Part shown: in pieces, positions 1 through 64,000 of the stretch
Layout: every line of letters begins with the position of its first letter
How positions within the stretch are numbered: position 1 is the stretch's first letter
Source: Patescibacteria group bacterium
Lineage (GTDB): Bacteria > Patescibacteriota > Minisyncoccia > Minisyncoccales > UBA5738
NCBI GenBank assembly: GCA_034678605.1
Contig: JAXDBQ010000039.1
Location: 1,172-65,171, forward strand
Reading direction: 5' to 3'
Length of the DNA stretch: 64,000 nucleotides
Made by a program: the position numbers and the translations under genes
The notes under the pieces: model-generated
Told to the model about the DNA's origin: nothing
The model's input: the letters and a program-made list of their open reading frames with translations, nothing else
Databases searched by the model: none

Positions 1-888
1 GGCGGCGGCGGAGTGGCGTTTTGGACCGCGTTGAAGCTGTTGCGCGACGAGCAGTTCAAAAATGTTTTGGTGATGGCCGCGGAAAAATTGGTGGACAACC
101 GCGCCGAAGCGACCACGGATTATATTTTGTCGGCGGCCGAGCGGGTGATCGAACAGCCCGAAGGGCTTTTGTTTCCGGCGCAAAACGCGCTGGTGTTCCA
201 GCAGTACCAAAAAAAATACGGCGGCACGCACGAGGATCTGGAATTGATCGCGTTCAAGAACCATCAAAACGCGGTTGCCAACCCCAAGGCCTATTATTAT
301 CAGCGGTCGGTGCCGATGGAAAAAATAAAAGATTCGCCGATCGTGGCCGAGCCGCTGCGGCTTATGGATTGCTCGCTGTCGGTGAACGGCGGGGCCGCCG
401 CCATCATTTCAAAAGAACAGACCGATATCGAAGTTATCGGTTCGGGATTTGCCACGGATTATATTTTGACTTTCGAAAGGGAAGACCTCACTCATTTCAA
501 GGCCACGCAACTGGCGGCCAAAAAAGCATTTGAAATGGCGCAGTTAACACCCGACGATATCAATGTGGCCGAAGTGCATGACGCGTTCACATCGGTGGAG
601 TTGTTGTCGTATGAAGATCTGGGATTCGCGCAACCGGGCAAGGGCGGGGAGTTGATCCGTTCCGGAAAAATAAATATGGGCGGCGCAATGCCGGTGAATC
701 CTTCGGGCGGGCTCAAAGCCAAGGGCCATCCGATTTCGGCCACCGGCTTGGCGCAAATTTACGAGATCGCCAACCAGTTGCGCGGCAAATGCGGCGCGCG
801 CCAGGTGCCGGATGCAAAAATCGGCCTAACGCACAACATCGGCGGCGCCGGCGGCAGCGTAACCGTCCATATATTCAAGAAAAATTAA
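1..888 (+). CDS. Thiolase-superfamily acetyl-CoA C-acyltransferase, archaeal/SCP-x-like type (5' end outside window)
   Basis: The frame is open from base 1 to TAA at 886-888. C-terminal thiolase signatures are visible: AEVHDAFT, NPSGGLKAKGHPISATG, HNIGGAGG. A hairpin plus T-run follows at 911-944. Confidence 0.85.
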   Translation, partial: GGGGVAFWTALKLLRDEQFKNVLVMAAEKLVDNRAEATTDYILSAAERVIEQPEGLLFPAQNALVFQQYQKKYGGTHEDLELIAFKNHQNAVANPKAYYYQRSVPMEKIKDSPIVAEPLRLMDCSLSVNGGAAAIISKEQTDIEVIGSGFATDYILTFEREDLTHFKATQLAAKKAFEMAQLTPDDINVAEVHDAFTSVELLSYEDLGFAQPGKGGELIRSGKINMGGAMPVNPSGGLKAKGHPISATGLAQIYEIANQLRGKCGARQVPDAKIGLTHNIGGAGGSVTVHIFKKN

Positions 889-910
889 TTTTTTGGTTTG
901 CGGATCAAAA

Positions 911-944
911 ATTACACAGGTTCCACCTGTGTAATTTTGTTTTG
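911..944 (+). terminator. Intrinsic terminator after the thiolase gene
   Basis: attacacagg / cctgtgtaat forms a 10-bp stem with a 5-nt loop, followed by tttgtttt. Confidence 0.7.
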
Positions 945-1041
945 GGCGCGATATAAAAAGAGAAAAAACCAACACTAGTTCCAAAAAAATTTTAAAATTT
1001 GGTTAAAGTTGTTGGTTCAATAGGCGGTCGCGAGACACACA

Positions 1042-1509
1042 CTAGAATGCCGGGCGCACAGAACCGCTACTCACGCCGGTCGGAAAGACTTGGGTCTCAA
1101 TCTGTTCCAGCGTGGAAGCGATCCGGGTGGCAGCGTCGGCGAATATTGATCTTTGGCGCCTCATGGTCATGCCGCTCTGGGATCTCAGATTTCTGGTAAC
1201 GAATCCAGTCATGGCTGCGGTTCGGGCTGGTGCGAGCAGAGCAGAGAAGCGATGAGAGATTTCAGCAGATCTTACTATTAAATAGTCCTCCATGTAGTCG
1301 GCCAAAGCCAGCAGATTGCAGAATAGTCCATCAAATGATACAGATCTTATTCTAGATCCAAAGCCAATTCTCCCCCCGTTATTCAAGCGTGCGTCGGGTG
1401 GAGCGGCTAATCCGATTGGCAGCGCGATAGCAACAATAGCATCTTTGTTGATCTTGAGGACCAGTAGGAGTGCTATCAAAGAAGATGCCAATATCAGAAG
1501 GTTTATCAT
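1042..1509 (-). CDS. Hypothetical membrane-anchored protein
   Basis: ATG at 1509 (MINLLILASSLIALLLVL, an N-terminal TM helix) is preceded by a strong SD, aaggaggt. I recognise no family. The upstream extension to 1575 in the ORF track is unlikely. Confidence 0.5.
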   Translation of the reverse strand: MINLLILASSLIALLLVLKINKDAIVAIALPIGLAAPPDARLNNGGRIGFGSRIRSVSFDGLFCNLLALADYMEDYLIVRSAEISHRFSALLAPARTAAMTGFVTRNLRSQSGMTMRRQRSIFADAATRIASTLEQIETQVFPTGVSSGSVRPAF

Positions 1510-1713
1510 CGTAACCTCCTTTGGCGCAGTTTCGTTGACAGGCAATGCTGCGTTCCTTACCGAGTGCCTTTGCAAGGCGGTAAGTAATGGCGCGAAAGAC
1601 TCTTATCAAAAAGATCCTTGGCGCCACAACTTACCGATGTTGATTTTTTAAAGGGCGTTTAAAACTATTTACCAAATTTATCTTTGGGCGTCAACGGCAG
1701 ATTGCGTTTCGTA

Positions 1714-1837
1714 TTTATTCTCCCTTTGGAAAAGGGAGCACTTTTGAGCAAAGCAAAAGGAGGGATTTGAAATTTAAATTGAAAAATCCTCCGTCCCGCC
1801 GCGGCGGGACACCTCCTTTTCCAAAGGAGGAATAAAT
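1714..1837. repeat. Composite multi-hairpin region with outer inverted arms and four internal stem-loops
   Basis: Outer arms atttattctccctttggaaaagggag and cacctccttttccaaaggaggaataaat are mutually complementary. Internal hairpins are cttttg/caaaag, ggagggattt/aaatcctcc, and the perfect palindrome gtcccgccgcggcgggac. Confidence 0.6.
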
Positions 1838-1847
1838 GCAAAAGGCA

Positions 1848-2357
1848 TTATTTTGGTAATGATTTTTCAACGGTGAAGAATTTTTTGAGGGCTAATCTAA
1901 AGATGGTTTTGTTTTTGAGGTTGGCGTCGATGAGGCAGATGCCTTTGTTGGGGAAGCCGTATACGACCAAGGTTTTGGGTTTGGCCAGGATCACCGCCGG
2001 GATCACCAGCAGGTCCTCTTCGCCGTCAACGCACAGGTTAGCCCTGTCTTTGATGGTTTGTCGCACGGCTTCCCAGCTTTGCTTTTGGATGGTGCCGGCC
2101 GGATTTTTGACGTTGATCGAGCAGGCGTGCTTTTGGTCAAAGTCGCGGCGCTGGACTTTTTTGTCGAATATTTTAATATCGGATTGCAGATGGTGCGAGC
2201 AATAATCGCCCACGGTGACCACGGTTTTGTATTTCTTCTTAGCAATTATTTTTTGGTAGCGGGCGATGATATCGACTTCATCGCCGAACAGCGCCTTGCC
2301 CCAGATCTTTTGCATGCGCGGCCGGTTTTTTTCTGGCAAAATATAGGTTTTTGGCAT
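1848..2357 (-). CDS. DUF359-family protein, archaeal-type GTP-dependent dephospho-CoA kinase-like
   Basis: 169 aa. It carries TVGD...(H) and VDGEEDLLVIPAVILAKP, which match my recollection of the DUF359/COG1909 signature (GEEDL..P). Confidence 0.6.
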   Translation of the reverse strand: MPKTYILPEKNRPRMQKIWGKALFGDEVDIIARYQKIIAKKKYKTVVTVGDYCSHHLQSDIKIFDKKVQRRDFDQKHACSINVKNPAGTIQKQSWEAVRQTIKDRANLCVDGEEDLLVIPAVILAKPKTLVVYGFPNKGICLIDANLKNKTIFRLALKKFFTVEKSLPK

Positions 2358-2369
2358 ATACTAAACAAT

Positions 2370-2545
2370 AAATTCGAAGCACGAATAGAACGGCTTGGCC
2401 GTTTCTGAAAATTTTAATTAATTTTCAGAACGAAATTCGAAACAATATCGAATTTTCAAAATTCAAATGTTTGAAACGGAATTTCGTTTTTGAGTTTTGA
2501 AAATTTGAAAATTCGGATTTGTTTCGATATTCGAAATTCGATATT
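2370..2545. repeat. Word-hairpin family A (cgaatat/cgaaatt words), copy A1
   Basis: It begins aattcgaagcacgaata. Arms cgaaattcgaaacaatatcgaattttcaaaattcaaatg and ttgaaaatttgaaaattcggatttgtttcgatattcgaaattcg are complementary. It contains extra mini-hairpins (aacggcttggccgtt; ttctgaaaatt..aattttcagaa). Confidence 0.8.
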
Positions 2546-2589
2546 AGCAAATAAAAATTATTCTGATAAAATCATTTTATCACAAAATT

Positions 2590-3612
2590 ATGTTTTATAT
2601 TTGTTCAAAATGCAAGCGGCGGTGGCAGTATCCGCTGGCCGAATGCCCGCATTGCTTGGTGGCGTTGGAAAAAATGGAAAGCAAAACCGCCAAAGTAGCC
2701 GGCGCGGTGAAAGTGGCGATCCCGACCTTGTTCCACCCAAATGTGCCGTATCATGTTTTGCTGCTGGAAGACGAAAATGGCAATTTGTGGGGGCACAAGT
2801 CGGAAAGGGAATACAAGGCCGGGGATATCATCGATTTCGAACCGAATCCCGAGGCCGTGGCGATCTGGCGGGTTAAATTTGATGTTGCCGAGGCGATAAA
2901 CAAGACCTTGGAACTTATCGGCAGCATCAAGATCGGCCAAAACCCAAAGATCGCGGTGTTGCCGACCTTGGTAAAACCCAGCCATGCCTATTTTCGCGAC
3001 AATACCTCGCCGGAGTTTTTGGCTGCGGTTTTGGAAGTTTTGCTGGCCAAGGGCGCAAAAAAGGAGAATATTATCGTTGCCGGCCAAAGTTTTGACGATA
3101 TGCCCGCGGCCGCGATCGCGCAAAAATCCGGACTGTTGGACGCGTGCCAAAAATTCGGCATTCTTCCGCGCGATTTGAGCGCCGGCGAATTTGAAAAAAC
3201 AAACAAATTCGAGATCGCCAAAGACATTCTCGGCGCGGATCTGATCGTGAATTTGGCCATGGAAAAGATCGGCCAGGCGGGCGCGGCGGCAAATTTGTTG
3301 AGAATTTTGAAAAAAGAAAATTATTTGGGGCAAAAATATCTTTCGTCGGAAGCCCAGATCATCGCGGAGCTGGCGCCGATATTAAAAGAAAAATTGGTCG
3401 TTATCGGCGAAGCCGAAAACGTCCAGCGTTCGAACAAATTAACTTGTTTTGCCGGATTGGTTTTGGCGTCAAAGTCGCCGGTTGATGTTGACCGAGTGTT
3501 TAACGAAATCGCGCAGTCGTTTAAAATGCCGGAAACCATTAAGAACGCCCAGTTGCCTCGCGTTGCCGGCCGGAGCATTAGGGAAGTGCAGTATCAAGCC
3601 GAAATCTTTTAA
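2590..3612 (+). CDS. Fusion protein: N-terminal DUF35-like Zn-ribbon/OB fold plus C-terminal DUF362-like domain
   Basis: The N-terminus has CSKC...CPHC followed by a beta-rich segment (VPYHVLLLEDENGNLWGH..AGDIIDFE), typical of thiolase-associated DUF35. The remainder (KIAVLPTLVKPSHAYFRDNTSPEFLAAVLEVLLAKGAKKENIIVAGQSF) resembles DUF362. Confidence 0.55.
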   Translation: MFYICSKCKRRWQYPLAECPHCLVALEKMESKTAKVAGAVKVAIPTLFHPNVPYHVLLLEDENGNLWGHKSEREYKAGDIIDFEPNPEAVAIWRVKFDVAEAINKTLELIGSIKIGQNPKIAVLPTLVKPSHAYFRDNTSPEFLAAVLEVLLAKGAKKENIIVAGQSFDDMPAAAIAQKSGLLDACQKFGILPRDLSAGEFEKTNKFEIAKDILGADLIVNLAMEKIGQAGAAANLLRILKKENYLGQKYLSSEAQIIAELAPILKEKLVVIGEAENVQRSNKLTCFAGLVLASKSPVDVDRVFNEIAQSFKMPETIKNAQLPRVAGRSIREVQYQAEIF

Positions 3613-3761
3613 AAAATATCGAATATCGAATATCGAAATTCGAAACAATATCGAATTTTCAAAATTCAAATGCTTGAAACGGAATTCCGTTTTAAATATT
3701 TGAAAATTATAATTTAGAATTTGTTTTGATATTCGAAATTCGGATTTCGAATTTGATAATT
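3613..3761. repeat. Word-hairpin family A, copy A2
   Basis: It fills the whole spacer between 3612 and 3762. Sequence runs atcgaatatcgaatatcgaaattcgaaacaatatcgaattttcaaaattcaaatg ... tttgttttgatattcgaaattcggatttcgaatttg. Confidence 0.8.
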
Positions 3762-4511
3762 ATGGGTAAACAATTTGAAAACAAGGTAGTGCTGGTGACC
3801 GGGTCATCGCAGGGGATCGGCAAGGCGATTGCGGTTAAGTTCGCGGGGTTGGGCGCCAAAATCGCGCTCAACGATATTTCGTTCCAAGAAGAGACTCTCA
3901 AAAAGACAAAAGAAGAAATTGCCGCGCTGGGCGCGGAGGCGGAATATTTCATCGCCGATGTTTCAAAATACGAAGACGTGGAAAAAATGATGGCCGCGGT
4001 TGAACAAAAATTCGGCCGTTTGGATATTTTAGTTAACAGCGCCGGAATTACCAAAGACAGAACTTTGGCCAAAATGACCGTGGAAGAATGGCAAAAAGTG
4101 ATTGACGTGAATTTAACCAGCGTTTTTAATTGTTCGAAATTGGCGTTGCCGATGATAATCGCCAATCAGGGGAATATCGTGAGTATTTCGTCGTTTTCGG
4201 CGTTGCGCGGTAATTTCGGCCAAACGAATTATGACGCGGCCAAGGCCGGCATAATCGGTTTCACTAAAACCTTGTCAAAAGAAGTGGGCAAATTTGGCGT
4301 GCGCGTCAACGCGGTGGCGCCCGGATTTATCGAATCAAAAATGACCGACGCGATGCCCGAAGAAGTGAAAACGATGGTTAAAAAATTAATTTCGCTGGGT
4401 CGCACCGGCAAGCCCGAAGAAGTGGCGGCCGTGATTGCGTTTTTGGCTTCCGATGAGGCAAGTTATATCACGGGCAATGTGGTGAATATCGATGGCGGCT
4501 TGTGGCTGTAG
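3762..4511 (+). CDS. fabG: 3-oxoacyl-[acyl-carrier-protein]/acyl-CoA reductase, SDR family (FabG-like)
   Basis: TGSSQGIGKAIA glycine-rich loop, NSAG, and Y..AK (NYDAAKAG) catalytic motif. ATG at 3762; the track start at 3726 lies inside repeat A2. Confidence 0.9.
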   Translation: MGKQFENKVVLVTGSSQGIGKAIAVKFAGLGAKIALNDISFQEETLKKTKEEIAALGAEAEYFIADVSKYEDVEKMMAAVEQKFGRLDILVNSAGITKDRTLAKMTVEEWQKVIDVNLTSVFNCSKLALPMIIANQGNIVSISSFSALRGNFGQTNYDAAKAGIIGFTKTLSKEVGKFGVRVNAVAPGFIESKMTDAMPEEVKTMVKKLISLGRTGKPEEVAAVIAFLASDEASYITGNVVNIDGGLWL

Positions 4512-4547
4512 AAATGTAGAGTGTAAAGCGAAAAGTGTAAAGCGAAA

Positions 4548-5765
4548 ATGAAAAAAGCGATCGACAAAGTTTTGCGAAAATTAAGCGGCCGATGTCCGCA
4601 AACGCCTTTCGCGGCGGAGTTTTGGGATGGCGGCGTGAAACATTACGGCCAAGGTTTTGGGAAATTCAAGATCGTTTTTCGGTCGGAAGCCGCGGTCAAA
4701 AAAATTTTGCGCGGTGGGTCGCTGGTTTTCGGCGAAGAATTCGCCGTGGGGAATATCGAGGTGAGCGGCGATTTGCAGGCGATGCTGGGAATGTATGACC
4801 AATGGCAAAATGTCGGCGGCAGGATCGGGTTCAGGGCAACGGTGCGAATATTGTGGAACCAAATGATTTCCCGGCACACGATCGCCGGCGCTAAAAGCAA
4901 CGTCCGGCGGCATTATGATATCGGCGACCGGTTTTATTCGATTTGGCTTGATCCGGCAATGACTTATTCGTGCGCGTATTTTAAAAACGAAGGCGATCCG
5001 CTGGAAACCGCGCAAAACAACAAATACGAGCATATCTGCCGCAAATTGAGGTTGAAAGAAGGGGAATCGCTGGTTGATATCGGCTGTGGCTGGGGCGGGA
5101 TGATGTTTTTTGCCGCCAAAAAATACGGCGCCAAATGCGTTGGCTACACTTTGTCGAAAAACCAATACGAACATATCCAAAGAAAGATAAAATCCGAAGG
5201 ATTGGAATCCTTGGTCGAAGTGCGCTTGGAGGATTACTGCAAGGCGCAGGGATTGTTCGATAAATTCGTTTCCATCGGGATGTTCGAGCATGTCGGCAAA
5301 AGATATCAAAAAAAATTTTTCGATGTGGCAAAAAAGATCTTAAAACCGCGAGGAATTGGCCTTTTGCATACGATCGGCAATGATCTGGACAAACCCACGG
5401 ATCCATGGATCGAAAGATATATTTTTCCGGGTGGTTATATTCCGCCGCTTGGCATGACCGTCGAAAGTATGGCCAAAGCCGGAATGGTTTATTACGATAT
5501 CGAGGATTTGCGCGTGCATTATGCCAAAACATTGGACGCGTGGATCGCTAATTTCGAAAATAATTTGGACAGAATAAAAGACGTGCTGGCCGCGGATTTG
5601 AAAGACCGGAAAAAAGCCGAAAATTTCATCCGCATGTGGCGGCTTTATTTGAACGGCAGCGCGGTATCGTTCAAAAACGGCGGCAACCGGCTTTACCAGA
5701 TACTTTTCACCAACGGTGTTAACAACAATTTGCCGCTCACGCGGGATTATATGTATTCGGTTTAA
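4548..5765 (+). CDS. cfa: Cyclopropane-fatty-acyl-phospholipid synthase family SAM methyltransferase
   Basis: VDIGCGWGGMMFFAAKKYGAKCVGYTLSKNQ, SIGMFEHVG and GGYIPP are typical CMAS-family motifs. Confidence 0.9.
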   Translation: MKKAIDKVLRKLSGRCPQTPFAAEFWDGGVKHYGQGFGKFKIVFRSEAAVKKILRGGSLVFGEEFAVGNIEVSGDLQAMLGMYDQWQNVGGRIGFRATVRILWNQMISRHTIAGAKSNVRRHYDIGDRFYSIWLDPAMTYSCAYFKNEGDPLETAQNNKYEHICRKLRLKEGESLVDIGCGWGGMMFFAAKKYGAKCVGYTLSKNQYEHIQRKIKSEGLESLVEVRLEDYCKAQGLFDKFVSIGMFEHVGKRYQKKFFDVAKKILKPRGIGLLHTIGNDLDKPTDPWIERYIFPGGYIPPLGMTVESMAKAGMVYYDIEDLRVHYAKTLDAWIANFENNLDRIKDVLAADLKDRKKAENFIRMWRLYLNGSAVSFKNGGNRLYQILFTNGVNNNLPLTRDYMYSV

Positions 5766-5866
5766 AAATGGTATAATCAATTTGCCGGCGGTTGCGTTGC
5801 CGTTTTTTTCGTGGTAAAAACGAATTTGATTGAGCCAAAAGTTAAAGTGAAAAGTTTTTAAAATTC

Positions 5867-7393
5867 ATGCTTTACAATAAAGAACAAATAAAACAATTGA
5901 TTCCTTACGATGACCCGTTTTTGTGGGTGGACGAGATTGAAAGCATCGCCGGCGATGTGATCGTGGGGCATAAGCAAACGCTGTCATTGGACCCTTATTT
6001 CAAGGGGCATTTCGTGGACTTTCCGATTATGCCCGGAGTGTTAGTGGTGGAAGGCATCGCCCAAACCGGCACTTTGCTTTTGCGCACCAAGCTTGGCAAT
6101 GATCACAAAAACAAGCATCTTTTGGCTTATCAAGTGCGCGGGGCGCAATTTTTGTCTCCGATATTGCCGGGAGATCGAATAAAATATCGGGTGCAGTTGC
6201 TTGGATTCTATGAAAACAAGATTGCCAATTTCGTGGGCGAGGCGTCGGTTGACGACGTTTTGAAATGCGAGGTTCGGTTTTCGGTGGCGATCATGGACAA
6301 AGAAGAGATGAAAAAAAATTTCACCCGCAACGCGGCCCAAAGCGCGGCGGCCTCGGCCGATTCCATCCAAAAAGCGGAAACAAAATTATATTCTCTGCCG
6401 CCGTTGAATATCGGGCGTTGGACGGCTAAATATCCCATTATCCAAGGGGGGATGGCGGTGCGCGTTTCTTTGCATAATTTGGCGGGCAACGTTGCCAAAG
6501 AAGGCGGCGTGGGCATTGTGGCCGTGTCGGGAATGAAAGATCCGCAAGAAGCCAAAGATGAGATCGCCAAAGCGCGCGCGATCGCCGGCAAAGACGGCGT
6601 AATCGGCATCAATATCATGGGCGTGGTGGGGCGCTTCCAGCAATTGGTACGGGCGGCGGTTGAATCAAAAGTGGATCTGATCATCCAGGGAGCGGGGTTT
6701 CGAACTGATATTTTTGAGATTGCCCGCGAAGGTAATGTGCCGGTGGTTTCGTTGGCATCATCGGCAAAGGTGGCTAAAAAGGCCGAAGCCGCGGGCGCGG
6801 CGGCGGTGATCGCCATCGGGGCCGACGCGGCCGGTCATCTTGGTTTTCCGCATGGCATTCCGTTTCGCAAGACGATCGATATTCTTAAAGAGATCGCGGC
6901 GTCGGGCATTAAAATCCCGATTTTGGCCGCGGGCGGAATTTTCACCGGCGCCGACATTGTGGAAATGATGCGCGCCGGCGCGGCGGGGGTGCAATTGGGC
7001 ACCCGTTTTGTTTCCACTGAGGAATGCGATGCCGACGCGCGTTTCAAGCAAGCGCATATCAATGCCACAAAAGAGGACAGCATTATTATCCATTCGCCGG
7101 TGGGGTTGCCGGGGCGGGCGATTCGCACGCCGTTTTCAGACAAAGTGGCGGCCGGCACCGCGCCCAAGCCGAACCCCGCCGAGTGCCAGGGTTGCATCGG
7201 GCCGGTGTGCGATAAGAGTTATTGCATCCTTAAGGCCTTGGAAAACGCGCGCAAGGGAGATATCGAAAACGGGATCGTTTTTGCCGGCACCAATGTTTGG
7301 CGAGTGAACAAAATTTACAAAGTAAAAGACCTGATTAAGGAGCTGGTTGATGAAGCCAACGCCATCTTAAAAGAAAACCCGCTAATCATTTAA
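5867..7393 (+). CDS. Fusion of FabZ-like hot-dog dehydratase (N-terminus) with FabK/nitronate-monooxygenase-type FMN enoyl reductase (C-terminus)
   Basis: Residues about 1-150 carry FLWVDEI..., YFKGHFVDFPIMPGVLVVEGIAQTG (FabZ active-site region). From about residue 190 come YPIIQGGMAVRVS ... AAGGIFTGADIVEMMRAGAAGVQLGTRF (FabK/NPD TIM barrel). Confidence 0.8.
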   Translation: MLYNKEQIKQLIPYDDPFLWVDEIESIAGDVIVGHKQTLSLDPYFKGHFVDFPIMPGVLVVEGIAQTGTLLLRTKLGNDHKNKHLLAYQVRGAQFLSPILPGDRIKYRVQLLGFYENKIANFVGEASVDDVLKCEVRFSVAIMDKEEMKKNFTRNAAQSAAASADSIQKAETKLYSLPPLNIGRWTAKYPIIQGGMAVRVSLHNLAGNVAKEGGVGIVAVSGMKDPQEAKDEIAKARAIAGKDGVIGINIMGVVGRFQQLVRAAVESKVDLIIQGAGFRTDIFEIAREGNVPVVSLASSAKVAKKAEAAGAAAVIAIGADAAGHLGFPHGIPFRKTIDILKEIAASGIKIPILAAGGIFTGADIVEMMRAGAAGVQLGTRFVSTEECDADARFKQAHINATKEDSIIIHSPVGLPGRAIRTPFSDKVAAGTAPKPNPAECQGCIGPVCDKSYCILKALENARKGDIENGIVFAGTNVWRVNKIYKVKDLIKELVDEANAILKENPLII

Positions 7394-7497
7394 GTCAAAA
7401 ATCAAAAGTCAAAAGCCAAAATTTAAAGTTAAAAGTTAAAAAATTATTAATTGTAGTTTTGACTTTTGAGATTTAACTTTTGACTTTAATTTGAAAT
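7394..7497. repeat. Word-hairpin family D (aaagtca/aaagtta words)
   Basis: gtcaaaaatcaaaagtcaaaagccaaaatttaaagttaaaagttaaaaaa ... tagttttgacttttgagatttaacttttgactttaatttg. The arms are complementary. Confidence 0.75.
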
Positions 7498-8439
7498 ATG
7501 TTCGAGAATAACAAACTCACAAAACTTTTGGGAATTAAATACCCGATCATCCAAGGGGGGATGGCCGGCGTTTCGGAATCAATATTGACGGCGGCAGTTT
7601 CCAATGCCGGCGGCATGGGCGTGATTGGTTCGGGGTTCGCGTCGCCTGAATGGTTGGCCGAGGAAATTAAAAAAACAAAAAAGTTGACCGATAAGCCGTT
7701 TGGCGTGAATCTTTTGATGCAAAATCCCAAGGCGGCGGATTTGGTGGAAATTATCATTAAAGAAAAAGTGGCGGCGGTGTGGACCGGCGGGGGCAATCCG
7801 GTGCCGGTGATGCCTTATCTCAAACGCGCCGGCATCAAAGTGATTCCGGTGGTGCCTTATGTTCGCTTGGCGGCCAAAATGGAGCAATCCGGCGCCGACG
7901 CGGTGGTGGTGGAGGGGCTGGAATCCGGCGGCCATATTGGCGAAAGCACCACGATGTGTTTGGTGCCGCAAGCGGCTCATGCCGTGAAAACTATTCCGGT
8001 GATCGCGGCGGGCGGGATATATGACGGCAAAACATTCGCGGCGGCGCTGGTTTTGGGCGCGGCGGGCGCGCAGATCGGTACGCGGTTTTTGGCGGCGGTT
8101 GAATGCCAAATACACGAAAGCTATAAAGAAGCGGTGGTTAATGCCAATGACGAGAATATCGCGGTGGTGGCGCGTTTCACCGGCCATCCGGTGCGGATGA
8201 TCAAAAATAAATTCGTGGACGCGGTGCGCAAGATCGAAGCCAAAAATCCGTTTCCGGAGGAGATTAAATCCGAGCGGTTTGCCGGCAACAAAGGCGGCGC
8301 CAACGCGGACTTGTCGGCGCTGCTGTGCGGCACGTGCGCCGGTGGCATCCGCCAGATCAAAACCTGCCAAGAGATCATTGACGAGATCATTGGCGACGCG
8401 CAAAAAATATTGGAAGGCGGCGCGTCGCTGCTTGGATAA
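7498..8439 (+). CDS. fabK: Enoyl-[ACP] reductase II (FabK-type, FMN-dependent)
   Basis: It is collinear with streptococcal FabK as I remember it: YPIIQGGMAGVSESILTAAVSNAGGMGVIGSG, DKPFGVNLL, VIPVVP, EGLESGGHIG, IPVIAAGGI, GAAGAQIGTRF. Confidence 0.85.
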   Translation: MFENNKLTKLLGIKYPIIQGGMAGVSESILTAAVSNAGGMGVIGSGFASPEWLAEEIKKTKKLTDKPFGVNLLMQNPKAADLVEIIIKEKVAAVWTGGGNPVPVMPYLKRAGIKVIPVVPYVRLAAKMEQSGADAVVVEGLESGGHIGESTTMCLVPQAAHAVKTIPVIAAGGIYDGKTFAAALVLGAAGAQIGTRFLAAVECQIHESYKEAVVNANDENIAVVARFTGHPVRMIKNKFVDAVRKIEAKNPFPEEIKSERFAGNKGGANADLSALLCGTCAGGIRQIKTCQEIIDEIIGDAQKILEGGASLLG

Positions 8440-8444
8440 AAAAT

Positions 8445-9107
8445 ATGAACAGGGCAGTATCGTTTATTTCTTGGATATTGTTGGATTGGTTTTTTCGATT
8501 GTTTGTCGTAAAAGAGATCCGCGGCAAGGAAAATTTTTCCAAAAAAAAGAATTACATTCTGGCGGCCAACCACGTGAGCCATTTGGACTGGCTGATCGGC
8601 TGCTATTTGTGCGTGCCGCGCAAATACACGTTCATCGGCCAAGTGGACAAAATCAAAGGGATCAAAGGAATGTTGCGCGATCTGATGTATTGGACCGGCG
8701 AGACGATTCGGGTGGACCGGCGCGACCCGGCTTCAAAAGAAAAAGCCGCGGCTAAAGCGATTGATTTTTTGAAAAAAGGGTATAATCTGTTTTTATTTCC
8801 CGAAGGCACGCGCTCGCGCGACGGTAAATTGCAAATGTTTCGCCGGGGAGTGGGCAAATTATATTTGGAAACCGGCGTGCCGGTTTTGCCGGTGGTTTTT
8901 TGGGGCACGCGCCAAATGATGCCGCCGGGCCAAAAAATAAAGCTGGATCGCTCGGCGATCGCGGTTATCGGCAAACCGCTTGAATTTTCTGATTTGCGGG
9001 CGCAAGCCAAAGGAATTGATAAAAACTCGGACAAATATTTGCGGCTTTGCGAAACCATCGCCAAAAAGGTTGAGGAGGAAGTGAGCGCCTTGCTGGCCGC
9101 AAATTAA
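8445..9107 (+). CDS. plsC: 1-acyl-sn-glycerol-3-phosphate acyltransferase family (PlsC-like), paralog 1
   Basis: NHVSHLDW (HX4D), FPEGTRSRDG and VPVLPV blocks. Confidence 0.8.
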   Translation: MNRAVSFISWILLDWFFRLFVVKEIRGKENFSKKKNYILAANHVSHLDWLIGCYLCVPRKYTFIGQVDKIKGIKGMLRDLMYWTGETIRVDRRDPASKEKAAAKAIDFLKKGYNLFLFPEGTRSRDGKLQMFRRGVGKLYLETGVPVLPVVFWGTRQMMPPGQKIKLDRSAIAVIGKPLEFSDLRAQAKGIDKNSDKYLRLCETIAKKVEEEVSALLAAN

Positions 9108-9227
9108 AAACTAAAATCTAAAAAGTAAAAACGACAATCTTAAATTAAAAAATAAAAAATCAATTAAACGATTTTAAATTTTAAATTTTCGTTTTTAATT
9201 TTTCATTTTTACTTTTTAAATTGAAAG
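9108..9227. repeat. Word-hairpin family F (aaaatt/aaaacg words)
   Basis: aaaactaaaatctaaaaagtaaaaacgacaatcttaaattaaaaaa ... ttttaaattttaaattttcgtttttaatttttcatttttacttttt. Confidence 0.7.
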
Positions 9228-9890
9228 ATGAATACCATTGTTTCTACCATTTCGAAATTGATATTGGGGGCGCCGATAAGAATGATGCTGATCAAAGAGA
9301 TCCGCGGCAAGGAAAACATCCCGGCCGGCGGTTTTATCTTGGCATCCAATCATTTGAGCCATTCGGATTGGTTTATGAGCGGTTATATCTGCGCGCCCAA
9401 AAAATTCGCGTTTATCGGCCAAGTGGATCAATACAATACGGGTTTCAACGCGATTTGGCGGCGGTTGATCTATTGGTGGGGCAGCACCATTCCCATTGAC
9501 CGCAAAAGCGGCGAATCAAAAAAACAAGCCATGGAAAGAGCGGTGAAAATGCTCAAAGACGGGTATCGCGTAATTATTTATCCCGAAGGCGGCCGGGCCT
9601 ATGACGGCGTGATGCGCCAATTCAAGGCCGGCGTGGCAATATTGCATTTGGAAAGCGGAGCGCCGATTTTGCCGGTGGCGTTTAGCGGAACGCGGGAGAT
9701 CATGCCGCCTCATGGAAAAATCAAATTAAAAAAAACCGTGCGGATTAATATCGGCAAACCGTTGGATTTTTCCCGGGAAAGGCAAATTGCCGCCAAACTG
9801 GATAAGGATTCCCATGCCTATCACGGGCTTTGCGCCGACGTGGCCAAAAAAGTGGAGGACGAAGTCCGGCTCCTCGCTGATGAAATTTAA
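9228..9890 (+). CDS. plsC: 1-acyl-sn-glycerol-3-phosphate acyltransferase family (PlsC-like), paralog 2
   Basis: NHLSHSDW, YPEGGRAYDG, APILPV. It has the same length (220 aa) and layout as paralog 1. Confidence 0.8.
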   Translation: MNTIVSTISKLILGAPIRMMLIKEIRGKENIPAGGFILASNHLSHSDWFMSGYICAPKKFAFIGQVDQYNTGFNAIWRRLIYWWGSTIPIDRKSGESKKQAMERAVKMLKDGYRVIIYPEGGRAYDGVMRQFKAGVAILHLESGAPILPVAFSGTREIMPPHGKIKLKKTVRINIGKPLDFSRERQIAAKLDKDSHAYHGLCADVAKKVEDEVRLLADEI

Positions 9891-10032
9891 ATTCGAATAT
9901 CGAATATCGAAATCCGAAACAATATCGAATATCGAAATTTAAAATTTTCAAAACAAAAAAAGAATTTCGTTTTGAACATTTGAAAATTCGAATTTGTTTC
10001 GATATTCGATATTCGTGCTTCGGATTTTGCTT
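9891..10032. repeat. Word-hairpin family A, copy A3
   Basis: aaattcgaatatcgaatatcgaaatccgaaacaatatcgaatatcgaaattt ... gaaaattcgaatttgtttcgatattcgatattcgtgcttcggattt. Confidence 0.8.
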
Positions 10033-11568
10033 ATGATGAAGATCGATAAAATTCTTATTGCCAACCGGGGAGAGATCGCATTGCGGATTATCCGCACTTG
10101 CCGCGAGATGGGCATTAAGACCGCGGCGCTTTGCCCGCGGCCGGGGATGGAGCACAATTTTTTGGAAACGGCATTGGCCGACGAGTTTTATTATCTGGAT
10201 GCCGACGGATCGGCCGGTTATTTGGATAAGGAAAAGATCATCGGGATCGCCAAAAAATGCAAGGCAAGCGCAATCCATCCCGGCTATGGTTTTTTGGCCG
10301 AAAACTGGCAGTTTGCGCTGGCTTGTGAAAAGAACCGGATAAAATTCATCGGGCCGCATTTTAAGACCTTGCGCGCTTTGCAGGACAAGGTCGAGGCCAA
10401 AAAGATCGCCAAAAAAGTGGGCATTCCCACGGTGCCGGCCAGCGACCAATCAATCAAAAGCAAAAAAGATCTGATCAAGTGGGCCCAGCGGATCAAGCCG
10501 CCGTTTATCATCAAAGCCCAGCGCGGCGGCGGCGGCATGGGGATTCGCGTGGTCAATGGCCAGATGAATTATGAAGAAATGATGTCGCTTACGTTGGGAG
10601 TCCAGCGCCAGATATCCGGCGCGTTTTCCGACGCGGATTTCTTTTTGGAAAAATATCTGCCCGAAGTCAAGCATATTGAATTTCAAATTTTGGGCGACGG
10701 CAAAAACGCGGTGCATTTGGGAGAGCGGGAATGTTCGATCCAACGCCGGTTTCAAAAATTGGTGGAAGAATCGCCGTCGGCCGCCTTGGACGCCGATTTG
10801 CGCGCCAAGATGGGCGGCTGGGCGGTGAAAATTGCCGAATATCTGCGTTATGAGGGCGCGGCCACGGTGGAATTTTTGCTGGACATTGACAAAAATTTTT
10901 ATTTCATGGAAGTTAATCCGCGCATTCAAGTGGAGCATCCGGTGACCGAAGCCGTGACGGGAATTGATATCGTGGAGCAACAAATCAAAATCGCGCGGGG
11001 AGAGCGATTGGCGTTTGGGCAGGAAAGCGTTTTTCAAAACGGATGGGCCATCGAGGTGCGCGTGAACGCCGAGGATTCGCGAAAAAACTTCATTCCTTCG
11101 CCGGGAATCGTGGCCAAATACATTCCGCCGCAAGGCCAGGGAGTGTTTACGCACAGCTTTTTGCAGGATGGCCAAGTTGTCTATCCTTATTTTGACTCGC
11201 TGCTGGCCAAGATCATCGCCTATGGCAAAGATCGCGATTCGGCGATCAAAAAATTGAAGCGCGCTTTGGGCGAAACCTCGATCGACGGCGTGGCCACCAC
11301 GATTCCGTTTTTCAAGCTTTTATTGGAAAAGGAAGAATTTTTACAAGGTAATTTTTTCACCAATTACATCGAAAAAAGCGGCATTATCCGCGAATTGATG
11401 CTGGCGCCCTATTGCAAACCGGCGGTTTGCGAGCATAAGGATTTGGAAGAACAAGCCGTGGCCGATATCGCGCACGCGATTTATCGAGAAATCAAAAACA
11501 ACTTGCCTGCGGCCAACGGCAACGGGGTTTCCAAGTGGGTGCTGGCCGACCGAATCGCCGAAGAATAA
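10033..11568 (+). CDS. accC: Biotin carboxylase subunit of an acyl-CoA/acetyl-CoA carboxylase
   Basis: KILIANRGEIALRIIRTCREMGI, HPGYGFLAEN, GGGGMGIRV, MEVNPRIQVEHPVTE. ATG at 10033; the track start at 9994 lies in repeat A3. Confidence 0.9.
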   Translation: MMKIDKILIANRGEIALRIIRTCREMGIKTAALCPRPGMEHNFLETALADEFYYLDADGSAGYLDKEKIIGIAKKCKASAIHPGYGFLAENWQFALACEKNRIKFIGPHFKTLRALQDKVEAKKIAKKVGIPTVPASDQSIKSKKDLIKWAQRIKPPFIIKAQRGGGGMGIRVVNGQMNYEEMMSLTLGVQRQISGAFSDADFFLEKYLPEVKHIEFQILGDGKNAVHLGERECSIQRRFQKLVEESPSAALDADLRAKMGGWAVKIAEYLRYEGAATVEFLLDIDKNFYFMEVNPRIQVEHPVTEAVTGIDIVEQQIKIARGERLAFGQESVFQNGWAIEVRVNAEDSRKNFIPSPGIVAKYIPPQGQGVFTHSFLQDGQVVYPYFDSLLAKIIAYGKDRDSAIKKLKRALGETSIDGVATTIPFFKLLLEKEEFLQGNFFTNYIEKSGIIRELMLAPYCKPAVCEHKDLEEQAVADIAHAIYREIKNNLPAANGNGVSKWVLADRIAEE

Positions 11569-11714
11569 AATCCGAAGCACGAAATCCGAATATCGAAACA
11601 AATTCGAATTTTCAAATTTTTAAAAGTTCAAAACGAAATTCATTTTTTGTTTTGAAAATTTTAATTTTTGATATTCGATATTGTTTCGGATTTCGATATT
11701 CGATATTCGAATTT
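11569..11714. repeat. Word-hairpin family A, copy A4
   Basis: aaatccgaagcacgaaatccgaatatcgaaacaaattcgaattttcaaattt ... gaaaattttaatttttgatattcgatattgtttcggatttcgatattcgatattcg. Confidence 0.8.
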
Positions 11715-12095
11715 ATGAAATTCAGCTTTACTAATCGCAACAAGGACTATCAAATCGAGATCGCCGACCAGGGGGAGGGGGTTAAGATTTCGGTTAACGG
11801 CAAGAACTTTTTTTACGGCGCGCAAGCCGTCCAGGATGTTCCGGCCGTGGCGCAAGCCGCCATTCCCAAGCGCAATCTTTCCAAAAAGGAGGTACGCGCG
11901 GTTTTGGCCGGCACGATCTCGGAAATCAGCGTGGCCGCCGGCGACATCGTGAAAACCGGCCAAAAACTTTTGACCCTCTCGGCCATGAAAATGGAAAACG
12001 AAATTTTGGCCGAAGTTGACGGCAAAGTCAAAGAAATAAAAGTTGCCCCCGGCCAAAAAGTCGCCGAAGGCGCCATTTTGATCATCTTGGCATAA
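11715..12095 (+). CDS. accB: Biotin carboxyl carrier / biotinyl-lipoyl domain protein
   Basis: The C-terminus reads LLTLSAMKMENEILAEVDGKVKEIKVAPGQKVAEGAILIIL, with the AMKM biotinylation motif. Confidence 0.8.
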   Translation: MKFSFTNRNKDYQIEIADQGEGVKISVNGKNFFYGAQAVQDVPAVAQAAIPKRNLSKKEVRAVLAGTISEISVAAGDIVKTGQKLLTLSAMKMENEILAEVDGKVKEIKVAPGQKVAEGAILIILA

Positions 12096-12115
12096 AAAAT
12101 AATTTTGCAATCGTC

Positions 12116-13654
12116 ATGCGAAAATCAAACCCGAAAGAAAAAACAAAGAAATGCTCCGGGGCGGGGAGCGGATTTTCGGCCTCGAAAGTCGCGCAAGAAT
12201 TATTTGATTTTAAAAAAATAAAATCGGATTTTTCAATTTGTTTGTTCTTTAATAAAAACAATGATTTTCTTGGCCGAAAAAAATTGAATTCGGAAAGTAT
12301 TATTGAGGAAAAATACTGGGTTGAAAAAATTTTCGGAAAAAAGCCGAAAGGAGCGGTCAATGCGGTTGTGGCGGAGTCCCGAATTTCGGGAAATTTAAAA
12401 ATCAAAGACGCGGATCGTCAAATCGCCGAAAAAGCCGCGAAGGCGGGCAGAGACGCGGGGGTCGATGTTTCGGACTATGTCGCGGTTTCAAAAACCGGAA
12501 CTCGAAGTTTGGCCGAAGAATTCCGCGGTAAAACGGCGGGCGGCGCGGGTTATATTGCGGAAGGCAGACAGGCAACATTATTTGATTTATTGTTTGAGTC
12601 GAACCGCGATTTTGTAATTGATGGAAGCAGCGACAAGCAATCGCCGGTTGTGGATATTCGCGATTCGAAATTTCGTTTTATAGATTTATTCGCCGGAATC
12701 GGCGGCATAAGAATCGGTTTTGAACGAGCCGGCGGGAAATGCGTTTTTACTTCCGAATGGGATAAGTCATGTCAAAAATCATATGAAATGAATTTTGGCG
12801 AAAAACCGCACGGAGATATAACTAAAATAAACGCAAAAGATATTCCCGACCACGATATTTTAACCGGAGGATTTCCTTGCCAAGCATTTAGTATAATCGG
12901 AAAAAAGAGAGGGTTTGCGGACACGCGCGGAACGCTTTTTTTTGATGTAGAACGAATATTGAAAGAAAAACATCCCAAAGCTTTTTTATTGGAAAATGTA
13001 AAGCAATTGAAAACTCATAACAGTGGCGTTACATTTAAAGTGATTTTGGAAAAATTAAAGAATTTGGATTATTTTATTCATTATAAGGTTTTAAATGGTT
13101 TGGATTTTGGCGTTCCGCAGAAAAGGGAACGAATTATGATAGTTGGTTTTGAAAAAAATTATCCTTTTGAATTTCCTTTATATGGGAAAAAAGAACAAAT
13201 GCTTGCCGACATATTGGAACCGGAAGCGAATGTGGAAAAGAAACATTTCTTGAGTGATTATTTCAAAAATAAATTAAAAATTAAATTGGCGGAACAAGGT
13301 AAGTCGCCAAATATTCGTCCCGCAATTTGGCATGAAAATAAAGGCGGTAATATCGGAATACATCCTTTTTCTTGCGCGTTGCGGGCCAACGGTTCATATA
13401 ATTACTTGACGGTAAATGGGGAAAGACGGCTAACTCCAAGGGAAATGTTGCGTTTGCAAGGATTTCCCGATTCGTTTAAAATCGTAGTCCCCGATTCTCA
13501 AGCGAGAAAACAAGCGGGCAATAGCGTTGTGGTGCCTCAGATAGAAGCGGTTGCGCATGCCATTATTCAAGCCATGGATAGGATTCCATCGCCGGTCGTT
13601 TATGAAATGGATTTACTTGGCAATAAAAAAATTAAAAAAATATATGAGCACTGA
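12116..13654 (+). CDS. dcm: DNA (cytosine-5)-methyltransferase with a roughly 180-aa N-terminal extension resembling a decayed RadC/JAB domain
   Basis: Motif I DLFAGIGG, motif IV GGFPCQAFS, motif VI ENVKQL, QGFPDSF, GNSVVVP. N-terminal AVVAESRISGNLKIKDADRQIAEKAAKAGRDAGVDVSDYVAV parallels the RadC ..HNHPSG..PS..D...T..L......GI...DH.I. segment, but with the metal ligands lost. Confidence 0.9.
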   Translation: MRKSNPKEKTKKCSGAGSGFSASKVAQELFDFKKIKSDFSICLFFNKNNDFLGRKKLNSESIIEEKYWVEKIFGKKPKGAVNAVVAESRISGNLKIKDADRQIAEKAAKAGRDAGVDVSDYVAVSKTGTRSLAEEFRGKTAGGAGYIAEGRQATLFDLLFESNRDFVIDGSSDKQSPVVDIRDSKFRFIDLFAGIGGIRIGFERAGGKCVFTSEWDKSCQKSYEMNFGEKPHGDITKINAKDIPDHDILTGGFPCQAFSIIGKKRGFADTRGTLFFDVERILKEKHPKAFLLENVKQLKTHNSGVTFKVILEKLKNLDYFIHYKVLNGLDFGVPQKRERIMIVGFEKNYPFEFPLYGKKEQMLADILEPEANVEKKHFLSDYFKNKLKIKLAEQGKSPNIRPAIWHENKGGNIGIHPFSCALRANGSYNYLTVNGERRLTPREMLRLQGFPDSFKIVVPDSQARKQAGNSVVVPQIEAVAHAIIQAMDRIPSPVVYEMDLLGNKKIKKIYEH

Positions 13655-14711
13655 CAGCAAGCCAAAAGAGGCTTTAGACACGATAATACGGAAATCGCGC
13701 GTCCATTTGTATAAACCAATTCAAATTGCCGAAATATTATATCATCATCGCACGGAGAAAAATTTGGATTTAAAAGAATTGAGTTTATACAGAAATACTT
13801 CAAAAAAATGGAGAGATGAAGTATCGTCTCTTTTGGTTGGACATAAAAGCACATCAAGCCAAAAATATCAAGATAATGTTTTTGAAGCCAACGCGATGCC
13901 ACCTGTTTTGTTGGCAAAACTTGGCGAAGAAAATAAAAAAAGAGGCGGTCTTGTGGAAGCGTATGTTTATAAATCGTTGGAAGCAAGGTTGTCTTCGGTG
14001 ATGGCCGTTGAAAAATATGTCAAAAGATCGACCGCTGGCAGTTTTTCTTTGAAAAAATTGATTTCCATGTTTCAAACGACTCCGGGTCTTCGTCGAAGTA
14101 TTGATAAAATGTATGAAATTTTGGTTTATGCTCTTTTTGCCACTATAGTGAGATCTTTAAACGCGCAAGTTGTTTTGAGAATCGGCAACAAAGACGAGGA
14201 GATTCTAAAGGATTTTGAGAAATTTATTAAGATGGTATTGGGTATTAGTGCGAAAGAAACGGAACTGATATACCCGGCGGCTTTATATCGAGTTGGAGCA
14301 ACGAACGCGGCGGATAGGGGTTTGGATATGTGGGCAAATTTTGGGCCGGTTGTGCAAGTTAAGCATTTGACGTTGACGACCGAGCTTTGCGAGGATATTG
14401 TCGATGGAATAACCGCGGATCGCATCGTCATCGTTTGCCTCGATGCGGAACGCGTCGTTATAGAGTCATTGTTAAAACAAGTGGGTTTGGTTAATAGAAT
14501 ACAAGGGATTGTCACTATCAATGATTTGGACGAATGGTATAAATTGTGCTTAAGCGAAAAATATCGCGATAACCTTGGTTTTAAATTGCTTAAAGACGTA
14601 GTTAGCGAATTTGAAGTTGAATTTCCGTCAAGTAACGAAATAAAACCATTTATGAAAAAAAGGGGATATGATAAAATTATTTTGCCTTCCGGCTGGCAAA
14701 TTAAGGATTGA
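13644..14711 (+). CDS. Probable type II restriction endonuclease partner of the m5C methyltransferase (family not assigned)
   Basis: ATG at 13644 overlaps the dcm stop by 11 nt, and its own stop overlaps the vsr ORF. It is AT-rich like dcm. The position between dcm and vsr is classic. I can verify no catalytic motif by eye. Confidence 0.5.
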   Translation: MSTDSKPKEALDTIIRKSRVHLYKPIQIAEILYHHRTEKNLDLKELSLYRNTSKKWRDEVSSLLVGHKSTSSQKYQDNVFEANAMPPVLLAKLGEENKKRGGLVEAYVYKSLEARLSSVMAVEKYVKRSTAGSFSLKKLISMFQTTPGLRRSIDKMYEILVYALFATIVRSLNAQVVLRIGNKDEEILKDFEKFIKMVLGISAKETELIYPAALYRVGATNAADRGLDMWANFGPVVQVKHLTLTTELCEDIVDGITADRIVIVCLDAERVVIESLLKQVGLVNRIQGIVTINDLDEWYKLCLSEKYRDNLGFKLLKDVVSEFEVEFPSSNEIKPFMKKRGYDKIILPSGWQIKD

Positions 14712-14725
14712 TAATATTGAGATTT

Positions 14726-15148
14726 ATGGACACCGTTTCGCAAAAGAAACGCAGCGAGATAATGAAAGCGGTGAAAAGCAGGGACAGCAAGATTGAAATT
14801 GATTTTAGGAAAAAAATATGGAACGCGGGATTTTATTATCGGAAAAACAGTCCAAAATATCGCGGAAAACCCGATTTGGTTTTTAAAAGATTTAAATTGG
14901 TTATTTTTGTGGATTCTTGTTTTTGGCATGGTTGTGAAAAACATGGTTCGATTCCGGAAACGCATAATGATTTTTGGCGGGAGAAGCTGGGGCGGAATAG
15001 GCGGAGGGACAAAGAAGTCAACAAACATTATAAAAAAATCGGTTGGCGGATTTTGCGATTTTGGGAACACGATTTAAAAAATAATTCGGATAAATGTTTA
15101 AAAGTCGCAATCAGCGCGATTGAACTTTCAAGGGCGAACAAAAAATAA
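14726..15148 (+). CDS. vsr: Very-short-patch repair endonuclease
   Basis: RSEIMKAVKSRDSKIE, GKPDLVF, VIFVDSCFWHGC, and WREKL..N..RD are Vsr family hallmarks. Confidence 0.9.
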   Translation: MDTVSQKKRSEIMKAVKSRDSKIEIDFRKKIWNAGFYYRKNSPKYRGKPDLVFKRFKLVIFVDSCFWHGCEKHGSIPETHNDFWREKLGRNRRRDKEVNKHYKKIGWRILRFWEHDLKNNSDKCLKVAISAIELSRANKK

Positions 15149-15231
15149 AAATTTGATTGGGAAAAGTGCGAGCGGGGCGATTGGGGAGAATGGCGGGGGT
15201 TGGAATTTTGAGCGCTGGCAAAATTAAGTTT

Positions 15232-15263
15232 AAGTATATATTGAGTATATATAAAGTATATAC
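15232..15263. promoter_or_regulatory. Three direct agtatata repeats, the last forming the 10-bp palindrome agtatatact, upstream of the BRO-N gene
   Basis: agtatata occurs at 15232, 15243 and 15254 (11-bp phasing), about 25 bp upstream of ATG 15288. Confidence 0.35.
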
Positions 15264-15287
15264 TCGGGTTGATGAAGTAAAAATAAG

Positions 15288-16166
15288 ATGGTTGGGGAAA
15301 GGAAAGCGAAAAATAAGTCAAAAGACGGGGGGTTGGCGGTTTTCGAGGGGAAGCGGATCCGCCGGGTTTGGGACGCGGCCAAGGAAGCTTGGTATTTTTC
15401 GGTTGTTGATGTGGTGGAAGCGTTGACTGGCAGTACGCTTCCAAAACGCTATTGGTCTGATTTAAAAATTAAATTAAAAAACGAGGGGAGCCAGGTGTAC
15501 GAAAAAATCGTACAACTGAAAATGGAGGCCGCTGATGGTAAATTTTACTTGACCGATTGCGCGGATACCGAAACGATTTTTCGTGTAATTCAATCGATTC
15601 CGTCTTCCAAGGCCGAGCCATTCAAGCTTTGGCTGGCGCGAGTGGGGTATGAGCGGGTGGAAGAGGCCGAAGACCCGGAAAAGGCCATTCAAAGGGCGAT
15701 GCTGATGTATTTCAAGAAGGGATATTCCAAAAGCTGGGTTGATTTGCGTTTGAAAAGCATCGAGATCAGGAAGGACTTGACCAACGAATGGCAAGAGCGG
15801 GGCGTGTTGAGCAGCAAGGAATTTGCCGTTCTCACCGATGACATCACTTTTGCCTGGGCGGGAATGAAAACCGGCGAATACAAGCAATTCAAAAATTTGA
15901 AAAAAGAAAATTTGCGCGACAATATGAGCAATTTGGAGTTGGTGCTCAATATGCTGGCCGAGACCTCGACGACTGAAATTTCAAAATCAAAGAAACCAAA
16001 GGGGTTTGTTGCGAATCAGCATGTAGCGCGGATGGGTGGAGGCGTTGCCGGACGGGCGCGCAAAGATATTGAGAAAAAGACGGGTAGAAGTGCGATCAGC
16101 GATAAAAATGCCCGCGGGTTGGGAATGCTTGGCCATAATGATTTAAAATCGGAGCGTTTGAAATAA
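15288..16166 (+). CDS. BRO-N / antirepressor-like (DinD-like) DNA-binding protein
   Basis: FEGKRIRRVWDAAKEAWYFSVVDVVEALTGS...RYWSDLK and later SKAEPFKLWLARVGYERVEE resemble Bro-N plus the conserved C-terminal module seen in phage antirepressor-like proteins. Confidence 0.6.
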   Translation: MVGERKAKNKSKDGGLAVFEGKRIRRVWDAAKEAWYFSVVDVVEALTGSTLPKRYWSDLKIKLKNEGSQVYEKIVQLKMEAADGKFYLTDCADTETIFRVIQSIPSSKAEPFKLWLARVGYERVEEAEDPEKAIQRAMLMYFKKGYSKSWVDLRLKSIEIRKDLTNEWQERGVLSSKEFAVLTDDITFAWAGMKTGEYKQFKNLKKENLRDNMSNLELVLNMLAETSTTEISKSKKPKGFVANQHVARMGGGVAGRARKDIEKKTGRSAISDKNARGLGMLGHNDLKSERLK

Positions 16167-16187
16167 TTTGTGGTAAAATGGAAGGGT

Positions 16188-16730
16188 ATGGCGGAAGATA
16201 AAAAATACAATATAATTGAGTTTGAGGAACTGGAATCGACCAATGCCAGGGCAAAAGAATTGGCCGGTCAAGGCGCGGCGGCATGGACGGTGGTGACGGC
16301 CATTCGGCAGACCGGCGGTTATGGCCGCAAGGGCAATATTTGGGTCTCGCCCGCGGGCGGGTTGTATTTTTCGGCGGTTTTGCCCAAGAGCAATGTGGCG
16401 GATTTGCAGATTTTGACGATCTTGGCGGCGTTTTGCGCGGCCAAAACAATAAAGGAAAATTGCGGCATTGAGCCGTTCGTAAAACTGCCCAACGATGTTT
16501 ATATCAACGGCAAAAAAGTTTGTGGGGCGCTCACGGAGAATGTTATTTTGGGCGATGAAATTCTGTCGGTGATCGGCATCGGCGTGAACACCAATGTCGA
16601 AACATTCGCCGGAGAATCGGCGGGCGCCACTTCGTTGAAGATCGAATCGGGGCAAACCATTGACAATCGCGCGCTTTTGGAGCAGATTATAGAGCAACTG
16701 AAGAATGTGTTCAAAGAAATCAGTAATTAA
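16188..16730 (+). CDS. birA: Biotin--[acetyl-CoA-carboxylase] ligase, short form without HTH
   Basis: ELESTNARAKELA, RQTGGYGRKGNIWVSPAGGLYFS (GRGRxGRxW-type loop), KLPNDVYINGKKVCGALTE. Confidence 0.8.
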   Translation: MAEDKKYNIIEFEELESTNARAKELAGQGAAAWTVVTAIRQTGGYGRKGNIWVSPAGGLYFSAVLPKSNVADLQILTILAAFCAAKTIKENCGIEPFVKLPNDVYINGKKVCGALTENVILGDEILSVIGIGVNTNVETFAGESAGATSLKIESGQTIDNRALLEQIIEQLKNVFKEISN

Positions 16731-16824
16731 AAAAGTTAAAAGCGTAAAGCGAAAAGCGTAAAGCAAGAATGCGGCTTTGTATTTTTACTTTGCGTTTTGC
16801 ACTTTTAGTTTTGCGCTTAATATT
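16731..16824. repeat. Word-hairpin family B (gtaaagcg/gcaaagcg words), full hairpin
   Basis: aaaagcgtaaagcgaaaagcgtaaagcaagaatgcgg | ctttgtatttttactttgcgttttgcacttttagttttgcgc. Confidence 0.8.
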
Positions 16825-24774: not shown

Positions 24775-25545
24775 ATGGGCAAAGATTTGGGGAAAAATGT
24801 GAATAAGGATATAAAGAAAAAAATCCGCAGCGCGGGTTACCCGGCGTTGGACTTGGGGAGCGCGATTTTGGCGGCGCGAAAGGTCTTTGGCGATTTGGGG
24901 CAGGGGCCGCATTCGCGGCCAAGTTTGGCGCGGGGATTGGGATATAAAAATTTTTGCGGGCCGGCGTCGGCCAAGATTGGCGCGTTGGTTCATTTTGGTT
25001 TGCTGGAAAAATTCGGCGGCAATTATTCGATCACGGGTTTGGCCAAGACGCTTTTTGGCTATCCAAAAAATGATTGCCAAAAAGAAATGTTTGCCGCCGC
25101 GGTCAAGCCGGCGTTGTTTGGCGCGCTGGCGGCGCGGTTTGCCGGCGAAATTTTGCCCAACAATTTGGCCGCGATTTTGGCCGGCGATTATAAAATTTCC
25201 GTCAACGCCGCGCCGCGCGCCGCGCAAAATTTCGTCAAAACCGTCAAGATCGCCGAAATGTTAAAGGACGGAGTTTTGATTTTGCCCGACGATCAAAAAA
25301 ATGACGAGGGCGCGAGTAATTTTGACATATCGGTCGAAAACGCGGACGATCCGGAAAATAAAGATATTCCGGCAAAAAAAAATTCTATCGGCGCGCAAAA
25401 TTGCAATGGCATTAAAATCAAATTGTCATCGGGCATTGAAATTGTTTTTCCGCCGGAATTCGCCCTGCGGCTTTCGATGGGCGAGTTTGCCGCCGATCTT
25501 AAAACCCTGGACGAAAAATCCAAATTCGCTTTGCCGGATGGTTGA
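24775..25545 (+). CDS. Hypothetical protein (possible winged-helix-like N-terminal region)
   Basis: 256-aa ORF with coding-like composition. LGYKNFCGPASAKIGALVHFGLLEKFGGNYSITGLA resembles a wHTH. I recognise no family. Confidence 0.45.
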   Translation: MGKDLGKNVNKDIKKKIRSAGYPALDLGSAILAARKVFGDLGQGPHSRPSLARGLGYKNFCGPASAKIGALVHFGLLEKFGGNYSITGLAKTLFGYPKNDCQKEMFAAAVKPALFGALAARFAGEILPNNLAAILAGDYKISVNAAPRAAQNFVKTVKIAEMLKDGVLILPDDQKNDEGASNFDISVENADDPENKDIPAKKNSIGAQNCNGIKIKLSSGIEIVFPPEFALRLSMGEFAADLKTLDEKSKFALPDG

Positions 25546-25611
25546 CAGATTGCAAAATTTGTTTAATATGGCCTTACGATTTGAAAAATCGAGATTTTTA
25601 ACAAAGGAGGA

Positions 25612-26172
25612 TTGATTTGGGTGATTGACGGAGAGGATAATATAAGAGAATTGCCATTATCAATAATGTTGGCGTTGATGTGGAAAGCCGGCAACTGCGC
25701 TTGGCCGGTTGACAAAGATAAAGCATCGGTGGCGGTTGCCAGCGCGGTAATCGCAACAGTGGCCGGAAGTTATCCTTGCTGGGCAAGAGATTTCTTTTCT
25801 TTATTGGGGAGTAGCAGTAAAAGATATCTTGAAATCACTTATGCCGGATTGGAGATTGTAAAAGAAAAGCCGCATCAGTTTGACTCTCGTTTTTTATCGG
25901 CGGTTATGTATTTATTCGAGCCGAAAGAAATGGGTGTTAGCATTTCTTCGCAATCAACAGAATTCGCAGAATGGTATGGTTTTGGTTTGGTGGGGTTGAG
26001 GTGCCCCGATATTGATGGCGGAGTAAATGATGATTGTAATATCAGACGCAGAATATTGTCTCTTGGAAAGAGACATTTTAAAAAACTGCCAAGAGAGATT
26101 CAAACATCAATCGATTTGGTGAAGCCGCAAATTCCGCCAATGTTAAAGCAAGTTATTGAGACAAGGAGATAG
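25612..26172 (+). CDS. Hypothetical protein
   Basis: 186-aa ORF, AT-richer than the core genes, followed by a terminator at 26193-26224. Confidence 0.4.
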   Translation: MIWVIDGEDNIRELPLSIMLALMWKAGNCAWPVDKDKASVAVASAVIATVAGSYPCWARDFFSLLGSSSKRYLEITYAGLEIVKEKPHQFDSRFLSAVMYLFEPKEMGVSISSQSTEFAEWYGFGLVGLRCPDIDGGVNDDCNIRRRILSLGKRHFKKLPREIQTSIDLVKPQIPPMLKQVIETRR

Positions 26173-26192
26173 TCCTTGTTCTTTTTTTGAAC

Positions 26193-26224
26193 AAAACAAA
26201 AATGCCTTGGCATTTTTGTTTTTG
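26193..26224 (+). terminator. Intrinsic terminator
   Basis: aacaaaaatgcc ttg gcatttttgtt stem followed by tttg. Confidence 0.65.
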
Positions 26225-26292
26225 ATTTTTATGATTGAATGTTTAGCGAAGCGTATGATTAAATGATTTAATGTTTAAATAATTAAATGGTT

Positions 26293-26823
26293 TTATTCGA
26301 TGCAACAGTTAAGGGCTTTTTTGACCAGGGCGTTGAGCTTGCCCATGAAGCCCTGCGGTTTGTCGTCGTGTTTATCGAGGGCGTCGTCGTCGATCTTTTT
26401 TATTCCGGCGGCGTCGATGAGGCCCATGTTCAGGCCCCAGAACAGGGAATAGAGTTTGAACGATTTGGCAAACATGTCATGGGCGCTGTCGTTGTTGCCG
26501 GCGGAGAGTTCTTTGGTGCCCACTTCCATGAGCCGGTATGACGCGGCCATCAAATGCTTGGAGATGCACCAAACCTCGCCTTCGGGGTCTTTGACGATCT
26601 TTTTGAGCAGTTCTTTGCGCATCTCGCGCGTTTCGTTGAGGAATCCGTAGTATTTCTTTTTTCCGGTTTTTTCGGCCGTGAAAAAGAAATGCTCTTCGAT
26701 GCTCACCAAATTCATTATCGCCAGCGACAGGTCTTGGTCGCGGGAAAGATCAACCTTGTCCTTTTTTTTCATTTCGTCGAATTTGGCGACGAACTCGTCC
26801 AAATTTTTGATTTGATTATCCAT
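26293..26823 (-). CDS. Conserved-looking hypothetical protein (helical, C-terminal CC motif)
   Basis: ATG at 26823 (MDNQIKNLDEF...). The longer call enters repeat D. I recognise no family. Confidence 0.5.
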   Translation of the reverse strand: MDNQIKNLDEFVAKFDEMKKKDKVDLSRDQDLSLAIMNLVSIEEHFFFTAEKTGKKKYYGFLNETREMRKELLKKIVKDPEGEVWCISKHLMAASYRLMEVGTKELSAGNNDSAHDMFAKSFKLYSLFWGLNMGLIDAAGIKKIDDDALDKHDDKPQGFMGKLNALVKKALNCCIE

Positions 26824-26933
26824 GATTTTAAAGTCAAAATTCAAAAGTCTGCGCCGGAGGCGCATCCGTCCTTTGGCGGAAAAAGTCAAAAGTTAAAGTT
26901 AAAATCCTGAAAGTTTTGAAGTTCAGCTTTGAA
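26824..26933. repeat. Word-hairpin family D carrying a GC twin-mini-hairpin insert (G2)
   Basis: The arms ttttaaagtcaaaattcaaaagtc ... aaaagtcaaaagttaaagttaaaatcc are direct repeats rather than complementary. The insert tgcgccggaggcgca tccgtcctttggcgga is at 26848-26881. Confidence 0.7.
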
Positions 26934-27449
26934 TTAGTTTGTTAAAAAATAGAAAATTGCCGTGAAGACCAAGAGAGTTGCCACCGGAAGCGCGATTTTT
27001 TCGTAAGGGAAATGGGCTTTGCCGTTGTGGCGCTGTTTCAAGAATTCATACAATTTGGCGGCAAAGAAAAAGGCGGCCGATCCCTGGATTATTCCGACCA
27101 GCAGTTTGTCCTGCGCGCAGGAACAGATGAAATCAAACGGATGGGCGATAATTTTGGCGTAATACAGCGGGGTGATCGCCATCAGATAATAGGCCAGGAT
27201 CACGAAAAATCTTTTGAACAAAAAGCGGATGTTTTTGCGGTTGAGCCAGTCGATGGTCCAAAGCGACAGCGACAGCAAAAACGCGCCCAGCCACAGGCCG
27301 GTTATCGAATCGTCGATTCCCAGCCAGCGCGACAGGCCCACGCCGGCGCCCACGGCCACGGTGCAAACCGGGCAGACCGCTTGCGCTTTGCTTGCGGCCA
27401 GCAGGCCGGCAATCGACAGGCAGATGATGGAAGCGAATTGGTTTTTCAT
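26934..27449 (-). CDS. Polytopic membrane protein with a CPVC motif just after the signal sequence and a second CSC motif; candidate membrane thiol-disulfide oxidoreductase partner
   Basis: Signal-like N-terminus ...ASKAQA|VCPVCTV, four further hydrophobic segments, and FICSCAQ. It shares a 4-bp overlap with the upstream thioredoxin-like gene. Confidence 0.5.
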   Translation of the reverse strand: MKNQFASIICLSIAGLLAASKAQAVCPVCTVAVGAGVGLSRWLGIDDSITGLWLGAFLLSLSLWTIDWLNRKNIRFLFKRFFVILAYYLMAITPLYYAKIIAHPFDFICSCAQDKLLVGIIQGSAAFFFAAKLYEFLKQRHNGKAHFPYEKIALPVATLLVFTAIFYFLTN

Positions 27450-27832
27450 GGCAAGAATTTTGTTTTCAAAAAATCAATGATGGCCTGGTCGCCGGAATAA
27501 CATTTTGATTCGGCGGCTTCCCAAAGCAGGGGAACGCCCAATTCATTCGGGCCGATGCCGCATATTTTCGCGATTTTGAGAAGATCATTTTTGTTTTCCT
27601 GGTTTTGATAGACCTCTTTTTGCGCGATGGCGATCTTGTTTCGCGCGAGATATTCTTCGACGATCTTGCAATGCGGGCAAGCCGAGCCGTAATACAAAAT
27701 TATTTTGTTGTTTTTATTATTGCCATCATTGTTATCGGCGGCCGGCTGTCGGTTTGCCAGGTTGCCGATCGAGAAAAGCGAGGCCGCGGCCAGCAGAATC
27801 GTGGAAATCGCCAATTTTTTCGTGTTGTTCAT
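27446..27832 (-). CDS. Secreted/anchored thioredoxin-fold (glutaredoxin-like) protein, CPHC active site
   Basis: N-terminal TM/signal (LAISTILLAAASLFSIG), then ILYYGSACPHCKIVEEYL, typical of the thioredoxin/glutaredoxin fold. Confidence 0.7.
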   Translation of the reverse strand: MNNTKKLAISTILLAAASLFSIGNLANRQPAADNNDGNNKNNKIILYYGSACPHCKIVEEYLARNKIAIAQKEVYQNQENKNDLLKIAKICGIGPNELGVPLLWEAAESKCYSGDQAIIDFLKTKFLP

Positions 27833-27932
27833 GAAATTAAGTTTATCTGGATGCCGGCAAGTCGTTCTAAAAATATGATATTGCGATATAAGGATTTGTC
27901 AATGCGCCGGTTTTTGATATTCTAAATATATC

Positions 27933-28610
27933 ATGAACAAAAAAATTGCGTTATTCTTGGCGTTGGCCGGGTTGTTTGTTTTCGCGCCGGCGGCGAGCGC
28001 GCATTTGCCGCGGCTGGAGCGCGGCAAGACCGAAATAAAGATCGAAAAGCCGGAAGTTTCCCAGGCGTTTTATGGTTGGCTTCAAGGGAAACCGGCGGTT
28101 TATTTGATTTCTTCAAAAAAGCCGTTTTTGCTTTATTTGGGATTGCTGTCGCCGCGGACCGAGGCCGCGCGCATGGATTATTCGATTTCGATTAGCAAGG
28201 ACGGCGCGCCGTTCGCGCGGGTTTCGGCTGATGATTCGCTGTGGATGCTTGAGTACGAGCCGTTTGGCGATGACTATTATTCCAAGGGCCCGGAATATCA
28301 AGCCCAAGTTCCGGCCGGCGATTATCAAATCGAAGTTTCTAATTCGGGCAACAACGGCAACTATGTGCTGGTGGCGGGCAAAACCGAGGATTTGTCGGCG
28401 GGCGAGTTTTTGCGCACGTTGGCGGTGTTGCCGGCGGTCAAGCAGGAATTTTTTGGCAAGCCGTGGTGGCAGGCCTATAACAATTTGGTGGGGTTGGCGG
28501 CGTTTATTTTGCTGGTTTTTATTTCGATCGCGGCCTATTTTATAATCTCGTTTATCCGCCGCCGCCGCCTTAAAGCCAAACTTGACCGCGAATATTCCAA
28601 ATTATCTTGA
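27933..28610 (+). CDS. Secreted protein with a C-terminal membrane anchor; the mature N-terminus is predicted to start with His
   Basis: Signal peptide ...FAPAASA|HLPRLE, a beta-rich body, a C-terminal TM (LVGLAAFILLVFISIAAYFIISFI), then RRRR. Confidence 0.5.
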   Translation: MNKKIALFLALAGLFVFAPAASAHLPRLERGKTEIKIEKPEVSQAFYGWLQGKPAVYLISSKKPFLLYLGLLSPRTEAARMDYSISISKDGAPFARVSADDSLWMLEYEPFGDDYYSKGPEYQAQVPAGDYQIEVSNSGNNGNYVLVAGKTEDLSAGEFLRTLAVLPAVKQEFFGKPWWQAYNNLVGLAAFILLVFISIAAYFIISFIRRRRLKAKLDREYSKLS

Positions 28611-28714
28611 ACTACGAACTCAATCCAAATACTTTTGAAGGGGTCTAACCCCTGCGATTACGCAGGGGATAGACCCCAAAATGCAAATTCAATTAAACCG
28701 CCATGGCGAATTCA
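28609..28714. repeat. R2 MITE-like element (nested hairpin core ggggtcta-a-cccctgcg-atta-cgcagggg-a-tagacccc), copy 1
   Basis: The core is at 28640-28677, with the tail aaaatgcaaattc to 28690. There are degenerate terminal repeats gaactacgaac / gcgaattc. The right end overlaps the yraN start. Confidence 0.75.
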
Positions 28715-29119
28715 AGATCCGTTGGTCGAAAAGGGGAGGAAATTGCCGCGGATTTTTTGCGGGGCAAGGGCTATAAGATATTGGACCGCAATTTTGTTTT
28801 CCGCGTTCCCGGCGGGCCGGCGGTCGCCGAAGTTGATATCATCGCCAAAAAGCGCGATTTGTTTGTATTCGCGGAAGTGAAAACCATCAAGGCCAATTCA
28901 AAATATCTGGCGCAGGACAAGGTGAACATGGTCAAGAAATGGAAGATCGCCAAGGCCGCGGAATTGTGGCTGATAAAAAACAAAGTTCCGCTCGATGTCA
29001 AATGGCAGATCGACGTGATCGCCATCGAGCTTTTGCCCGACGACCGGCCAAAAATCATGCGCCAGCTCCTTGGCCCCAAATGCAAAATCTCGCATTTTGA
29101 AAACATCGCAATCCGCTGA
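28703..29119 (+). CDS. yraN: YraN-family (UPF0102) endonuclease-like protein
   Basis: GRKGEEIAADFLRGKGYKILDRNF, EVDIIAKKRDLFVFAEVKT (PD-(D/E)XK core). Confidence 0.8.
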   Translation: MANSRSVGRKGEEIAADFLRGKGYKILDRNFVFRVPGGPAVAEVDIIAKKRDLFVFAEVKTIKANSKYLAQDKVNMVKKWKIAKAAELWLIKNKVPLDVKWQIDVIAIELLPDDRPKIMRQLLGPKCKISHFENIAIR

Positions 29120-29274
29120 TTTCGCGAATTTAAAAAACTGGATTATATTCCATAAATTTCAAAATCGGTGTTTTGTGCCGGTTTTGGCCTTAAATTTTAC
29201 CGAATTCCAATTAAAAAATTTGACATTTTATGAAAATAAATTAGATTAATTAAAAAAATGGCGGAGGTATTTAT

Positions 29275-29487
29275 TTGGACATTAAAAAAGGCGATGAATT
29301 TGAATTGAAGGGAAAAATTTGGGGAGCCGCATCAACTGCGGCGGGAGAGAATAGTCGATATTTATATCCAGGGGCAACCGTAAGAATCGAAAATCCGAAT
29401 AATTCGTGGATGAAAATTTCTTCAACAATCGATGGAAAAAGAGAATATTTCAAAACCAGTAAGGAATTGTTTTTGAAGGCTATTTGA
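29275..29487 (+). CDS. Small hypothetical protein
   Basis: TTG start with ggaggt 8 nt upstream; 70 aa; AT-rich. Confidence 0.35.
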   Translation: MDIKKGDEFELKGKIWGAASTAAGENSRYLYPGATVRIENPNNSWMKISSTIDGKREYFKTSKELFLKAI

Positions 29488-30169
29488 TGTTTGGTATTAA
29501 TTTCTTCAGTTTCGTTATGGTGCGGAGAGGGTGGTCGAGGGCTTTTTCGAGGAAATTAGCCGCGCATCCGCTTGCCGCGCCTTTTTTTTCTTTGATGGCG
29601 GCGATAATTTGTTCGGGGGTAATGTCCGGCGACCAGTCAAACGGCAGTTCGAGCCAGACCTTGCCGAGGAAATGGTTGCTAAAGTGCGCGTCCGAGCCGG
29701 CGGTAAACGGCAGGTTGTGTTTTTGGGCAAAGCCGCGGGCTTGATCGTTGCCCCAAAAAACCGAGGCGTTCAAAATTTCGACGCCGTCAAATTGCCCCAG
29801 ATAATTTCGTAAATTTTCTTTGAATCCGCAAAACGAGCCGAAGGGGTGGGCGATGATGGCCAGTCCGTTTTGTTTTTTTATTCTTGCCAAAACTTCGCGG
29901 GCCGGCAAGTGGTCGGGGATCGGCTCTTTGATGTTTAGCGCCAAAATATCGCCGGAGGTCGATTTTACTTCTTCGGCCGGGATCACCAAAATCGGCAAAT
30001 TATTTGCTTGGACGTATTTTCGCGCTTCCAACGAGCCGACCATATTGCCGTGGTCGGCGATGGCAACGCATTGCAAGCCGCGCTTCAATGCCAAATCAAC
30101 GATCTTTTTGGGATCGGCCAGGCTGTCGAATGAGTAACGGCTGTGGATGTGGAGGTCGCAGCGGATCAT
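29480..30169 (-). CDS. PHP-domain metal-dependent phosphoesterase
   Basis: CDLHIHSRYSFDS, AIADHGN, IAHPF, AGSDAH. Confidence 0.8.
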   Translation of the reverse strand: MIRCDLHIHSRYSFDSLADPKKIVDLALKRGLQCVAIADHGNMVGSLEARKYVQANNLPILVIPAEEVKSTSGDILALNIKEPIPDHLPAREVLARIKKQNGLAIIAHPFGSFCGFKENLRNYLGQFDGVEILNASVFWGNDQARGFAQKHNLPFTAGSDAHFSNHFLGKVWLELPFDWSPDITPEQIIAAIKEKKGAASGCAANFLEKALDHPLRTITKLKKLIPNIK

Positions 30170-30170
30170 A

Positions 30171-30262
30171 GAATTAAAAAATTAAATTCAAATGCTATTG
30201 TCGGGGTCTAACCGCCCGCGAGTACGCGGGGGATAGACCCCAAAATACAAAATGCGAAATTC
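30171..30262. repeat. R2 MITE-like element, copy 2
   Basis: gaattaaaaaattaaattcaaatgctattgtc ggggtcta a ccgcccgcg agta cgcggggg a tagacccc aaaatacaaaatgcgaaattc. Confidence 0.8.
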
Positions 30263-30323
30263 TAAATACTTTGATTTGAAATTTTAGCATATTGTAGTAT
30301 TGTAGCAATAAAGGGGATTGAAT

Positions 30324-30896
30324 ATGGAATTTGATTTTTTGTTTATCGTGTCGTGTATTTATTTTTTCTTGCCGGCGTATTTGGCCAATATGACGCCGCC
30401 TTTGGTTCGCAACGCCAAGATATTCGATTTTTTGGCGCGGCCGGTGGACTTTGGCAAGACTTGGCGCGGCAAGCGGATTTTTGGCGATCACAAAACCTGG
30501 CGCGGCGCGGTCTGCGCGATCGCCGTGGGCATGGGCGCGGCGTTGTTGCAATGGTGGCTTTACAAATTCCATTGGGCCGAAGAGCTTTCTCTGCTTGATT
30601 ATAAATCGGTAAATTTGTGGGTGTTTTCGCTGCTTTTCGCCGGCGGCGCGGTAGCCGGCGATTTGGCCGCGGCTTTTGCCAAGCGACGGCTGAATTTGCC
30701 GCCGGGCGCGCCGTTTATGCCGTGGGACCAAACCAATTACGTTGTCGGCAGTTTTGTTTTTTTGGCGGCTTATTTGGGGAAATATTTGACCGGCGATTTG
30801 CTGGTATGGGGCGCGGTTTTCGTGACGACATTCTTTTTGCATTTGCTTTTCAACCGCTTTGGTTATGATATCGGCTTGCACAAAGCAAAATGGTAA
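30324..30896 (+). CDS. carS: CDP-archaeol synthase (CarS, DUF46/UPF0290) homolog; CDP-alcohol/CTP-transferase-like membrane protein
   Basis: FLPAYLANMTPPL...PVDFGKTWRGKRIFGDHKTWRGAV and multiple TM segments match the CarS family pattern as I remember it (YxPAYxANxxP ... DGxRxxGxxKTxxG). Confidence 0.65.
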   Translation: MEFDFLFIVSCIYFFLPAYLANMTPPLVRNAKIFDFLARPVDFGKTWRGKRIFGDHKTWRGAVCAIAVGMGAALLQWWLYKFHWAEELSLLDYKSVNLWVFSLLFAGGAVAGDLAAAFAKRRLNLPPGAPFMPWDQTNYVVGSFVFLAAYLGKYLTGDLLVWGAVFVTTFFLHLLFNRFGYDIGLHKAKW

Positions 30897-30990
30897 TTTT
30901 AGCGCAAAGCGCAAAGCGTAAAGCGCAAAGTAAAAATGCGGATTTTGAATTTTACTTTTAGTTTTTCGCTTTAAGTTTTACGCTTTTACT
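30897..30990. repeat. Word-hairpin family B, full hairpin
   Basis: agcgcaaagcgcaaagcgtaaagcgcaaagtaaaaatgcgg | attttgaattttacttttagtttttcgctttaagttttacgctttt. Confidence 0.8.
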
Positions 30991-31644
30991 ATGGTTTACG
31001 AAACATTCAATAATTTCATCGACCGGGTTTCCGGTTCGGCGTTCGATCTGGCGTCAGCCGGGATAATTTTTTTGTTCGGCTGGTATTTCGCGTACGTGAT
31101 CGGCGGCAAGGCGGCTGAATTCATCGGCCGCGCGAAATTGAACCAAATCATCAAGCGGGCGGGGTGGAATGAGGCGATCGGCCGCGTTTGGCGCGGCATG
31201 ACCGCGGCCAAGCTGTTCGGCAAAACAGTGGAAATTTGGGTGCTGCTGTTCTTTTTGATGGTTTGCGCGGGCATTTTGCGGCTTGACAGCGTGAGCCAGT
31301 TTTTGCAATCGGCAGTGGTTTATTTCTTCAATATTTTTGTTGCGTTTTTGATCTTGGCGGTGGCCGCGGTTTTGGCGGATTTTTCGCGAAATAACTTGAT
31401 CGCCAATTTGGAAAAGGAAAAATTCGTTTATTCGCATTTTTTGTCAAAATGCGTTTCGGGGGTGATTTGGACTTTGGCGGCGCTTGCAATCCTTTATCAA
31501 TTAAAGATTATCGCGCCGCTGGTGCTCACGATTTTCGTGGGCATCGTGGTGACGGTTTCGGTGGCCGTGGGATTGGCCTTGGGCTTGGGCGGCAAAGATC
31601 TGGCGGCCAAAATTTTGAAAGAGATCGAAAGCCGGCTCAAATAA
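30991..31644 (+). CDS. Hypothetical polytopic membrane protein
   Basis: Five to six hydrophobic segments; no confident family. Confidence 0.5.
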   Translation: MVYETFNNFIDRVSGSAFDLASAGIIFLFGWYFAYVIGGKAAEFIGRAKLNQIIKRAGWNEAIGRVWRGMTAAKLFGKTVEIWVLLFFLMVCAGILRLDSVSQFLQSAVVYFFNIFVAFLILAVAAVLADFSRNNLIANLEKEKFVYSHFLSKCVSGVIWTLAALAILYQLKIIAPLVLTIFVGIVVTVSVAVGLALGLGGKDLAAKILKEIESRLK

Positions 31645-31853
31645 AATGTCAAAATTTCCCCGTCTTCGTCAAATGCTATGGTGGGCAAGCAATTTCCAAT
31701 TTCAAAATAAATATCAAAATGATTGAATCCAAGATAAATTTGTGCTAATCTTAAAAATTGGAATCACTGATCGCATCCCGTATTTCGTGTTCACAGATTT
31801 TAGTTTTGAGTTGAAGTTTTTCGTTCTTGGTTTTTACATTTTACATAATTTTC

Positions 31854-32549
31854 ATGCAAATCATTTGGCACGGCCAATCATGTTTTGAAATAATCATCGC
31901 CAAGGGAAAAGGGGATTATGCCACGATTTTGATCGATCCTCCCAGCGAGGCCAAGACCGGCCTGAAAGCGCCCAAAACCGGTGCGCAAATCGTTCTTGCA
32001 ACCAACGGCAACTATACCGCCGGCAAAGTCGATTTGGACAAGATCGCGCCCGGCGCCTTTTTGATCGATTCGCCCGGCGAATATGAGATAAAAGATATTT
32101 ATATCCGCGGCACGGATTTTAATTTTGGCAAAGCCGCCTTCGCGCAAAATCTTGGCGGGTCAAAGAAAGAAATTGCCAAAGACGCGCCGGCGGGCGCGAT
32201 TTATACCATTGAAGCCGAAGAAATGAAAATTTGCCATTTAGGCAATTATGCCGCGCCGGAACTTTCGCCGGCGCAGGTGGAAAAGATCGGCAATGTGGAT
32301 ATTTTGTTGTTTCCGGTTGGCGTTGGCGATTCGGGCGCCAAAGATTCGCTCAAGGTGATCTCGCAGATCGAGCCCAGCGTGGCGGTGCCCATGAATTATG
32401 AAATACCAAAATTGAAAATCGCGGCCGGCGATTTGAAGGAATTTTTAAAGGCCGCGGGCGTGGGAACGGTCGAGCCGTTGGCAAAACTCACCGTTAAGAG
32501 GAAGGATATTTCGGCCGAAGAAGCCAAGATCGTGATTTTAAATCCATAG
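31854..32549 (+). CDS. Metallo-beta-lactamase-fold protein (UPF0173-like) with a degenerate HxHxDH motif
   Basis: MQIIWHGQSCFEII...ILIDP is the typical UPF0173 start. The expected THxHxDH position reads LATNGNYTAG. Confidence 0.55.
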   Translation: MQIIWHGQSCFEIIIAKGKGDYATILIDPPSEAKTGLKAPKTGAQIVLATNGNYTAGKVDLDKIAPGAFLIDSPGEYEIKDIYIRGTDFNFGKAAFAQNLGGSKKEIAKDAPAGAIYTIEAEEMKICHLGNYAAPELSPAQVEKIGNVDILLFPVGVGDSGAKDSLKVISQIEPSVAVPMNYEIPKLKIAAGDLKEFLKAAGVGTVEPLAKLTVKRKDISAEEAKIVILNP

Positions 32550-32697
32550 GATTTAAAATCACGATAAATCCCAAATCCCAAGCGCTAAATCCCAAATAAA
32601 TTCAAATATCAAAATTTTAAATTAGAAGTTTTCGTTTTGATTTTTGATGTTTGGATTTGTTTAGGATTTAGAATTTAGGACTTAGATTTTTTAAGGT
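32550..32697. repeat. Word-hairpin family C, full hairpin
   Basis: aaatcccaaatcccaagcgctaaatcccaaataaattcaaatatcaaaattt ... ttttgatttttgatgtttggatttgtttaggatttagaatttaggacttagattt. Confidence 0.8.
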
Positions 32698-35235
32698 ATG
32701 GTTATCAAAAAAAAATCGGACAAAGATAAAGACCAAGGTAGGTTGGAATTCGAGCAGGTGAAGCCTGCCGATATCGTTTCGGTGATGAAAGATTCCTACA
32801 TCGATTACGCGATGTCGGTGATCGTGGCGCGGGCGTTGCCCGACGTGCGCGACGGGCTCAAACCCGCTCAGCGGCGCATTCTTTACACAATGCTGGAAGA
32901 GGGGTTGCGCCACACCGCCAAATACCGCAAATCGGCCACGGTGGTGGGCTCGACTTTGGGCCGCTATCATCCGCATGGCGATGTGGCCGTCTATGACACG
33001 ATGGTGCGTTTGGCGCAGGATTTTACTTTGCGCTATCCCTTGGTGCAAGGCCAAGGCAATTTTGGTTCCATCGACGGGGATTCGGCGGCGGCCATGCGCT
33101 ATACTGAAGCGCGTTTGTCGCGTTTGGGCGAGGCGTTGCTGGAAGACATCGAAAAAAACACCGTTGATTTTACCGATAATTACGACGGCACGCGCAAAGA
33201 GCCGGCGGTTTTGCCGTCGCCCTTGCCGCAACTCTTGCTTAACGGTTCGTTGGGGATTGCCGTGGGCATGGCCACCAATATTCCGCCCCACAATTTGGGC
33301 GAGGTTTGCGACGCGCTGGCCTATTTGATCGATGAGCCAAAAGCCGTGACCGAAGATCTGTTTCAATTCATCAAAGGACCGGATTTTCCGCTGGGGGGCG
33401 AGATCTTCGACCGCAAAGAAATCATCACGGCCTATTCTCAAGGCAAGGGGCCGATTGTTTGCCGCGGCAAGGCCGAGATCATCCAAAACGAAAAGACCGA
33501 ACGCTACCAGATCGTGATCACGGCCATTCCTTATCAGGTGCAAAAATCAAGCTTGCTGGAACAGATCGCGGCGCTGGTGGCCGAAAAGAAGGTTGACGGC
33601 GTCAAAGATGTGCGCGACGAGTCCGATAAGGACGGGATGCGCGTGGTGATTGATTTGGCGCGCGAAGCCCAGCCGCAAAAAGTTTTGAACCGGCTTTACA
33701 AATTCACGGCGTTGCAGCGGACTTTTCATTTAAATATGCTGGCGCTGGTGGACGGCATCCAGCCGGAAGTGTTGAATTTGGCCGAAGTTTTGAATAATTT
33801 TTTGGAGCACCGCAAGCTGGTAATCACCCGGCGCACGCAATTTGAATTGGACAAGGCCAAAGAACGGGCGCATATTTTGGAAGGATTGGTGAAATGCTTG
33901 GCCGATATCGACGAAGTGATCCGCATCATTCGCCGGTCGGAAAACCGCGAAGACGCCCGCAACAATTTGATGAAACGTTTCAAGCTGGATGAAATTCAGG
34001 CCAACGCGATTCTGGAAACCAAACTGGCGGCGCTGGCCAAGTTGGAGCGAGAGAAGATCGACAATGAACTCAAGGAACTGCTTGCCAAGATTGAAGAATA
34101 TGCCGGTATTTTAAAAAGCCCGGCCAAGATCAAAGCCGTGATGAAAAAGGAGCTCGCCAAAATTAAAGAAACTTATGGTGATGAACGCCGCACCAAGGTT
34201 TTTGTCCACAAGATCGGCGAAATTTCCGAAGCGGATCTGATTCCCGACGAAGACGTGGCCATCACTTTGACCAATTCGGGTTATATCAAGCGCATCGATC
34301 CCAAAACCTATAAGATTCAAAAGCGGGGCGGGAAGGGGATCATCGGGTTGAAGACCGTGAGCGATGATATCGTCGAGCAATCGCTGGTGGCCAACACGCA
34401 TGACCGGATCTTGTTTTTCACCGATATGGGCCGGGTGTTCCAAACCTTGGCCTATGAAATTCCCGAAGGCGCGCGCGTGGCCAAGGGCCGGGCGCTGGTC
34501 AATTTCTTGGATTTGGCCGCCGAAGAAAAAGTGCTGCATTTGATCTCGTTGGGCCGCGCCAACGATAATAAAGGAAAAGCCAAAACCAATGGCAATGGCG
34601 CACCGCCGGCGAAATATTTGTTGATCGTCACCAAAAACGGCATTGCCAAAAAAACCGGCTTGGACGAGTTCGATAACATCCGGCGCAACGGGTTGATCGC
34701 CATCACTTTGAAAAAAGGCGATTCGTTGCGCAAGGTGTCCAAAACCGGCGGCAATGACGAGATCATCGTGGTGACCAAAAAGGGCCAATCGGTGCGGTTT
34801 AAAGAAAAAGATATCCGGCCGATGGGCCGCCAAGCCGCGGGAATAAAAGCCATCGGTTTGAAAAAAGGCGATGAAGTGGTGGGTATGGATGTGGTGTCTT
34901 CGGAGGCGCCGTTGGGCGCCGACGGCAAGCCGATCAAACGATTGGTGCTGGTGGTGATGGAACATGGCTATGGCAAGCGCACCGCCATCGAAGAATATCG
35001 CATGCAAAACCGCGGCGGTTCGGGCATCAAAGTGGCCGAAATCACCGCTAAGACCGGCGATTTGGTGACCTCGTTTGTTTTGACCGACGAGGAAGAGTTG
35101 ATGGTGATTTCCAAAAAAGGCCAGGTGATCCGCGTGCCCATTGAAGGCATCTCCAAATTATCGCGGCCCACGCAAGGCGTGCGCATCATGCGCTTGGAAG
35201 ACGGCGACAAAGTGGCCTCGGCCAGTTGCATCTGA
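32698..35235 (+). CDS. gyrA: DNA gyrase subunit A
   Basis: [40 protein letters not shown] (catalytic Tyr), and C-terminal beta-pinwheel repeats. Confidence 0.95.
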
Positions 35236-35297
35236 ATAAAAACCAATTTATAATTAAGTTATTGAAAAGTGTCCTTCCGATAATTATGACATTTTTT

Positions 35298-35445
35298 AAA
35301 TTCGAAGCACGAATTTCGAATATCAAAACAAATTCGAATTCTCAAATTTTCAAATGTTCAAAACAAAATTTCTTTTTTTGTTTTGAAAATTTTAAATTTC
35401 GATATTCGACATTGTTTCGGATTTCGATATTCGATATTTGAATTT
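35298..35445. repeat. Word-hairpin family A, copy A5
   Basis: aaattcgaagcacgaatttcgaatatcaaaacaaattcgaattctcaaattttcaaatg ... gaaaattttaaatttcgatattcgacattgtttcggatttcgatattcgatatttg. Confidence 0.8.
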
Positions 35446-35452
35446 TTTTCCG

Positions 35453-35971
35453 ATGGGTTTCGTAAATCCGCGACAAATCATCAACGAGCATTTGGAACTC
35501 AAAAGGAACATGATCGCCGCGGATTTTGGTTGCGGATCCGGGGAGTGGGCGGTCGCCCTGGCCGAAGTGTTGGAATTGGGCAAGGTGTATGCCATTGACC
35601 TTTTGGACGAGCCGCTGTCGTCGGTGCGCAGCAAGGCCAAGATTGCGGGATTGGAAAACGTGGAGGCGGTGAAAGGCGATATCGAAAAATTGGTGACGCG
35701 CCTGCTGGCCAATTCGCTGGATCTGGTGTTGATGACCAATTTGCTGTTCCAAGCCAATGACCGGGCCGCGATCTTTGGCGAAGCGGCGCGGGTGGCCAAA
35801 TCCGGCGGCAAGGCGCTGGTGGTGGATTGGAAGCCCCAGGCGCGCCTTGGGCCGGAAAATAAAATCTCGGCCGATGAGGTGAAAAATTTGGCTCAAGCCG
35901 CGGGATTTTTGCCGGTCAAAGAATTTGCCGCGGGCAATTTCCATTACGGCATCATCTTCCAAAAACAATAA
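35453..35971 (+). CDS. Class I SAM-dependent methyltransferase
   Basis: ADFGCGSGEWAVALA (motif I), DLVLMTNLL. Confidence 0.75.
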   Translation: MGFVNPRQIINEHLELKRNMIAADFGCGSGEWAVALAEVLELGKVYAIDLLDEPLSSVRSKAKIAGLENVEAVKGDIEKLVTRLLANSLDLVLMTNLLFQANDRAAIFGEAARVAKSGGKALVVDWKPQARLGPENKISADEVKNLAQAAGFLPVKEFAAGNFHYGIIFQKQ

Positions 35972-35983
35972 TCAATAATTCAA

Positions 35984-36319
35984 ATGCGAATTTCAAAAAA
36001 ATTAATCGTGCCCGCGGTCTTGTTCTTGGCCATGGCCGGCCAAAAAGCGAGCGCGATTACATTCACCAATCCGCTGGGAAAAGACACCGAGCTTGACGAT
36101 ATGATCGACAAATTATTGGGCGGGTTGCTGTGGCTGGCGATCATAATTTGCCCGGTGTTTATTTTGTGGGGCGCGTTTTTGGTGGCCACTTCGGGGGGCG
36201 ATCAGGAAAAAACCAAAAAAGGCCGCCAGATCATCACTTACGCGGCCGTGGGCTTGCTGATCATGGCATTGAGCGGCGTGATCAAGACGTTGATCTATGA
36301 CCTTGTCATTCAAAAATAA
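35984..36319 (+). CDS. TrbC/VirB2-like (type IV secretion system pilin family) small membrane protein, paralog 1
   Basis: Signal/TM, then LLGGLLWLAIIICPVFILWGAFLVATSGGDQEKTKKGRQIITYAAVGLLIMAL. This is a two-TM hairpin with an SGGD-x-K loop. Confidence 0.65.
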   Translation: MRISKKLIVPAVLFLAMAGQKASAITFTNPLGKDTELDDMIDKLLGGLLWLAIIICPVFILWGAFLVATSGGDQEKTKKGRQIITYAAVGLLIMALSGVIKTLIYDLVIQK

Positions 36320-36321
36320 TT

Positions 36322-36690
36322 ATGTTAAAACAAACCCTGTTTAAAATCGTGCTGATAGTTGGCTTGATGTTCGCGGGAGCGGTTGGTTATTTTAATCCGA
36401 TAACGGTTTTAGCCGCTGGCGAACCGGTGGAATTGAAAAGCCCGATTGAGGGCGATTTGACGATTCCGGGGATTATTGAAAAGGTGATTGGCGTAATCTT
36501 TTGGCTGGGGCTGTTGATTTGCCCGGCATTCATCATTTGGGGTGGGTTTGAGATCGCCACGGCCGGCGGCGACCCCGCCAAAATCGGCAAGGGCAAACAA
36601 ATAATTTTTTACGCCATCGGCGGGTTGGCCATTATCGCGCTTTCCCAAGTGCTGGCCGCGATCGTGAAATCCGCGCTGGGCGGCGATTAA
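36322..36690 (+). CDS. TrbC/VirB2-like pilin family protein, paralog 2
   Basis: VIGVIFWLGLLICPAFIIWGGFEIATAGGDPAKIGKGKQIIFYAIGGLAIIAL. Confidence 0.65.
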   Translation: MLKQTLFKIVLIVGLMFAGAVGYFNPITVLAAGEPVELKSPIEGDLTIPGIIEKVIGVIFWLGLLICPAFIIWGGFEIATAGGDPAKIGKGKQIIFYAIGGLAIIALSQVLAAIVKSALGGD

Positions 36691-36710
36691 TAATTTTTTA
36701 ATTAAAAAAC

Positions 36711-37082
36711 ATGCTTCAAAAAATCAAATCCGCGAAACGCCCCCTGGAAATTTCCGCCGCGCTTTTAACCGCCGCGATTTTATCGCTTCCGTCAAAAATT
36801 TTGGCCGATGTTAGCGTTCCCAGCGTTGAAGTGCCCACTGATTTGGATGTCGATGAGATGTTGGGAAAGATTCGTAATTATTTTTTTGGAATTGTGATCG
36901 CGGCTTGTGTTTTTATGATTTTATGGGGTGCGTTTGATATTGCCACGGCCGGGGATAATGAAAACAAGCTTAAAGGTGGCAAGGATAGAATAAAATACGC
37001 TCTCATTGGTTTATTGATTGCCGCGATGGCAAGCGTGATCGTCGGTATTGTGATGAGTATCGCGAAAGTTGACGTTCCTTAA
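36711..37082 (+). CDS. TrbC/VirB2-like pilin family protein, paralog 3
   Basis: FFGIVIAACVFMILWGAFDIATAGDNENKLKGGKDRIKYALIGLLIAAM. Confidence 0.65.
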   Translation: MLQKIKSAKRPLEISAALLTAAILSLPSKILADVSVPSVEVPTDLDVDEMLGKIRNYFFGIVIAACVFMILWGAFDIATAGDNENKLKGGKDRIKYALIGLLIAAMASVIVGIVMSIAKVDVP

Positions 37083-37158
37083 TTGTTTTGATGGTTATTG
37101 TCAAAAAAAATACAATCATTATAATTAAAATATAAATTAATTGTAAAAAATAATTAAA

Positions 37159-37527
37159 ATGAAAAAAATATTCGCGTTTTTTTTAATGGGGTTGTTGATT
37201 GCTCCGGTGATGGCTTTTAGCCAAGAGTCCATTGTTCCCAAGGCCGATTCAACGATGGCAGGACAGATTGGCGCAGCCGGGAAAATGTCAACCCAGCCGA
37301 TTGATCAAACGCTTAATACCGTAGCCAATTATGCTATTGGAGTATTGATCATTGTGGCGGTGTTTTATATAATCTGGGCGGGATATACTTTTGTGGCGCA
37401 TGGCACCGATCCTGATTCCGTGGCCAAGGCGCGCCAGCGGATAATGTTTGCCGGAGTCGGCGTAATTGTGGCGTTATTGGCTAAAGGAATTGTATCTCTG
37501 GTGTTGAGCGCGATGCAGGGCAGTTAA
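37159..37527 (+). CDS. TrbC/VirB2-like pilin family protein, paralog 4
   Basis: YAIGVLIIVAVFYIIWAGYTFVAHGTDPDSVAKARQRIMFAGVGVIVALL. Confidence 0.6.
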   Translation: MKKIFAFFLMGLLIAPVMAFSQESIVPKADSTMAGQIGAAGKMSTQPIDQTLNTVANYAIGVLIIVAVFYIIWAGYTFVAHGTDPDSVAKARQRIMFAGVGVIVALLAKGIVSLVLSAMQGS

Positions 37528-37644
37528 ATAAAAATAGGGTGGTTAATAAAAATATTTGAAAAAACGGGCGAAAGCCCGTTTTTGTTTTGACGGCGGGATT
37601 TTACTTTTGGGCCGGAATGGGATAAAAAAGGGGTAGGCAAGCGC

Positions 37645-37726
37645 GCCGCGGTGGTGAAATCGGCAGACACGCGGGATTTAGGATCCCGTCCCGAAAGGGG
37701 TGAGAGTTCAACTCTCTCCCGCGGCA
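37645..37726 (+). tRNA. tRNA-Leu (anticodon TAG), class II
   Basis: Acceptor gccgcgg/ccgcggc, anticodon stem cggga/tcccg with loop ttTAGga, long variable arm tcccgaaaggggt, T arm gagag-ttcaact-ctctc. There is no encoded CCA. Confidence 0.85.
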
Positions 37727-37856
37727 CCCGATAAATTAAAAATTAAAAACGAAAAAGGAAAAACGAAAGTTAAAATTTTAAAAATTTAAATCGCGGATTT
37801 TTCGGTTTTAAATTTTTCATTGTCGTTTTAAAATTTTCATTTTTAGTTTTAAAATA
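37727..37856. repeat. Word-hairpin family F
   Basis: aaattaaaaattaaaaacgaaaaaggaaaaacgaaagttaaaatttt ... ttttaaatttttcattgtcgttttaaaattttcatttttagttttaa. Confidence 0.7.
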
Positions 37857-37880
37857 AAAAAGCCGCCTTGGGCGGCTTTT
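37857..37880. terminator. Bidirectional intrinsic terminator (tRNA-Leu on +, hsp20 on -)
   Basis: aaaagccgcc ttgg gcggctttt, a perfect stem flanked by A- and T-runs. Confidence 0.8.
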
Positions 37881-37884
37881 GGTC

Positions 37885-38562
37885 TTATCCTCTCACGGCC
37901 ACTTTCTTTTTTTTCTCGCGCACGATCTTGGGAATGCGGATGGTCAAGATGCCGTCTTTTGCCGCGGCTTCGGCATGGCCTGAATCCACTTCCACCGGCA
38001 GGATAACTTTGCGCGAAAACGGCCCGAAATAGCATTCTTCGATGAAGTAATCGCCGCGATCGTCAATGGGGTTGGGGCGGTTGCCCTTGATGTTGATCAC
38101 GTCGTCTTCGATCACCACGTCCAAATCCTCGACCCGCACGCCGGCGATCGCCGCTTGCAGGATCAGGTCATAATCGGTTTGAAAAACATTAACGGCCAGC
38201 TGAGCCTCGCTTGATTTGAGCCAGCCGCTTTGGTCGGCGGTTTTTTTGTTTATCATGGTTTTTTTGGTAGTGGTTTTAGTGGCCGATTTTTCCTTGGCGG
38301 CCTTTTGGCCGTTGTCGGAATTGTTTGGCGCGCCGGTTATTTTGTCAACATTGGCGGCGGTGATCATCTTTTCGCCGCCGGAGGGTGGATATTCTTCCAA
38401 GGTCGGGATCCCTTTTTTGGGCTTGGCTTTATAGGCGGCAAACGCCGCGGCATTGCCTTCGTTGGCCGGTTCTTGGTTTATTCGACCGCTTGCCGGATCG
38501 CCGTTGGGATTTTCATCATCCGCGGCTGGCATGCTTTTGCGCAATTTTTCGAGGAAAGACAT
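37885..38562 (-). CDS. Hsp20/alpha-crystallin small heat-shock protein with a long disordered N-terminal extension
   Basis: The C-terminal domain reads AVNVFQTDYDLILQAAIAGVRVEDLDVVIEDDVINIKGNR ... FSRKVILPVEVD...AAAKDGILTIRIPK. Confidence 0.85.
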   Translation of the reverse strand: MSFLEKLRKSMPAADDENPNGDPASGRINQEPANEGNAAAFAAYKAKPKKGIPTLEEYPPSGGEKMITAANVDKITGAPNNSDNGQKAAKEKSATKTTTKKTMINKKTADQSGWLKSSEAQLAVNVFQTDYDLILQAAIAGVRVEDLDVVIEDDVINIKGNRPNPIDDRGDYFIEECYFGPFSRKVILPVEVDSGHAEAAAKDGILTIRIPKIVREKKKKVAVRG

Positions 38563-38612
38563 AGAAGTGTAAAGTTAAAAGCGTAAAGCGTAAAGTAGAA
38601 ATGCGGGAGCGG
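38563..38612. repeat. Word family B, left arm of a split hairpin
   Basis: gtgtaaagttaaaagcgtaaagcgtaaagtagaaatgcggg is complementary to the arm at 38985-39058. Confidence 0.75.
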
Positions 38613-38620
38613 GAAGTGGA

Positions 38621-38980
38621 TTAACCTTTTTGCTTTCTTAATGTTAAAACGCTTGAACCCAATATATTAGCGATTTCTTTGGTTTCTTTAAGCAATTGAT
38701 CTATTTTGTCGAAATTTATTTTATTAGAATCTTTTAATAAGTTGATCCAAAAAATACTTTCATTCGCCGATTTCAAAGCGTAGCAGAAAAAATTGGTGAA
38801 ATCTTTTTTTGTTGAGCCGGCTTGGGCTTCGGTAATGTTCGCGCCAATACTTGTCGCGCTTCTCAAAAGTTGTCGAGCAATTATTTGGGTCGATAAGTCT
38901 TTTTTATCGGCGGAATCAATAAATTTGATAATTTCCAGCGCATATAAATAAGCGCGTTGCTTGACTTCAATGCGAGGCAT
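38621..38980 (-). CDS. Four-helix-bundle protein of the 23S rRNA intervening-sequence protein family
   Basis: AYLYALEIIKFI ... IARQLLRSATSIGANITEAQAGSTKKDFTNFFCYALKSANESIFWINLL is the canonical family signature. Confidence 0.8.
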   Translation of the reverse strand: MPRIEVKQRAYLYALEIIKFIDSADKKDLSTQIIARQLLRSATSIGANITEAQAGSTKKDFTNFFCYALKSANESIFWINLLKDSNKINFDKIDQLLKETKEIANILGSSVLTLRKQKG

Positions 38981-38984
38981 TTTG

Positions 38985-39058
38985 TTTTTAATTTTAAACT
39001 TGCATTTTTCGCATTCTGCATTCTTACTTTACGCTTTTCGCTTTACGTTTTGCGCTTA
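38985..39058. repeat. Word family B, right arm of the split hairpin
   Basis: tgcatttttcgcattctgcattcttactttacgcttttcgctttacgttttgcgcttact. Confidence 0.75.
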
Positions 39059-39866
39059 CTCCGCAGACGCTTTTTTGGCGCAAAAGCCATTGAAATTGAA
39101 TGTAAAGGGAAATTGCCATTAACAAAATTATCGCCAAAGGAACCAGCAAAAACGAAAGGTCGCTCTCGCTCTTAATTATAGAAAAATTATAAAGGCCGTG
39201 CAAGCAAGAGCAGATGGCAAAGCCGGCCAATAGGGTGGCGAACTTTTTTTGGGGCCGGCAAAAGGCCTTGGCCATGTAAAAACCGATGATCCCCGAGCAA
39301 AGCGTGTGCAACAAAATGGCGCTCATCGAGCGGAAAAGCGAAATGAAAATCAGGTCGGCGGTGTTGCCGGGCAAAAGCAACACCCCGCCGATTAATTTTT
39401 GTTGCACTTCGGGAAGCAGGAATAGTAAATTTTCCACGGCCGCGAATCCCAGCGCCGCAGTGATCATGTAGATCACAAAATCCACCGGCTCGTCCAGATG
39501 CCGGTTTTGTTCGGCGGCTTGTTCCTTCACCCAAACCGCGAAATATTTGGCCAGTTCCTCGATCAGCGCGATGGCCACGATGTTGGTGAAAAGCATGGCC
39601 ATAATCCCGGGAAGGCCAAGCGCGCCAATGGCATTGATCAAAAACATTTCAAACGCCACCGCCGGCGCGGTCATCAGCGCCCCCAGGCAAAACACCCAGA
39701 TAATCTGTTTTTTTGGTTCCGGATGCCGGTCGCGGCGCAGATAGAACAGCAACCACAAAAGGCAGGGGAGCACCCCGGCCGCCAGATAGACCGCCAGCGA
39801 ACCGGCGGTTTGCGAAACATTGGCCAGCGCCATCAGCGCCGCGTCGAAAGAGAAATTATCCATCAA
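39024..39866 (-). CDS. prsW: PrsW-family intramembrane metalloprotease
   Basis: Multi-TM protein with ALIEELAKYFAVW (EExxK) and later AAVENLLF and HTLCSG-type motifs. Confidence 0.7.
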   Translation of the reverse strand: MMDNFSFDAALMALANVSQTAGSLAVYLAAGVLPCLLWLLFYLRRDRHPEPKKQIIWVFCLGALMTAPAVAFEMFLINAIGALGLPGIMAMLFTNIVAIALIEELAKYFAVWVKEQAAEQNRHLDEPVDFVIYMITAALGFAAVENLLFLLPEVQQKLIGGVLLLPGNTADLIFISLFRSMSAILLHTLCSGIIGFYMAKAFCRPQKKFATLLAGFAICSCLHGLYNFSIIKSESDLSFLLVPLAIILLMAISLYIQFQWLLRQKSVCGVSAKRKAKSVK

Positions 39867-40045
39867 TCACATTTTACCCTTTTGCGGCAAAACCGCCAAC
39901 CATTGACTTTGAGCAAAAGTTATTTTAGAATCCACGCAGGATCAAAGGATGAGCAAATTCAAAATTTAATATCCTGTTTGGAGTGTTTGATTTTGGATTT
40001 GCGCGGACAGAATGACATTGAACATAGTTGAGGAGGGTGAAAGGA

Positions 40046-41329
40046 ATGGGGAAATTTGTTTTGGCGGCGGTATTCGCCGCATTGGTCTTGGTGCCATTGG
40101 TAATGGCGCAAGACGCACCGATAGAGAAAAATCTTGAGGTCTATGATCAACAGGCCCAAGAAACGTGGGGCCAAGGGCCGTATGTGGATCCGTTGGAAGT
40201 TTCAAGCAATGGATTTTTGGAAACATCGACTGATGTTCCGGCTGACATTACGCACGATGTCGATATGGTAACATCCGGATTCGGAATGGTTGATTTGATT
40301 CTTGGCGGCTCGACAGTTGTCGCTGTCGACAGCCAACTAACCGATATGACCGAAGTTAACACCGAGAACGGTGGCGATGTTTCGGTCAAAACTTATGATC
40401 GCTCGGACACCAGCGCCAAATCCAGCGCTGAAGTGACCGGCGGATCGGCAAATGACAACGCGCTGGCATCAGATGACCTTAAAAGTGAGACCAAAATTAA
40501 TTCGATCGGTGGCGGTGCCACCAAGATCGAAGTTTACAAGATCGGAAGCCAAAAGGTTTCTGCCGAATCATTTGCCGGAGCGGATGAGAACGCGAATAGC
40601 AACGCCGAAGCGGTGAAAAGCGCGGAGATGACAACCGAGATAAATGCCGCCAACGACAATATTGATGTGGCCGTTACGGAAAACTATGACGGCCAGGCCA
40701 GCGCCATTGCCGGTGCCGGAAGCAATGGCATGAACGGCGGCGCGCCGCAATCGACCGACAAAGTGGTAAGCAATGTCGAGCTTGGAATCACCGAGAATCT
40801 GGAGGGCAACCAGATCAAAGTGAAAAACGAAATAACCGCGACCGAAGAATTATTCGCCGGAAGCGGCAATACCCAAGGACTTTTGACGGAAACGATTCAA
40901 ACCAATATTGTTTTAACCGGCGATTTTGCCAGCGCGACGGTGGTGGATAAAGAAGCTGCCGAAAGCACCAATGCCGTGGAACAATTCGCGGGATTGACGG
41001 TTGACGGCACCGCGTCGAAAGGCGACAAAGCGCTTGGATCGTTTGAGCAAACCGCGTCCGCGCCGGTGGTTGGGCAAACCGTTGAAGTCATTTCGACAGG
41101 CGTGCAAAATTCTTATTATCTTGCCGACCAGTCGGATCCGAACGCGGCGGCCATTCTTTACGCTGACAGCGGCAATGTTCGTTATTCCGGCTTTACCGAG
41201 GTCTCCGGCGATGCTCATTTCATGCCGACCGATCCGGAGAAATTGGCGGATACTATCGAAAAGGCCGAAGAGAAGGCCGATAAAAAGGAGGACAAGGAAT
41301 TAGCGAAAGAAGAAAAGAAAAACCAATAA
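40046..41329 (+). CDS. Secreted low-complexity (A/S/T/N/E-rich) protein with a lysine/glutamate-rich tail
   Basis: SD gaggagggtga, ATG at 40046, signal peptide MGKFVLAAVFAALVLVPLVMAQ. No family recognised. Confidence 0.5.
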   Translation: MGKFVLAAVFAALVLVPLVMAQDAPIEKNLEVYDQQAQETWGQGPYVDPLEVSSNGFLETSTDVPADITHDVDMVTSGFGMVDLILGGSTVVAVDSQLTDMTEVNTENGGDVSVKTYDRSDTSAKSSAEVTGGSANDNALASDDLKSETKINSIGGGATKIEVYKIGSQKVSAESFAGADENANSNAEAVKSAEMTTEINAANDNIDVAVTENYDGQASAIAGAGSNGMNGGAPQSTDKVVSNVELGITENLEGNQIKVKNEITATEELFAGSGNTQGLLTETIQTNIVLTGDFASATVVDKEAAESTNAVEQFAGLTVDGTASKGDKALGSFEQTASAPVVGQTVEVISTGVQNSYYLADQSDPNAAAILYADSGNVRYSGFTEVSGDAHFMPTDPEKLADTIEKAEEKADKKEDKELAKEEKKNQ

Positions 41330-41402
41330 ATGCAATTTGCAAATTTGATGTGAATCGATCTATATATGGCTTCGGCCGTATTTTTTTTATCCAATTTTCT
41401 TT

Positions 41403-41499
41403 GAATTACGAAACGCTTTGTATTTTGGGGTCTATCCCCTGTGTAATCGCAGGGGTTAGACCCCTTCAATAGCATTTAAATTTAATGGTTTTGTAATTC
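41403..41499. repeat. R2 MITE-like element, copy 3 (inverted orientation) with 12-bp terminal inverted repeats
   Basis: TIRs are gaattacgaaac / gttttgtaattc. The core is ggggtctatcccctgtgtaatcgcaggggttagacccc. Confidence 0.8.
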
Positions 41500-41613
41500 A
41501 AGGTAATTTTGAATTGTCGATTCCGCGTTTTTGGAATCAATTTTCAACGGTATGTTGAAATTCGATTTCAATTGTCTCTGGAAGAAGAAATTTATAAAAA
41601 AAGACGAGGATGA

Positions 41614-41823
41614 TTAAAGAAATCCTCGTTGTTGGCATTTGGCCGCGATTACATAAAACATCATAGAAGCCAATATCGCTATTTCCAATCCGGCAAAACT
41701 TGGATTGAATGAAGCAATTTCAATCGGCGGCGAATATGCCTCTATCAAATATCTTCCCGCGATTCCAACCAATGCACCCGCTATTAAAATTAAAAGGTGC
41801 AAGACAGCGATTTTTCTGTTCAT
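41614..41823 (-). CDS. Small two-TM hypothetical protein
   Basis: 69 aa, two hydrophobic helices, located in an AT-rich patch. Confidence 0.3.
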   Translation of the reverse strand: MNRKIAVLHLLILIAGALVGIAGRYLIEAYSPPIEIASFNPSFAGLEIAILASMMFYVIAAKCQQRGFL

Positions 41824-41930
41824 CGAGTGTCACCTTTATTAATATCAATACTATAAACAAAATCTTTGTCAAATTTTAAAAAAAAGCGACTGGCAATAAT
41901 TATTTTAACTTTGTTGCGAAGAAAAAATAA

Positions 41931-42473
41931 TTATCCTGTCGCACAATTCCATTCAATTTCTTTAACCGGCATTTTTACTAACACTCTTTTTTCGCCGGTT
42001 TGGCGATCTTCAAATAAATTTATATAATATTTGGTTCTTCCAGTTATTCCATCTCCTTTCCAAATAACATTTACAACATCAATTGTACCATTCTTGGTAT
42101 CGTCTACCCATGTTGCAAAGGAAACGCCCGCGCCCGTATGCAAGGTGCCGCTTATTTGCGACCAATAATCAACCTCGTCATACATCGGATAAGCAATTGA
42201 ATTGTTCCAACCGGCTTTTCGATACGCGGCTCCCAATGTTTTTGCATCCACTTTTTCTGCATATTTATATTGTTCGCAGACAATAGTGCCAATTTTGTGC
42301 ATTTGCTCGAAAGTTTGCAGTTTCTCTGCGCTTTGAACGCACAAAATTGATTCGTTAGACGTTTCTTGCTGGTATACCAAAGTGATTAATTCTTGGAATT
42401 GGCTTCCACAGGCGATTCCAGATATTATCGTTACTATTAGTGTAACGAATGTAAATAAATTGAGGGCTCTCAT
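41931..42473 (-). CDS. Hypothetical lipoprotein
   Basis: Signal peptide ending in the lipobox-like SGIAC; AT-rich patch. Confidence 0.45.
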   Translation of the reverse strand: MRALNLFTFVTLIVTIISGIACGSQFQELITLVYQQETSNESILCVQSAEKLQTFEQMHKIGTIVCEQYKYAEKVDAKTLGAAYRKAGWNNSIAYPMYDEVDYWSQISGTLHTGAGVSFATWVDDTKNGTIDVVNVIWKGDGITGRTKYYINLFEDRQTGEKRVLVKMPVKEIEWNCATG

Positions 42474-42586
42474 GTTTCACACCTTGTTTTCAATGAAACT
42501 TATCTTATTATAAACTATTAAAATAAAAAGTCAAGTATTTACGAAACGAAAAATAGTTTATAATGAATTAATAAATTATTTTTTTG

Positions 42587-45103
42587 ATGCTTTTATTTTT
42601 TAAAAAGAAATTTATAATTTTAATTTTATTGGGATTAAGTTTTTTTTCATTGGTCTGTGGAGTTTTGGCGCAAGAGGGAGGCGCCAGCGGCGGTAGTGAT
42701 TCTTCGAGTGGGTCGAGTGGGGATGGGGACGCGGGCGGGACGGCGGGAGAAGAGGGAATGACGTTGGAAGAGAGGTTGGCGGAAATCAAGGCGCAATTTT
42801 TGCTTGATGGCGACGCGGCGGCGATGCAGCAGGCGTTATTGGATGTTGCCAATACCTATGACGTGGGCCAATATGAATCGACGCAGGCACTCTATGACCA
42901 AGCATGGGAACTCTCCACTAGCGGCAATTTAAATAATAACAACAGCGACAACAATCCGCCGCCGGCCGACCCTTCGGCCCAACCAACCCAAACTTCAAGC
43001 GGGCCGACGCAGACGGGAAGCGGAAACAGCGGGAGCGGCAATGTTCCGACAACGCCGGTGGTTTCGGGAGTTTTGTCGTTGGGCAACACTACGACGCCAA
43101 ATACGGCGTTGCTTGGAAGTCAAACGCAAACCGCTGATGATGAAACGAATGACGATCAAATAATTAGTTTAGGCAATCAAACAAAACCCGACATGGTTTA
43201 TTTGGGCGATCAATCAAATTCGGGAAGTCAAACGCCGGTTGTTTTGGGCAACCAAACCAAACCCAATCCGGTTTGTATCGGCAGCGCGTGCGCCAATCCG
43301 CCAACAAACACCGTGCCAACGAGCGGAGATGATGATTCTTGGCCGGATTTCCCTGATTATTATTATGATGATCCGAGCGATTATTATGTTCCGGCGGGTT
43401 CCGGTTCGGGATCGGGTTCAAGCAGCGGCAGTTATAATACAAATACAAATTCAAACACGAACACGAACACGAACACGAACACAAATACAAACACAAATAC
43501 AAACACAAACACCGGCAATATCAACAATACCAATGTCAATACAAACAATAATAGCGGTAATGTCGCGGTTCAAGAAGTTCCGGTGACGGCGGCGGATTTT
43601 AAGCCGGTGGCCGATCAAACCGCGGCGCTTTTGCTGGCGGCCAAGGGTAATGTTTTGGATTTGCGGGTGGCGGTTTCCGGCGCCCAAGCCGTGGTTTTTT
43701 ATATCGAAGGCGGGGCGTTGCCGGCCGCGCTTTATTTGGGCGCGGGAATATCGGCGGGAGATATTTGGGATTATCGGCTTGATCTTGGGTCGGCCGGAAT
43801 TCCCAACGGCAATTATTTTATTTGGGCGCAGGTGTCAAAAGGCGGCCAGGTATTTCGCACCAAAAAACAGCCGGTGGTGGTTAATGTGTTGGTGCCGGTT
43901 GACGCGGCCAAAATCAGTGATTTAAACAAGGACATTTCCCAATTGAAGACCGAAATTGTCGTCAACGAAAAAGAGGTCGGCCAAATCGTTTCCGCCGGAG
44001 AAGGTGATATCGCGGCCAAGATCGGCGATGAATCGATGGCAAAAACCATCCGCGCGATCGCCAAAATAATGCAAGAAATTCAAGGGTTGGGCGATGATTT
44101 GGCCGAAACCTCGCGAAAATTCGCCGAGGTCAATCAAAAGATCAAACAAATAAAATTAGAGATTGATTCGCTTGTCGACGATACTCTTGATTTGATCAAA
44201 AACGATAAATCGCGCGCGTTGGACGAATTAAATCGCCAAGCCGCGGTTTTTGAAAAAGAAATCGCGCGGATCAATGCCGCGATCAAAAACAAGAACGGCC
44301 AAAAGGACGCGTTGATCGCCCAAATTTTGGCCGCGGCTCGAAAAAACGGCAATGAAGCCGAAGTTTCGCGTTGGCTGGCGGATTTTGAAAATTCGATCAA
44401 ACAAAAAGAAAAGCAAATCGCCGACAATAAAAAAGCGCTGGCCAAAGACAGCGACGGCGATGGACTTAGCGACGAACGGGAAGCGGCGCTGGGCACCGAT
44501 CCGTTCAATCCCGACAGCGACGGCGACAGCATTCTTGACGGCGATGAAGTTTCGGCGGGCTTTAATCCGTTAAAGCCCGATATTTTTTCCAATATCAAAT
44601 ACAGCAATCCGCGATTGGTTGATCCCTACAAAACCGACATCTATCGGTTTGATGAAAAAGACGCGGTGCGGGCGGTGAAATTGGCCAACGGCAAAACCGG
44701 CATTCAATTCAAGGGTTGGGGTTTGCCCAATTCCTATGTGACGCTTTTTGTTTATTCGGCGCCGGTGATCGTGGTGGTGAAAACCGATGGCGCGGGCCGC
44801 TGGACCTACACATTGAACCAGCCGATCGATGACGGCCAGCACACCGCCTACGCGGCGCTCACCGATGGCTTGGGGCAAATAAAGGCGCGGTCGGAGGTTT
44901 TGGTGTTCATCAAAAAAGGCGATTTCGTGGCGCGGGTCACTTCCAACCAAGAGGCCTCGATGGAAGCGGCCGCGCAAAAAATGAAAAGCGATTTTGGATT
45001 GTTCTTGTTTTTTGGCATCGCGGCCGCGGTGGTCGCGGCGATGGCGATTATCGGTTACGTGGCGGGACGGCAAGGCGGCAACGAAGCCGATCAAGGTTTA
45101 TGA
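42587..45103 (+). CDS. Large cell-surface protein: signal peptide, S/G/N/T low-complexity region with an (NT)n tract, coiled coil, thrombospondin-type-3-like Ca-binding repeats, C-terminal TM anchor
   Basis: MLLFFKKKFIILILLGLSFF signal; NTNTNSNTNTNTNTNTNTNTNTNT; DSDGDGLSDEREAALGTDPFNPDSDGDSILDGDE; C-terminal FGLFLFFGIAAAVVAAMAIIGYV. Confidence 0.6.
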   Translation: MLLFFKKKFIILILLGLSFFSLVCGVLAQEGGASGGSDSSSGSSGDGDAGGTAGEEGMTLEERLAEIKAQFLLDGDAAAMQQALLDVANTYDVGQYESTQALYDQAWELSTSGNLNNNNSDNNPPPADPSAQPTQTSSGPTQTGSGNSGSGNVPTTPVVSGVLSLGNTTTPNTALLGSQTQTADDETNDDQIISLGNQTKPDMVYLGDQSNSGSQTPVVLGNQTKPNPVCIGSACANPPTNTVPTSGDDDSWPDFPDYYYDDPSDYYVPAGSGSGSGSSSGSYNTNTNSNTNTNTNTNTNTNTNTNTNTGNINNTNVNTNNNSGNVAVQEVPVTAADFKPVADQTAALLLAAKGNVLDLRVAVSGAQAVVFYIEGGALPAALYLGAGISAGDIWDYRLDLGSAGIPNGNYFIWAQVSKGGQVFRTKKQPVVVNVLVPVDAAKISDLNKDISQLKTEIVVNEKEVGQIVSAGEGDIAAKIGDESMAKTIRAIAKIMQEIQGLGDDLAETSRKFAEVNQKIKQIKLEIDSLVDDTLDLIKNDKSRALDELNRQAAVFEKEIARINAAIKNKNGQKDALIAQILAAARKNGNEAEVSRWLADFENSIKQKEKQIADNKKALAKDSDGDGLSDEREAALGTDPFNPDSDGDSILDGDEVSAGFNPLKPDIFSNIKYSNPRLVDPYKTDIYRFDEKDAVRAVKLANGKTGIQFKGWGLPNSYVTLFVYSAPVIVVVKTDGAGRWTYTLNQPIDDGQHTAYAALTDGLGQIKARSEVLVFIKKGDFVARVTSNQEASMEAAAQKMKSDFGLFLFFGIAAAVVAAMAIIGYVAGRQGGNEADQGL
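43436..43512 (+). repeat. Hexanucleotide microsatellite (aacacg/aacaca/aataca units) inside the surface-protein CDS
   Basis: aacacg x4 at 43454-43477, followed by alternating aacaca/aataca units. It encodes the (NT)n tract. Confidence 0.85.
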
Positions 45104-46494
45104 TCAAAGATATTTTTAAGAACGCGTTTGTTTTCATTCAAAAAAATCCGGCGATTTTGCTGTCTTTGGCGTTGCTGATCATAATTCCGCTGGCGCTTTA
45201 TTTTTATGCTTTTCGCGTCGTGGGCCAATTTAAAAACATCATCGCTGATGAGATCGAGGCCAATGCCGCGACCGCCAAGGAAACCTTGCGGATTTTGGTG
45301 GAAAGGGATTTTCCGGCCGCGGGCAAGGCAAACGCGCCGGCGCTCCAAAAAGCGATCGACCGGATCGCGGCCGAGGAAATCCGATTGAAAAACATCCGAG
45401 TGATCGTCAAAGACGCTTCCGGCTATCGGGCGATCGCCGCTCAAGTTCCCGAAGCGATCGGCCAGCCGATCGATGTGTCGCCGTCTTTCAACGGTGAAAC
45501 GTTGATTGCTTTGGGTTGGGTGAACGTGAATGAAAACGTGGGGTCGGAAATCGAGATCGATGGCCAAAAATACCGGCGCGTGGTCAAGATTTTTATCGAT
45601 GATGAAACCGGCGAGGTCTATGCGCTGGCTACCGCCGATATTGCCATCAATCGGCCGTTGCGGATGATCGCGGCCGCGATCTATGAAAGCTACGCGGTGA
45701 TCGCGGCGATTATTTTGCTGAATTTGGTTTTTGTTTTTCAGCATGCCAAGTTGTTCACCTATGTTGATCGGACGCGGCGCTTGCAAGATGAAAACAAAGC
45801 CAAAGATAATTTTATCCGCATGGCCACCCATGAATTGCGCAGTCCGGTGACGGTGTTAAACGCCTATACTGAGTCGCTCAAAGAAGAATTATTGCCCATT
45901 GCCGATGATAATCAACGGCAATACATCGATCGCATGGCGCTGTCGGTTAAAAATTTGAGCGATTTGATGGAAGACATTTTGGAAGTGTCGCATTTGCAGC
46001 AGGGGCGCACGGATTTCGCGCCCGAACCGATCGCGCCCGACCAGGTGGTCAAGGAGATCGTTGACGGCATCCGCCACAAAGCCGAGGCCAAGGGCTTGGC
46101 GTTGATGTTTGACGCGGCCAATTTCAATGACCGCAAGATCAGCGCCAATCCGGTGTGTTTCAAGCGAATCGTCACCAATTTGGTGGAAAACGCGGTGAAA
46201 TACACGCCGGCCGGCAAGGTGATGGTGGCCGTGATCGCGCAAACCGCCAAAAAGCGGTGCTTGATCTTGGTGCAGGACACCGGATTTGGAATTTCGGCCG
46301 AAGGGCAGGAACATTTGTTCCAGCAATTTTATCGCGTCAAAACGCAAGCCAATGCCGGCATTCCGGGCACCGGTTTAGGATTGTGGATGTCGCGGGAAAT
46401 GGCGCGCAAAATGGGCGGCGACATTTTGCTGGAAAGCATCGAGCAAATGGGATCAAGATTTTTCGTTTATTTTCCGCTGGCCGACAAAGCGTAA
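45100..46494 (+). CDS. Sensor histidine kinase (two TM segments, periplasmic-type loop, HisKA + HATPase_c)
   Basis: H-box MATHELRSPVT, N-box LVENAVKYT, G-boxes DTGFGI and GTGLGLW. The ATGA start overlaps the preceding gene. Confidence 0.85.
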   Translation: MIKDIFKNAFVFIQKNPAILLSLALLIIIPLALYFYAFRVVGQFKNIIADEIEANAATAKETLRILVERDFPAAGKANAPALQKAIDRIAAEEIRLKNIRVIVKDASGYRAIAAQVPEAIGQPIDVSPSFNGETLIALGWVNVNENVGSEIEIDGQKYRRVVKIFIDDETGEVYALATADIAINRPLRMIAAAIYESYAVIAAIILLNLVFVFQHAKLFTYVDRTRRLQDENKAKDNFIRMATHELRSPVTVLNAYTESLKEELLPIADDNQRQYIDRMALSVKNLSDLMEDILEVSHLQQGRTDFAPEPIAPDQVVKEIVDGIRHKAEAKGLALMFDAANFNDRKISANPVCFKRIVTNLVENAVKYTPAGKVMVAVIAQTAKKRCLILVQDTGFGISAEGQEHLFQQFYRVKTQANAGIPGTGLGLWMSREMARKMGGDILLESIEQMGSRFFVYFPLADKA

Positions 46495-46544
46495 AAGTTA
46501 AAGCGAAAAGCGTAAAGTAAAATGCAGAAGTTGAATTTTGCGTT

Positions 46545-46584
46545 CGAGGTGAATCCTTGACGAGCGCGGCAAGGATTCACCTCG
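46545..46584. repeat. R3-like GC hairpin inserted in a family-B arm
   Basis: gaggtgaatccttg acgagcgcgg caaggattcacctc (14-bp stem). It is flanked by aaagcgaaaagcgtaaagtaaaatgcag and ttggatttgcattttt. Confidence 0.65.
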
Positions 46585-46725
46585 CCAAACTTGGATTTGC
46601 ATTTTTAGTTATTTGGTGCTAAAAAATTATCATCGCTCTTTTAAAACCAAAGCCATTGGAGGCAACGATAAGTCCGTTTACGCGGTTTTATCACTGTTTC
46701 CTATGGGGGGCAAGGAGGAGGTGAA

Positions 46726-46782
46726 AATGAGAAAGATGATTGCTGTTTTGGTAATTATTGCTATGGCCATGGCTGGAGCGTA
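46726..46782 (+). CDS. Possible 18-aa hydrophobic micropeptide (MRKMIAVLVIIAMAMAGA)
   Basis: Strong SD aaggaggaggtg lies 4-5 nt upstream of the ATG. It is below the ORF-track size cutoff and has no other support. Confidence 0.25.
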
Positions 46783-46945
46783 GAACTTCCATTATTTCGC
46801 TTTGGCTGCACATAGCAAAAAATTAATCAATTTCAGCTTTTTTTAATAAACAAATTAATTTTAATTTAGTGCATATATCAGAAACTATTTTGGAATTGCT
46901 TTAACAAAAATTGGCGTAATCGCCAGTTTTTGTTAAAGTGGGCTT

Positions 46946-48157
46946 ATGAAGACCGGAGTTGCCACCGTGCCGCTGGATTGGGGGCGGTGCCCCCGCTGGC
47001 TGTTCGAACGGATGACGCGCCTGGGGCGCGGGATTTGCGTTGCCATCGTGGAAGAATTCGGCTCGGAAGAATTGTTGAAACGTTTGTCGGATCCGGCGTG
47101 GTTCCAATCGTTGGGGTGCGTAATGGGATTCGATTGGAATTCGTCGGGGTTGACCGTGACCACGATGGGCGCGCTAAAGGAAGCGGTCAAGGGCATGGAA
47201 ACCGATCTGGGATTCTATGTTTGCGGCGGCAAGCGCGTGTCGCGCCGCACCCCCGAAGAAACGCTTGCTTGGGGCCAATTTTTGGGCTGGAGCGAAAGCA
47301 AAACCGGTAGCTTGGTCAACGCTTCCAAAATGGCGGCCAAGGTTGATTCGGCGCTGATTCAAGACGGATTTTCGATTTACGCCCATAATTTGTTGTTCAC
47401 GAATTCCGGCAAGTGGGCGGTGATCCAGCAAGGGATGAATGTTGGTCTGCAGAAAGCGCGGCGTTACCATTGGTTGGGCGACGGCGTGAATGATTTTACT
47501 GTTGAGCCGCATTCGGGCATTGCCAGCGACGCGCGCTTGAAATCGCTCAATCTCACGGCCAAGGAAAGCGGGGAGAACAAGGAAATTTCCGCCGAAATGG
47601 TGAAACTTGAGCCGGACGCGTTTTTGAAAAATTTCAAAAGCGCGGCGCAGGCGGTTTCAAAAAATATGCCCCGCCTGAAAGGCGAGGCTCGCCCCTTGGG
47701 GGCGGCCGTTGCCAATCCCAACGGTTCGAGCTTGGGGCGCCAAAGCCGCTTGCCCGGGTTTTCCGAAATGGAACTCAACGATGTGGAATTCCATTGGCAT
47801 CCGGTGGCGGCTGAAAAATTCGATCTAAAACGGCTCAAAAAAACCATTGAATTGGCGCATTTCCAAGCGCCGGAAAATTTCACGCAATTGTTGGCCGGCC
47901 AAGGTATCGGGCCAAAGACCATTCGCGCGTTGTCGCTGGTGGCCGAGATTATTTATGGCGCCAAGCCGTCCTATGAAGATCCGGCGCGTTATTCGTTTGC
48001 GGTGGGCGGCAAAGACGGCACGCCGTTTCCGGTGGATCGCAAGACCTACGACCAAATGCTGGGTGCCATGGAGCGGGGAATCCGCCAAAGCCAAATGCGG
48101 CAAGTCGAGATCGACCGGGCCCAGCGCCGCTTGGAAACCATAACCTATCCGTTTTGA
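46946..48157 (+). CDS. DUF763-family protein
   Basis: The N-terminus MKTGVATVPLDWGRCPRWLFERMTRLGRGI...LSDPAWFQSLGCVMGFDWNSSGLT matches my recollection of DUF763. It contains an in-frame G-element at 47669-47705. Confidence 0.55.
   Translation: MKTGVATVPLDWGRCPRWLFERMTRLGRGICVAIVEEFGSEELLKRLSDPAWFQSLGCVMGFDWNSSGLTVTTMGALKEAVKGMETDLGFYVCGGKRVSRRTPEETLAWGQFLGWSESKTGSLVNASKMAAKVDSALIQDGFSIYAHNLLFTNSGKWAVIQQGMNVGLQKARRYHWLGDGVNDFTVEPHSGIASDARLKSLNLTAKESGENKEISAEMVKLEPDAFLKNFKSAAQAVSKNMPRLKGEARPLGAAVANPNGSSLGRQSRLPGFSEMELNDVEFHWHPVAAEKFDLKRLKKTIELAHFQAPENFTQLLAGQGIGPKTIRALSLVAEIIYGAKPSYEDPARYSFAVGGKDGTPFPVDRKTYDQMLGAMERGIRQSQMRQVEIDRAQRRLETITYPF
47669..47705. repeat. G-family GC mini-palindrome (core ggcgaggctcgcc) inside the DUF763 CDS
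   Basis: ccccgcc tgaaa ggcgaggctcgcc ccttgg gggcgg. It encodes ..PRLKGEARPLGAA.. in frame. Confidence 0.75.
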
Positions 48158-48177
48158 ATTTGTATTTGCATTTGAAT

Positions 48178-48277
48178 CCGTAGGGGCGATTCTATGTAAT
48201 CGCCCGTATTGTAACGCTCGCATCCGTTTATGTAATTGATAGAATTCAAATACGGGCGAAAACATAGTTTCGCCCCT
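48178..48277. repeat. R1 REP-like double-hairpin element, copy a
   Basis: gtaggggcgattctatgtaatcgccc ... gggcgaaaacatagtttcgcccctac. It is flanked by gaatttgtatttgcatttg and gaatgcaaaatga tails. Confidence 0.85.
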
Positions 48278-48365
48278 ACGAATGCAAAATGAAAAACTAT
48301 TCTTCCAATAACGCGCAAAAAGGCAAGTTGGCCTATCGCACTCCCAGCCGCTTTATATATCAAAA

Positions 48366-48965
48366 ATGTCTCAACGCTCAAAAAACAAGAATCCGGAAAG
48401 GCAAAACAAATTGGAGCAAATCGCCCAAGAAATAAGCGTTTGCCGAAAGTGCCGTTTAGCCATTACCCGGAACAAGACCGTGCCCGGAGAAGGGGGCGCC
48501 GAAGCGGAATTTTTTGTGATCGGCCAGGGTCCGGGCGCCAAAGAGGATAGAACCGGCCGGCCGTTTTGCGGCCGTTCGGGGCAATTGCTCACGGAATTGC
48601 TGGCGCTGGCCGGCATTGACCGCCAAAAGCAAACTTTTATCACTTCAATCGTGAAATGTTTGCCCACGCCGCCGTTGAATCGCAAGCCCAAATCGGATGA
48701 GATTGCCGCTTGTCATGATTTTTTGATGGAGCAGCTGGAAATTGTTGGCGCCAAGAAAATAATTTTGCTGGGAGACGCGGCGTTTAAGCAATTTTTTCCG
48801 CACGATAAATTTTCCGACTGGCGGGGAAAATGGCGCCAGAAAGCCGGCAAGCGATATTTTGTTTCCTACCATCCGGCCGCCGGCATCCGATTTGTGAAAT
48901 TCAAAAAGATCCTTGAATCCGATTTTTCGAATTTGCATTTAACCCGTAGGGGCGATTCTGTGTAA
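48366..48965 (+). CDS. Uracil-DNA glycosylase, family 4
   Basis: CRKCRL...VPGEGGAEAEFFVIGQGPGAKEDRTGRPFCGRSGQLL, YHPAA. The last 6 codons and the stop (TRRGDSV*) are supplied by repeat R1-b. Confidence 0.85.
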   Translation: MSQRSKNKNPERQNKLEQIAQEISVCRKCRLAITRNKTVPGEGGAEAEFFVIGQGPGAKEDRTGRPFCGRSGQLLTELLALAGIDRQKQTFITSIVKCLPTPPLNRKPKSDEIAACHDFLMEQLEIVGAKKIILLGDAAFKQFFPHDKFSDWRGKWRQKAGKRYFVSYHPAAGIRFVKFKKILESDFSNLHLTRRGDSV

Positions 48966-49029
48966 TCGCCCGCATTCGAATTTTATAATTTACGTAATTG
49001 CAAGGGCGAAAACATAGTTTCGCCCCTAC
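48946..49029. repeat. R1 REP-like element, copy b
   Basis: gtaggggcgattctgtgtaatcgcccgc ... gggcgaaaacatagtttcgcccctac. Confidence 0.85.
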
Positions 49030-49042
49030 AATACAAACACGA

Positions 49043-49399
49043 ATGGAACTCTCCGCCTTTGAAAAACTCGTTGCCGCGGTCGCCGAAGAGCTGCCGCAAA
49101 ACATCAAAGACGCGTTGGAAAACGTGGCCATTGTGATCGACGAAAAGCCGCGGCGCAACAATTTACTGGGGTTGTATGAAGGTATTCCCCAGAATCAGTG
49201 GGGGAAAAATGATGCCCTGCGCTTGCCCGACAAGATCACGATCTTCAAGGCCGCCATCGAGCAGGATGCCAAAACTCCGGAAAAAATAAAAGAACTGGTC
49301 AAGATCGTGGTTTGGCATGAGATCGCCCACCACTTCGGCTTCGATGAACCCCAAACCCGCCGCCTCGAGCGCAACTGGCGCCATGGCTTGACAAAATGA
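49043..49399 (+). CDS. Zinicin-like metallopeptidase family protein (DUF1025-like)
   Basis: VVWHEIAHHFGFDE (HExxH). Size and layout fit the family. Confidence 0.7.
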   Translation: MELSAFEKLVAAVAEELPQNIKDALENVAIVIDEKPRRNNLLGLYEGIPQNQWGKNDALRLPDKITIFKAAIEQDAKTPEKIKELVKIVVWHEIAHHFGFDEPQTRRLERNWRHGLTK

Positions 49400-49614
49400 G
49401 AATTTTAGTTTAATTATTTTAATTAAAGAGGTGGTTTTGAAAATGATGAGGATTTGCTTGCCAGTGGAAGATAGATCTTTAATAGCAAAATTCGGACAAG
49501 AATTTTTTATGGATGGCAAATTGACGCGTTTTGTTTTTTGTTCACGCATTACAAGATTGGCGAGAAAAAATTGGAAAAATAAAATTGAACGTCGGAGGGC
49601 GCGAGGATCTTGAT

Positions 49615-51246
49615 TTACTCGCGTATTTTTTTTACCATATAGGTTTTCTGCAATTTATAGCCGTTTTTGCGCCAGTATTGGCGCGCGCCCACGCCCGAGA
49701 TTGCGGCGATTTTTTTTGCGCCAAATTCGGTTTTAGCGACGTGCTCGGCTTCTTTAATTAATTTTTTTCCCAATCCGGTGTGCTGGGCCGCCGATAGGCG
49801 AGCCTCGCCCTTTGGGCGGGCCGATTCGCTTTTTAATTCAATTGGAATTTGCAATCCATAAGTATGTATTTCCCGAATTATCGCGTTTGTATTTTTTGGT
49901 AGGGGCGATTCTGTGTAATCGCCCGCATTTGATATCCTCAATCGCAAAAGCGAAAATAATTTTGTCTTGCTTTCATTCTCAAACGACAAAAATATCTCCA
50001 ATCCGCCCGATGCCTCATAATCGCGCCGCGTCAAGATTATTTTTTTGTTTGGATCATATCCGCCTTTGACCTCGCGGCAGCGGATGCAGGCGCAATGCCA
50101 ATTTTCTATTTCCATGTCGCGGCTAATTATCTGGCGCAAATTGGAAATTTGCTTGGTGCCGGCGGTGATGCGCGGGGAGGGGATATCGCGGATGATGCGC
50201 TCGATCCTGACATAAGGAGGGACGATTTTTTTGATCTCTTTGACGACTTCGACTAATTTTTCATCCGAATAGGGTTGGTATTTTCCGCTTTGGTAGATTT
50301 CATAGAGCGGCGCTTCTTTCAAAACCGCGCATGGATAGATTTTCAGAAGATCCGGGCAAAAATTTTGATCGGAAAACAGGATTTTAGCCATTTCAATGTC
50401 GCGTTGTGACGACGAACCAAAAAGATTGAGCATGATCTGGTAGGAAACCTTAAAGCCGGCGTTTTTTAGTAATTTCGTGGCGGCAATTGTGGCGTCAATT
50501 TTGTGGCCGCGGTTATTTGATTTCAAAACATCGTCATAGATGCTTTGAATTCCCAATTCCACGCGCGTCACGCCCAAATCGCGCAAACGCAAAATTTCTT
50601 TTTCATCGATGTGGTCCGGCCGGGTTTCGACCGAAATTCCCACAATGCGGCATTTGGCATTTTCATTTTTTTTCTGCTCGGCTTCCAAATTTAAATTCAC
50701 AGGGTTCCGATTCCTTTTGCAAAGATCGTTGCCGGCGGCAAAGCAGGCGGCGATGAATTTGGTTTGATAGGCCTTGGGATAAAAGCTCCAGGTGCCGCCG
50801 ATCACGCGCAGTTCCACTTTGTCGATGTTGTGGCCCTCGGCGGCCAGATTTTCCAGGCGTTTTTTGACTTGGACATAGGGGTCGAATTTCAAAAGTCGGG
50901 CGCGTTCGGCCGCCGGTTCCCCCGAAAGATAGCTTTTTGGGAATCCGGGCTCGCTGGGGCAATAAAGGCAATTTCCCGGGCAGGGATAGGGCTTGGTGAG
51001 CACTGAAACGTTCACGATGCCCGACAGCGACCGCACCGGCCGCACCCGCAGCAACTCTTTGAGGCGGCAAGTGTAGCAAGGTTTCACCTTGCTACACTTC
51101 AAAGCAGCCAGCAGGGAGATGTTGTCCGGATAGGGGATTTTCATTTCCTTGGCGGCTTGCCGCTTGAACGCCTCCAACTCGGCTTTGGTTTTCGGATTTG
51201 CCGCCACCAATTTTTCCGCAATAATTTGGTTGATTTGTTTTTCCAT
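49615..51246 (-). CDS. elp3: Elp3-like radical-SAM/GNAT tRNA-modification enzyme
   Basis: CPGNCLYCPSEPGFPKSY radical-SAM cluster region, VELGIQS, LRLR...IREIHTYG, and a C-terminal GNAT (QHTGLGKKLIKEAE). It contains an R1 half-element (49899-49926) and a G-element (49786-49822) in frame. Confidence 0.85.
   Translation of the reverse strand: MEKQINQIIAEKLVAANPKTKAELEAFKRQAAKEMKIPYPDNISLLAALKCSKVKPCYTCRLKELLRVRPVRSLSGIVNVSVLTKPYPCPGNCLYCPSEPGFPKSYLSGEPAAERARLLKFDPYVQVKKRLENLAAEGHNIDKVELRVIGGTWSFYPKAYQTKFIAACFAAGNDLCKRNRNPVNLNLEAEQKKNENAKCRIVGISVETRPDHIDEKEILRLRDLGVTRVELGIQSIYDDVLKSNNRGHKIDATIAATKLLKNAGFKVSYQIMLNLFGSSSQRDIEMAKILFSDQNFCPDLLKIYPCAVLKEAPLYEIYQSGKYQPYSDEKLVEVVKEIKKIVPPYVRIERIIRDIPSPRITAGTKQISNLRQIISRDMEIENWHCACIRCREVKGGYDPNKKIILTRRDYEASGGLEIFLSFENESKTKLFSLLRLRISNAGDYTESPLPKNTNAIIREIHTYGLQIPIELKSESARPKGEARLSAAQHTGLGKKLIKEAEHVAKTEFGAKKIAAISGVGARQYWRKNGYKLQKTYMVKKIRE
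49786..49822. repeat. G-family GC mini-palindrome inside the elp3 CDS
   Basis: ggccgcc gata ggcgagcctcgcc ctttg ggcgggcc. It encodes ..SARPKGEARLSAA.. on the minus strand. Confidence 0.75.
49899..49926. repeat. R1 half-element (single hairpin) inside the elp3 CDS
   Basis: gtaggggcgattctgtgtaatcgcccgc. It encodes ..AGDYTESPLP.. on the minus strand. Confidence 0.75.
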
Positions 51247-51282
51247 AACTTGAAATTATATGATTTTGGGATAAAGTCAAAA

Positions 51283-51378
51283 TATAAAATCGTAAAGCGA
51301 AAAGTGTAAAGTGAAAAACAAGATGCGGTATCCGTATTTTTGTTTTGCGCTTTGCGCTTTAAGTTTTTCGCTAAAAAC
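51283..51378. repeat. Word-hairpin family B in the divergent elp3/ybaB spacer
   Basis: aaatcgtaaagcgaaaagtgtaaagtgaaaaacaagatgcgg | tatccgtatttttgttttgcgctttgcgctttaagtttttcgc. Confidence 0.8.
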
Positions 51379-51636
51379 ATGTTCGAGAAACTTCAGCAGA
51401 TCAAAAAATTGCAGGAGATCCAAAGCGCGTTGAAAAACGTCAAAATCGATTCCGAAAGGAACGGCGTGAAAATTTATTTGAACGGCAAATTGGAAGTCGA
51501 GGATGTGGAATTGAATCCGGCGCTGTCGATTCCCGATCAGGAAAAGGCGGTGAAAGATTGCTTCAACGATGTGATGAAAAAGGCCCAAATGGAAGTGGCC
51601 AAGAAGATGCAAGGGATGGGAGGTTTTGGCTTGTAA
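51379..51636 (+). CDS. ybaB: YbaB/EbfC nucleoid-associated protein
   Basis: MFEKLQQIKKLQEIQSALKN ... DVMKKAQMEVAKKMQGM. Size and heptad pattern are typical. Confidence 0.8.
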   Translation: MFEKLQQIKKLQEIQSALKNVKIDSERNGVKIYLNGKLEVEDVELNPALSIPDQEKAVKDCFNDVMKKAQMEVAKKMQGMGGFGL

Positions 51637-51646
51637 GCCAAAACCG

Positions 51647-51825
51647 CAAATCCGAAGCACGAATATCGAAATTCGAAACAAATTCCGCGCCCGAGGCGCG
51701 TCCGCTTTCAGCGGAAAATTTTCAAAATTTAAATTTTCAAAACAAAATGCGCATTTGTTTTTAACATTTGAAAATTGAGATTTTGATATTGTTTCGGATT
51801 TCGACATTCGATATTTAAATATTTC
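51647..51825. repeat. Word-hairpin family A, copy A6, carrying a GC twin-mini-hairpin insert (G2)
   Basis: aaatccgaagcacgaatatcgaaattcgaaacaaatt [ccgcgcccgaggcgcg tccgctttcagcgga, 51685-51716] aaattttcaaaatttaaatttt ... gattttgatattgtttcggatttcgacattcgatattt. Confidence 0.8.
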
Positions 51826-51831
51826 TTTTTT

Positions 51832-52359
51832 ATGAACATAAAAAAGATTGTGGTGGGGTCGTTGCAAACCAATTGTTATTTGCTGCTTGACGGCGGGGAA
51901 TTGGTGATTGTCGATCCGGGGGATGAAGCGCAAAAGATAATCGGCGAAATTCAAAAAATCGGCGCCGCGGTTAAATTCATCGTCAATACGCACCGGCATT
52001 TTGATCATATCGGCGCCAACCGCGAATTGGAAAAGGAATTTGGCGTGAGGAAGGTTGATCTAAAAGACGGCGATGTTGTATCGATCGGGCAAGTACGATT
52101 GCGCGCAGTGGCAACTCCGGGCCACACGCCCGAAGGGATTTGTTTGTTCGGAAAAGATTTCGCGATTACGGGCGACACTTTGTTTGCCGATGGTTTTGGC
52201 CGCACTGATTTGGCCGGCGGATCAAGCGCGGATATGGCCGTGTCGCTGGCGAAATTGGATAATTTAATTCCCGAGGGTGGCATGGTTTATCCGGGCCACG
52301 GCGATGTTTTTGTTTACAAAAAAGGCATGGCATTGGAGTGGCTCGATTATTTGGAATAA
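51832..52359 (+). CDS. Metallo-beta-lactamase fold hydrolase (glyoxalase II-like)
   Basis: TNCYLL..., NTHRHFDHIG, TPGHTPEG, GDTLF..., YPGHG. Confidence 0.8.
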   Translation: MNIKKIVVGSLQTNCYLLLDGGELVIVDPGDEAQKIIGEIQKIGAAVKFIVNTHRHFDHIGANRELEKEFGVRKVDLKDGDVVSIGQVRLRAVATPGHTPEGICLFGKDFAITGDTLFADGFGRTDLAGGSSADMAVSLAKLDNLIPEGGMVYPGHGDVFVYKKGMALEWLDYLE

Positions 52360-52519
52360 ATTCTAAGCACCAAATCGCAAATCCCCTGCCTTTGGCGAGG
52401 CTCGCCTCCGGCGGCAAACAATATCAAAATTCAAAATTTTAAAATTCAAAACAAAAATCAAAAAGAATTTTGTTTTGACATTTGTATTTTGATATTTGAA
52501 ATTGTTTAGGGTTTAGATT
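52360..52519. repeat. Word-hairpin family C carrying a G-family insert
   Basis: The arms are ttctaagcaccaaatcgcaaatcc ... gtttagggtttagattttgggatttagg. The insert cctgcctttggcgaggctcgcctccggcggc is at 52385-52415. Confidence 0.75.
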
Positions 52520-53584
52520 TTGGGATTTAGGATTTCAATTGAAATTGTGGATTTGAGCAAATTGGAAACGATATTGGCGGGGGAGCCGGCCTACCGGGCC
52601 AAGCAGGCGCGGGAGGCGGTTTTTGGTTCATTGATCGATGATTGGAGCCAGGCGCGGGAATTGCCTGAAAATTTGCGCCAAAAATTGGCGGCAGAGTGTT
52701 CGCTTGATATCAACGCCGAAATTTTCCATTCAAAAGACGGCGCTTCGGCCAAAGCGCTGATAACTTTGGCCGACGGAGCAAAGATCGAAACCGTGCTGAT
52801 GCGGCATGGCAGCCGCCCGCGGGCGAGCCTCGCCTTTCAGGCGGGCCGGAATACGGTTTGCGTGTCGTCGCAGGTCGGCTGCCCGATGGGGTGCGCTTTT
52901 TGCGCCACCGGCAAAATGGGTTTCAAGCGGAATTTATCGGCCGATGAAATTGCGGAACAGGTTTTGCTTTTCGCGCGGATTTTGAAAAAAGAAGGCCGGC
53001 GGGTTGACAACGTGGTTTTTATGGGAATGGGCGAGCCGTTCTTGAATTATGCCAATGTGATGGCCGCGGTTAAAATTTTAAACGACCAGCGGGGGTTGAA
53101 TATCGGCGGCCGCCATATTTCGATCTCCACTTGCGGAGTTGTCGAGGGAATCGAAAAGCTTGTCGATGAACCGATCCAAGTTAATTTGGCAATTTCGCTG
53201 CACGCGCCCAACGATGCTTTGCGTTCGAAGCTGATGCCGATCAACGCCAAATATCCGTTGAAAAAACCGGTCGAAACCATCGCGCATTATATCGAAAGAA
53301 CCAACCGGAGGGTGATGCTTGAATACATAATGATCGACAAGGTCAATGATTCGGATGATTGCGCCCGGGAACTGGCCGACCTGGTGAAAACGCGATTATC
53401 GCCCAAATTGGCGTTCGTCAACCTGATCCGCTACAACCCGACCGGAGAATTTTTGGCGTCGCCGCCGGAACGGGTAAAAGCTTTCAAGGATATTTTGATG
53501 AAAGCCGGTGTGGAAACCACTGAACGTTATCGCTTCGGCCGCCAGATCAAGGCCGCTTGCGGCCAATTGGCGGCCAAAAGTTAA
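52520..53584 (+). CDS. rlmN: 23S rRNA/tRNA (adenine-C2)-methyltransferase RlmN (radical SAM)
   Basis: YRAKQ..., CVSSQVGCPMGCAFCATG, GMGEP, SLHAP. The start is uncertain (TTG 52520 lies in repeat C; GTG 52547 is plausible). It contains an in-frame G-element at 52813-52849. Confidence 0.9.
   Translation: MGFRISIEIVDLSKLETILAGEPAYRAKQAREAVFGSLIDDWSQARELPENLRQKLAAECSLDINAEIFHSKDGASAKALITLADGAKIETVLMRHGSRPRASLAFQAGRNTVCVSSQVGCPMGCAFCATGKMGFKRNLSADEIAEQVLLFARILKKEGRRVDNVVFMGMGEPFLNYANVMAAVKILNDQRGLNIGGRHISISTCGVVEGIEKLVDEPIQVNLAISLHAPNDALRSKLMPINAKYPLKKPVETIAHYIERTNRRVMLEYIMIDKVNDSDDCARELADLVKTRLSPKLAFVNLIRYNPTGEFLASPPERVKAFKDILMKAGVETTERYRFGRQIKAACGQLAAKS
52813..52849. repeat. G-family GC mini-palindrome inside the rlmN CDS
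   Basis: ccgcccgc g ggcgagcctcgcc tttcag gcgggccgg. It encodes ..SRPRASLAFQAGR.. between the conserved LMRH and NTVCVSSQVGC blocks. Confidence 0.8.
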
Positions 53585-53673
53585 GCGAAAAGCGCAAAGA
53601 GCAAAGCGTAAAACAAGAATTCGAAATGCGTATTTTGCTTTAAGTTTTTCGCTTTTCGCTTTACACTTCCATT
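53585..53673. repeat. Word-hairpin family B, full hairpin
   Basis: gcgaaaagcgcaaagagcaaagcgtaaaacaagaattcg | aaatgcgtattttgctttaagtttttcgcttttcgctttacac. Confidence 0.8.
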
Positions 53674-53895
53674 ATGTTTGTTAAAGTTAAAGTGGCGCCT
53701 TGCGCCAAAGAGGAGCAAGTGGTCCAAGTCGCCCAAGACGCGCTCAAAATTTCGGTGCGTGAAAAGCCGGAGAACGGCCAAGCCAACGCGCGCGTCCGCG
53801 AGCTGGTGGCGTTCTATTTTGCGGTGCCGGCGGGCAAGGTGCATTTGGTAAAAGGGGCGCACGAATCGGCCAAAATATTCGAAATCCTCGATTGA
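53674..53895 (+). CDS. DUF167 (YggU/UPF0235) family protein
   Basis: VKVAPCAKEEQV ... KISVREKPENGQANARVRELVAFYFAVPAGKVHLVKGAHESAK. Confidence 0.75.
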   Translation: MFVKVKVAPCAKEEQVVQVAQDALKISVREKPENGQANARVRELVAFYFAVPAGKVHLVKGAHESAKIFEILD

Positions 53896-53978
53896 ATGCT
53901 TGATTTATGATTTAAGATTTATGATTTTTAAATTCGAGTTTGAATTATTCTTAAATCCTAAATCCTAAATCATTATTC
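53896..53978. repeat. Word-hairpin family C variant
   Basis: gaatgcttgatttatgatttaagatttatgatttttaaatt ... gaattattcttaaatcctaaatcctaaatcattattc. Confidence 0.7.
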
Positions 53979-53990
53979 TTGAATTTTATT

Positions 53991-54557
53991 ATGGATGATA
54001 TTTTATTAGTCGATGAAGATAATAATCCGACAGGGGCGGGGGAGAAAATGGATGTTCATCGGCGCGGAATTTTGCATCGCGCGTTTTCGATTTTGGTTTA
54101 TAATTCCAAAAAAGAAATGTTGTTGCAACGGCGCGCCATAATCAAGTATCATTGCCCGGGGCAGTGGAGCAACGCTTGCTGTTCGCATCCGGCGCCCGGC
54201 GCTCATTTATTGGTCGCGGCCCGAAAGCGGTTGAAAGAAGAAATGGGAATCGATATTCCGGTTAAAGAAACCGGCGTTGAGTTTATCTATAAAGTGAAAG
54301 TGGGCGACTTGACCGAATATGAATATGATTATTTGCTTTATGGTCAATTCGACGGCCAGCCTAAAATCAATCCCCAAGAGGCCGATGCGTGGAAATGGAT
54401 GGCTTTTGGCGATTTGCGGGCCGATATGAAAGAAAATCCCGAGGCCTATACGCCGTGGTTTCGCTTGATCGTGAGCCAAGGCGATAGCGACGCCGAGCAA
54501 ATTCCGGTGCCGCGGCTGGAAAAATACGAGATTAAAAAATTGGCAACCTACAAATAA
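53991..54557 (+). CDS. idi: Isopentenyl-diphosphate delta-isomerase, type 1 (Nudix)
   Basis: LVDEDNNPTG...HRRGILHRAFSILVYNSKKEMLLQRRAIIKYHCPGQWSNACCSHP ... E..Y.Y (Cys and Glu catalytic context). Confidence 0.85.
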   Translation: MDDILLVDEDNNPTGAGEKMDVHRRGILHRAFSILVYNSKKEMLLQRRAIIKYHCPGQWSNACCSHPAPGAHLLVAARKRLKEEMGIDIPVKETGVEFIYKVKVGDLTEYEYDYLLYGQFDGQPKINPQEADAWKWMAFGDLRADMKENPEAYTPWFRLIVSQGDSDAEQIPVPRLEKYEIKKLATYK

Positions 54558-54611
54558 AGCGTAAAGTTTAAAGCGCAAAGCGCAAAGTGAAAATACAAAA
54601 GCGCAGGCAAA

Positions 54612-55328
54612 ATGGAAAAAAATATTGCTGATGAATTATTGGAACAAACGCGTCAAAATTACGATTCGTTTGCCGAATCGTTTTCGCGAACGCGAGATTA
54701 TGTTTGGCCGGAATTTAAAAAATTGATCGGCGGCTATGCCAAATCCGGGGATAAGGTGTTGGATATCGGTTGCGGCAACGGCCGCTTATATCCGCTTTTT
54801 CAAGAAATCGGCGCGGATTATGTTGGCGCGGACAACTCAAAAAATTTGATTGGAATCGCGCAAAATAAATTTTCAACCGGCAAGTTCATTGTCGGCGACG
54901 CGTTGGGCTTGCCGTTCGCGGATGGATCGTTTGACGCGGTTGTATCTTTGGCCGTGGTTCATCATATTCCTTCAAGGGAGTACCGCCAAAAATTTTTCCA
55001 AGAAGCGGCGCGGGTTTTGAAGCCGGGCGGCTATTTTATCGCCGCGGCTTGGGATTTGTGGTTGGCGACAATGTTTGGAAATCGGCAATGGAAGCGCGTG
55101 AAAGGATTTTTAAAAACCCAGGTAAGAATCGCGCTTGGTTTGGAAAAATTGGATTTTGGCGATTTTTTCATTCCCTGGCAAAATCAATATCCGCGCTACC
55201 ATCATGCTTTTGGGCTGAATGAATTGAAAAATTTGGCAAAATTTGCCGGTTTTGAAATCAAGCAAGCTGGCATTGCCAAGGTTGGCCGCCGCGAACAAAA
55301 CCTTTACATCATCGCCAGGAAAGCTTAA
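54612..55328 (+). CDS. Class I SAM-dependent methyltransferase
   Basis: VLDIGCGNGRL, DAVVSLAVVHHI, LKPGG. Confidence 0.8.
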   Translation: MEKNIADELLEQTRQNYDSFAESFSRTRDYVWPEFKKLIGGYAKSGDKVLDIGCGNGRLYPLFQEIGADYVGADNSKNLIGIAQNKFSTGKFIVGDALGLPFADGSFDAVVSLAVVHHIPSREYRQKFFQEAARVLKPGGYFIAAAWDLWLATMFGNRQWKRVKGFLKTQVRIALGLEKLDFGDFFIPWQNQYPRYHHAFGLNELKNLAKFAGFEIKQAGIAKVGRREQNLYIIARKA

Positions 55329-55357
55329 AATGGGTGGAATAATTGTAAATTTTAATT

Positions 55358-56398
55358 ATGAAAATTGCCATTACCGGAACCTCGGGGTCGGGCAAGGATA
55401 CGCTTGCCGAATATTTGGTCCAAAAAAAAGGATTCGAAAAAATTTCTTTGTCTGGTTTGATTCGTGATGAAGCCAAGAATAGGCGGATCGAATCGACTCG
55501 CGAAAATTTGCGAAAACTGGGAAATGAAATGCGTCAAACGCAAGGCAATGATATTCTTGCCAAAATTGCGCTGGAAAAAATTGAGTCGGATAAAAATTAT
55601 ATTATTACCAGCGTGAGGCATCCGCAAGAAATTAAAATCTTATTCGATTCGGGCAGCTTTGTTTTGTTATCGGTTGACGCGCCGGTTGAAGTAAGGTTTG
55701 AGAGGGTATCGCGAAGAGGCGACGCGAAAGAAAAAAATATTAAAAATTTACAAGATTTTCAAAAAAGCGAAGCGCAAGAAATGGATTCGGATGATTTTTG
55801 CGGCCAAAAAGTCCGGCAATGCATGAATATGGCAAAGTTTACGATTTTAAACAACGGCGATAAAAATGATTTTTTTAAAAAATTTGATGATTTGTTTGAT
55901 GAATTAAAAAAAGAATCAAAATATGTTCGGCCGTCATGGGATCGTTATTTTATGGATTTGGTGCAGTCGATTGGTCAAAGGGGAACTTGCAATCGCGGCC
56001 GGGCCGGATGTTTGATCGCGCGCGACAAAAGAATTATCGCGACCGGCTATGCGGGCGCGCCGGAACGGCTTGACCATTGCGACGAGATAGGCCATTTATA
56101 TAAAGATACGATCCATGAAGATGGATCGGTTACCCGACATTGCATTCGTACGGTTCATGCCGAAGCGAATGCAGTCGCTCAGGCGGCAAAATATGGCATT
56201 GCGGTTGACGGCGCCACAATTTATTGCAAAATAGAGCCTTGTCTTGATTGTGCCAAGCTCTTGATTAGCGCGGGCATAAAAAAGGTAGTTTGCGAGACTC
56301 GTTATCATGCGGCCAAGGAAGCGCGCCAAATGCTTGCTGACGCGCGAGTTGAGATTGTTGCTTTAAATGATCAAGTGGAATCATACGGAAATAAATAG
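55358..56398 (+). CDS. Fusion of a P-loop nucleotide/nucleoside kinase-like domain with dCMP deaminase (ComEB/CDA zinc-deaminase fold)
   Basis: The N-terminus carries IAITGTSGSGKDTLAEYL (Walker A). The C-terminus carries RPSWDRYFMDL, TVHAEANA, and PCLDCAKLL (HAE ... PCxxC). Confidence 0.8.
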   Translation: MKIAITGTSGSGKDTLAEYLVQKKGFEKISLSGLIRDEAKNRRIESTRENLRKLGNEMRQTQGNDILAKIALEKIESDKNYIITSVRHPQEIKILFDSGSFVLLSVDAPVEVRFERVSRRGDAKEKNIKNLQDFQKSEAQEMDSDDFCGQKVRQCMNMAKFTILNNGDKNDFFKKFDDLFDELKKESKYVRPSWDRYFMDLVQSIGQRGTCNRGRAGCLIARDKRIIATGYAGAPERLDHCDEIGHLYKDTIHEDGSVTRHCIRTVHAEANAVAQAAKYGIAVDGATIYCKIEPCLDCAKLLISAGIKKVVCETRYHAAKEARQMLADARVEIVALNDQVESYGNK

Positions 56399-56418
56399 TC
56401 AGATATATTGCTTAAAAT

Positions 56419-56445
56419 AAAAATCCGCGGCTCGGCGGATTTTTC
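56419..56445 (+). terminator. Intrinsic terminator after the deaminase gene
   Basis: atccgc ggctcg gcggat followed by tttt. Confidence 0.6.
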
Positions 56446-56449
56446 GAAG

Positions 56450-56522
56450 GTGCGCCCGACAGGAATCGAACCTGTAGTCGCCGGCTTCGGAGGCCGGCAT
56501 TTTATCCATTAAACTACGGGCG
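56450..56522 (-). tRNA. tRNA-Arg (anticodon CCG)
   Basis: The reverse complement folds with acceptor gcgcccg/cgggcgc, anticodon stem ccggc/gccgg with loop ctCCGaa, and T arm acagg-ttcgatt-cctgt. There is no encoded CCA. Confidence 0.85.
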
Positions 56523-56585
56523 CGCGGCAAAGCAAGTATATCACAACACTTTATTTTTTCAATTTTTGGAATTTTAATTTCAAAT

Positions 56586-56614
56586 TTGACAAATGGAATT
56601 CAAAAAGCTAAAAA
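56586..56614 (+). promoter_or_regulatory. Sigma-70-like promoter (ttgaca - 17 nt - taaaaa)
   Basis: ttgaca at 56586-56591, a 17-nt spacer, and taaaaa at 56609-56614, immediately upstream of the structured RNA candidate. Confidence 0.45.
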
Positions 56615-56618
56615 GGAA

Positions 56619-56780
56619 GCGAGGGGATGAGGGTTTTTACCCAATACAGGCAGAAAGCCGGTCAGCGAAGGAGGTTGAGTTGGGCCATGCAGTCTCTGCC
56701 AGATTGCACTATGTAGCTTGGCTGATCTCGCGATTGGCTGTTCCCCTCGCCTAAAAGGCACCGATGCATCGGTGTTTTTT
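56619..56780 (+). ncRNA. Unclassified structured RNA candidate, about 160 nt (SRP-RNA-like or 6S-like; identity unresolved)
   Basis: No ORF. A 9-bp closing stem gcgagggga (56619-27) / tcccctcgc (56742-50). Internal hairpins gggt-tttt-accc, tcagc-gaaggag-gttga and ggcaga...tctgcc. A strong terminator caccgatgcatcggtg + tttttt lies at 56759-56780. Confidence 0.4.
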
Positions 56781-57105
56781 AGTTAGCACGCGCATTGAGC
56801 CCCATGGTTTGTCTTTGGACGATTTCAAAAAAGGGCGAAGCCCCATTGTGCCGGAAATTAAAAGCACGGGCTTGAAATTGGAATAACCAAAGCGATTTGT
56901 CGATTTATAAAACAAAAATTAAACTTTGACCGTCGCGAAAAATCCTCACAGCGGTTTTTTTTGATCTTGTTTGAAAAACTAAACAAATAGAAAAAATTTG
57001 ACATTTTGTGGCGGGGGGCGGTAATTTCACTTTATCCGGCGGTTTTGGTAGAATTAATTATTGGTATTTTTACTTTGCGCTTTGCGCTTTAAGTTTTTCA
57101 CTTTT

Positions 57106-57660
57106 ATGCAATACAAAATCGCGGTGTCGGGCGCGGCCGAGATCGGCCGTTGTTGCGACAACATAGTTTTGCTTTCAAAGGAGGTGGGCAAGGAAATCGC
57201 CCGCAACCATTGCGTTTTGGTTTCGGGCGCCACCACGGGCGTGCCCTATTTTTCGGCCCAGGGGTGCAAGCAGGCCGGGGGGTTCAACGTGGGTTTTTCG
57301 CCGGCCGGATCCGAGATCGAGCATTTGCGGCGCTACCGCTTGCCGCTGGATCCGTTTGACGTGATGATCTACACCGGATCGGATTATTCCGGCCGGGACA
57401 TTATTATGACCAAGTCGGCCGACGCCATCATTATTGTTTGCGGCCGCATGGGCACATTGCACGAATTTACCACGGCCGTGGAATGCAAAAAGATAATCGG
57501 CGTGCTGGAGGGTTCGGGCGGCACGGCCGACAAGATCCGCGATTTGGTGAAAGGAACCTATCGCGGAATAAAAAAAATCGAATATGATAACGATCCCATA
57601 ATGCTGGTGCGAAAAATCATTGAACGAGTAACCCGGGAAAAGAAAAAAGCCAAATTTTAA
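57106..57660 (+). CDS. LOG/TIGR00725-family Rossmann-fold nucleotide-binding protein
   Basis: KIAVSGAA ... VLVSGATTGVPYFSAQGCKQAGGFNVGFSP ... ADAIIIVCGRMGTLHEF. Confidence 0.65.
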   Translation: MQYKIAVSGAAEIGRCCDNIVLLSKEVGKEIARNHCVLVSGATTGVPYFSAQGCKQAGGFNVGFSPAGSEIEHLRRYRLPLDPFDVMIYTGSDYSGRDIIMTKSADAIIIVCGRMGTLHEFTTAVECKKIIGVLEGSGGTADKIRDLVKGTYRGIKKIEYDNDPIMLVRKIIERVTREKKKAKF

Positions 57661-57699
57661 AAGAAATTTGTTTTTAATTTTCGTTTGTGTTTTTGTATT

Positions 57700-57779
57700 T
57701 GTAGGGGCGAAACTATGTTTTCGCCCGCATTCGCATTTTGAAATCGCGGGTTCGGGGCGATTACATAGAATCGCCCCTA
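57700..57779. repeat. R1 REP-like element, copy d (inverted orientation)
   Basis: gtaggggcgaaactatgttttcgccc ... ggggcgattacatagaatcgcccctac. It supplies the last codons and stop (GTRRGDSM*) of the PAP2 gene. Confidence 0.85.
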
Positions 57780-58399
57780 CGGGTGCCAATTGCGATCGCG
57801 CCGTTCAAAACTGCGGCGCCGGCCAAAAATCCGGCAATGACGTCGGCAGGGTAGTGCGCGCCCAGATAGACGCGCGAAAATCCCACCAACAAAACGAATA
57901 TCGGCGCGATAATGTTTATCGTCCACAGCAGTTTTTTGTTTTTGACCGATTTGTTGGCCAAAAACAACAAGACGCCATAAAAAACCAGTGAGTTCATCGA
58001 ATGGCCCGATGGGAAACTATACCATGACGCGTCTTCCAGCGCCGGCATATCGGGAAATTCCGGTCGCGGCCGCTGGACAGTGTATTTCACGAGATTGTTG
58101 ATGATCACGCTGGTTAAAAGCGTGGCGGCGAAAAACAAAGCGGTTTGGCGCCGTTTTTTTATCCAAAAAGCCAGAATCATGATCGCGGTCAACAGGCCGG
58201 TGAACATCGTGGAACTGACCGTTGAAATCGCGGTTAGAATTTGCGTCAAAAACGGACTTCTTAAATCGTAGATCACTTTCGTCCATTGGGCGTCAAAATC
58301 CATTGTTTTATTGCCGGCCACCGCAAAAACGATCGTGGCGAATGCCACGACTAAAATTACGACCGTCGCCCCAAATTTGACTTTATTGGTTATTGTCAT
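57761..58399 (-). CDS. PAP2-family lipid phosphatase (undecaprenyl-diphosphatase / phosphatidate phosphatase type)
   Basis: KYTVQRPRP, SFPSGHS, SRVYLGAHYPADV (the three PAP2 motifs). Confidence 0.8.
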   Translation of the reverse strand: MTITNKVKFGATVVILVVAFATIVFAVAGNKTMDFDAQWTKVIYDLRSPFLTQILTAISTVSSTMFTGLLTAIMILAFWIKKRRQTALFFAATLLTSVIINNLVKYTVQRPRPEFPDMPALEDASWYSFPSGHSMNSLVFYGVLLFLANKSVKNKKLLWTINIIAPIFVLLVGFSRVYLGAHYPADVIAGFLAGAAVLNGAIAIGTRRGDSM

Positions 58400-58420
58400 A
58401 AATTGATTATAATCTAATAT

Positions 58421-58519
58421 GAATTATGAAACGCTTTGAATTTGTATTTTTGGGGTCGTTCCCCCGTGTAATCGCGGGGGTGCGACCCCGATAATAGTAT
58501 TAGAAGAGTTTCGTAATTC
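58421..58519. repeat. R2 MITE-like element, copy 4 (inverted orientation) with 12-bp TIRs
   Basis: TIRs are gaattatgaaac / gtttcgtaattc. The core is ggggtcgttcccccgtgtaatcgcgggggtgcgacccc. Confidence 0.8.
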
Positions 58520-58560
58520 GTGATAATTTAATATAATACCGCAATTTAACCTTAAACAAA

Positions 58561-59199
58561 ATGCACACAGATATTTTTATTTTCGGCGACAGCATTGGTT
58601 TTGGTAAATATGATTCAAGGGGCGGTTGGACTTATCGCTTGAACGAATTTTTCGAAACGGATTATCTTGCCGGAGGGGGGGGCGAAGCGTACGTCTATAA
58701 TCTCTCGATATCGGGCAATCGAACTGAAGACATATTGGAACGTTTTGAATCGGAAATGAGGCCGCGTTTTGCCGAGAAAAAAGATACCGTTATTGTTTTC
58801 GCGATTGGGCTTAATGATGCGGCGTTCGTGCACAGCAAGAAAGACAATTGGACGAACTTTGACGATTTTAAAAACAATCTTGAGAATCTGCTCATCAAAG
58901 CCAAAAATTTTTATGACAAAATTATTTTTCTCGGTTTAACCGCGACCGATCAAGCGATCGTGGATCCGATGCCATGGGATTTGGACAAATCCTATCTTGA
59001 TGCCGACGTCAAAAAATATGACGCGGCGTTGCGCGACATCTGCCAAAAATCAGGAGTTGGCTATATTTTGCTTTATGACAAATTCATTGCTGGCGGGTTG
59101 AAAAACTTGTTGCATGACGGCGCGCATCCCAACGCGGCCGGCCACCAGCTGATCTTCGAAACCCTCCGCGATCATCTGTTGGCCAACAAGATCATATAA
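58561..59199 (+). CDS. SGNH/GDSL-family hydrolase
   Basis: IFIFGDSIGFG (block I), GLND (block III), DGAHPN (block V). Confidence 0.8.
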   Translation: MHTDIFIFGDSIGFGKYDSRGGWTYRLNEFFETDYLAGGGGEAYVYNLSISGNRTEDILERFESEMRPRFAEKKDTVIVFAIGLNDAAFVHSKKDNWTNFDDFKNNLENLLIKAKNFYDKIIFLGLTATDQAIVDPMPWDLDKSYLDADVKKYDAALRDICQKSGVGYILLYDKFIAGGLKNLLHDGAHPNAAGHQLIFETLRDHLLANKII

Positions 59200-59270
59200 A
59201 TCAATTTAATCGATAACGGACACTCTCACATTCTTGAGAATGTGAGAATATCAGTAAATTTTTTAATAAA

Positions 59271-59702
59271 ATGAAAAAAGTTGGGTTTGGGGAGGTTGAA
59301 GAAATAATAAATGACTTTGTTTGCAAAAACAAAGAATTTTTGGCAGAGGTTGGAGTTTTGGTTGGGGTGAGCCGGGGCGGGCTGGTACCGGCCGCGCTTT
59401 TGGCGGCCAAAATTGATAAGCCGCTGGTGGCGGTTTATATCGATAAAAGCGACGAGATATTCTTTGACCGGGGCGAATGGATAGCAGGCAAGAATGTTTT
59501 GGCGGTTGACGATATTATCCGCTCGGGAAAAACCTTGCGGTTGGTGAATGATCGCTTGAAAAATTTTTGCGCGCCCCAAAATGTTTCGTTTTTCACACTT
59601 TTTAGGGTGTTGCCGCTAAACAATCCCAAATTTAACATTCCGTCGTTTTCCCGCAAGATCGATGAGGATGTCGTTTTCCTGTGGGACCATGACCGGAAGT
59701 AA
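59271..59702 (+). CDS. Phosphoribosyltransferase (purine PRTase-like)
   Basis: VLAVDDIIRSGKTL PRPP-binding loop. Confidence 0.7.
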   Translation: MKKVGFGEVEEIINDFVCKNKEFLAEVGVLVGVSRGGLVPAALLAAKIDKPLVAVYIDKSDEIFFDRGEWIAGKNVLAVDDIIRSGKTLRLVNDRLKNFCAPQNVSFFTLFRVLPLNNPKFNIPSFSRKIDEDVVFLWDHDRK

Positions 59703-59705
59703 AAA

Positions 59706-60320
59706 ATGGTGATGGAATATAATTCGAAAATCCATCATCGGAGGTCGATTCGCGCCCAAGGATATGATTATTCGCGGGATAGCGCGTATTTTGTGACGAT
59801 ATGCGCGCAGGATATGAAGTGCGTGTTTGGGAATATCGAAAGAGGGGAGATGAGATTGAATGGGGCGGGAGAGATGGTTGATTTTTGGTGGCGGGAATTA
59901 CCCAATAAGTTCCAAAATATCCGGCTTGACGAATTTACGGTGATGCCGAACCATTTTCACGGGATTTTGGTTGTAGGGGCGATTCTATGTAATCGCCCTG
60001 AGCCCGTAATTTTGAATTCGGATTTTGATGCGGGCGAAAACATAGTTTCGCCCCTACGGAAAATACAAAATGCAAATGCAAAAATTCCAAATACATACGC
60101 CGGTTTAGGACAATATGTTTCTTGGTTTAAACGAATGACGACCAATGAATATATCCGCAATGTTAAAATCGGCAAATTCCCGCCGTTCGAAAAATCGGTT
60201 TGGCAGAGGAATTATTGGGAGCATATTATTCGCGACGATGATGAGTTGGACCGCATCCGCGGATATATTGTCGATAATCCGTCAAATTGGGAAATCGATG
60301 AATTTTATTCGCAGAAATAA
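59706..60320 (+). CDS. REP-associated tyrosine transposase-like protein (RAYT; IS200/IS605 Y1 HUH superfamily, COG1943)
   Basis: YFVTICAQD, the HUH motif in MPNHFHGILVV, and the C-terminal catalytic-Tyr region RNYWEHIIRDDDELDRIRGYIVDNP. It contains a complete R1 element in frame. Confidence 0.8.
   Translation: MVMEYNSKIHHRRSIRAQGYDYSRDSAYFVTICAQDMKCVFGNIERGEMRLNGAGEMVDFWWRELPNKFQNIRLDEFTVMPNHFHGILVVGAILCNRPEPVILNSDFDAGENIVSPLRKIQNANAKIPNTYAGLGQYVSWFKRMTTNEYIRNVKIGKFPPFEKSVWQRNYWEHIIRDDDELDRIRGYIVDNPSNWEIDEFYSQK
59982..60056. repeat. R1 REP-like element, copy e, inside the RAYT-like CDS
   Basis: gtaggggcgattctatgtaatcgccc ... gggcgaaaacatagtttcgcccctac, followed by the tail ggaaaatacaaaatgcaaatgc. 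It translates to VGAILCNRPEPVILNSDFDAGENIVSPLRKIQNANA. Confidence 0.85.
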
Positions 60321-60434
60321 TGCGGGCAACCACAAGGGTTGCCCCTACGATGTAAATGCTAATTCTGGATTATTTCGGGGCGTGTGTTATGTTAAAAACA
60401 CAATAATAGGAATAATCAAAAACGTAAATTTGTA

Positions 60435-60484
60435 GAGGTCAGACCTCGGCGTGCTCGCCGAGGACTGACCTCGAATGCAAATGC
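60435..60484. repeat. R3 nested-hairpin element, copy 1
   Basis: gaggtcag a cctcggcg tgct cgccgagg a ctgacctc gaatgcaaatgc. Confidence 0.8.
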
Positions 60485-60499
60485 GCGATCAAAAAATCT

Positions 60500-60748
60500 A
60501 TGGCGGCAAAACAAACAAAGAGGGAGGAGTTCAAGGTTTCCGGGGAGAAGGTGATCGAGAAGGTCAAAGAATTGATCAAAGAGGGTAATGTGCGCCGGAT
60601 AATCATCATCAACGAAAAAGGCGAAACATTGGTCGAAATTCCGCTCACATTCGTGGTGGTGGGCACGGCCTTGGCGCCGGTGCTGGCCGCCGTCGGGGCG
60701 TTGGCGGCGCTGATCGCCAACTGCACGATCGTGGTGGAGAGAAAATAA
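60500..60748 (+). CDS. DUF4342-family protein
   Basis: FKVSGEKVIEKVKELIKEGNVRRIIIINEKGETLVEIPLTFVVVGTALAPVLAAVGALAALIANCTIVVER. Confidence 0.65.
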   Translation: MAAKQTKREEFKVSGEKVIEKVKELIKEGNVRRIIIINEKGETLVEIPLTFVVVGTALAPVLAAVGALAALIANCTIVVERK

Positions 60749-60749
60749 T

Positions 60750-61250
60750 ATGCCCATACATTTAAATTACCAGGGGACGACATGCAAAAAGTGCGGGGCG
60801 GAATTCATTGCTCACCGGGTCGGCTGTTCTTGCCCGCGGTGCCAAACCGCGGCCGCGGAAGTTTTTGATTTCGTGCCGGCAACTATCGCTACGATGAAAG
60901 ACCACAAGCAGATGTACGGCAATTATTTTCCGGACAGCTGGTTTTCGGGATCAGCGGCCGACATCGTCCAGGGAATAATTTTTGAATTGTTCGACAATTT
61001 CGAGATCGAAAAGCCCAAAGATATGCTGGCGTTCATCGTGGAACAGCTGGCGCAGGTGGAATGGGAGGAAGGTCAGGAACATTTGGCCGGCCAAACCGAG
61101 CAGATCGCTTTGGAAGTTTTCGAGATATACAAAACCGATCCGGATTTCCGCGGCGACGTGCTCAAGGAAAAACCGCTCAATCCGAAACTGGAAAATTTGA
61201 ATCCAAAATCGGATACCCCGCTTGATATTGACAACAACATTGGTTTTTAA
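60750..61250 (+). CDS. Hypothetical protein with an N-terminal Zn-ribbon (CKKC...CPRC)
   Basis: It starts 2 nt after the preceding stop. It has a four-Cys ribbon and an acidic helical remainder. Confidence 0.4.
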   Translation: MPIHLNYQGTTCKKCGAEFIAHRVGCSCPRCQTAAAEVFDFVPATIATMKDHKQMYGNYFPDSWFSGSAADIVQGIIFELFDNFEIEKPKDMLAFIVEQLAQVEWEEGQEHLAGQTEQIALEVFEIYKTDPDFRGDVLKEKPLNPKLENLNPKSDTPLDIDNNIGF

Positions 61251-61346
61251 TAGGCGGGATAATTTTTGTCGTTTTCTTTTTGCCTTGAAACGAGGGCGTT
61301 TTTTGTATAATATCAAGGATAAGCGAATTTGAGGTGCGAGTTTGAC

Positions 61347-61397
61347 GAGGTCAGACCTCGGCGATTACGCCGAGGACTGACCTCAAATGCGAAATTC
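61347..61397. repeat. R3 nested-hairpin element, copy 2 (same orientation as copy 1)
   Basis: gaggtcag a cctcggcg atta cgccgagg a ctgacctc aaatgcgaaattc. Confidence 0.8.
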
Positions 61398-61424
61398 AAA
61401 TTCAAGTTAAATCAAAAATCCAAA

Positions 61425-61931
61425 ATGCGAAATTCGGAAAACATAATTAAGGGGAGGTTGGCGGAGAGCTTGGTGGAGCAGATGCTGAAGGCAAGCGGTT
61501 GCCGGGTTTACCGTTTGGGCGCCGCCGCGGTGCTGGAAACGATTGTCCAGCTGGAAGATGAATTTTCAAAAGATAGCGCGGCGGGCAAAAAGGTTGCTTC
61601 AATTCCGGATTTTATGGTGATGGGCATGCGCGAAAGGCCGGTGTTCGTGGAGGTGAAATTCCGCGCCGAACCCGAGTCGCTGGAAGAGGAACTGCTGTTG
61701 GAAAAAGACGCGCCCGAGGGTTTTTGGGGCGCCAAGATCGTGTTGGTGACCAACAAGCAAAAACCATATTTTCGCGTGCTTGAGCCGCCCTATTTTTCCA
61801 AGGAAGAGCGCGACGGCTGGCCCATTCCGGTGGCCAACTGGAAGCCGCTGGAAAAGGATGTTGATTTGGGATGCGATGAAAAAATCATCAAAGAATTTGA
61901 AGAGCTGGTGGAGAAATATTACTCGAAATAA
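61425..61931 (+). CDS. Hypothetical protein, possibly PD-(D/E)XK nuclease fold
   Basis: IPDFMVMGMRERPVFVEVKFR resembles a D...E-x-K core. ATG at 61425; the longer call runs through repeat R3. Confidence 0.4.
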   Translation: MRNSENIIKGRLAESLVEQMLKASGCRVYRLGAAAVLETIVQLEDEFSKDSAAGKKVASIPDFMVMGMRERPVFVEVKFRAEPESLEEELLLEKDAPEGFWGAKIVLVTNKQKPYFRVLEPPYFSKEERDGWPIPVANWKPLEKDVDLGCDEKIIKEFEELVEKYYSK

Positions 61932-62054
61932 TTTTTAATTTTCAATTTTAAATTTTTAAACAAGATCTAATTTTTAAAATTTAAATATTAAAAATTGTTT
62001 ACAAATTAAAAATTACAAATTAAAAATTTTGGCAATAGGAAAGGTAAAAATTTT
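61932..62054. repeat. Word family F spacer (aaaatt/taaaaa words)
   Basis: ttttaattttcaattttaaatttttaaac ... tttttaaaatttaaatattaaaaattgtttacaaattaaaaattacaaattaaaaatttt. Confidence 0.6.
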
Positions 62055-64000
62055 ATGGAAAAAATAGCAAACAAAAATAATAAAGATTATCGGCCGGAGG
62101 TCATTGAACCCAAGTGGCAGAAATTCTGGGAGGAAGGCGGGGCGGATATCGCGCCGGATTTTTCGGACAAACCCAAATTCTACAATCTGGACATGTTCCC
62201 GTATCCTTCGGGCGCGGGTCTGCACGTGGGGCATTTCAAGGGCTACGCGGCCAATGATGTGGTGGCGCGCGCCAAGCGGATGATGGGTTATAATGTCCTG
62301 CATCCCATGGGCTGGGACGCGTTCGGCCTGCCCGCGGAAAACTATGCCATCAAAACCGGCATCCATCCATCGATAACCACGGCCAAGAATATCGAAAATA
62401 TCAAGCGGCAGATGAAAATGGTCGGGTTGAGCTATGACTGGTCGCGCGAGATCAACACCACCGATCCGGAATATTACAAATGGACGCAGTGGATATTCTT
62501 GCAGTTATTCAAAAAAGGTTTGGCCTATGAATCGGAATTGCCGATCAATTGGTGTCCGTCTTGCAAAACCGGTTTGGCCAACGAGGAGGTGGTCGGGGGC
62601 AATTGCGAGCGGTGCGGCGCCGCGGCCGAAAAAAAGAATTTGCGCCAATGGGTGCTGAAGATCACTGCCTATGCCGACCGTTTGCTGACGGATCTGGAAG
62701 GGTTGGATTGGCCGGAAAAGATCATTGAAATGCAAAAAAACTGGATCGGCAAAAGCGAAGGCGCCGAAATCAATTTTAAAATCAAAAACTCCGATAAAAT
62801 CATAAAAGTGTTCACCACGCGGCCGGACACGCTTTTTGGCTGCACCTATCTGGTGCTGGCGCCCGAACATCCGTTGGTTGAAGAGCTAAAAAATAAAATC
62901 GGTAATTACCCGGAAGTTGAAAAGTATGTCGCGGCGGCCAAGCAAAAAATGGATTTGGAACGGATCAGCGAGGTCAAAGATAAAACCGGCGTGCGGCTTG
63001 AGGGCATGATCGCGATCAATCCGACCAATGGCCGGGAAATCTCGGTTTGGGTCGCGGATTATGTTTTGATGAATTACGGCACGGGCGCGATCATGGCGGT
63101 GCCCGCGCACGACGCGCGGGACTTTGAGTTTGCCAAAAAATACGACTTGGAAATAATTGAAGTCATCAAGCCGGACGCGGGCGGAGAATTGCCCTATGAA
63201 GGCGCGGGCGCGCTGGTTAATTCCGGCAAGTTTGACGGCATCGCTTCGCAGGCGGCAAAAAATAAGATCGTTGAATGGTTGGCCCAAAGCGGTAATGCCA
63301 AAACAACCATCAATTACAAATTGCGGGACTGGGTATTTTCGCGCCAGCGCTATTGGGGCGAGCCGATTCCGCTGGTGCATTGCGCCAAATGCGGCATTGT
63401 GCCGGTGCCGGAAAGCGAATTGCCGGTGAAATTGCCGCAAGTCGACAGATACCAGCCGACCGGGACCGGCGAATCGCCGTTGGCCGTGATCAGCGAATGG
63501 GTGAACGTCGAATGCCCAAAATGCGGCGAGCTGGCTAAAAGGGAAACCAACACCATGCCGCAATGGGCCGGATCGTCATGGTATTATTTGCGCTATATCG
63601 ATTGCAAAAATCCGGACGCGATCGCGGACGCGAAAAAGGAAAAATACTGGATGCCGGTGGACCTTTATGTGGGCGGAGCCGAGCACGCGGTTTTGCATTT
63701 GCTCTACGCGCGGTTTTGGCACAAGTTTTTGTTCGACCTGAAAGTTGTTTCTACCAAAGAACCATTCCAAAAATTGCGAAGCATCGGCATCGTGCTGGCT
63801 GAGGATGGGCAAAAAATGTCAAAATCAAAAGGCAACGTGGTGAATCCCGACGATATTGTGGCCGAATTCGGCGCCGACACTTTGCGGGTCTATGAATTAT
63901 TTATGGGGCCATTTGACCAAGCCATCGCGTGGTCGACCGACAGCGTGCGGGGTAGCCGCAAATTTTTGGGCCGGGCATGGAATTTGGTGTTGGAATGCGC
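62055..64000 (+). CDS. leuS: Leucyl-tRNA synthetase (3' end outside window)
   Basis: ATG at 62055; the frame stays open to the window end (absent from the ORF track). It carries [22 protein letters not shown] (HIGH), a CP1 editing region, and KMSKSKGN (KMSKS) near 63816. Confidence 0.95.

Follow-up and report, generated by a model that had tools for sequence, protein, structure and literature searches.

The closest described systems are the intervening sequences (IVS) of 23S rRNA that carry an S23p/PF05635 ORF in Coxiella burnetii, Leptospira, Brucella and Haemophilus. They are considered selfish and horizontally transferred and are AT-rich relative to their hosts. They end in long inverted repeats that pair into a stem around a loop with a PF05635 gene of about 120 aa, and on the 5' side they have tandem heptamers whose copy number differs from strain to strain. 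RNase III excises the Coxiella IVS, which has all of these parts, and its ORF has undergone reductive evolution (PMC4990558). In the 64-kb stretch of candidate-phyla (Patescibacteria) DNA analysed here (the window) we find elements that share the stem, the heptamers and the AT-richness, and one of them (38563-39060) has a PF05635 gene in its loop. ORF decay is also shared: homologous genes in L026 and L056 have in-frame stops. Unlike the IVS, these elements lie outside 23S rRNA: they sit between protein genes, flank a tRNA or, in L071, occupy spacers of the rRNA operon. The majority have no ORF, and there are dozens of copies of several word families per 64 kb. By their sequence they look like gene-less copies of a selfish element of the kind found as an insert within the 23S rRNA of Coxiella and Leptospira.

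Intergenic palindromic repeats that are transcribed into hairpins are also known as Correia/NEMIS in Neisseria, ERIC/IRU in enterobacteria and RUP/BOX in pneumococcus. Repeats of the MITE type are non-autonomous, 100-190 nt long, with inverted ends, present in high copy, intergenic and co-transcribed with their neighbours. The window elements would share these features, and they too appear to have arisen when a longer element lost the gene it carried through an internal deletion; they differ in that the gene of the full-length element is no known transposase, no target-site duplication can be defined, and the arms are arrays of 7-nt words and not unique terminal repeats. The TAACTGA heptanucleotide repeats of Beggiatoaceae, cyanobacteria and Bacteroidetes (PMC4679880) have the same 7-nt period, are intergenic, often a few bases from a start codon, and show a similarly patchy spread across phyla without a known transfer mechanism. 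However, they are direct repeats of one unit, inverted in only one of 170 BOGUAY sets, whereas the window elements are two complementary mixed-word arms that form a hairpin and may hold a gene in the loop.

Word arms and hairpins in the window

A sequence-only reading of this DNA had described nearly every intergenic spacer as a long hairpin of tandem 6-8 nt words. Wherever it placed an element there are indeed A-rich or T-rich word-built arms, and the arms are reverse complements made of short words. The observation is real but overstated and only partly confirmed, and the interpretation given with it is supported in part. Our curated gene list leaves 67 spacers. Of the 54 that reach at least 50 nt, about 27-29 have word arms and 19 have a complete two-armed hairpin. 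Many have none, for example those at 13655, 15149, 18880, 24452, 25546, 27833, 29120, 37083, 39864 and 42474. The word period is specifically 7 nt: self-match at lag 7 is 0.363 in spacers and 0.248 in coding DNA, and a lag identity of at least 75 % is reached by 110 windows of 28 nt for lag 7, by 54 for lag 6 and by 5 for lag 8. What the earlier reading chiefly missed is that one element has a PF05635 gene in its loop. The elements are as follows (z, folding against dinucleotide shuffles; R1, family-A model).

2370..2552, minus strand: family A hairpin in a divergent spacer (MFE -60.8, z -6.0)
2420-2555, minus strand: R1 match to this element (105.6 bits)
2388-2405 and 2407-2429: extra small hairpins in its outer left part
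3612..3757, minus strand: family A hairpin (R1 140.2 bits, z -4.6) occupying the whole DUF362-to-SDR spacer from stop to start codon; 92 % identical to 2431-2505 across 75 nt
4519..4547: family B solo A-rich arm of GTAAAGCG words, immediately 5' of the CMAS start codon
7391..7492: family D hairpin of AAAGTCA words (inverted repeat, z -3.7)
9100..9224: family F hairpin between two acyltransferase paralogues (arms 52 nt, 81 % complementary, z -3.2)
9886..10030, minus strand: family A hairpin, inverted relative to 11565 (R1 151 bits, minus strand)
11565..11717, plus strand: family A hairpin in the biotin carboxylase/BCCP spacer (R1 156.1 bits, z -4.5)
16731..16824: family B hairpin between a biotin ligase-like gene (16170-16730) and a carboxyltransferase gene (z -3.6)
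18376..18432: solo A-rich arm of family C that lacks a partner and does not fold (MFE 0); word grammar as at 32573
22885..22916: family E solo arm of GATGAG/AATGAG words, then a classical bidirectional terminator
24010..24104: family B hairpin between the start of an HtrA-like gene (minus strand) and a tRNA promoter (z -3.4); L003 has an orthologous B hairpin
24168..24340, plus strand: family E arms (24168-24215 and 24292-24340) around tRNA-Arg(CCT) (24216-24289) (MFE -67.9, z -6.3)
26824..26933: family D-like element whose right arm is weak (z -2.5)
26849-26879: nested GC-rich double mini-hairpin inside it
30897..30990: family B hairpin (z only -1.8)
31796..31844: solo T-rich word arm 5' of gene 31854
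32563..32693, plus strand: family C hairpin of AAATCCC words (R1 56.8 bits, z -5.4)
35295..35448, plus strand: family A hairpin downstream of gyrA (R1 151.8 bits, z -6.4)
37729..37862: family F element after tRNA-Leu (weak, z -1.4), then a classical terminator (37863-37884); 83 % direct match to the 9169 arm
38563..39060, minus strand: full-length family B element (z -4.9), in the order A-rich arm 39060-38981, IVP gene, T-rich arm 38620-38563; its arm pairing score of 44 is third best among 21 right arms tested
38621..38980, minus strand: cargo gene of this element, PF05635 "23S rRNA intervening sequence protein", 119 aa (Pfam E 6.8e-22)
46495..46525: family B arm, either solo or truncated, in which the loop motif AAAATGC is present
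51283..51378: family B hairpin in a divergent spacer (z -5.1)
51645..51825, plus strand: family A hairpin (R1 141 bits)
51685-51714: nested GC-rich double mini-hairpin in it, an insertion visible in the family A alignment
52355..52538, plus strand: family C/A hairpin (z -7.0, R1 48.3 bits)
52383-52415: nested GC-rich module in it
53580..53673: family B hairpin (inverted repeat, z -2.8)
53896..53990: hairpin of opposite polarity, T-rich arm of GATTTAT words, then AAATCCT words (z -3.2); best partner is its own arm
54556..54600: family B A-rich arm, partner of 57062-57105 (own-arm score 62, best of 21 right arms)
57062..57105: T-rich arm of the same family B pair; it matches the 51329 arm at 89 %
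61929..62030: family F-like hairpin that begins with its T-rich arm, 5' of leuS (arms 49 nt, 84 % complementary, z -4.2)

Most elements fold far better than their shuffles (z -3.2 to -7.0), but B_30897 and F_37727 do so weakly and C_18376 has no fold. The arms at 18376, 4512, 46495 and 22893 are solo arms and not hairpins, and the elements at 53896 and 61932 have the T-rich arm first. Two of the arms that had been called single, at 4512 and 46495, do stand alone, but those at 54558 and 57060 are partners that enclose 2.5 kb with two genes, tRNA-Arg(CCG) and an ORF-free stretch. Similarly, the family E arms at 24168-24340 enclose tRNA-Arg(CCT), and the two family B arms at 38563 and 38985 flank a gene.

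Elements start at a stop codon and end 0-12 nt before the next start codon, and family A occurs in both orientations within co-directional operons. A promoter at 24120-24148, conserved in L003 and L006, which both lack the E arms, lies upstream of these arms and of tRNA-Arg(CCT), and therefore both arms would be part of the pre-tRNA. In L071 hairpins occupy the tRNA-Ile/tRNA-Ala spacer and the 23S/5S rRNA spacer. Such positions show that the elements are located in regions predicted to be transcribed.

Dispersed families and the PF05635 gene

The families had been taken to differ completely in sequence and not to follow a MITE or REP pattern. Neither statement holds. Each family is a dispersed repeat with a conserved consensus of about 150 nt, a fixed orientation and conserved arm mismatches. 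In family A, with a 150-nt consensus, copies resemble each other more than the two arms of a copy do: the copy at 9891 aligns to that at 11569 with a score of 236 in reverse complement and 79 forward, against 66 for its own arms. The family A covariance model finds 82 non-redundant copies, and an exact 19-mer of a family A arm occurs in at least 120 metagenome contigs from many environments, with a GC content of 34-67 % among the matches listed; rRNA-operon spacers are among the places where family A is found. Families A and C use one arm grammar (AAATyCn, AAGCrCn, AAATCCn, AAAyAAA), and the family-A model also matches C_32550 and C_52360; judged by sequence, A and C are sub-families. Many family A arms contain the word TTGGTCA, which we take to be the STRR2 unit of the cyanobacterial STRR, also heptanucleotide tandem repeats. 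Family B arms recur together with PF05635 genes in unrelated contigs. One contig with family A, L089, would belong to a Desulfobacterota-like host, since one of its proteins clusters at 90 % with a protein from the Delta-1 symbiont of Olavius algarvensis; heptamer arms are present in its spacers too. In a fatty-acid operon syntenic in nine relatives, orthologous spacers have the element, lack it or have another family, and in L009, the most distant relative, the spacers are only 1-18 nt long. These comparisons of sequence show dispersed repeat families, which would not have arisen locus by locus.

The cargo protein is a four-helix bundle, S23p/Avd-like, matching PDB 2RLD (E 5e-13), a structure deposited with five chains. 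It has 1671 homologues. All 13 other PF05635 homologues examined elsewhere (eight in L010-L129, a weak ninth in L015, and those of L133, L135, L144 and L147) have inverted arms of heptamer words on both sides, and the architecture of 38563-39060 is the same as in L133 and L135. The protein subfamily tracks the arm family: protein identity is 66-78 % within family A, 68-76 % within B and 31-40 % between A and B. PF05635, which resembles Avd, is the commonest Pfam beside the reverse transcriptases of diversity-generating retroelements (DGRs; PMC10053308). The cargo protein belongs to this family, but no reverse transcriptase, template repeat or variable repeat adjoins its gene in the window, where it lies beside genes for PrsW protease and Hsp20. 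Genes known to serve mobility, such as those for a transposase or a reverse transcriptase, are absent from the whole 64-kb window.

Only one of about 28 window elements carries the gene. The loops of gene-less hairpins retain the start-codon context of the IVP gene, which reads AAAATGC in B copies and CAAATGnnCAAAAC in A copies. In B_30897 the loop contains AAAATGC together with GATTTTGAATTTTA, with which the ORF of the L133 IVP ends, stop codon included. A 409-nt insert in L146 is absent from L144 and L145, with flanks 98-99 % identical; the insert is homologous to the adjacent IVP element, minus codons ~4-100. No clear target-site duplication was found. At the level of sequence these cases show that ORF-less copies are deletion derivatives of a longer element with the gene, and that an insertion can be present in one genome and absent from another.

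Origin, tolerance and possible functions

We think it fairly probable that the hairpins are MITE-like ORF-less derivatives of IVS-type elements in transcribed non-coding DNA, presumably tolerated there because of cleavage by RNase III. A full-length member would consist of a 5' arm of tandem 7-nt words, a PF05635 gene and a reverse-complement 3' arm; most window copies would be internal-deletion derivatives that have lost the gene, as MITEs derive from transposons, while 38563-39060 retains it. Landing sites would be transcribed non-coding DNA, here stop-to-start gaps, the leaders of tRNAs and the spacers of rRNA operons; elsewhere among bacteria, elements of this kind would sit within 23S rRNA helices as an IVS. 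Spacers may seem filled end to end because a compact genome leaves few bases between stop and start. In the transcript the arms would pair into an AU-rich stem of 30-60 bp, a potential RNase III substrate, and cleavage would remove or neutralise the insert, as in the Coxiella IVS; insertions inside operons and beside tRNAs would therefore be tolerable. Word copy number would drift through 7-nt slippage. A role in RNase processing, suggested earlier, is plausible by analogy, since RNase III cuts the homologous Coxiella IVS stem (PMC4990558), and the elements are probably tolerated through such cleavage. No RNase III gene lies within the window.

The same hairpins might instead be domesticated RNA modules that benefit the host and are kept by selection: processing sites at which polycistronic RNA would be split into mRNAs of one gene each, 3' stabilisers, or U-rich leaders aiding Shine-Dalgarno-independent translation of the next gene. 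We consider this unlikely. Their stop-to-start placement would suit such roles, and against a 97.6 % identical strain there are no differences in 577 nt (three A hairpins, the D hairpin and a B arm), while the genes beside them differ by 3-12 %. This is not what neutral junk predicts; divergence is patchy, however, and once this is allowed for, the three A hairpins reach an empirical p of only ~0.014. The proposed check for compensatory substitutions gave, in the single orthologous pair L002/L008, five of five changed pairs still paired, mostly as G-U and including one double change, which hints at some constraint on structure. Sense RNA folds better than antisense in 21 of 31 non-tied cases, but this bias is not significant (p = 0.078). 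Selection on structure at each locus, as had been suggested, is not supported: exchanging arms between copies leaves their pairing as good as that of a copy's own arms (82 copies, p = 0.41). Also against domestication, orthologous spacers of relatives have no element or another family, with none in L009, and family A occupies both orientations inside co-directional operons. Still less credible, in our opinion, is that the hairpins are intrinsic terminators or insulators between genes, for which we see hardly any chance. Stem-loops after stop codons with a T-rich 3' arm might suggest it, but no hairpin fits the terminator pattern (a GC-rich stem followed by a T-run), and the pattern count in the region, 41, is not above shuffles (34.8 +/- 7.1). 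Classical terminators are found at operon ends (near 940, 22925, 26205, 37863 and 56430). Elements sit within a conserved operon whose genes abut in L009, and one lies between a promoter and its tRNA.

Action at the DNA level seems improbable. The arms would then be arrays of binding sites for a pentameric PF05635 or another protein, or attC-like hairpin or cruciform recombination sites that make genes exchangeable. Integron attC sites (57-141 nt) are likewise imperfect palindromes after genes, with shared architecture and differing sequences. Arm family co-varies with protein subfamily, which simple co-inheritance also predicts; strain divergence is a gene-by-gene mosaic with identical blocks centred on hairpins, and arms can enclose cargo (a tRNA, a gene, a 2.5-kb segment). 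However, the genes here are core genes in conserved synteny and not cassettes, the elements have no conserved attC-like R/L boxes, and Pfam detects no integrase in the window. Growth in place, with slippage multiplying 7-nt words and template switching making the palindrome independently at each locus, is very improbable. Heptamer copy number does vary between orthologous copies (L025 and L060) and between Coxiella strains (PMC4990558), and in many bacteria no type of long simple repeat is as common as the heptanucleotide according to Mrazek 2007, as cited in PMC4679880. This part of the earlier proposal of a slippage-driven origin stands, but non-repetitive loop sequence and arm mismatches are common to copies across loci and genomes, the two arms of one element resemble each other less than they do the corresponding arms of other copies, and the same family is found in unrelated genomes. 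Local growth is already contradicted by this family-level homology and could survive only as a source of copy-number drift.

Short palindromic intergenic repeats, often within operons, are also typical of REP/BIME/REPIN. REPs, however, are GC-rich palindromes of 20-40 nt with a GTAG-type head, and the heptamer hairpins measure 90-190 nt and are rich in AT. No RAYT transposase was found in the window. A separate REPIN-like family (GTAGGGGCGATT...) is present in the window.

Period, folding and place of the hairpins

Short-word arms were present at every place where the sequence-only reading had located one. That reading spoke of tandem words of 6-8 nt; the words do repeat, with 7 nt as their specific period. 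Spacers have a lag-7 self-match of 0.363, with echoes at lags 14 and 21, compared to 0.248 in coding DNA, and the count of strongly periodic 28-nt windows is 110 at lag 7, falling to 54 at lag 6 and 5 at lag 8. The arrays mix several words, a complementary partner arm is present for most of them, and the hairpins are AT-rich (GC 0.23-0.34). Folding was compared with dinucleotide shuffles, as had been proposed. The elements reach z scores of -3.2 to -7.0, with few weak exceptions, among them B_30897, the family B element at 30897 (z -1.8), and F_37727, of family F (z -1.4); C_18376 is a single arm and therefore does not fold. The arms are terminal inverted repeats that can pair into long stems, of 30-60 bp (z -3 to -7).

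The suggestion that nearly every spacer is such a hairpin was too strong. Word arms occur in about 27-29 of the 54 spacers of at least 50 nt, and a complete hairpin in 19 of the 54. The window also has classical terminators with a GC stem and T-run, and ordinary promoter-bearing spacers. Spacers look filled end to end, from stop to start codon, because the elements landed in very short spacers. The idea that the hairpins are terminators found no support, as a pattern of GC stem and T-run calls none of them in a scan of 1-20000. Promoter-like sites are in excess (42 vs 27.5), which is expected of AT-rich words and hence not informative.

The genome belongs to the Patescibacteria (candidate phyla radiation) and is of Paceibacteria/Minisyncoccales type. 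Nearly all genes of the window, called with a codon-usage model and checked against Pfam, are on the + strand. Four tRNAs are present and rRNA is not. Rfam 15 at gathering score, run on the whole window, returned the four tRNAs only, and no hairpin matched a known RNA family. With the acyltransferase at 9228-9890 as query, nine syntenic loci (L001-L009) were found in MAGs of Paceibacteria/Minisyncoccales type, at 42-74 % amino-acid identity; by tblastn, the complete row of fatty-acid-synthesis genes is conserved in them.

Comparison of this conserved operon among relatives indicates that the hairpins are insertions. Orthologous spacers may contain nothing, a solo arm (an arm with no partner) or a hairpin from a different family, and in L009, the most distant relative, the operon genes are 1-18 nt apart. 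Masked runs of N lie in or beside spacers at L001 10770-10795, L002 10649-10742 and L008 13380-13470, and for this reason the spacers of L001 and L002 are not comparable with the window's family A hairpin spacer.

The elements are located in transcribed DNA. Family E arms at 24168-24340 enclose tRNA-Arg downstream of a promoter, TTGCCA-17-TGCTAAACT, which is kept in L003 and L006; the same tRNA-Arg leader has a whole B hairpin in L003 and nothing in L006. In L071, one of the loci with family A arms, one family A hairpin separates tRNA-Ile from tRNA-Ala in the rRNA operon, and another is found between 23S and 5S rRNA. The 23S rRNA gene of L071 is also closely preceded by a solo CGTGAAT/CGAGTCA heptamer array (8560-8660); no partner arm for it was seen in the stretch of the 23S-5S spacer that was read.

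Dispersed families and the PF05635 gene

Alignments of the copies show that the hairpins are dispersed repeat families rather than local growths. Left arms of family A match the right-arm reverse complements of other copies far better than their own: the left arm at 9891 gives 128-130 with those of 11569 and 35298, and 66 with its own. The copies fall into orientation classes (11569, 35298, 51647 vs 9891, 3613, 2370), are alignable over about 150 nt, loop included, and have arm mismatches in common. Families A and C are built on a common arm grammar; C_32550 and C_52360 are picked up by the family A covariance model as well. An exact 19-mer of the family A arm occurs in at least 120 metagenome contigs of 34-67 % GC, with the whole hairpin in most of them. 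The covariance model yields 82 non-redundant family A copies from the window and 99 loci; these are non-coding, 106-241 nt long, with termini AAATYCGAA...TTCGRATTT. Contigs with the 19-mer also hold other heptamer-word families; over 715 kb, 205 tracts are periodic at lag 7, 35 at lag 8 and 16 at lag 6.

The spread is wide. Heptamer arms also occupy the spacers of L089, a 369-kb contig. One protein encoded on it falls within the 90 % cluster of a protein from the Olavius algarvensis Delta-1 symbiont, and the host of L089 is therefore Desulfobacterota-like. Among viral contigs the 19-mer gave only 3 matches, which gives no hint of a phage vector. Our literature searches found no description of heptamer-word hairpins in intergenic spacers, nor these sequences in print, and nothing relevant on the arm sequences or on MITEs in candidate phyla.

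B arms at 38563-38620 and 38981-39060 enclose a gene for a 119-aa protein of PF05635, "23S rRNA intervening sequence protein" (IVP; Pfam E 6.8e-22). Among solved structures the one nearest to it is 2RLD, whose deposit has five chains. The element at 38563-39060 alone has an ORF in its loop; the other roughly 27 elements of the window are ORF-less, with the start-codon context kept. When the protein was compared by tblastn with the family-A-arm loci, eight homologues were found, every one of them between inverted arms of heptamer words and four flanked by family A arms. L015 has a ninth, weaker PF05635 match between CGTGAAT-word arms. Homologues from protein databases (L133, L135) are flanked by B-type arms, and a different PF05635 subfamily (L144, L147) lies between TTCTAAT-type and AATTCCC-type arms. 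A-arm proteins are 66-78 % identical to one another, B-arm proteins 68-76 %, and identity across the groups is 31-40 %; the protein subfamily follows the arm family. Two of the PF05635 genes have in-frame stops. Close homologues number more than 1600 in one search and more than 4000 in another. The full form of the element carries a PF05635 gene, and the repeat class is mobile or recently mobile.

The sequences support a view of the gene-less hairpins as deletion derivatives of the gene-bearing element. In ORF-less B hairpins the loop opens with AAAATGC(G/A), the start-codon context of the gene, and in B_30897 this context is followed by GATTTTGAATTTTA, which equals the end of the L133 gene, its final codons and stop. 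In ORF-less A hairpins, CAAATG(A/T)(C/T)CAAAAC is retained at the position of the A-type gene start; no IVP remnants were found in their loops. A direct proof of principle for gene loss by internal deletion comes from L146, where a 409-nt insert stands against 3 nt in L144 and L145, between flanks that are 98.3-99.0 % identical. This insert is 77-82 % identical to both ends of the neighbouring gene-bearing element, and codons about 4-100 are missing. The insertion may have a TAAATA duplication; at 70 family A junctions no target-site duplication was evident. Genes for a transposase, a reverse transcriptase or RNase III are absent from the window, and PF05635 is not a known transposase.

In the Celaenobacter-like loci a further direct repeat of roughly 45 nt (AAGGTTAAATATGATTTTTTTAAGTAATTTC..TCCTG..AAA) brackets, outside the heptamer arms, both the gene-bearing element (L144 1400-1445 / 1955-2005) and its ORF-deleted copy (L146 2660-2710 / 2990-3040).

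Class assignment, constraint and mechanism

The best assignment of the elements is to the intervening sequence (IVS)/S23p kind of selfish palindromic element, with both ORF-less and ORF-bearing members. On this assignment, what is new is the setting, intergenic spacers of a candidate-phyla genome, and the very high density. The IVS of Coxiella burnetii is a 428-nt selfish element in 23S rRNA with an inverted-repeat stem, a decaying S23p (PF05635) ORF and two or three tandem GACAGAT heptamers, strain-variable in number; it is excised by RNase III at the first heptamer (PMC4990558). The window elements share the inverted-repeat stem, the 7-nt tandem words and, in 38563-39060, the PF05635 ORF. 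Unlike IVSs, which occupy helix 9, 25 or 45 of 23S rRNA, they lie in mRNA spacers and a tRNA leader, and the L071 copies are in rRNA-operon spacers rather than inside the 23S gene. PF05635 is the commonest family beside DGR reverse transcriptases and resembles Avd (PMC10053308). Heptamer direct repeats, although not as hairpins, have been described near start codons in Beggiatoaceae, cyanobacteria and Bacteroidetes, a cross-phylum spread that is puzzling (PMC4679880).

The sequence-only reading had set the pattern apart from that of classical MITEs. This found no support, as the elements are short, non-coding and high-copy, with terminal inverted repeats and 82 copies in family A. A MITE is also marked by a target-site duplication and derives from an autonomous, transposase-encoding element; here internal deletion is supported, and the encoded protein is PF05635.

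Several other classes were considered and rejected. REP/REPIN-RAYT elements are GC-rich palindromes of 20-40 nt with a GTAG head, whereas the hairpins are AT-rich, and no RAYT lies within the window. Against integron attC sites, the genes form a syntenic core operon and Pfam scans show no integrase. CRISPR and TIGR arrays do not fit arms that are inverted and not tandem-interspaced, and no Cas or Nop-domain protein appeared in the Pfam scans. A simple heptanucleotide repeat (STRR / TAACTGA type) would have the period of 7, but not the mixed words or the complementary arm of most arrays.

The main rival explanation is that the hairpins are under some host-level constraint or have been domesticated. 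In L142 (GCA_964551425.1), a 97.6 % identical strain, 0 of 577 nt differ across five elements while adjacent genes differ by 3-12 %, and the empirical p for three A hairpins is about 0.014, allowing for the patchy divergence of L142. In the orthologous pair L002/L008, all five changed pairs are still paired. Both observations favour the rival. Compensatory evolution of the arms, another proposed check, has no locus-specific support in family A, where own arms pair no better than swapped ones (-38.4 vs -37.6 kcal/mol, p = 0.41, 82 copies). Family A is also present in both orientations within co-directional operons, which, together with the equal pairing, argues against locus-specific structural selection. 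RNA folding in co-directional contexts is better for the sense strand in 21 cases and for the antisense in 10 (31 non-tied, p = 0.078). The divergence of L142 from window 3499-12105 is a gene-by-gene mosaic (0.07 % in FabA-NMO, 4.75 % in biotin carboxylase, 12 % in BCCP), and the longest identical blocks, 9552-10070 and 11509-11755, are centred on hairpins.

If the hairpins are selfish elements of the IVS/S23p kind, their transcribed arms may fold into a long AU-rich duplex. Since RNase III would cut such a duplex, inserts in operons and in tRNA and rRNA precursors would be removed or at least be harmless. A role as RNase platform is plausible, and so is a contribution of slippage; the number of words would drift through 7-nt slippage (L025 vs L060).

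A bolder suggestion, which we consider unlikely, is that word arms and PF05635 together make up a new cross-phylum mobile class without a known transposase. The Avd-like pentameric protein might then recognise arrays of 7-nt words, the transposition intermediate might be an RNase III-excised hairpin RNA or a DNA hairpin, and a host or DGR-type reverse transcriptase would possibly be used. If correct, classical 23S rRNA IVSs would be rare copies that landed in rRNA, and thousands of orphan "four helix bundle protein" genes would be autonomous members. 

If the assignment to the IVS/S23p kind is right, IVSs are no more than the visible tip of a class of mobile elements with which the intergenic DNA of many uncultivated bacteria is filled, including supposedly streamlined candidate-phyla genomes. 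The old puzzles touched here are the nature and origin of 23S rRNA intervening sequences, the role of PF05635 / S23p / "four helix bundle" proteins, which form a very large orphan family, and the abundance of heptanucleotide repeats between bacterial genes.

The hairpins create false N-termini for gene callers and probably shape the processing of operon transcripts. Three exact-protein look-ups were unmatched, so public gene calls near hairpins seem to use other start codons. Logan short-read assemblies of the same organism (L140, L141, L143; window 2511-3648, 6745-8694) end inside hairpins; these repeats thus fragment assemblies.

Other repeats and loci

A GC-rich double mini-hairpin module, GCGCCnnnGGCGC-TCCGyCtttGrCGGA-AAAA, is inserted in one arm of heptamer hairpins, always at a word boundary, and resembles an even smaller mobile element with the arms as its target.

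Copies of the double mini-hairpin module
51685-51714, window
52383-52415, window
26849-26879, window
~9870 and ~17480, relative L001
~12320, relative L002
~8090, relative L004
~4470 and ~8310, relative L005

Two further repeats occur in the window. One, unrelated to the heptamer hairpins, consists of paired 26-nt GC-rich palindromes (GTAGGGGCGATTCTATGTAATCGCCC and its inverse) 28-38 nt apart, which form REPIN-like doublets headed by GTAG; the window has no RAYT gene. The other, which has variants, is a GC-rich hairpin of 38 nt, GGGGTCTAACCCCTGCG-ATTA-CGCAGGGGATAGACCCC; a larger AT-rich inverted repeat encloses at least two of its copies (41390-41512, 61325-61403).

Copies of the two further repeats
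48162-48297, REPIN-like doublet
48946-49029, REPIN-like doublet
57701-57780, REPIN-like doublet
59973-60057, REPIN-like doublet
28640-28677, 38-nt hairpin
41427-41464, 38-nt hairpin
58445-58496, 38-nt hairpin
61347-61384, 38-nt hairpin

An ORF-free stretch of roughly 450 nt adjoins tRNA-Arg(CCG) at 56600-57050, inside a 2.5-kb segment bounded by split B arms. Its ends, GCGAGGGGA...TCCCCTCGC, are complementary at long range, and Rfam gave no match to it even at E<=1. A restriction-modification set is encoded in a low-GC island (0.39-0.41) at 12116-15148, unmatched in relatives; it comprises a HaeII-type endonuclease, a Vsr mismatch endonuclease and a C5 cytosine methylase in fusion with a RadC-like JAB domain. 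At 5770-5817, upstream of the FabA-NMO gene, a conserved extended -10 box (tgTTATAAT) precedes a small GC hairpin and TTTTTCGTGGTAA. This candidate promoter, with its attenuator or leader, is present in most of the syntenic relatives.

The tgTTATAAT element in relatives
~6580, L001
~6560, L002
~2470, L003
~4700, L004
~6590, L005
~4690, L007
~6720, L008

Follow-up and report, generated by a model that had tools for sequence, protein, structure and literature searches.

This locus raises the question of what kind of element its recurrent nested hairpins are, and what spreads or maintains them. The original prediction assigned three sets of repeats, R1, R2 and R3, to a single MITE-like superfamily. 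In the window, by which we mean the whole 64-kb (64,000-nucleotide) stretch of DNA that was analysed, we find seven hairpins of a GGTC type, each 38 bases long with an 8-1-8-loop-8-1-8 layout and all intergenic (Table 1). The five that had been named (R2a, those within the two full-length R2 units, R3a and R3b) all exist; each is built as 8-1-8-4-8-1-8 and has an A·A mismatch (T·T on the opposite strand) at its centre, and no match to them was obtained in 100 shuffles. The two further copies are that at 30203-30241 and a GGTG/CACC variant at 46545-46584. The conserved flank of R2a extends over ∼28609-28697. The full-length unit at 41401..41501 is 92–97% identical to copies in the related loci L096, L112 and L043, and the hairpin of the second full-length unit has two T·G wobbles; at the place in L011 that is orthologous to the divergent member there is a canonical copy. 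With the Rfam 15 covariance models only four tRNAs in the window reach the gathering score, and nothing is reported over the elements at E <= 1. Public contigs terminate exactly at the hairpin at 30203..30241.

Table 1. Repeat elements and the RAYT-like gene in the window.
Feature	Position	Strand	Details
GGTC-type nested hairpin R2a	28640..28677	-	Folded strand '-' = GGGGTCTATCCCCTGCGTAATCGCAGGGGTTAGACCCC; 77.6 bits
GGTC-type nested hairpin	30203..30241	-	Loop TACT, one extra C in 3' arm; 60.3 bits, E = 1.8e-17
Full-length R2 unit	41401..41501	+	TTGAATTACGAAAC, T-motif, hairpin 41427-41464, TTCAATAGCATTT..., GTTTTGTAATTCAA; z = -7.6
Divergent GGTC-type member	46545..46584	+	GAGGTGAA-T-CCTTGACG-AGCG-CGGCAAGG-A-TTCACCTC, then 3' CCAAACTTGGATTT flank; 38.8 bits
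R1 doublet	48180..48279		GTAG-REP A 48180-48205 +, GTAG-REP B 48254-48279 -
R1 doublet	48946..49029		A on +, B on -
Single R1 REP	49899..49924	+	Within ELP3-like radical-SAM ORF, encodes GDYTESPL
R1 doublet	57701..57780		B on +, A on -
Full-length R2 variant with TIRs	58421..58519	+	Hairpin 58452-58489 = GGGGTCGTTCCCCCGTG TAAT CGCGGGGGTGCGACCCC; z = -9.6
RAYT-like HUH/Y1 protein, 204 aa	59706-60320	+	Motifs MPNHFHGI, WQRNYWEHIIR, GYIVDNP
R1 doublet	59973..60057		In-frame within RAYT ORF, encodes VGAILCNRP ... GENIVSPL
Third GTAG-REP variant	60324..60348	-	GTAGGGGCAACCCTTGTGGTTGCCC; 3 nt past RAYT stop
R3a hairpin	60435..60472	-	Loop GCAC/TGCT; 115 nt downstream of RAYT stop
R3b hairpin	61347..61384	-	Within GGTC-type family search matches

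R2 and R3 had been described as sharing almost no stem sequence, with every position changed. This is wrong, as 11 of the 16 positions per arm are identical, GGTC/GACC and CC/GG being constant in these two window-derived sub-families; on direct reading the differences are confined to five stem pairs, each of them compensated. To speak of fully covarying cores was thus an overstatement, while the conservation of the structure and the compensation between sub-families hold. The covariation test proposed with the prediction was passed using 67 distinct copies from relatives: 98.1% of the stem cells are paired, compared with 79.9% in shuffles and 37–51% in slid controls, and double changes occur in all nine of the stem pairs left free by the search pattern. 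The covariation score is 0.55 against 0.21 and was reached by none of 500 shuffles. Among sequence pairs at a Hamming distance of 2, 22 of 54 differ at base-paired partners (∼2% by chance). The loci of the relatives were fetched with a pattern that fixes seven stem pairs and the loop, and conservation at those positions is no evidence.

The palindrome has a second level that the original prediction overlooked: both arms of the nested hairpin are mini-hairpins in their own right, of the form RRGG-TCNNW-CCYY. The pairs of these mini-hairpins are subject to four-way covariation, with 22-32 kept in 60 and 47-57 in 65 of the 67 sequences. Variants with 7–8-bp mini-stems occur, and 21 free single units were found. 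Since the arms are mini-hairpins and single units exist, the 38-nt element constitutes an inverted doublet, with a REPIN-like structure in miniature. The basic unit would be a short stem-loop of the form stem-(R)GG-T-NNN-A-CC(Y)-stem'. Two such units, inverted about a small palindrome at the centre (in most cases CG-TAAT-CG), would make up the element, which could adopt two folds: a single 17-bp hairpin in which the T·T mismatch is conserved, or two mini-hairpins side by side. R2/R3 have the inverted palindromic units forming a larger hairpin that define a REP/REPIN doublet. They are also short (20–40 nt), GC-rich, imperfect palindromes in many, mostly extragenic copies, as REP/REPIN sequences are; the GTAG/CGTC tag is absent.

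The folded strand is the one with the GTAATC loop, opposite to the orientation in which the elements had been written. When the copies are oriented by this loop, G·T outnumbers A·C by 64 to 7. All 14 multi-copy variants have zero to two G·T wobbles and no A·C or other mismatch, and the fresh single mutations comprise 12 G·T and eight A·C. As A·C mutations arise afresh and are missing from the multi-copy variants, A·C variants appear not to spread; only variants that keep Watson–Crick or G·T pairing on the GTAATC-loop strand have reached multiple copies. The flanks are polar as well: of 91 copies, 33 have the T-rich motif TGYATTT on the 5' side and 25 have it on the 3' side, with its complement found in none and five, respectively. 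The consensus for R2/R3 is TGYATTT plus 2 nt on the 5' side and YYGNCAAAC on the 3' side, with neither a GTAG nor a CGTC tag beside the stem. In keeping with the shared ends originally noticed, R1 and R2/R3 do have a flank module in common (TGYATTT on the 5' side and GYATT on the 3' side); it is lineage-specific, accompanying 10 of the 29 GTAG-REPs of the CPR set versus three of 247 in other RAYT loci. Between co-directional genes the ratio of sense to antisense copies is 30:13, a bias that fits insertion into the lagging-strand template and that an RNA-level role explains equally well.

The R1 copies and their A-rich tails exist, but a single superfamily is not supported; R1 and R2/R3 are structurally different hairpin classes, R1 being a GTAG-tagged REP and R2/R3 an untagged doublet of mini-hairpins. 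The window has ten GTAG hairpins, arranged as four A/B doublets and two singles; both the inverted A/B doublets and the third variant at 60324-60348 had gone unnoticed. R1 has the tag and stem-loop, the head-to-head dimers and the position next to a RAYT gene that characterize GTAG-REP/RAYT systems, and of 80 related RAYT loci 63 contain GTAG hairpins and 44 have them no more than 150 nt away. The site in L036 that is orthologous to the R1 doublet at 48946..49029 is empty, with the two genes abutting. R1 is undoubtedly the cognate repeat of the RAYT, sitting inside and beside its gene, and the doublet embedded in-frame in the RAYT ORF, as in 63 of 80 loci, could conceivably be a vertically inherited master copy that couples the evolution of repeat and enzyme.

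The RAYT-type HUH/Y1 protein is indeed encoded 115 nt from one hairpin copy. It scores 19 bits against Pfam Y1_Tnp (E = 1.6e-3; cut-off 23) and 47.8 bits against NCBIfam REP_Tyr_transpos (cut-off 80), below the cut-offs because the REP-encoded insert splits the match. Its sole PDB match is a weak one to TnpArep (4ER8; E = 0.47), with which it aligns at the HUH and WQxxxWEHxIR...Y motifs; homologues are labelled RayT by JGI. Three of the seven GGTC-type copies lie within 1.3 kb of the RAYT (binomial p ≃ 0.004 for a distance picked after seeing the data), and L135 has two copies within 1.4 kb downstream of its own RAYT. Across 80 other RAYT loci (465 kb in all), GGTC-type elements are present in one and absent from 79, and the repeats inside or directly beside RAYT genes are always of the GTAG type; a consistent link to RAYT genes is seen for the GTAG class alone, not for the GGTC type. 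Many GGTC copies are kept in L100 and L099, although the RAYT is interrupted by an in-frame TGA in the former and truncated in the latter.

At least 12 MAGs of related ultra-small CPR bacteria (Paceibacteria/Minisyncoccales) carry the GGTC-type family, with 134 distinct matches in the window and the related loci searched; where copies overlap ORFs, these are mostly spurious or terminal. The commonest 38-mer is identical in seven of 13 genomes, the genes of which are only ∼75–79% identical in DNA. Orthologous sites gain and lose hairpin copies, as their occupancy differs: one site is occupied in the window only, a second only in L099, L100, L119 and L121, and a third in the window and L100 in opposite orientations. 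L099 and L100 lack R3a at the orthologous site, and the L100 intergenic region orthologous to that of R3b has a copy whose stems differ and which points the opposite way. The expansion of sub-families is genome-specific; among contigs 99.6–100% identical to the window no presence/absence differences were seen, and thus no recent movement. We reject the suggestion that the two R3 copies bracket a mobile two-gene cassette, as this is ordinary conserved synteny: the order PRTase-RAYT-DUF4342-Zn-ribbon-next gene is kept in at least five related genomes, with hairpins at varying sites and in varying orientations. An integron attC/gene cassette was rejected on the same grounds; no GTTRRRY core was seen in the displayed copies and no integrase among the ten window proteins scanned against Pfam.

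On balance, we lean towards reading R2, R3 and the two further copies as one family of dispersed, non-coding, strand-polar hairpins of the REP/REPIN kind, confined to the Paceibacteria/Minisyncoccales CPR lineage and with the RAYT as candidate mobiliser. Copies would propagate through a single-stranded DNA intermediate recognized by a structure-reading protein, for which the single-copy RAYT (HUH/Y1) would be the best candidate, as its cognate R1 doublets carry the same lineage-specific TGYATTT/GYATT flank module. RAYT mobilization of GGTC-type hairpins is plausible, if unproven. It seems unlikely that the GGTC-type palindromes are a distinct, lineage-restricted self-propagating DNA rather than a classical RAYT substrate, in which case a Paceibacteria-specific shape-reading factor would recognize two maintained folds; the four-way covariation would then mean that the long hairpin and the twin mini-hairpins (a cruciform-like junction) are both maintained.

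The hairpins could instead act in RNA, as stabilizers of mRNA 3' ends, terminator-like elements or UTR structures, kept by selection on RNA folding and with dispersal secondary. Of 43 co-directional contexts, 30 have the G·U-compatible wobbles on the sense strand; 20 of the 30 sense-oriented copies lie no more than 45 nt past a stop codon, and the place at which the window and L011 carry an element is taken by a canonical terminator in L036. We nevertheless consider a role in RNA improbable: the stem has no T-run after it, the elements are not picked up by the terminator scan, no Rfam family matches them, and 13 copies are antisense and 11 in divergent promoter regions. R3b itself is antisense and downstream of a separate terminator-like hairpin and promoter-like site, and its counterpart at this site in L100 has the sense orientation. 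Intrinsic terminators proper were rejected on the same orientations and locations, and on a 3' flank (YYGNCAAAC) that lacks the T-run expected 0–2 nt after the stem.

Very unlikely, in our judgement, are two further explanations. Conventional MITEs would be moved via terminal inverted repeats (TIRs) by a DDE transposase whose gene lies in another part of the genome. The TIRs of the two full-length R2 copies do exist (about 12–14 nt, one mismatch each); they are conserved (TTGAATTACGAAAC / GTTTYGTAATTCAA) in the window, L047, L096 and L112, and the full-length unit folds as a ∼100-nt hairpin. The description 'MITE-like with TIRs' thus holds for one R2 sub-family and not generally: elsewhere the flanks are unrelated and strand-asymmetric, with direct T-rich motifs, and within the family conservation resides in the hairpin core rather than in the ends. 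Around the TIR copies target-site duplications were not seen, and a DDE-type MITE was rejected because TIRs with target-site duplication are not found in all copies. Alternatively, a host protein that reads RGG-N5-CCY half-sites (for example a nucleoid, topoisomerase or segregation factor) would bind the hairpins as duplex DNA or use them as structural punctuation, with the palindromy kept partly by template-switch correction of quasi-palindromes at replication. Template switching can yield compensated changes without selection, which counts for this reading, as do the constancy of GGTC/GACC and CC/GG in R2 and R3 (to which the relatives add nothing, these being pattern-fixed positions), the identity of sequences across species and the four-way covariation, which would suit three tandem dimer sites. 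It predicts, however, neither an excess of G·T over A·C nor strand polarity of the flanks, both of which are strong, and occupancy of orthologous sites varies.

The REP/REPIN reading is best judged against the known systems. The E. coli REP hairpin is read on one strand by the HUH/Y1 enzyme TnpA-REP, and REP/BIME hairpins, like ours, have an internal mismatch and G·T pairs (PDB entry 4ER8; PMC3479197); the match of the window protein to 4ER8 is weak (E = 0.47), and R2/R3 are only a putative substrate. Strand-specific, sub-terminal hairpins also occur at the ends of IS200/IS605-family elements and their non-autonomous derivatives, which similarly have no TIRs or target duplication and show an orientation bias consistent with the lagging-strand template. 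Unlike them, the GGTC type has no distinct left and right ends or defined cleavage tetranucleotides, and the window has no IS200-type TnpA or TnpB. R1 fits the GTAG REP class exactly (GTAG tag, 8-bp stem, 4–6-nt loop); like that class, it forms head-to-head dimers, has copies within genes and is associated with a tyrosine transposase (Di Nocera et al., 2013; PMC3733652). R2/R3 carry neither the GTAG nor the CGTC tag; they resemble the CGTC class in having no proven dedicated transposase, but their stems are of 17 bp with a central mismatch, whereas CGTC REPs have 8–9 bp and A·T first pairs (PMC3733652). REPINs were defined as REP doublets that form hairpins and occur with RAYTs (Bertels & Rainey, 2011; PMC3116915, PMC3337134). 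The GGTC type differs from these in size (a 38-nt doublet of 13-nt units with a 12-nt spacer, against typically ∼100 nt), in the missing GTAG tag, in that the flanking and internal repeats of the RAYT belong to the other (GTAG) class, and in its absence from 79 of 80 related RAYT loci. Like REPINs, it is scattered through intergenic DNA as short, imperfect palindromes rich in GC (PMC3116915, PMC3337134), with inverted units that form a larger hairpin, singlets, a conserved master sequence and copies, here three of seven, close to a single-copy, vertically inherited RAYT. The GGTC family thus looks like a new miniature variant of REP/REPIN sequences, rather than a new kind of system.

The five GGTC-type hairpins of the original prediction exist at the positions it gave; each is 38 nt long with an 8-1-8-4-8-1-8 layout and a 17-bp stem with a single A·A mismatch, seen as T·T from the opposite strand. 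The R2 and R3 consensus had no matches in 100 dinucleotide-preserving shuffles. A covariance model adds two copies within the same interval, giving seven in the 64 kb window (about one per 9 kb), besides the GTAG-REP doublets. R2 and R3 had been said to share almost no stem sequence, which is wrong: 11 of 16 arm positions agree and, read side by side, the two differ at five stem pairs, all five of which are compensated. An AT-rich hairpin at 46899–46938, CTTTAACAAAAATTGGCGTAATCGCCAGTTTTTGTTAAAG, has the centre GGCGTAATCGCC found in GGTC-type elements and a weak model score (17 bits). In public short-read assemblies of this strain, contigs (L126, L127, L129, L132 and L133; L numbers denote loci fetched from related genomes and metagenomes) end exactly at hairpins (30241 and 41427–41443), as expected of multi-copy repeats.

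Relatives were searched with the loose pattern GGTCNNNCCNNNNNGTAATCNNNNNGGNNNGACC, taking one genome per species, and at least 113 loci were obtained. Among the matches listed, about 80 loci come from about a dozen CPR MAGs, labelled Minisyncoccales, Paceibacterota, 'Saccharibacteria', UBA5738, UBA6102 and, in one case, 'Pacearchaeota'. The 34 listed non-CPR loci (Actinobacteria, Ktedonobacterales and others) are non-palindromic and recur at conserved sites; they were left out as presumed chance hits within coding regions. The covariation alignment holds 67 distinct copies; the search pattern fixes seven stem pairs and the loop, and constancy there is uninformative. Cells of the long hairpin are paired in 98.1% of cases in these copies, compared with 79.9% in column shuffles and 37–51% in slid controls, and all nine stem pairs left free by the pattern show double changes. 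The covariation score is 0.55 versus 0.21 and was reached by none of 500 shuffles. When two sequences differ at exactly two positions, the changes fall on base-paired partners in 22 of 54 cases (chance ∼2%). Covariance analysis had been named as the means of refuting the prediction; across the 67 copies it confirms an excess of compensatory change. The commonest 38-mer is identical in seven of 13 genomes, the genes of which are only ∼75–79% identical in DNA, and the dominant sub-family differs between genomes. The GGTC pattern had no match in IMG/VR, searched for viral carriers, and Rfam had none at the GGTC elements. DAOSDI01, a 'Candidatus Pacearchaeota archaeon' MAG, carries many copies, as the bacterial CPR genomes do, and its label is probably wrong.

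The 38-mer is palindromic at two levels. Each arm is a mini-hairpin, RRGG-TCNNW-CCYY, with pairs 22–32 and 47–57 kept in 60 and 65 of the 67 sequences, respectively, and the outer pairs 21–33 and 46–58 in 51 and 57. Unit stems of 7–8 bp are found in the versions from L085 (CGCGAAGG-TCTAA-CCTTCGCA-AGTT-TGCGAAGG-TTAGA-CCTTCGCG) and L112 (CAGAGGG-TCTAA-CCCTCTG-AT-CAGAGGG-TTAGA-CCCTCTG), and in some relatives the central loop itself contains a further hairpin. The unit stem-GGT-NNN-ACC-stem' occurs free in 21 cases and in doublet context in 102; single units lie at the DUF4342|Zn-ribbon junction in L119 and L121. Given the mini-hairpin arms and the free single units, the 38-mer is an inverted doublet of the mini-hairpin. 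Perfect 14-bp hairpins with the apex GGT-NNN-ACC are also present in the window at 908–938 and 51069–51099, the latter inside the ELP3-like ORF.

The loop by itself, TAAT or ATTA, sets the orientation of a copy. In 62 distinct loop-oriented 38-mers there are 908 Watson–Crick, 64 G·T, seven A·C and 13 other cells. New mutations between single-step neighbours comprise 12 G·T and eight A·C, whereas all 14 variants seen more than once are free of A·C or other mismatches and have 0–2 G·T wobbles; multiple copies thus occur only where the GTAATC-loop strand still pairs. On this strand T[GT][CT]ATTT lies on the 5' side of 33 of 91 copies and on the 3' side of 25, while its complement is found at none and five, respectively. 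Pairing and flank polarity together make the GTAATC-loop strand the functional one, so the strand originally chosen was the wrong way round. True terminal inverted repeats exist in the full-length R2 sub-family only, where they are 14 nt long (TTGAATTACGAAAC/GTTTYGTAATTCAA) and no target duplications adjoin the copies bearing them; elsewhere the ends carry direct T-rich motifs.

Positions of repeats and related features (window coordinates unless a locus is named)
Feature	Position	Remarks
R2 hairpins	28640-28677, 41427-41464	
R2 variant hairpin	58452-58489	
R3 hairpins (R3a, R3b)	60435-60472, 61347-61384	
Extra GGTC copy	30203-30241	Unseen in the original prediction; one extra C, loop TACT; covariance model
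Extra GGTC copy	46545-46584	Unseen in the original prediction; GGTG/CACC variant, loop AGCG; covariance model
R1 doublets	48180/48254, 48946/49004, 57701/57755, 59973/60032	
R1 single	49899-49924	Inside ELP3-like radical-SAM/GNAT gene; encodes GDYTESPL
Third GTAG-REP variant	60324-60348	3 nt past RAYT stop
RAYT-internal doublets	59973-60057; L100 5072-5132; L119 4293-4368; L123 975-1042; L135-L214	
AT-rich palindromes	3619-3750, 7388-7490, 9100-9223, 9889-10027, 30895-30996, 32566-32690, 35334-35402, 53580-53664, 61930-62028, others	
GGTC copies in DAOSDI01	L013, L014, L015, L034, L047, L060, L075, L086, L088	Loci

R1 belongs to the GTAG-tagged REPs, comprising the tag, a stem of 8 bp and a loop of 6 nt, and is arranged as inverted doublets of the compensated variants A (GGGCGATT/AATCGCCC) and B (GGGCGAAA/TTTCGCCC). 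The HUH and Tyr motifs that mark RAYTs (REP-associated tyrosine transposases) are both present in the ORF at 59706–60320, for which E. coli TnpArep (4ER8) is the sole match in the PDB. At least 7957 homologues exist, many of them called RayT by JGI. The NCBIfam model REP_Tyr_transpos hits the ORF but stays under its cut-off, the match being split by an insert. This insert is an R1 doublet translated in frame (VGAILCNRP...GENIVSPL). Of 80 related metagenome loci, 63 have GTAG hairpins within the RAYT match itself (two or more in 46) and 44 have them within 150 nt of it, which makes R1 the cognate repeat of this RAYT clade. In the clade the HUH and Tyr motifs flank the inverted doublet, which is in frame and translates as VGAxxxxRP ... 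GxxxxSPL or RAxTRPAPT, the stems varying between genomes with compensation; we found no description of such an arrangement in the REP/RAYT literature examined. Two of these genes may be pseudogenes: that of L100 (JBARNX01) has an in-frame TGA at 5007, where the window has Arg, and that of L099 (UBA5738) is truncated just past HUH at a REP hairpin, GGGCGAATAATCATTCGCCC (∼2585–2640). A second RAYT paralogue in L121 was rejected, an additional gene 5' of its RAYT proving unrelated. REPs with different stems occupy the site of the single R1 in L036 (two in tandem, ∼4430–4498) and L049 (7627–7651), and L023 apparently has none there. The R1 copies at 48946–48965 and 57761–57780 supply the final codons and stop of a UDG-family gene (...TRRGDSV*) and a PAP2 gene (...RRGDSM*), respectively; the orthologues in L036 and L023 have different ends.

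R1, R2 and R3 had been proposed as one superfamily with shared ends, and what survives of this is a shared flank module. TGYATTT occurs 54 times in the window against ∼20 expected; 20 of these adjoin one of the 17 hairpins and invariably lie to its 5' side, read on the GTAG strand for R1 and the GTAATC strand for R2/R3, and comparison of filled with empty sites shows that it comes along with the insert. The module is lineage-specific, being found at ten of 29 GTAG-REPs in the CPR set versus three of 247 in other RAYT loci. After the gene at 46946..48157 the window has an R1 doublet and L036 a GGTC hairpin, with homologous flank TTTGTATTTNNNTATTTGA. A 12-nt identity, CTGTGTAATCGC, between R1-A at 48946 and R2b was not taken as homology, since R1-type REPs of other genomes lack it.

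The gene order PRTase–RAYT–DUF4342–Zn-ribbon–next gene(–LeuRS) is kept in the window, L099, L100, L119 and L121/L135, while the hairpin sites shift. The R3a site is occupied in the window only, the DUF4342|Zn-ribbon junction has a hairpin in the four relatives and none in the window, and at the R3b site L100 has a copy that differs in its stems and points the other way. The two R3 copies, originally noted as bracketing a two-gene cassette, thus mobilize none; the arrangement is conserved synteny with hairpins gained and lost at varying sites, and an integron attC cassette was rejected on the same synteny. Exact-protein look-ups returned only contigs 99.6–100% identical to the window with unchanged hairpin occupancy; what looked like a gap proved to be a stretch of N. 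A conserved 169-aa protein without a Pfam match (61422–61931; IPDF...VEVKFR), two genes 3' of the RAYT, is present in every syntenic locus (orthologues in L099, L100, L119 and L121) and by eye looks like a putative PD-(D/E)xK nuclease. Many intergenic regions of the window contain long AT-rich imperfect palindromes of 7-nt periodic units, e.g. (AAAGCGC)n ... (GCGCTTT)n, with the A-rich arm first on the + strand. A 12-nt periodic repeat at 43424–43525 (AACACGAACACG / AATACAAACACA) codes for a low-complexity (NT)n stretch of an 839-aa secreted protein (42584..45103).

The GGTC family is a dispersed, strand-polar, structure-constrained repeat that has been gained and lost over species-level time. 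It would propagate via a folded single strand recognized by shape, most plausibly ssDNA recognized by the RAYT. This link is favoured by the flank module common to GGTC elements and the cognate REPs of the RAYT, by proximity (three of the seven window copies lie within 1.3 kb of the RAYT, and L135 has two within 1.4 kb) and by the lack of target duplications. Against it, GGTC elements have no GTAG tag, none occurs in the other 79 RAYT loci, L099 and L100 each have a degraded RAYT and no strain-level polymorphism was seen among the near-identical contigs.

Between genes that run in the same direction, the folded strand is sense 30 times and antisense 13 times, and convergent and divergent regions have 11 copies each. 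The bias fits insertion into the lagging-strand template, which also speaks for the RAYT link; in 8-kb loci replication-strand bias is inseparable from gene orientation. A terminator was rejected, as no T-run follows the stem, the terminator scan did not flag the elements and copies also lie antisense or in divergent regions. Each of the rival readings (an RNA-level role, a MITE of the DDE type, a protein-binding site in duplex DNA) conflicts with at least one tested feature, and membership of R2/R3 in the CGTC-REPs was rejected on comparison with the class definition. Overall, the original observation is partly confirmed and its interpretation partly supported.

CPR/Patescibacteria genomes are ∼1 Mb in size and are regarded as highly streamlined. 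The GGTC family offers a very compact natural model of shape-based DNA recognition, with 38 nt, a clean compensatory series and a conserved T·T mismatch, and its strand asymmetry tells propagating from dead-end variants. It is also a marker that breaks metagenome assemblies, and could show whether a single RAYT serves two structurally different repeat classes with a common flank module. In the REP/RAYT papers examined (PMC3733652, PMC5581495), accounts of REP/REPIN–RAYT systems come mostly from Proteobacteria, with a few further phyla. Literature searches of incomplete coverage brought up no account of REP-like repeats in CPR, which does not prove novelty. The most fitting description of the GGTC element is a new variant of the REP/REPIN kind, miniature and untagged, that coexists in CPR with classic GTAG-REP doublets and a RAYT; it has the architecture that defines REPINs, an inverted doublet, compressed to 38 nt.

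What the first reader, a model, noticed from the sequence alone, without database searches (positions are those of the whole stretch)
38563..39058. A 23S-rRNA-intervening-sequence-family four-helix-bundle gene sits exactly in the apex of a family-B hairpin
In intact B hairpins the arms meet at ...gtaaagt(a)agaatgcgg | ...tttttacttt. At 38563-38612 the left arm ends ...gcgtaaagcgtaaagtagaaatgcggg. Its complementary arm (tgcattcttactttacgcttttcgctttacg...) resumes only at about 39010. The roughly 370 bp in between hold one gene (38621-38980, minus strand) of the family originally found inside 23S rRNA intervening sequences, which are themselves stem-loop insertions. A gene of this family embedded in the loop of a long stem outside rRNA suggests the gene-plus-stem unit is a mobile or processed cassette. 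It also suggests the word hairpins may be related to IVS-type stems.
Basis: partly seen in the sequence, partly recalled or inferred. Interest (0 to 1): 0.65.

Follow-up and report, generated by a model that had tools for sequence, protein, structure and literature searches.

The report
Four-helix-bundle gene cassette inside repeat hairpin
A small conserved gene of unknown function sits, together with its own pair of inverted repeat arms, between two genes of an operon, built like the 'intervening sequences' known from ribosomal RNA genes; homologues in many bacterial phyla show the same layout, so this looks like a widespread, overlooked kind of gene cassette.

Summary
A 119-aa PF05635/TIGR02436 four-helix-bundle (4HB) gene (38621-38980, minus strand) lies between two complementary arms (38565-38604 and 39018-39057) built from GCGTAAAG-type 7-nt words. 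It sits inside a PrsW-4HB-HSP20 operon.

Relatives carry the same PrsW|HSP20 junction without the gene. One has an intact B hairpin whose two halves align to the window's two arms. Two have hairpins of other word families. Three have no hairpin.

The layout holds across the family. In 78 homologous loci from many phyla, none inside rRNA, 59 have flanks more complementary than 99% of shuffles. Both arms show 7-nt periodicity. Arm words track protein similarity rather than the coarse host label, and 58 of 70 cassettes lie co-directionally between host genes. The protein is under strong purifying selection (dN/dS 0.05).

This matches the anatomy of the 23S rRNA intervening sequence (IVS): a stem, heptamer repeats and an S23p ORF. 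Here it sits in an mRNA operon.

I read it as an IVS-type cassette, gene plus arms, acquired at this junction. RNase III processing and the way it moves are inferred, not shown. I found no description of this in the searchable literature.

The parts
39018..39057 (-). 5' arm of the cassette. On the transcribed minus strand it is A-rich: AAGCGCAAAACGTAAAGCGAAAAGCGTAAAGTAAGAATGC. The last 11 codons and the stop of PrsW lie inside it.
   Evidence: It aligns to the left half of the empty hairpin in L100 (82% over 62 nt).
38981..39017 (-). A-rich leader between the 5' arm and the ATG of the 4HB gene (AGAATGCGAAAAATGCAAGTTTAAAATTAAAAACAAA). It has no Shine-Dalgarno motif.
   Evidence: read directly from the sequence.
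38621..38980 (-). Four-helix-bundle protein gene (119 aa), PF05635 / TIGR02436, carrying the R-x3-S-x3-N-x2-E motif.
   Evidence: PDB 2rld_A matches at E 5e-13. dN/dS against the L011 orthologue is 0.046.
38605..38620 (-). Short trailer after the stop codon (TCCACTTCCCGCTCCC). The CCACTTCCCGC core is shared with the orthologous cassette in L011.
38565..38604 (-). 3' arm of the cassette. On the minus strand it is T-rich: GCATTTCTACTTTACGCTTTACGCTTTTAACTTTACACTT. It ends 2 nt before the HSP20 start codon.
   Evidence: It aligns to the right half of the empty hairpin in L100 (75% over 52 nt). It is 89% identical to the L011 arm.
39024..39866 (-). Upstream host gene: PrsW-family intramembrane protease.
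37885..38562 (-). Downstream host gene: HSP20/alpha-crystallin.
39871..39899 (-). Promoter-like site upstream of PrsW (TTGGCG-17-TAAAAT). No comparable site lies directly upstream of the 4HB gene.
   Evidence: This is a consensus match only.
37858..37880 (-). Canonical intrinsic-terminator-like hairpin plus T-run just after HSP20. It would be the end of the PrsW-4HB-HSP20 operon.
16735..16825 (.). Gene-less ('empty') B-family hairpin between two co-directional genes. Others lie at about 24017-24100, 30900-30990, 51290-51360 and 53580-53665.
   Evidence: Folds give -25 to -31 kcal/mol.
4521..4547 (.). Solitary A-type B arm with no partner. Other solitary arms: A-type at 46503-46530 and 54559-54590, and T-type at 57060-57100, downstream of a promoter-like TTGACA hexamer at about 56999.

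Best explanation
This is an IVS-type gene cassette located outside ribosomal RNA. A promoterless four-helix-bundle gene (PF05635/TIGR02436) is carried, in the sense orientation, between two imperfect inverted arms of about 40-55 nt made of tandem ~7-nt words. The whole unit fills the space between the stop codon of PrsW and the start codon of HSP20, in an operon with a promoter-like site upstream of PrsW and an intrinsic-terminator-like hairpin after HSP20.

Shown:
- Gene and arms form one unit that recurs at unrelated junctions in many phyla.
- Arm words co-vary with the protein.
- The unit is absent from the same junction in six related lineages. One of these has a solo B hairpin homologous to the two arms.
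- The protein is under strong purifying selection.
- The arms are far better conserved than synonymous sites.

Inferred:
(a) The cassette, and the hairpin, were acquired at this junction. The gene-less hairpins of the same word family are either its targets or its gene-less derivatives. One possible route, not tested here, is recombination between the shared arms.
(b) When the operon is transcribed, the arms pair into a stem of about 25 bp that encloses the 4HB mRNA. This is the kind of substrate that RNase III cuts in 23S rRNA intervening sequences. The cassette is therefore probably cut out of, or at least processed within, the operon transcript.
(c) The conserved pentameric 4HB protein probably acts on the heptamer-repeat arms.
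For: Anatomy at the locus.

Same junction in relatives:
- L001-L007 (same species) and L011/L012 (4HB 86% identical) have PrsW-4HB-HSP20 with arms.
- L099, L100, L101, L103, L105 and L106 have PrsW directly followed by HSP20.
- L100 has an intact B hairpin there. Its halves align to the window's arms, with the break in the loop.
- L101, L105 and L106 have no hairpin.

Family-wide, across 78-80 loci:
- Flank complementarity has a median score of 30, against 16 for shuffles. 59 of 78 loci exceed the 99th percentile of shuffles.
- A locus's own 3' arm is the best partner in 14 of 78 cases, against about 1 expected. The median rank is 9, against 39 expected.
- Only 16 of 297 control ORFs reach a score of 28, against 47 of 78 4HB genes. 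Four of those 16 high scorers are themselves extra 4HB paralogues.
- Both arms have 7-nt periodicity.
- Arm 6-mer similarity tracks protein identity (rho 0.58, Mantel 0 of 999), with no effect of the host label.
- L077 has three cassettes in one operon, each with its own arm family.
- 58 of 70 cassettes have both neighbours co-directional, with gaps of about 35 and 62 nt.
- None of the 80 loci lies in rRNA.

Selection and conservation: dN/dS is 0.046 with dS 1.8, yet the arms are 87-89% identical between W and L011.

Operon signals: no promoter-like site lies directly upstream of the 4HB gene, although a weak 9-of-12 match overlaps its 3' arm just upstream of HSP20; the best consensus signals bracket PrsW...HSP20.

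Precedent: the Coxiella 23S IVS has a 28-bp terminal stem, an S23p ORF in the loop, tandem heptamers 5' of the ORF and RNase III excision (PMC4990558).
Against: Nothing here shows RNA processing.

Mismatches in the stems show no preference for G.U on the coding strand (72 G.T/T.G against 91 A.C/C.A). At this locus the antisense strand would form the more stable stem (-51.8 against -36.8 kcal/mol). Family-wide the sense strand is only modestly favoured (50 against 29 loci, p = 0.02). The complementarity may therefore reflect DNA-level inverted repeats (protein-binding ends) rather than selection for an RNA stem.

The direction of change cannot be resolved between the nearest clades. Relative to L100, gain of the gene and loss of the gene each cost one event.

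No presence/absence polymorphism was found among near-identical strains. No target-site duplication is visible. No transposase or nuclease is encoded.

About a quarter of homologous loci lack a clear arm on one side, and one (Bernardetia) is flanked by direct repeats.

Host labels in the co-variation test are coarse and come from MAG record titles.
Confidence: 0.6

Rival explanations
1. Host-hairpin target model. The word hairpins are a resident feature of the host's intergenic regions. A bare 4HB gene, without arms of its own, was inserted into the loop of the hairpin already present between PrsW and HSP20. The arms are therefore host sequence and not part of the element.
For: An intact B hairpin sits at the orthologous junction in L100, and its two halves align to the window's arms. 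B hairpins far outnumber 4HB genes in the window: at least 9 against 1. L011, L008 and L083 show nested double arms, as if something had entered the apex of an existing hairpin.
Against: Arm words follow protein similarity, not the host label. Three cassettes in one operon of one genome each have a different, self-complementary arm family. The same 23-nt arm string occurs at unrelated sites in different genomes (L008, L011, L100). The nested arms in L011 imply that the incoming unit already carried arms.
Confidence: 0.2
2. Two independent half-elements. The A-rich array is simply a 3' trailer or 5' leader, and the T-rich array is the leader of the next gene. Their complementarity is an incidental result of low-complexity word composition. 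There is no stem and no cassette.
For: Solitary A-type and T-type arms exist next to ordinary genes in the window (4521, 46503, 54559, 57060). Stems are only about 80% paired and show no G.U bias. Heptamer repeats directly upstream of start codons are known in other bacteria without any 4HB gene (PMC4679880).
Against: Own-partner specificity is high: rank 1 in 14 of 78 loci, median rank 9 against 39 expected. Nostoc punctiforme has perfect 30-nt arms. Among the 297 control ORFs only 2 reach a score of 28 with the same polarity, and one of those two is itself a 4HB paralogue. The two arms align to the two halves of a single hairpin in L100.
Confidence: 0.07
3. Remnant or accessory gene of a diversity-generating retroelement (DGR). 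In this reading the 4HB protein is an Avd that works with a reverse transcriptase.
For: PF05635 is the family that includes or resembles DGR Avd (PMC10053308).
Against: The neighbours are PrsW, HSP20, T4SS pilins and a methyltransferase. No reverse transcriptase is called within about 2.4 kb upstream and 3.2 kb downstream of the gene on the same-species contig. A template/variable repeat pair was not specifically searched for. The same holds for the other contexts examined.
Confidence: 0.02

Closest known systems
23S rRNA intervening sequences that carry an S23p ORF (Leptospira, Coxiella burnetii, Brucella, Haemophilus)
   Same: The protein family in the loop is the same (PF05635). Both have terminal inverted repeats that form a stem of about 25-30 bp enclosing the ORF. 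Both have tandem heptamer repeats immediately 5' of the ORF. Both are in the sense orientation within a host transcript and have no promoter of their own. Horizontal spread was proposed for the IVS (PMC4990558; Ralph & McClelland 1993 as cited there).
   Different: The host transcript here is an mRNA operon (the PrsW|HSP20 junction), not helix 9, 25 or 45 of 23S rRNA. No rRNA is present in the window or in any of the 80 homologous loci. The ORF is under strong purifying selection here, whereas the Coxiella ORF is reported as decaying and untranslated. RNase III cleavage is demonstrated for the IVS and untested here.
REPIN-RAYT systems (a REP-associated tyrosine transposase flanked by REP hairpin repeats)
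   Same: A single gene is bracketed by inverted copies of a short palindromic repeat. That repeat is also scattered, without the gene, through the intergenic regions of the same genome. The comparison rests on my own knowledge of REPIN/RAYT.
   Different: The protein is a 119-aa four-helix bundle with no HUH/Y1 transposase domain. The repeats are arrays of 7-nt words rather than a fixed REP sequence. Mobilisation by the protein is pure conjecture.
DGR accessory protein Avd
   Same: The fold family is homologous, a pentameric four-helix bundle (PMC10053308).
   Different: No reverse transcriptase is called among the neighbouring genes; a template/variable repeat pair was not searched for. The cassette is a stand-alone unit inside housekeeping operons.
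MITEs and TIR transposons; integron gene cassettes
   Same: Both comparators involve short inverted terminal repeats, gene-less copies that outnumber gene-bearing ones, and a promoterless ORF inserted co-directionally.
   Different: There is no transposase or integrase, no target-site duplication is visible, and there is no attI/attC array.
Intergenic tandem heptanucleotide repeats (cyanobacterial STRR; TAACTGA repeats of Beggiatoaceae)
   Same: These are 7-nt tandem words placed directly upstream of start codons in intergenic regions (PMC4679880; STRR is from my own knowledge). The Nostoc punctiforme 4HB gene is flanked by (CAATTCG)x4 and (TTGCGAA)x4.
   Different: Those repeats are described as direct arrays and have not been linked to a 4HB gene. 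Here they occur as complementary pairs around one gene family.

Membership tests
PF05635 / TIGR02436 four-helix-bundle ('23S rRNA IVS protein', S23p) family | Profile HMM score above the curated cut-off | tested here: met
   Pfam gives 78.1 bits against a cut-off of 33.8. TIGR02436 gives 87.4 bits against a cut-off of 24.
PF05635 / TIGR02436 four-helix-bundle ('23S rRNA IVS protein', S23p) family | Conserved motif (G)xxRxxxSxxxNxxE | tested here: met
   The translation reads LLRSATSIGANITEAQ, which contains R-x3-S-x3-N-x2-E. The motif is as given in PMC3936711.
PF05635 / TIGR02436 four-helix-bundle ('23S rRNA IVS protein', S23p) family | Four-helix bundle that assembles into a homopentamer | not tested
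   Only sequence similarity to the solved chain 2rld_A was obtained (E 5e-13). No structure was predicted.
23S rRNA intervening sequence (IVS) | Inserted in a helix of a 23S (or 16S) rRNA gene | tested here: not met
   Rfam finds only four tRNAs in the window. The flanking genes are PrsW and HSP20.
23S rRNA intervening sequence (IVS) | Terminal inverted repeats that form a stem enclosing the element | tested here: met
23S rRNA intervening sequence (IVS) | S23p-family ORF in the loop, in the sense orientation to the host transcript | tested here: met
   The gene is on the same strand as PrsW and HSP20.
23S rRNA intervening sequence (IVS) | Tandem heptamer repeats just 5' of the ORF, as in Coxiella | tested here: met
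   A 7-nt periodicity is seen in the arms of the 80 loci and in the window arm. The Coxiella feature is from PMC4990558.
23S rRNA intervening sequence (IVS) | Excision from the precursor RNA by RNase III | not testable with these tools
   This needs RNA end mapping or an in vitro cleavage assay.
DGR accessory variability determinant (Avd) | Adjacent reverse transcriptase and a template/variable repeat pair | tested here: not met
   The gene lists around the locus contain no reverse transcriptase; a template/variable repeat pair was not searched for.
REPIN-RAYT | Gene flanked by inverted copies of a repeat that is dispersed through the genome | tested here: met
REPIN-RAYT | The gene encodes an HUH/Y1 (IS200/IS605-like) transposase | tested here: not met
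   Only PF05635 is detected.
TIR transposon / MITE | Target-site duplication flanking the terminal inverted repeats | tested here: inconclusive
   No duplication is apparent when the filled junctions (W, L011) are compared with the empty one (L100). The sequences are too diverged to exclude a short one.

The most novel reading that the evidence does not exclude
The PF05635/TIGR02436 four-helix-bundle proteins may be the dedicated partners of heptamer-word hairpin repeats. In this reading a pentameric ring binds the arm of roughly five heptamers and drives the spread or maintenance of both the gene-bearing cassettes and the many gene-less word hairpins. The hairpins would include the classical 23S rRNA IVS stems, and possibly the long-unexplained intergenic heptamer repeats of cyanobacteria and other bacteria. 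This would amount to a new class of mobile element without a transposase, analogous to REPIN-RAYT.
Probability: 0.2. Interest if true: 0.85.

Novelty: new variant of a known kind. Interest (0 to 1): 0.7.

Why it matters
PF05635/TIGR02436 'four helix bundle protein' genes are among the commonest unexplained small genes in bacterial genomes. They have been read as functional members of whatever operon they sit in, for example cas loci (PMC3936711).

If they are self-contained cassettes with their own heptamer-repeat arms, several things follow:
- Their operon neighbours say nothing about their function.
- The 23S rRNA IVS becomes one special case of a general element that also invades mRNA operons.
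- The abundant intergenic word hairpins of CPR genomes, and perhaps heptamer repeats elsewhere, gain a testable origin.
- The protein gains a concrete candidate ligand, its own arms, which can be tested by binding assays.

Tried and rejected
1. RNA-level versus DNA-level stem. I counted non-Watson-Crick pairs in 59 stems. G.T/T.G came to 72 and A.C/C.A to 91, which is not significant. Strand-specific duplex energies favour the sense strand only modestly (50 against 29 loci, p = 0.02) and favour the antisense strand at this locus. No conclusion can be drawn.

2. Recent mobility. I looked up contigs encoding exactly the window's HSP20 and PrsW to find strains without the cassette. Only contigs with the cassette were found, or no record at all.

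3. Polarising gain against loss. The NJ tree of PrsW+HSP20 puts the two cassette-bearing lineages as weak sisters next to the L099/L100 pair. Relative to L100, gain and loss are equally parsimonious. Only relative to the deeper lineages (L101, L103, L105, L106) is the cassette clearly derived.

4. Known RNA families. Rfam gives nothing but tRNAs.

5. Defence or phage families. PADLOC and PHROGs give no hits.

6. DGR reading. Rejected because no reverse transcriptase is nearby.

7. Terminator reading of the word hairpins. Rejected as the main role, because the operon ends in a canonical GC-stem-plus-T-run terminator while the word hairpins sit at internal junctions.

8. Sharing of 11-mers between foreign cassette arms and the window's other hairpin families. 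There were 1517 hits against 621 for a coding-DNA control. The control is not matched for composition, so I give this no weight.

9. Literature. Seven full-text searches and several papers were read. None describes non-rRNA PF05635 genes flanked by inverted heptamer arrays. Ralph & McClelland 1993 is not held, and most subscription journals are not searchable, so prior description cannot be excluded.

Full report
THE LOCUS

On the minus strand the order is PrsW-family protease (39866..39024), then a 119-aa ORF (38980..38621), then HSP20 (38562..37885). The small ORF is a clear member of PF05635 (78 bits, cut-off 33.8) and of TIGR02436 'four helix bundle protein' (87 bits, cut-off 24). Its only relative with a solved structure is 2rld_A (E 5e-13).

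The repeat finder reports inverted arms at 38565-38604 and 39018-39057. They are 40 nt long, 78% complementary and 413 nt apart. Read on the transcribed strand, the layout runs as follows:
- the PrsW coding sequence, whose last 11 codons and stop lie inside the arm;
- an A-rich arm of GCGTAAAG-type words;
- a 37-nt A-rich leader;
- the ATG, the 4HB ORF and its stop;
- a 16-nt trailer;
- a T-rich arm of CTTTACGC-type words, which ends 2 nt before the ATG of HSP20.

The two arms co-fold at -39.6 kcal/mol, against -21.5 +/- 4.0 for shuffled arms. In a fold of the whole 516-nt transcript, both the MFE and the centroid structures pair the arms and enclose the ORF.

A promoter-like site lies upstream of PrsW, and a canonical terminator-like hairpin with a T-run follows HSP20. 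No promoter-like site lies directly upstream of the 4HB gene; the only one between the two signals is a weak 9-of-12 match overlapping the 3' arm just upstream of HSP20. The cassette therefore sits inside a three-gene operon and appears to have no promoter of its own.

THE WORD-HAIRPIN BACKGROUND

The arms belong to a repeat family that is common in the window. The 15-mer GCGTAAAGCGTAAAG with up to 2 mismatches occurs 22 times, against 0.14 expected.

Complete, gene-less hairpins of this family sit between co-directional genes at about 16735, 24017, 30900, 51290 and 53580. In each case the A-type arm follows a stop codon and the T-type arm abuts the next ATG. Solitary arms also exist at 4521, 46503, 54559 and 57060.

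Several ordinary genes are flanked by long-range inverted matches. These turn out to be two complete hairpins in neighbouring spacers, not a split hairpin. The 4HB gene is the only gene in the window that lies inside a split hairpin.

THE SAME JUNCTION IN RELATIVES

Contigs of the same species (L001-L007), and a relative whose 4HB protein is 86% identical (L011/L012), carry PrsW-4HB-HSP20 with the arms. In L011 the arms are doubled and nested, and each A-type arm pairs with a T-type arm across the gene.

Six other lineages keep the whole neighbourhood (PrsW, HSP20, T4SS pilins, methyltransferase) but have PrsW directly followed by HSP20. These are L099, L100, L101/102, L103/104 (Nealsonbacteria), L105 and L106. 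Their junctions differ:
- L100 has an intact, empty B hairpin.
- L099 and L103 each have a hairpin of a different word family.
- L101, L105 and L106 have a plain 44-50-nt spacer.

The window's 5' arm aligns to the left half of the L100 hairpin (82% over 62 nt). Its 3' arm aligns to the right half (75% over 52 nt). The two alignments meet in the L100 loop.

A distance tree of PrsW+HSP20 gives (window, L011), (L099, L100), L103, L101, (L105, L106). Relative to the deeper lineages, both the hairpin and the gene are derived. Relative to L100, gain and loss of the gene are equally parsimonious.

L099 and L100 are close to each other (PrsW 81% identical), yet they carry unrelated hairpins at the same junction. 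These hairpins therefore turn over quickly.

THE LAYOUT IS A FAMILY RULE

More than 1,600 homologues were found. Many are about 70% identical across different CPR classes and other phyla. Close homologues at other junctions have the same A-type arm upstream and T-type arm downstream. Examples are a PrgI/TraC/TraG operon (L008) and a junction between two glycosyltransferase genes in Yanofskybacteria (L013-L018).

A scan of one genome per species returned 80 loci. They came from Patescibacteria of many classes, Omnitrophota, Planctomycetota, Actinomycetota, Ignavibacteria, Acidobacteria and others. None of them lies in an rRNA gene.

The results across these loci were:
- In 71 of 80 the upstream 50 nt are A-rich and the downstream 70 nt are T-rich. 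Both flanks show a 7-nt periodicity that is absent inside the gene.
- The complementarity score of the 120-nt flanks has a median of 30, against 16 for shuffles. 59 of 78 loci exceed the 99th percentile of shuffles.
- A locus's own 3' flank is the best partner of its 5' flank in 14 of 78 cases, where about 1 is expected. The median rank is 9, where 39 is expected.
- Among 297 other ORFs in the same DNA, 16 reach the score that 47 of 78 4HB genes reach. Four of those 16 high scorers are further, more divergent 4HB paralogues.
- The words differ between lineages while the two arms stay complementary. Examples are GCGTAAAG, AATCAAAA, TTACAATGAACAAT, AGTCATAAGTC and ATGATGAATG.
- Arm 6-mer similarity follows protein identity (Spearman 0.58, Mantel 0 of 999). 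At a given protein identity it is the same for pairs with the same or different host labels.
- One Saccharibacteria operon (L077) holds three cassettes at successive junctions. Each has its own self-complementary word family.
- Of 70 loci with enough flank, 58 have both neighbours on the same strand. The median gaps are 35 nt upstream and 62 nt downstream.

Cultured organisms show the same pattern. In Nostoc punctiforme pNPUN02 the gene is flanked by perfect (CAATTCG)x4 and (TTGCGAA)x4 arrays. In Treponema saccharophilum it is flanked by long GAAAGNG/CTCTCCG heptamer arrays. Bernardetia is an exception, with direct repeats.

About a quarter of loci lack a convincing arm on one side.

SELECTION

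Between the window and L011, the 4HB gene has dN 0.08, dS 1.8 and dN/dS 0.046. It is a functional protein gene, unlike the decaying Coxiella ORF.

The arms are 87-89% identical between the same two genomes. Synonymous sites in the enclosed gene are near saturation, and the flanking proteins are only 57-70% identical. The primary sequence of the arms, and not only their pairing, is therefore maintained. The cause could be constraint or homogenisation among copies.

HOW IT PROBABLY WORKS

Shown: gene plus arms is a recurrent, co-evolving, sense-oriented, promoterless unit that occupies whole intergenic junctions and is absent from this junction in relatives.

Inferred: it was acquired here. Solo hairpins of the same family are either its targets or its gene-less derivatives. 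I raise recombination between the 40-50-bp arms shared by filled and empty copies as a possible transposase-free route; it was not tested, and I offer it only because no transposase is encoded.

Inferred from precedent: once transcribed, a stem of about 25 bp should be an RNase III substrate. RNase III excision is demonstrated for 23S IVS elements with the same anatomy. The Coxiella element has a 28-bp terminal stem, an S23p ORF in the loop and three tandem heptamers 5' of the ORF (PMC4990558).

I could not find support for selection acting on the RNA stem specifically. There is no G.U excess on the coding strand. At this locus the antisense strand is the more stable one, and family-wide the sense strand has only a modest advantage. 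The inverted arms may therefore be primarily DNA-level, protein-binding ends. That would fit their sequence conservation and their repeat structure of about five heptamers, but it remains conjecture.

COMPARISON WITH WHAT IS KNOWN, AND NOVELTY

The element has every tested anatomical feature of an S23p-bearing 23S IVS except the defining one, location in rRNA. It is therefore not an IVS in the strict sense, but it is built like one.

It is not a DGR Avd, because no reverse transcriptase is nearby. It resembles REPIN-RAYT in genome architecture, but it has no HUH transposase.

An earlier survey found 18 genes of this family inside cas operons and read them as CRISPR-associated (PMC3936711). The present data suggest they are simply cassettes that landed there. 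The Anabaena cylindrica copy between cas2 and cas1 is an example.

I found no paper describing inverted heptamer arms around non-rRNA members of the family. The searchable library omits most subscription journals, so this absence is not proof.

I rate the finding as a new variant of a known kind.

Noticed in passing
L099 3310-3460 and L100 990-1090: These two relatives are close (PrsW 81% identical, HSP20 72%), yet they carry hairpins of unrelated word families at the same PrsW|HSP20 junction. Three deeper relatives (L101, L105, L106) have no hairpin there. The word hairpins themselves are gained and replaced quickly.
   Followed up: partly
L077 520-2900 (uncultured Saccharibacteria, CAYIDV010000001.1): Three 4HB cassettes sit at three successive junctions of one operon. 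Each has a different, self-complementary arm family: GGGTGTTGGGTTTTGGG/CTAACACCTAACACCC, TTTTAAATTCTAAATTTTAAA, and AATATCAAAAATCAAAAA. In the first, the upstream arm is G/T-rich rather than A-rich.
   Followed up: partly
window 39024-39057 (minus strand); C-termini of PrsW in L099 and L103: The PrsW reading frame runs into the A-rich arm, so its last residues (...SAKRKAKSVK) are encoded by repeat words. Relatives with other hairpins likewise end in Lys/Asn-rich tails (NAKLKNQKSK, NARLKNQNGK). Hairpin insertion rewrites the C-terminal tail of the host protein.
   Followed up: partly
L108 1420-1880 (Nostoc punctiforme PCC 73102 plasmid pNPUN02): The annotated four-helix-bundle gene is flanked by perfect (CAATTCG)x4 upstream and (TTGCGAA)x4 downstream. 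This suggests a link between this gene family and the long-known, unexplained tandem heptanucleotide (STRR-type) repeats of heterocystous cyanobacteria. That link is from my own knowledge and was not tested.
   Followed up: no
L110 1280-1930 (Treponema saccharophilum plasmid pTS1): The 4HB gene is preceded by a long array of GAAAGNG heptamers followed by its complement (CTCTCCG words). A further CTCTCCG-type array follows the gene. The arm arrangement is more complex than a simple split hairpin.
   Followed up: no
L107 1027-3118 (Anabaena cylindrica PCC 7122 plasmid pANACY.01): A 4HB gene lies between cas2 and cas1 on the opposite strand. It is flanked by AAAGTAAAAAG-type word arrays. This is in line with the 2013 report of this family inside cas loci, and with the cassette being an intruder rather than a Cas component.
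   Followed up: no
L109 1400-1960 (Bernardetia sp. plasmid): Here the 4HB gene is flanked by a direct repeat (CTTCTAAAATCTAAC), not an inverted one. This is an exception to the rule.
   Followed up: no
window 38560-38612 / 39005-39062: At this locus the arm duplex is predicted to be clearly more stable on the antisense (plus) strand, -51.8 against -36.8 kcal/mol. This is because most transition mismatches are A.C on the coding strand.
   Followed up: partly
window 10033-11568 (plus-strand coordinates, ORF of 512 aa): The flanks of this ORF gave the highest inverted-repeat score of all control genes (157). This is apparently because complete hairpins of the ATATCGAAAT word family (9889-10027 and about 11620-11675) sit on both sides.
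   Followed up: no
window 56999-57103: A solitary T-type B arm (57060-57100) lies between a promoter-like hexamer (TTGACA at about 56999) and the ATG of the next gene. The T-type arm therefore also occurs alone, as a 5' leader at the start of a transcription unit.
   Followed up: no
window 36322-37527: Three tandem paralogous genes of about 122 aa, of T4SS-pilin (TrbC-like) type, lie next to the operon, and the same-species contig L001 shows a fourth (111 aa). This block plus a methyltransferase gene is conserved in all relatives examined.
   Followed up: no
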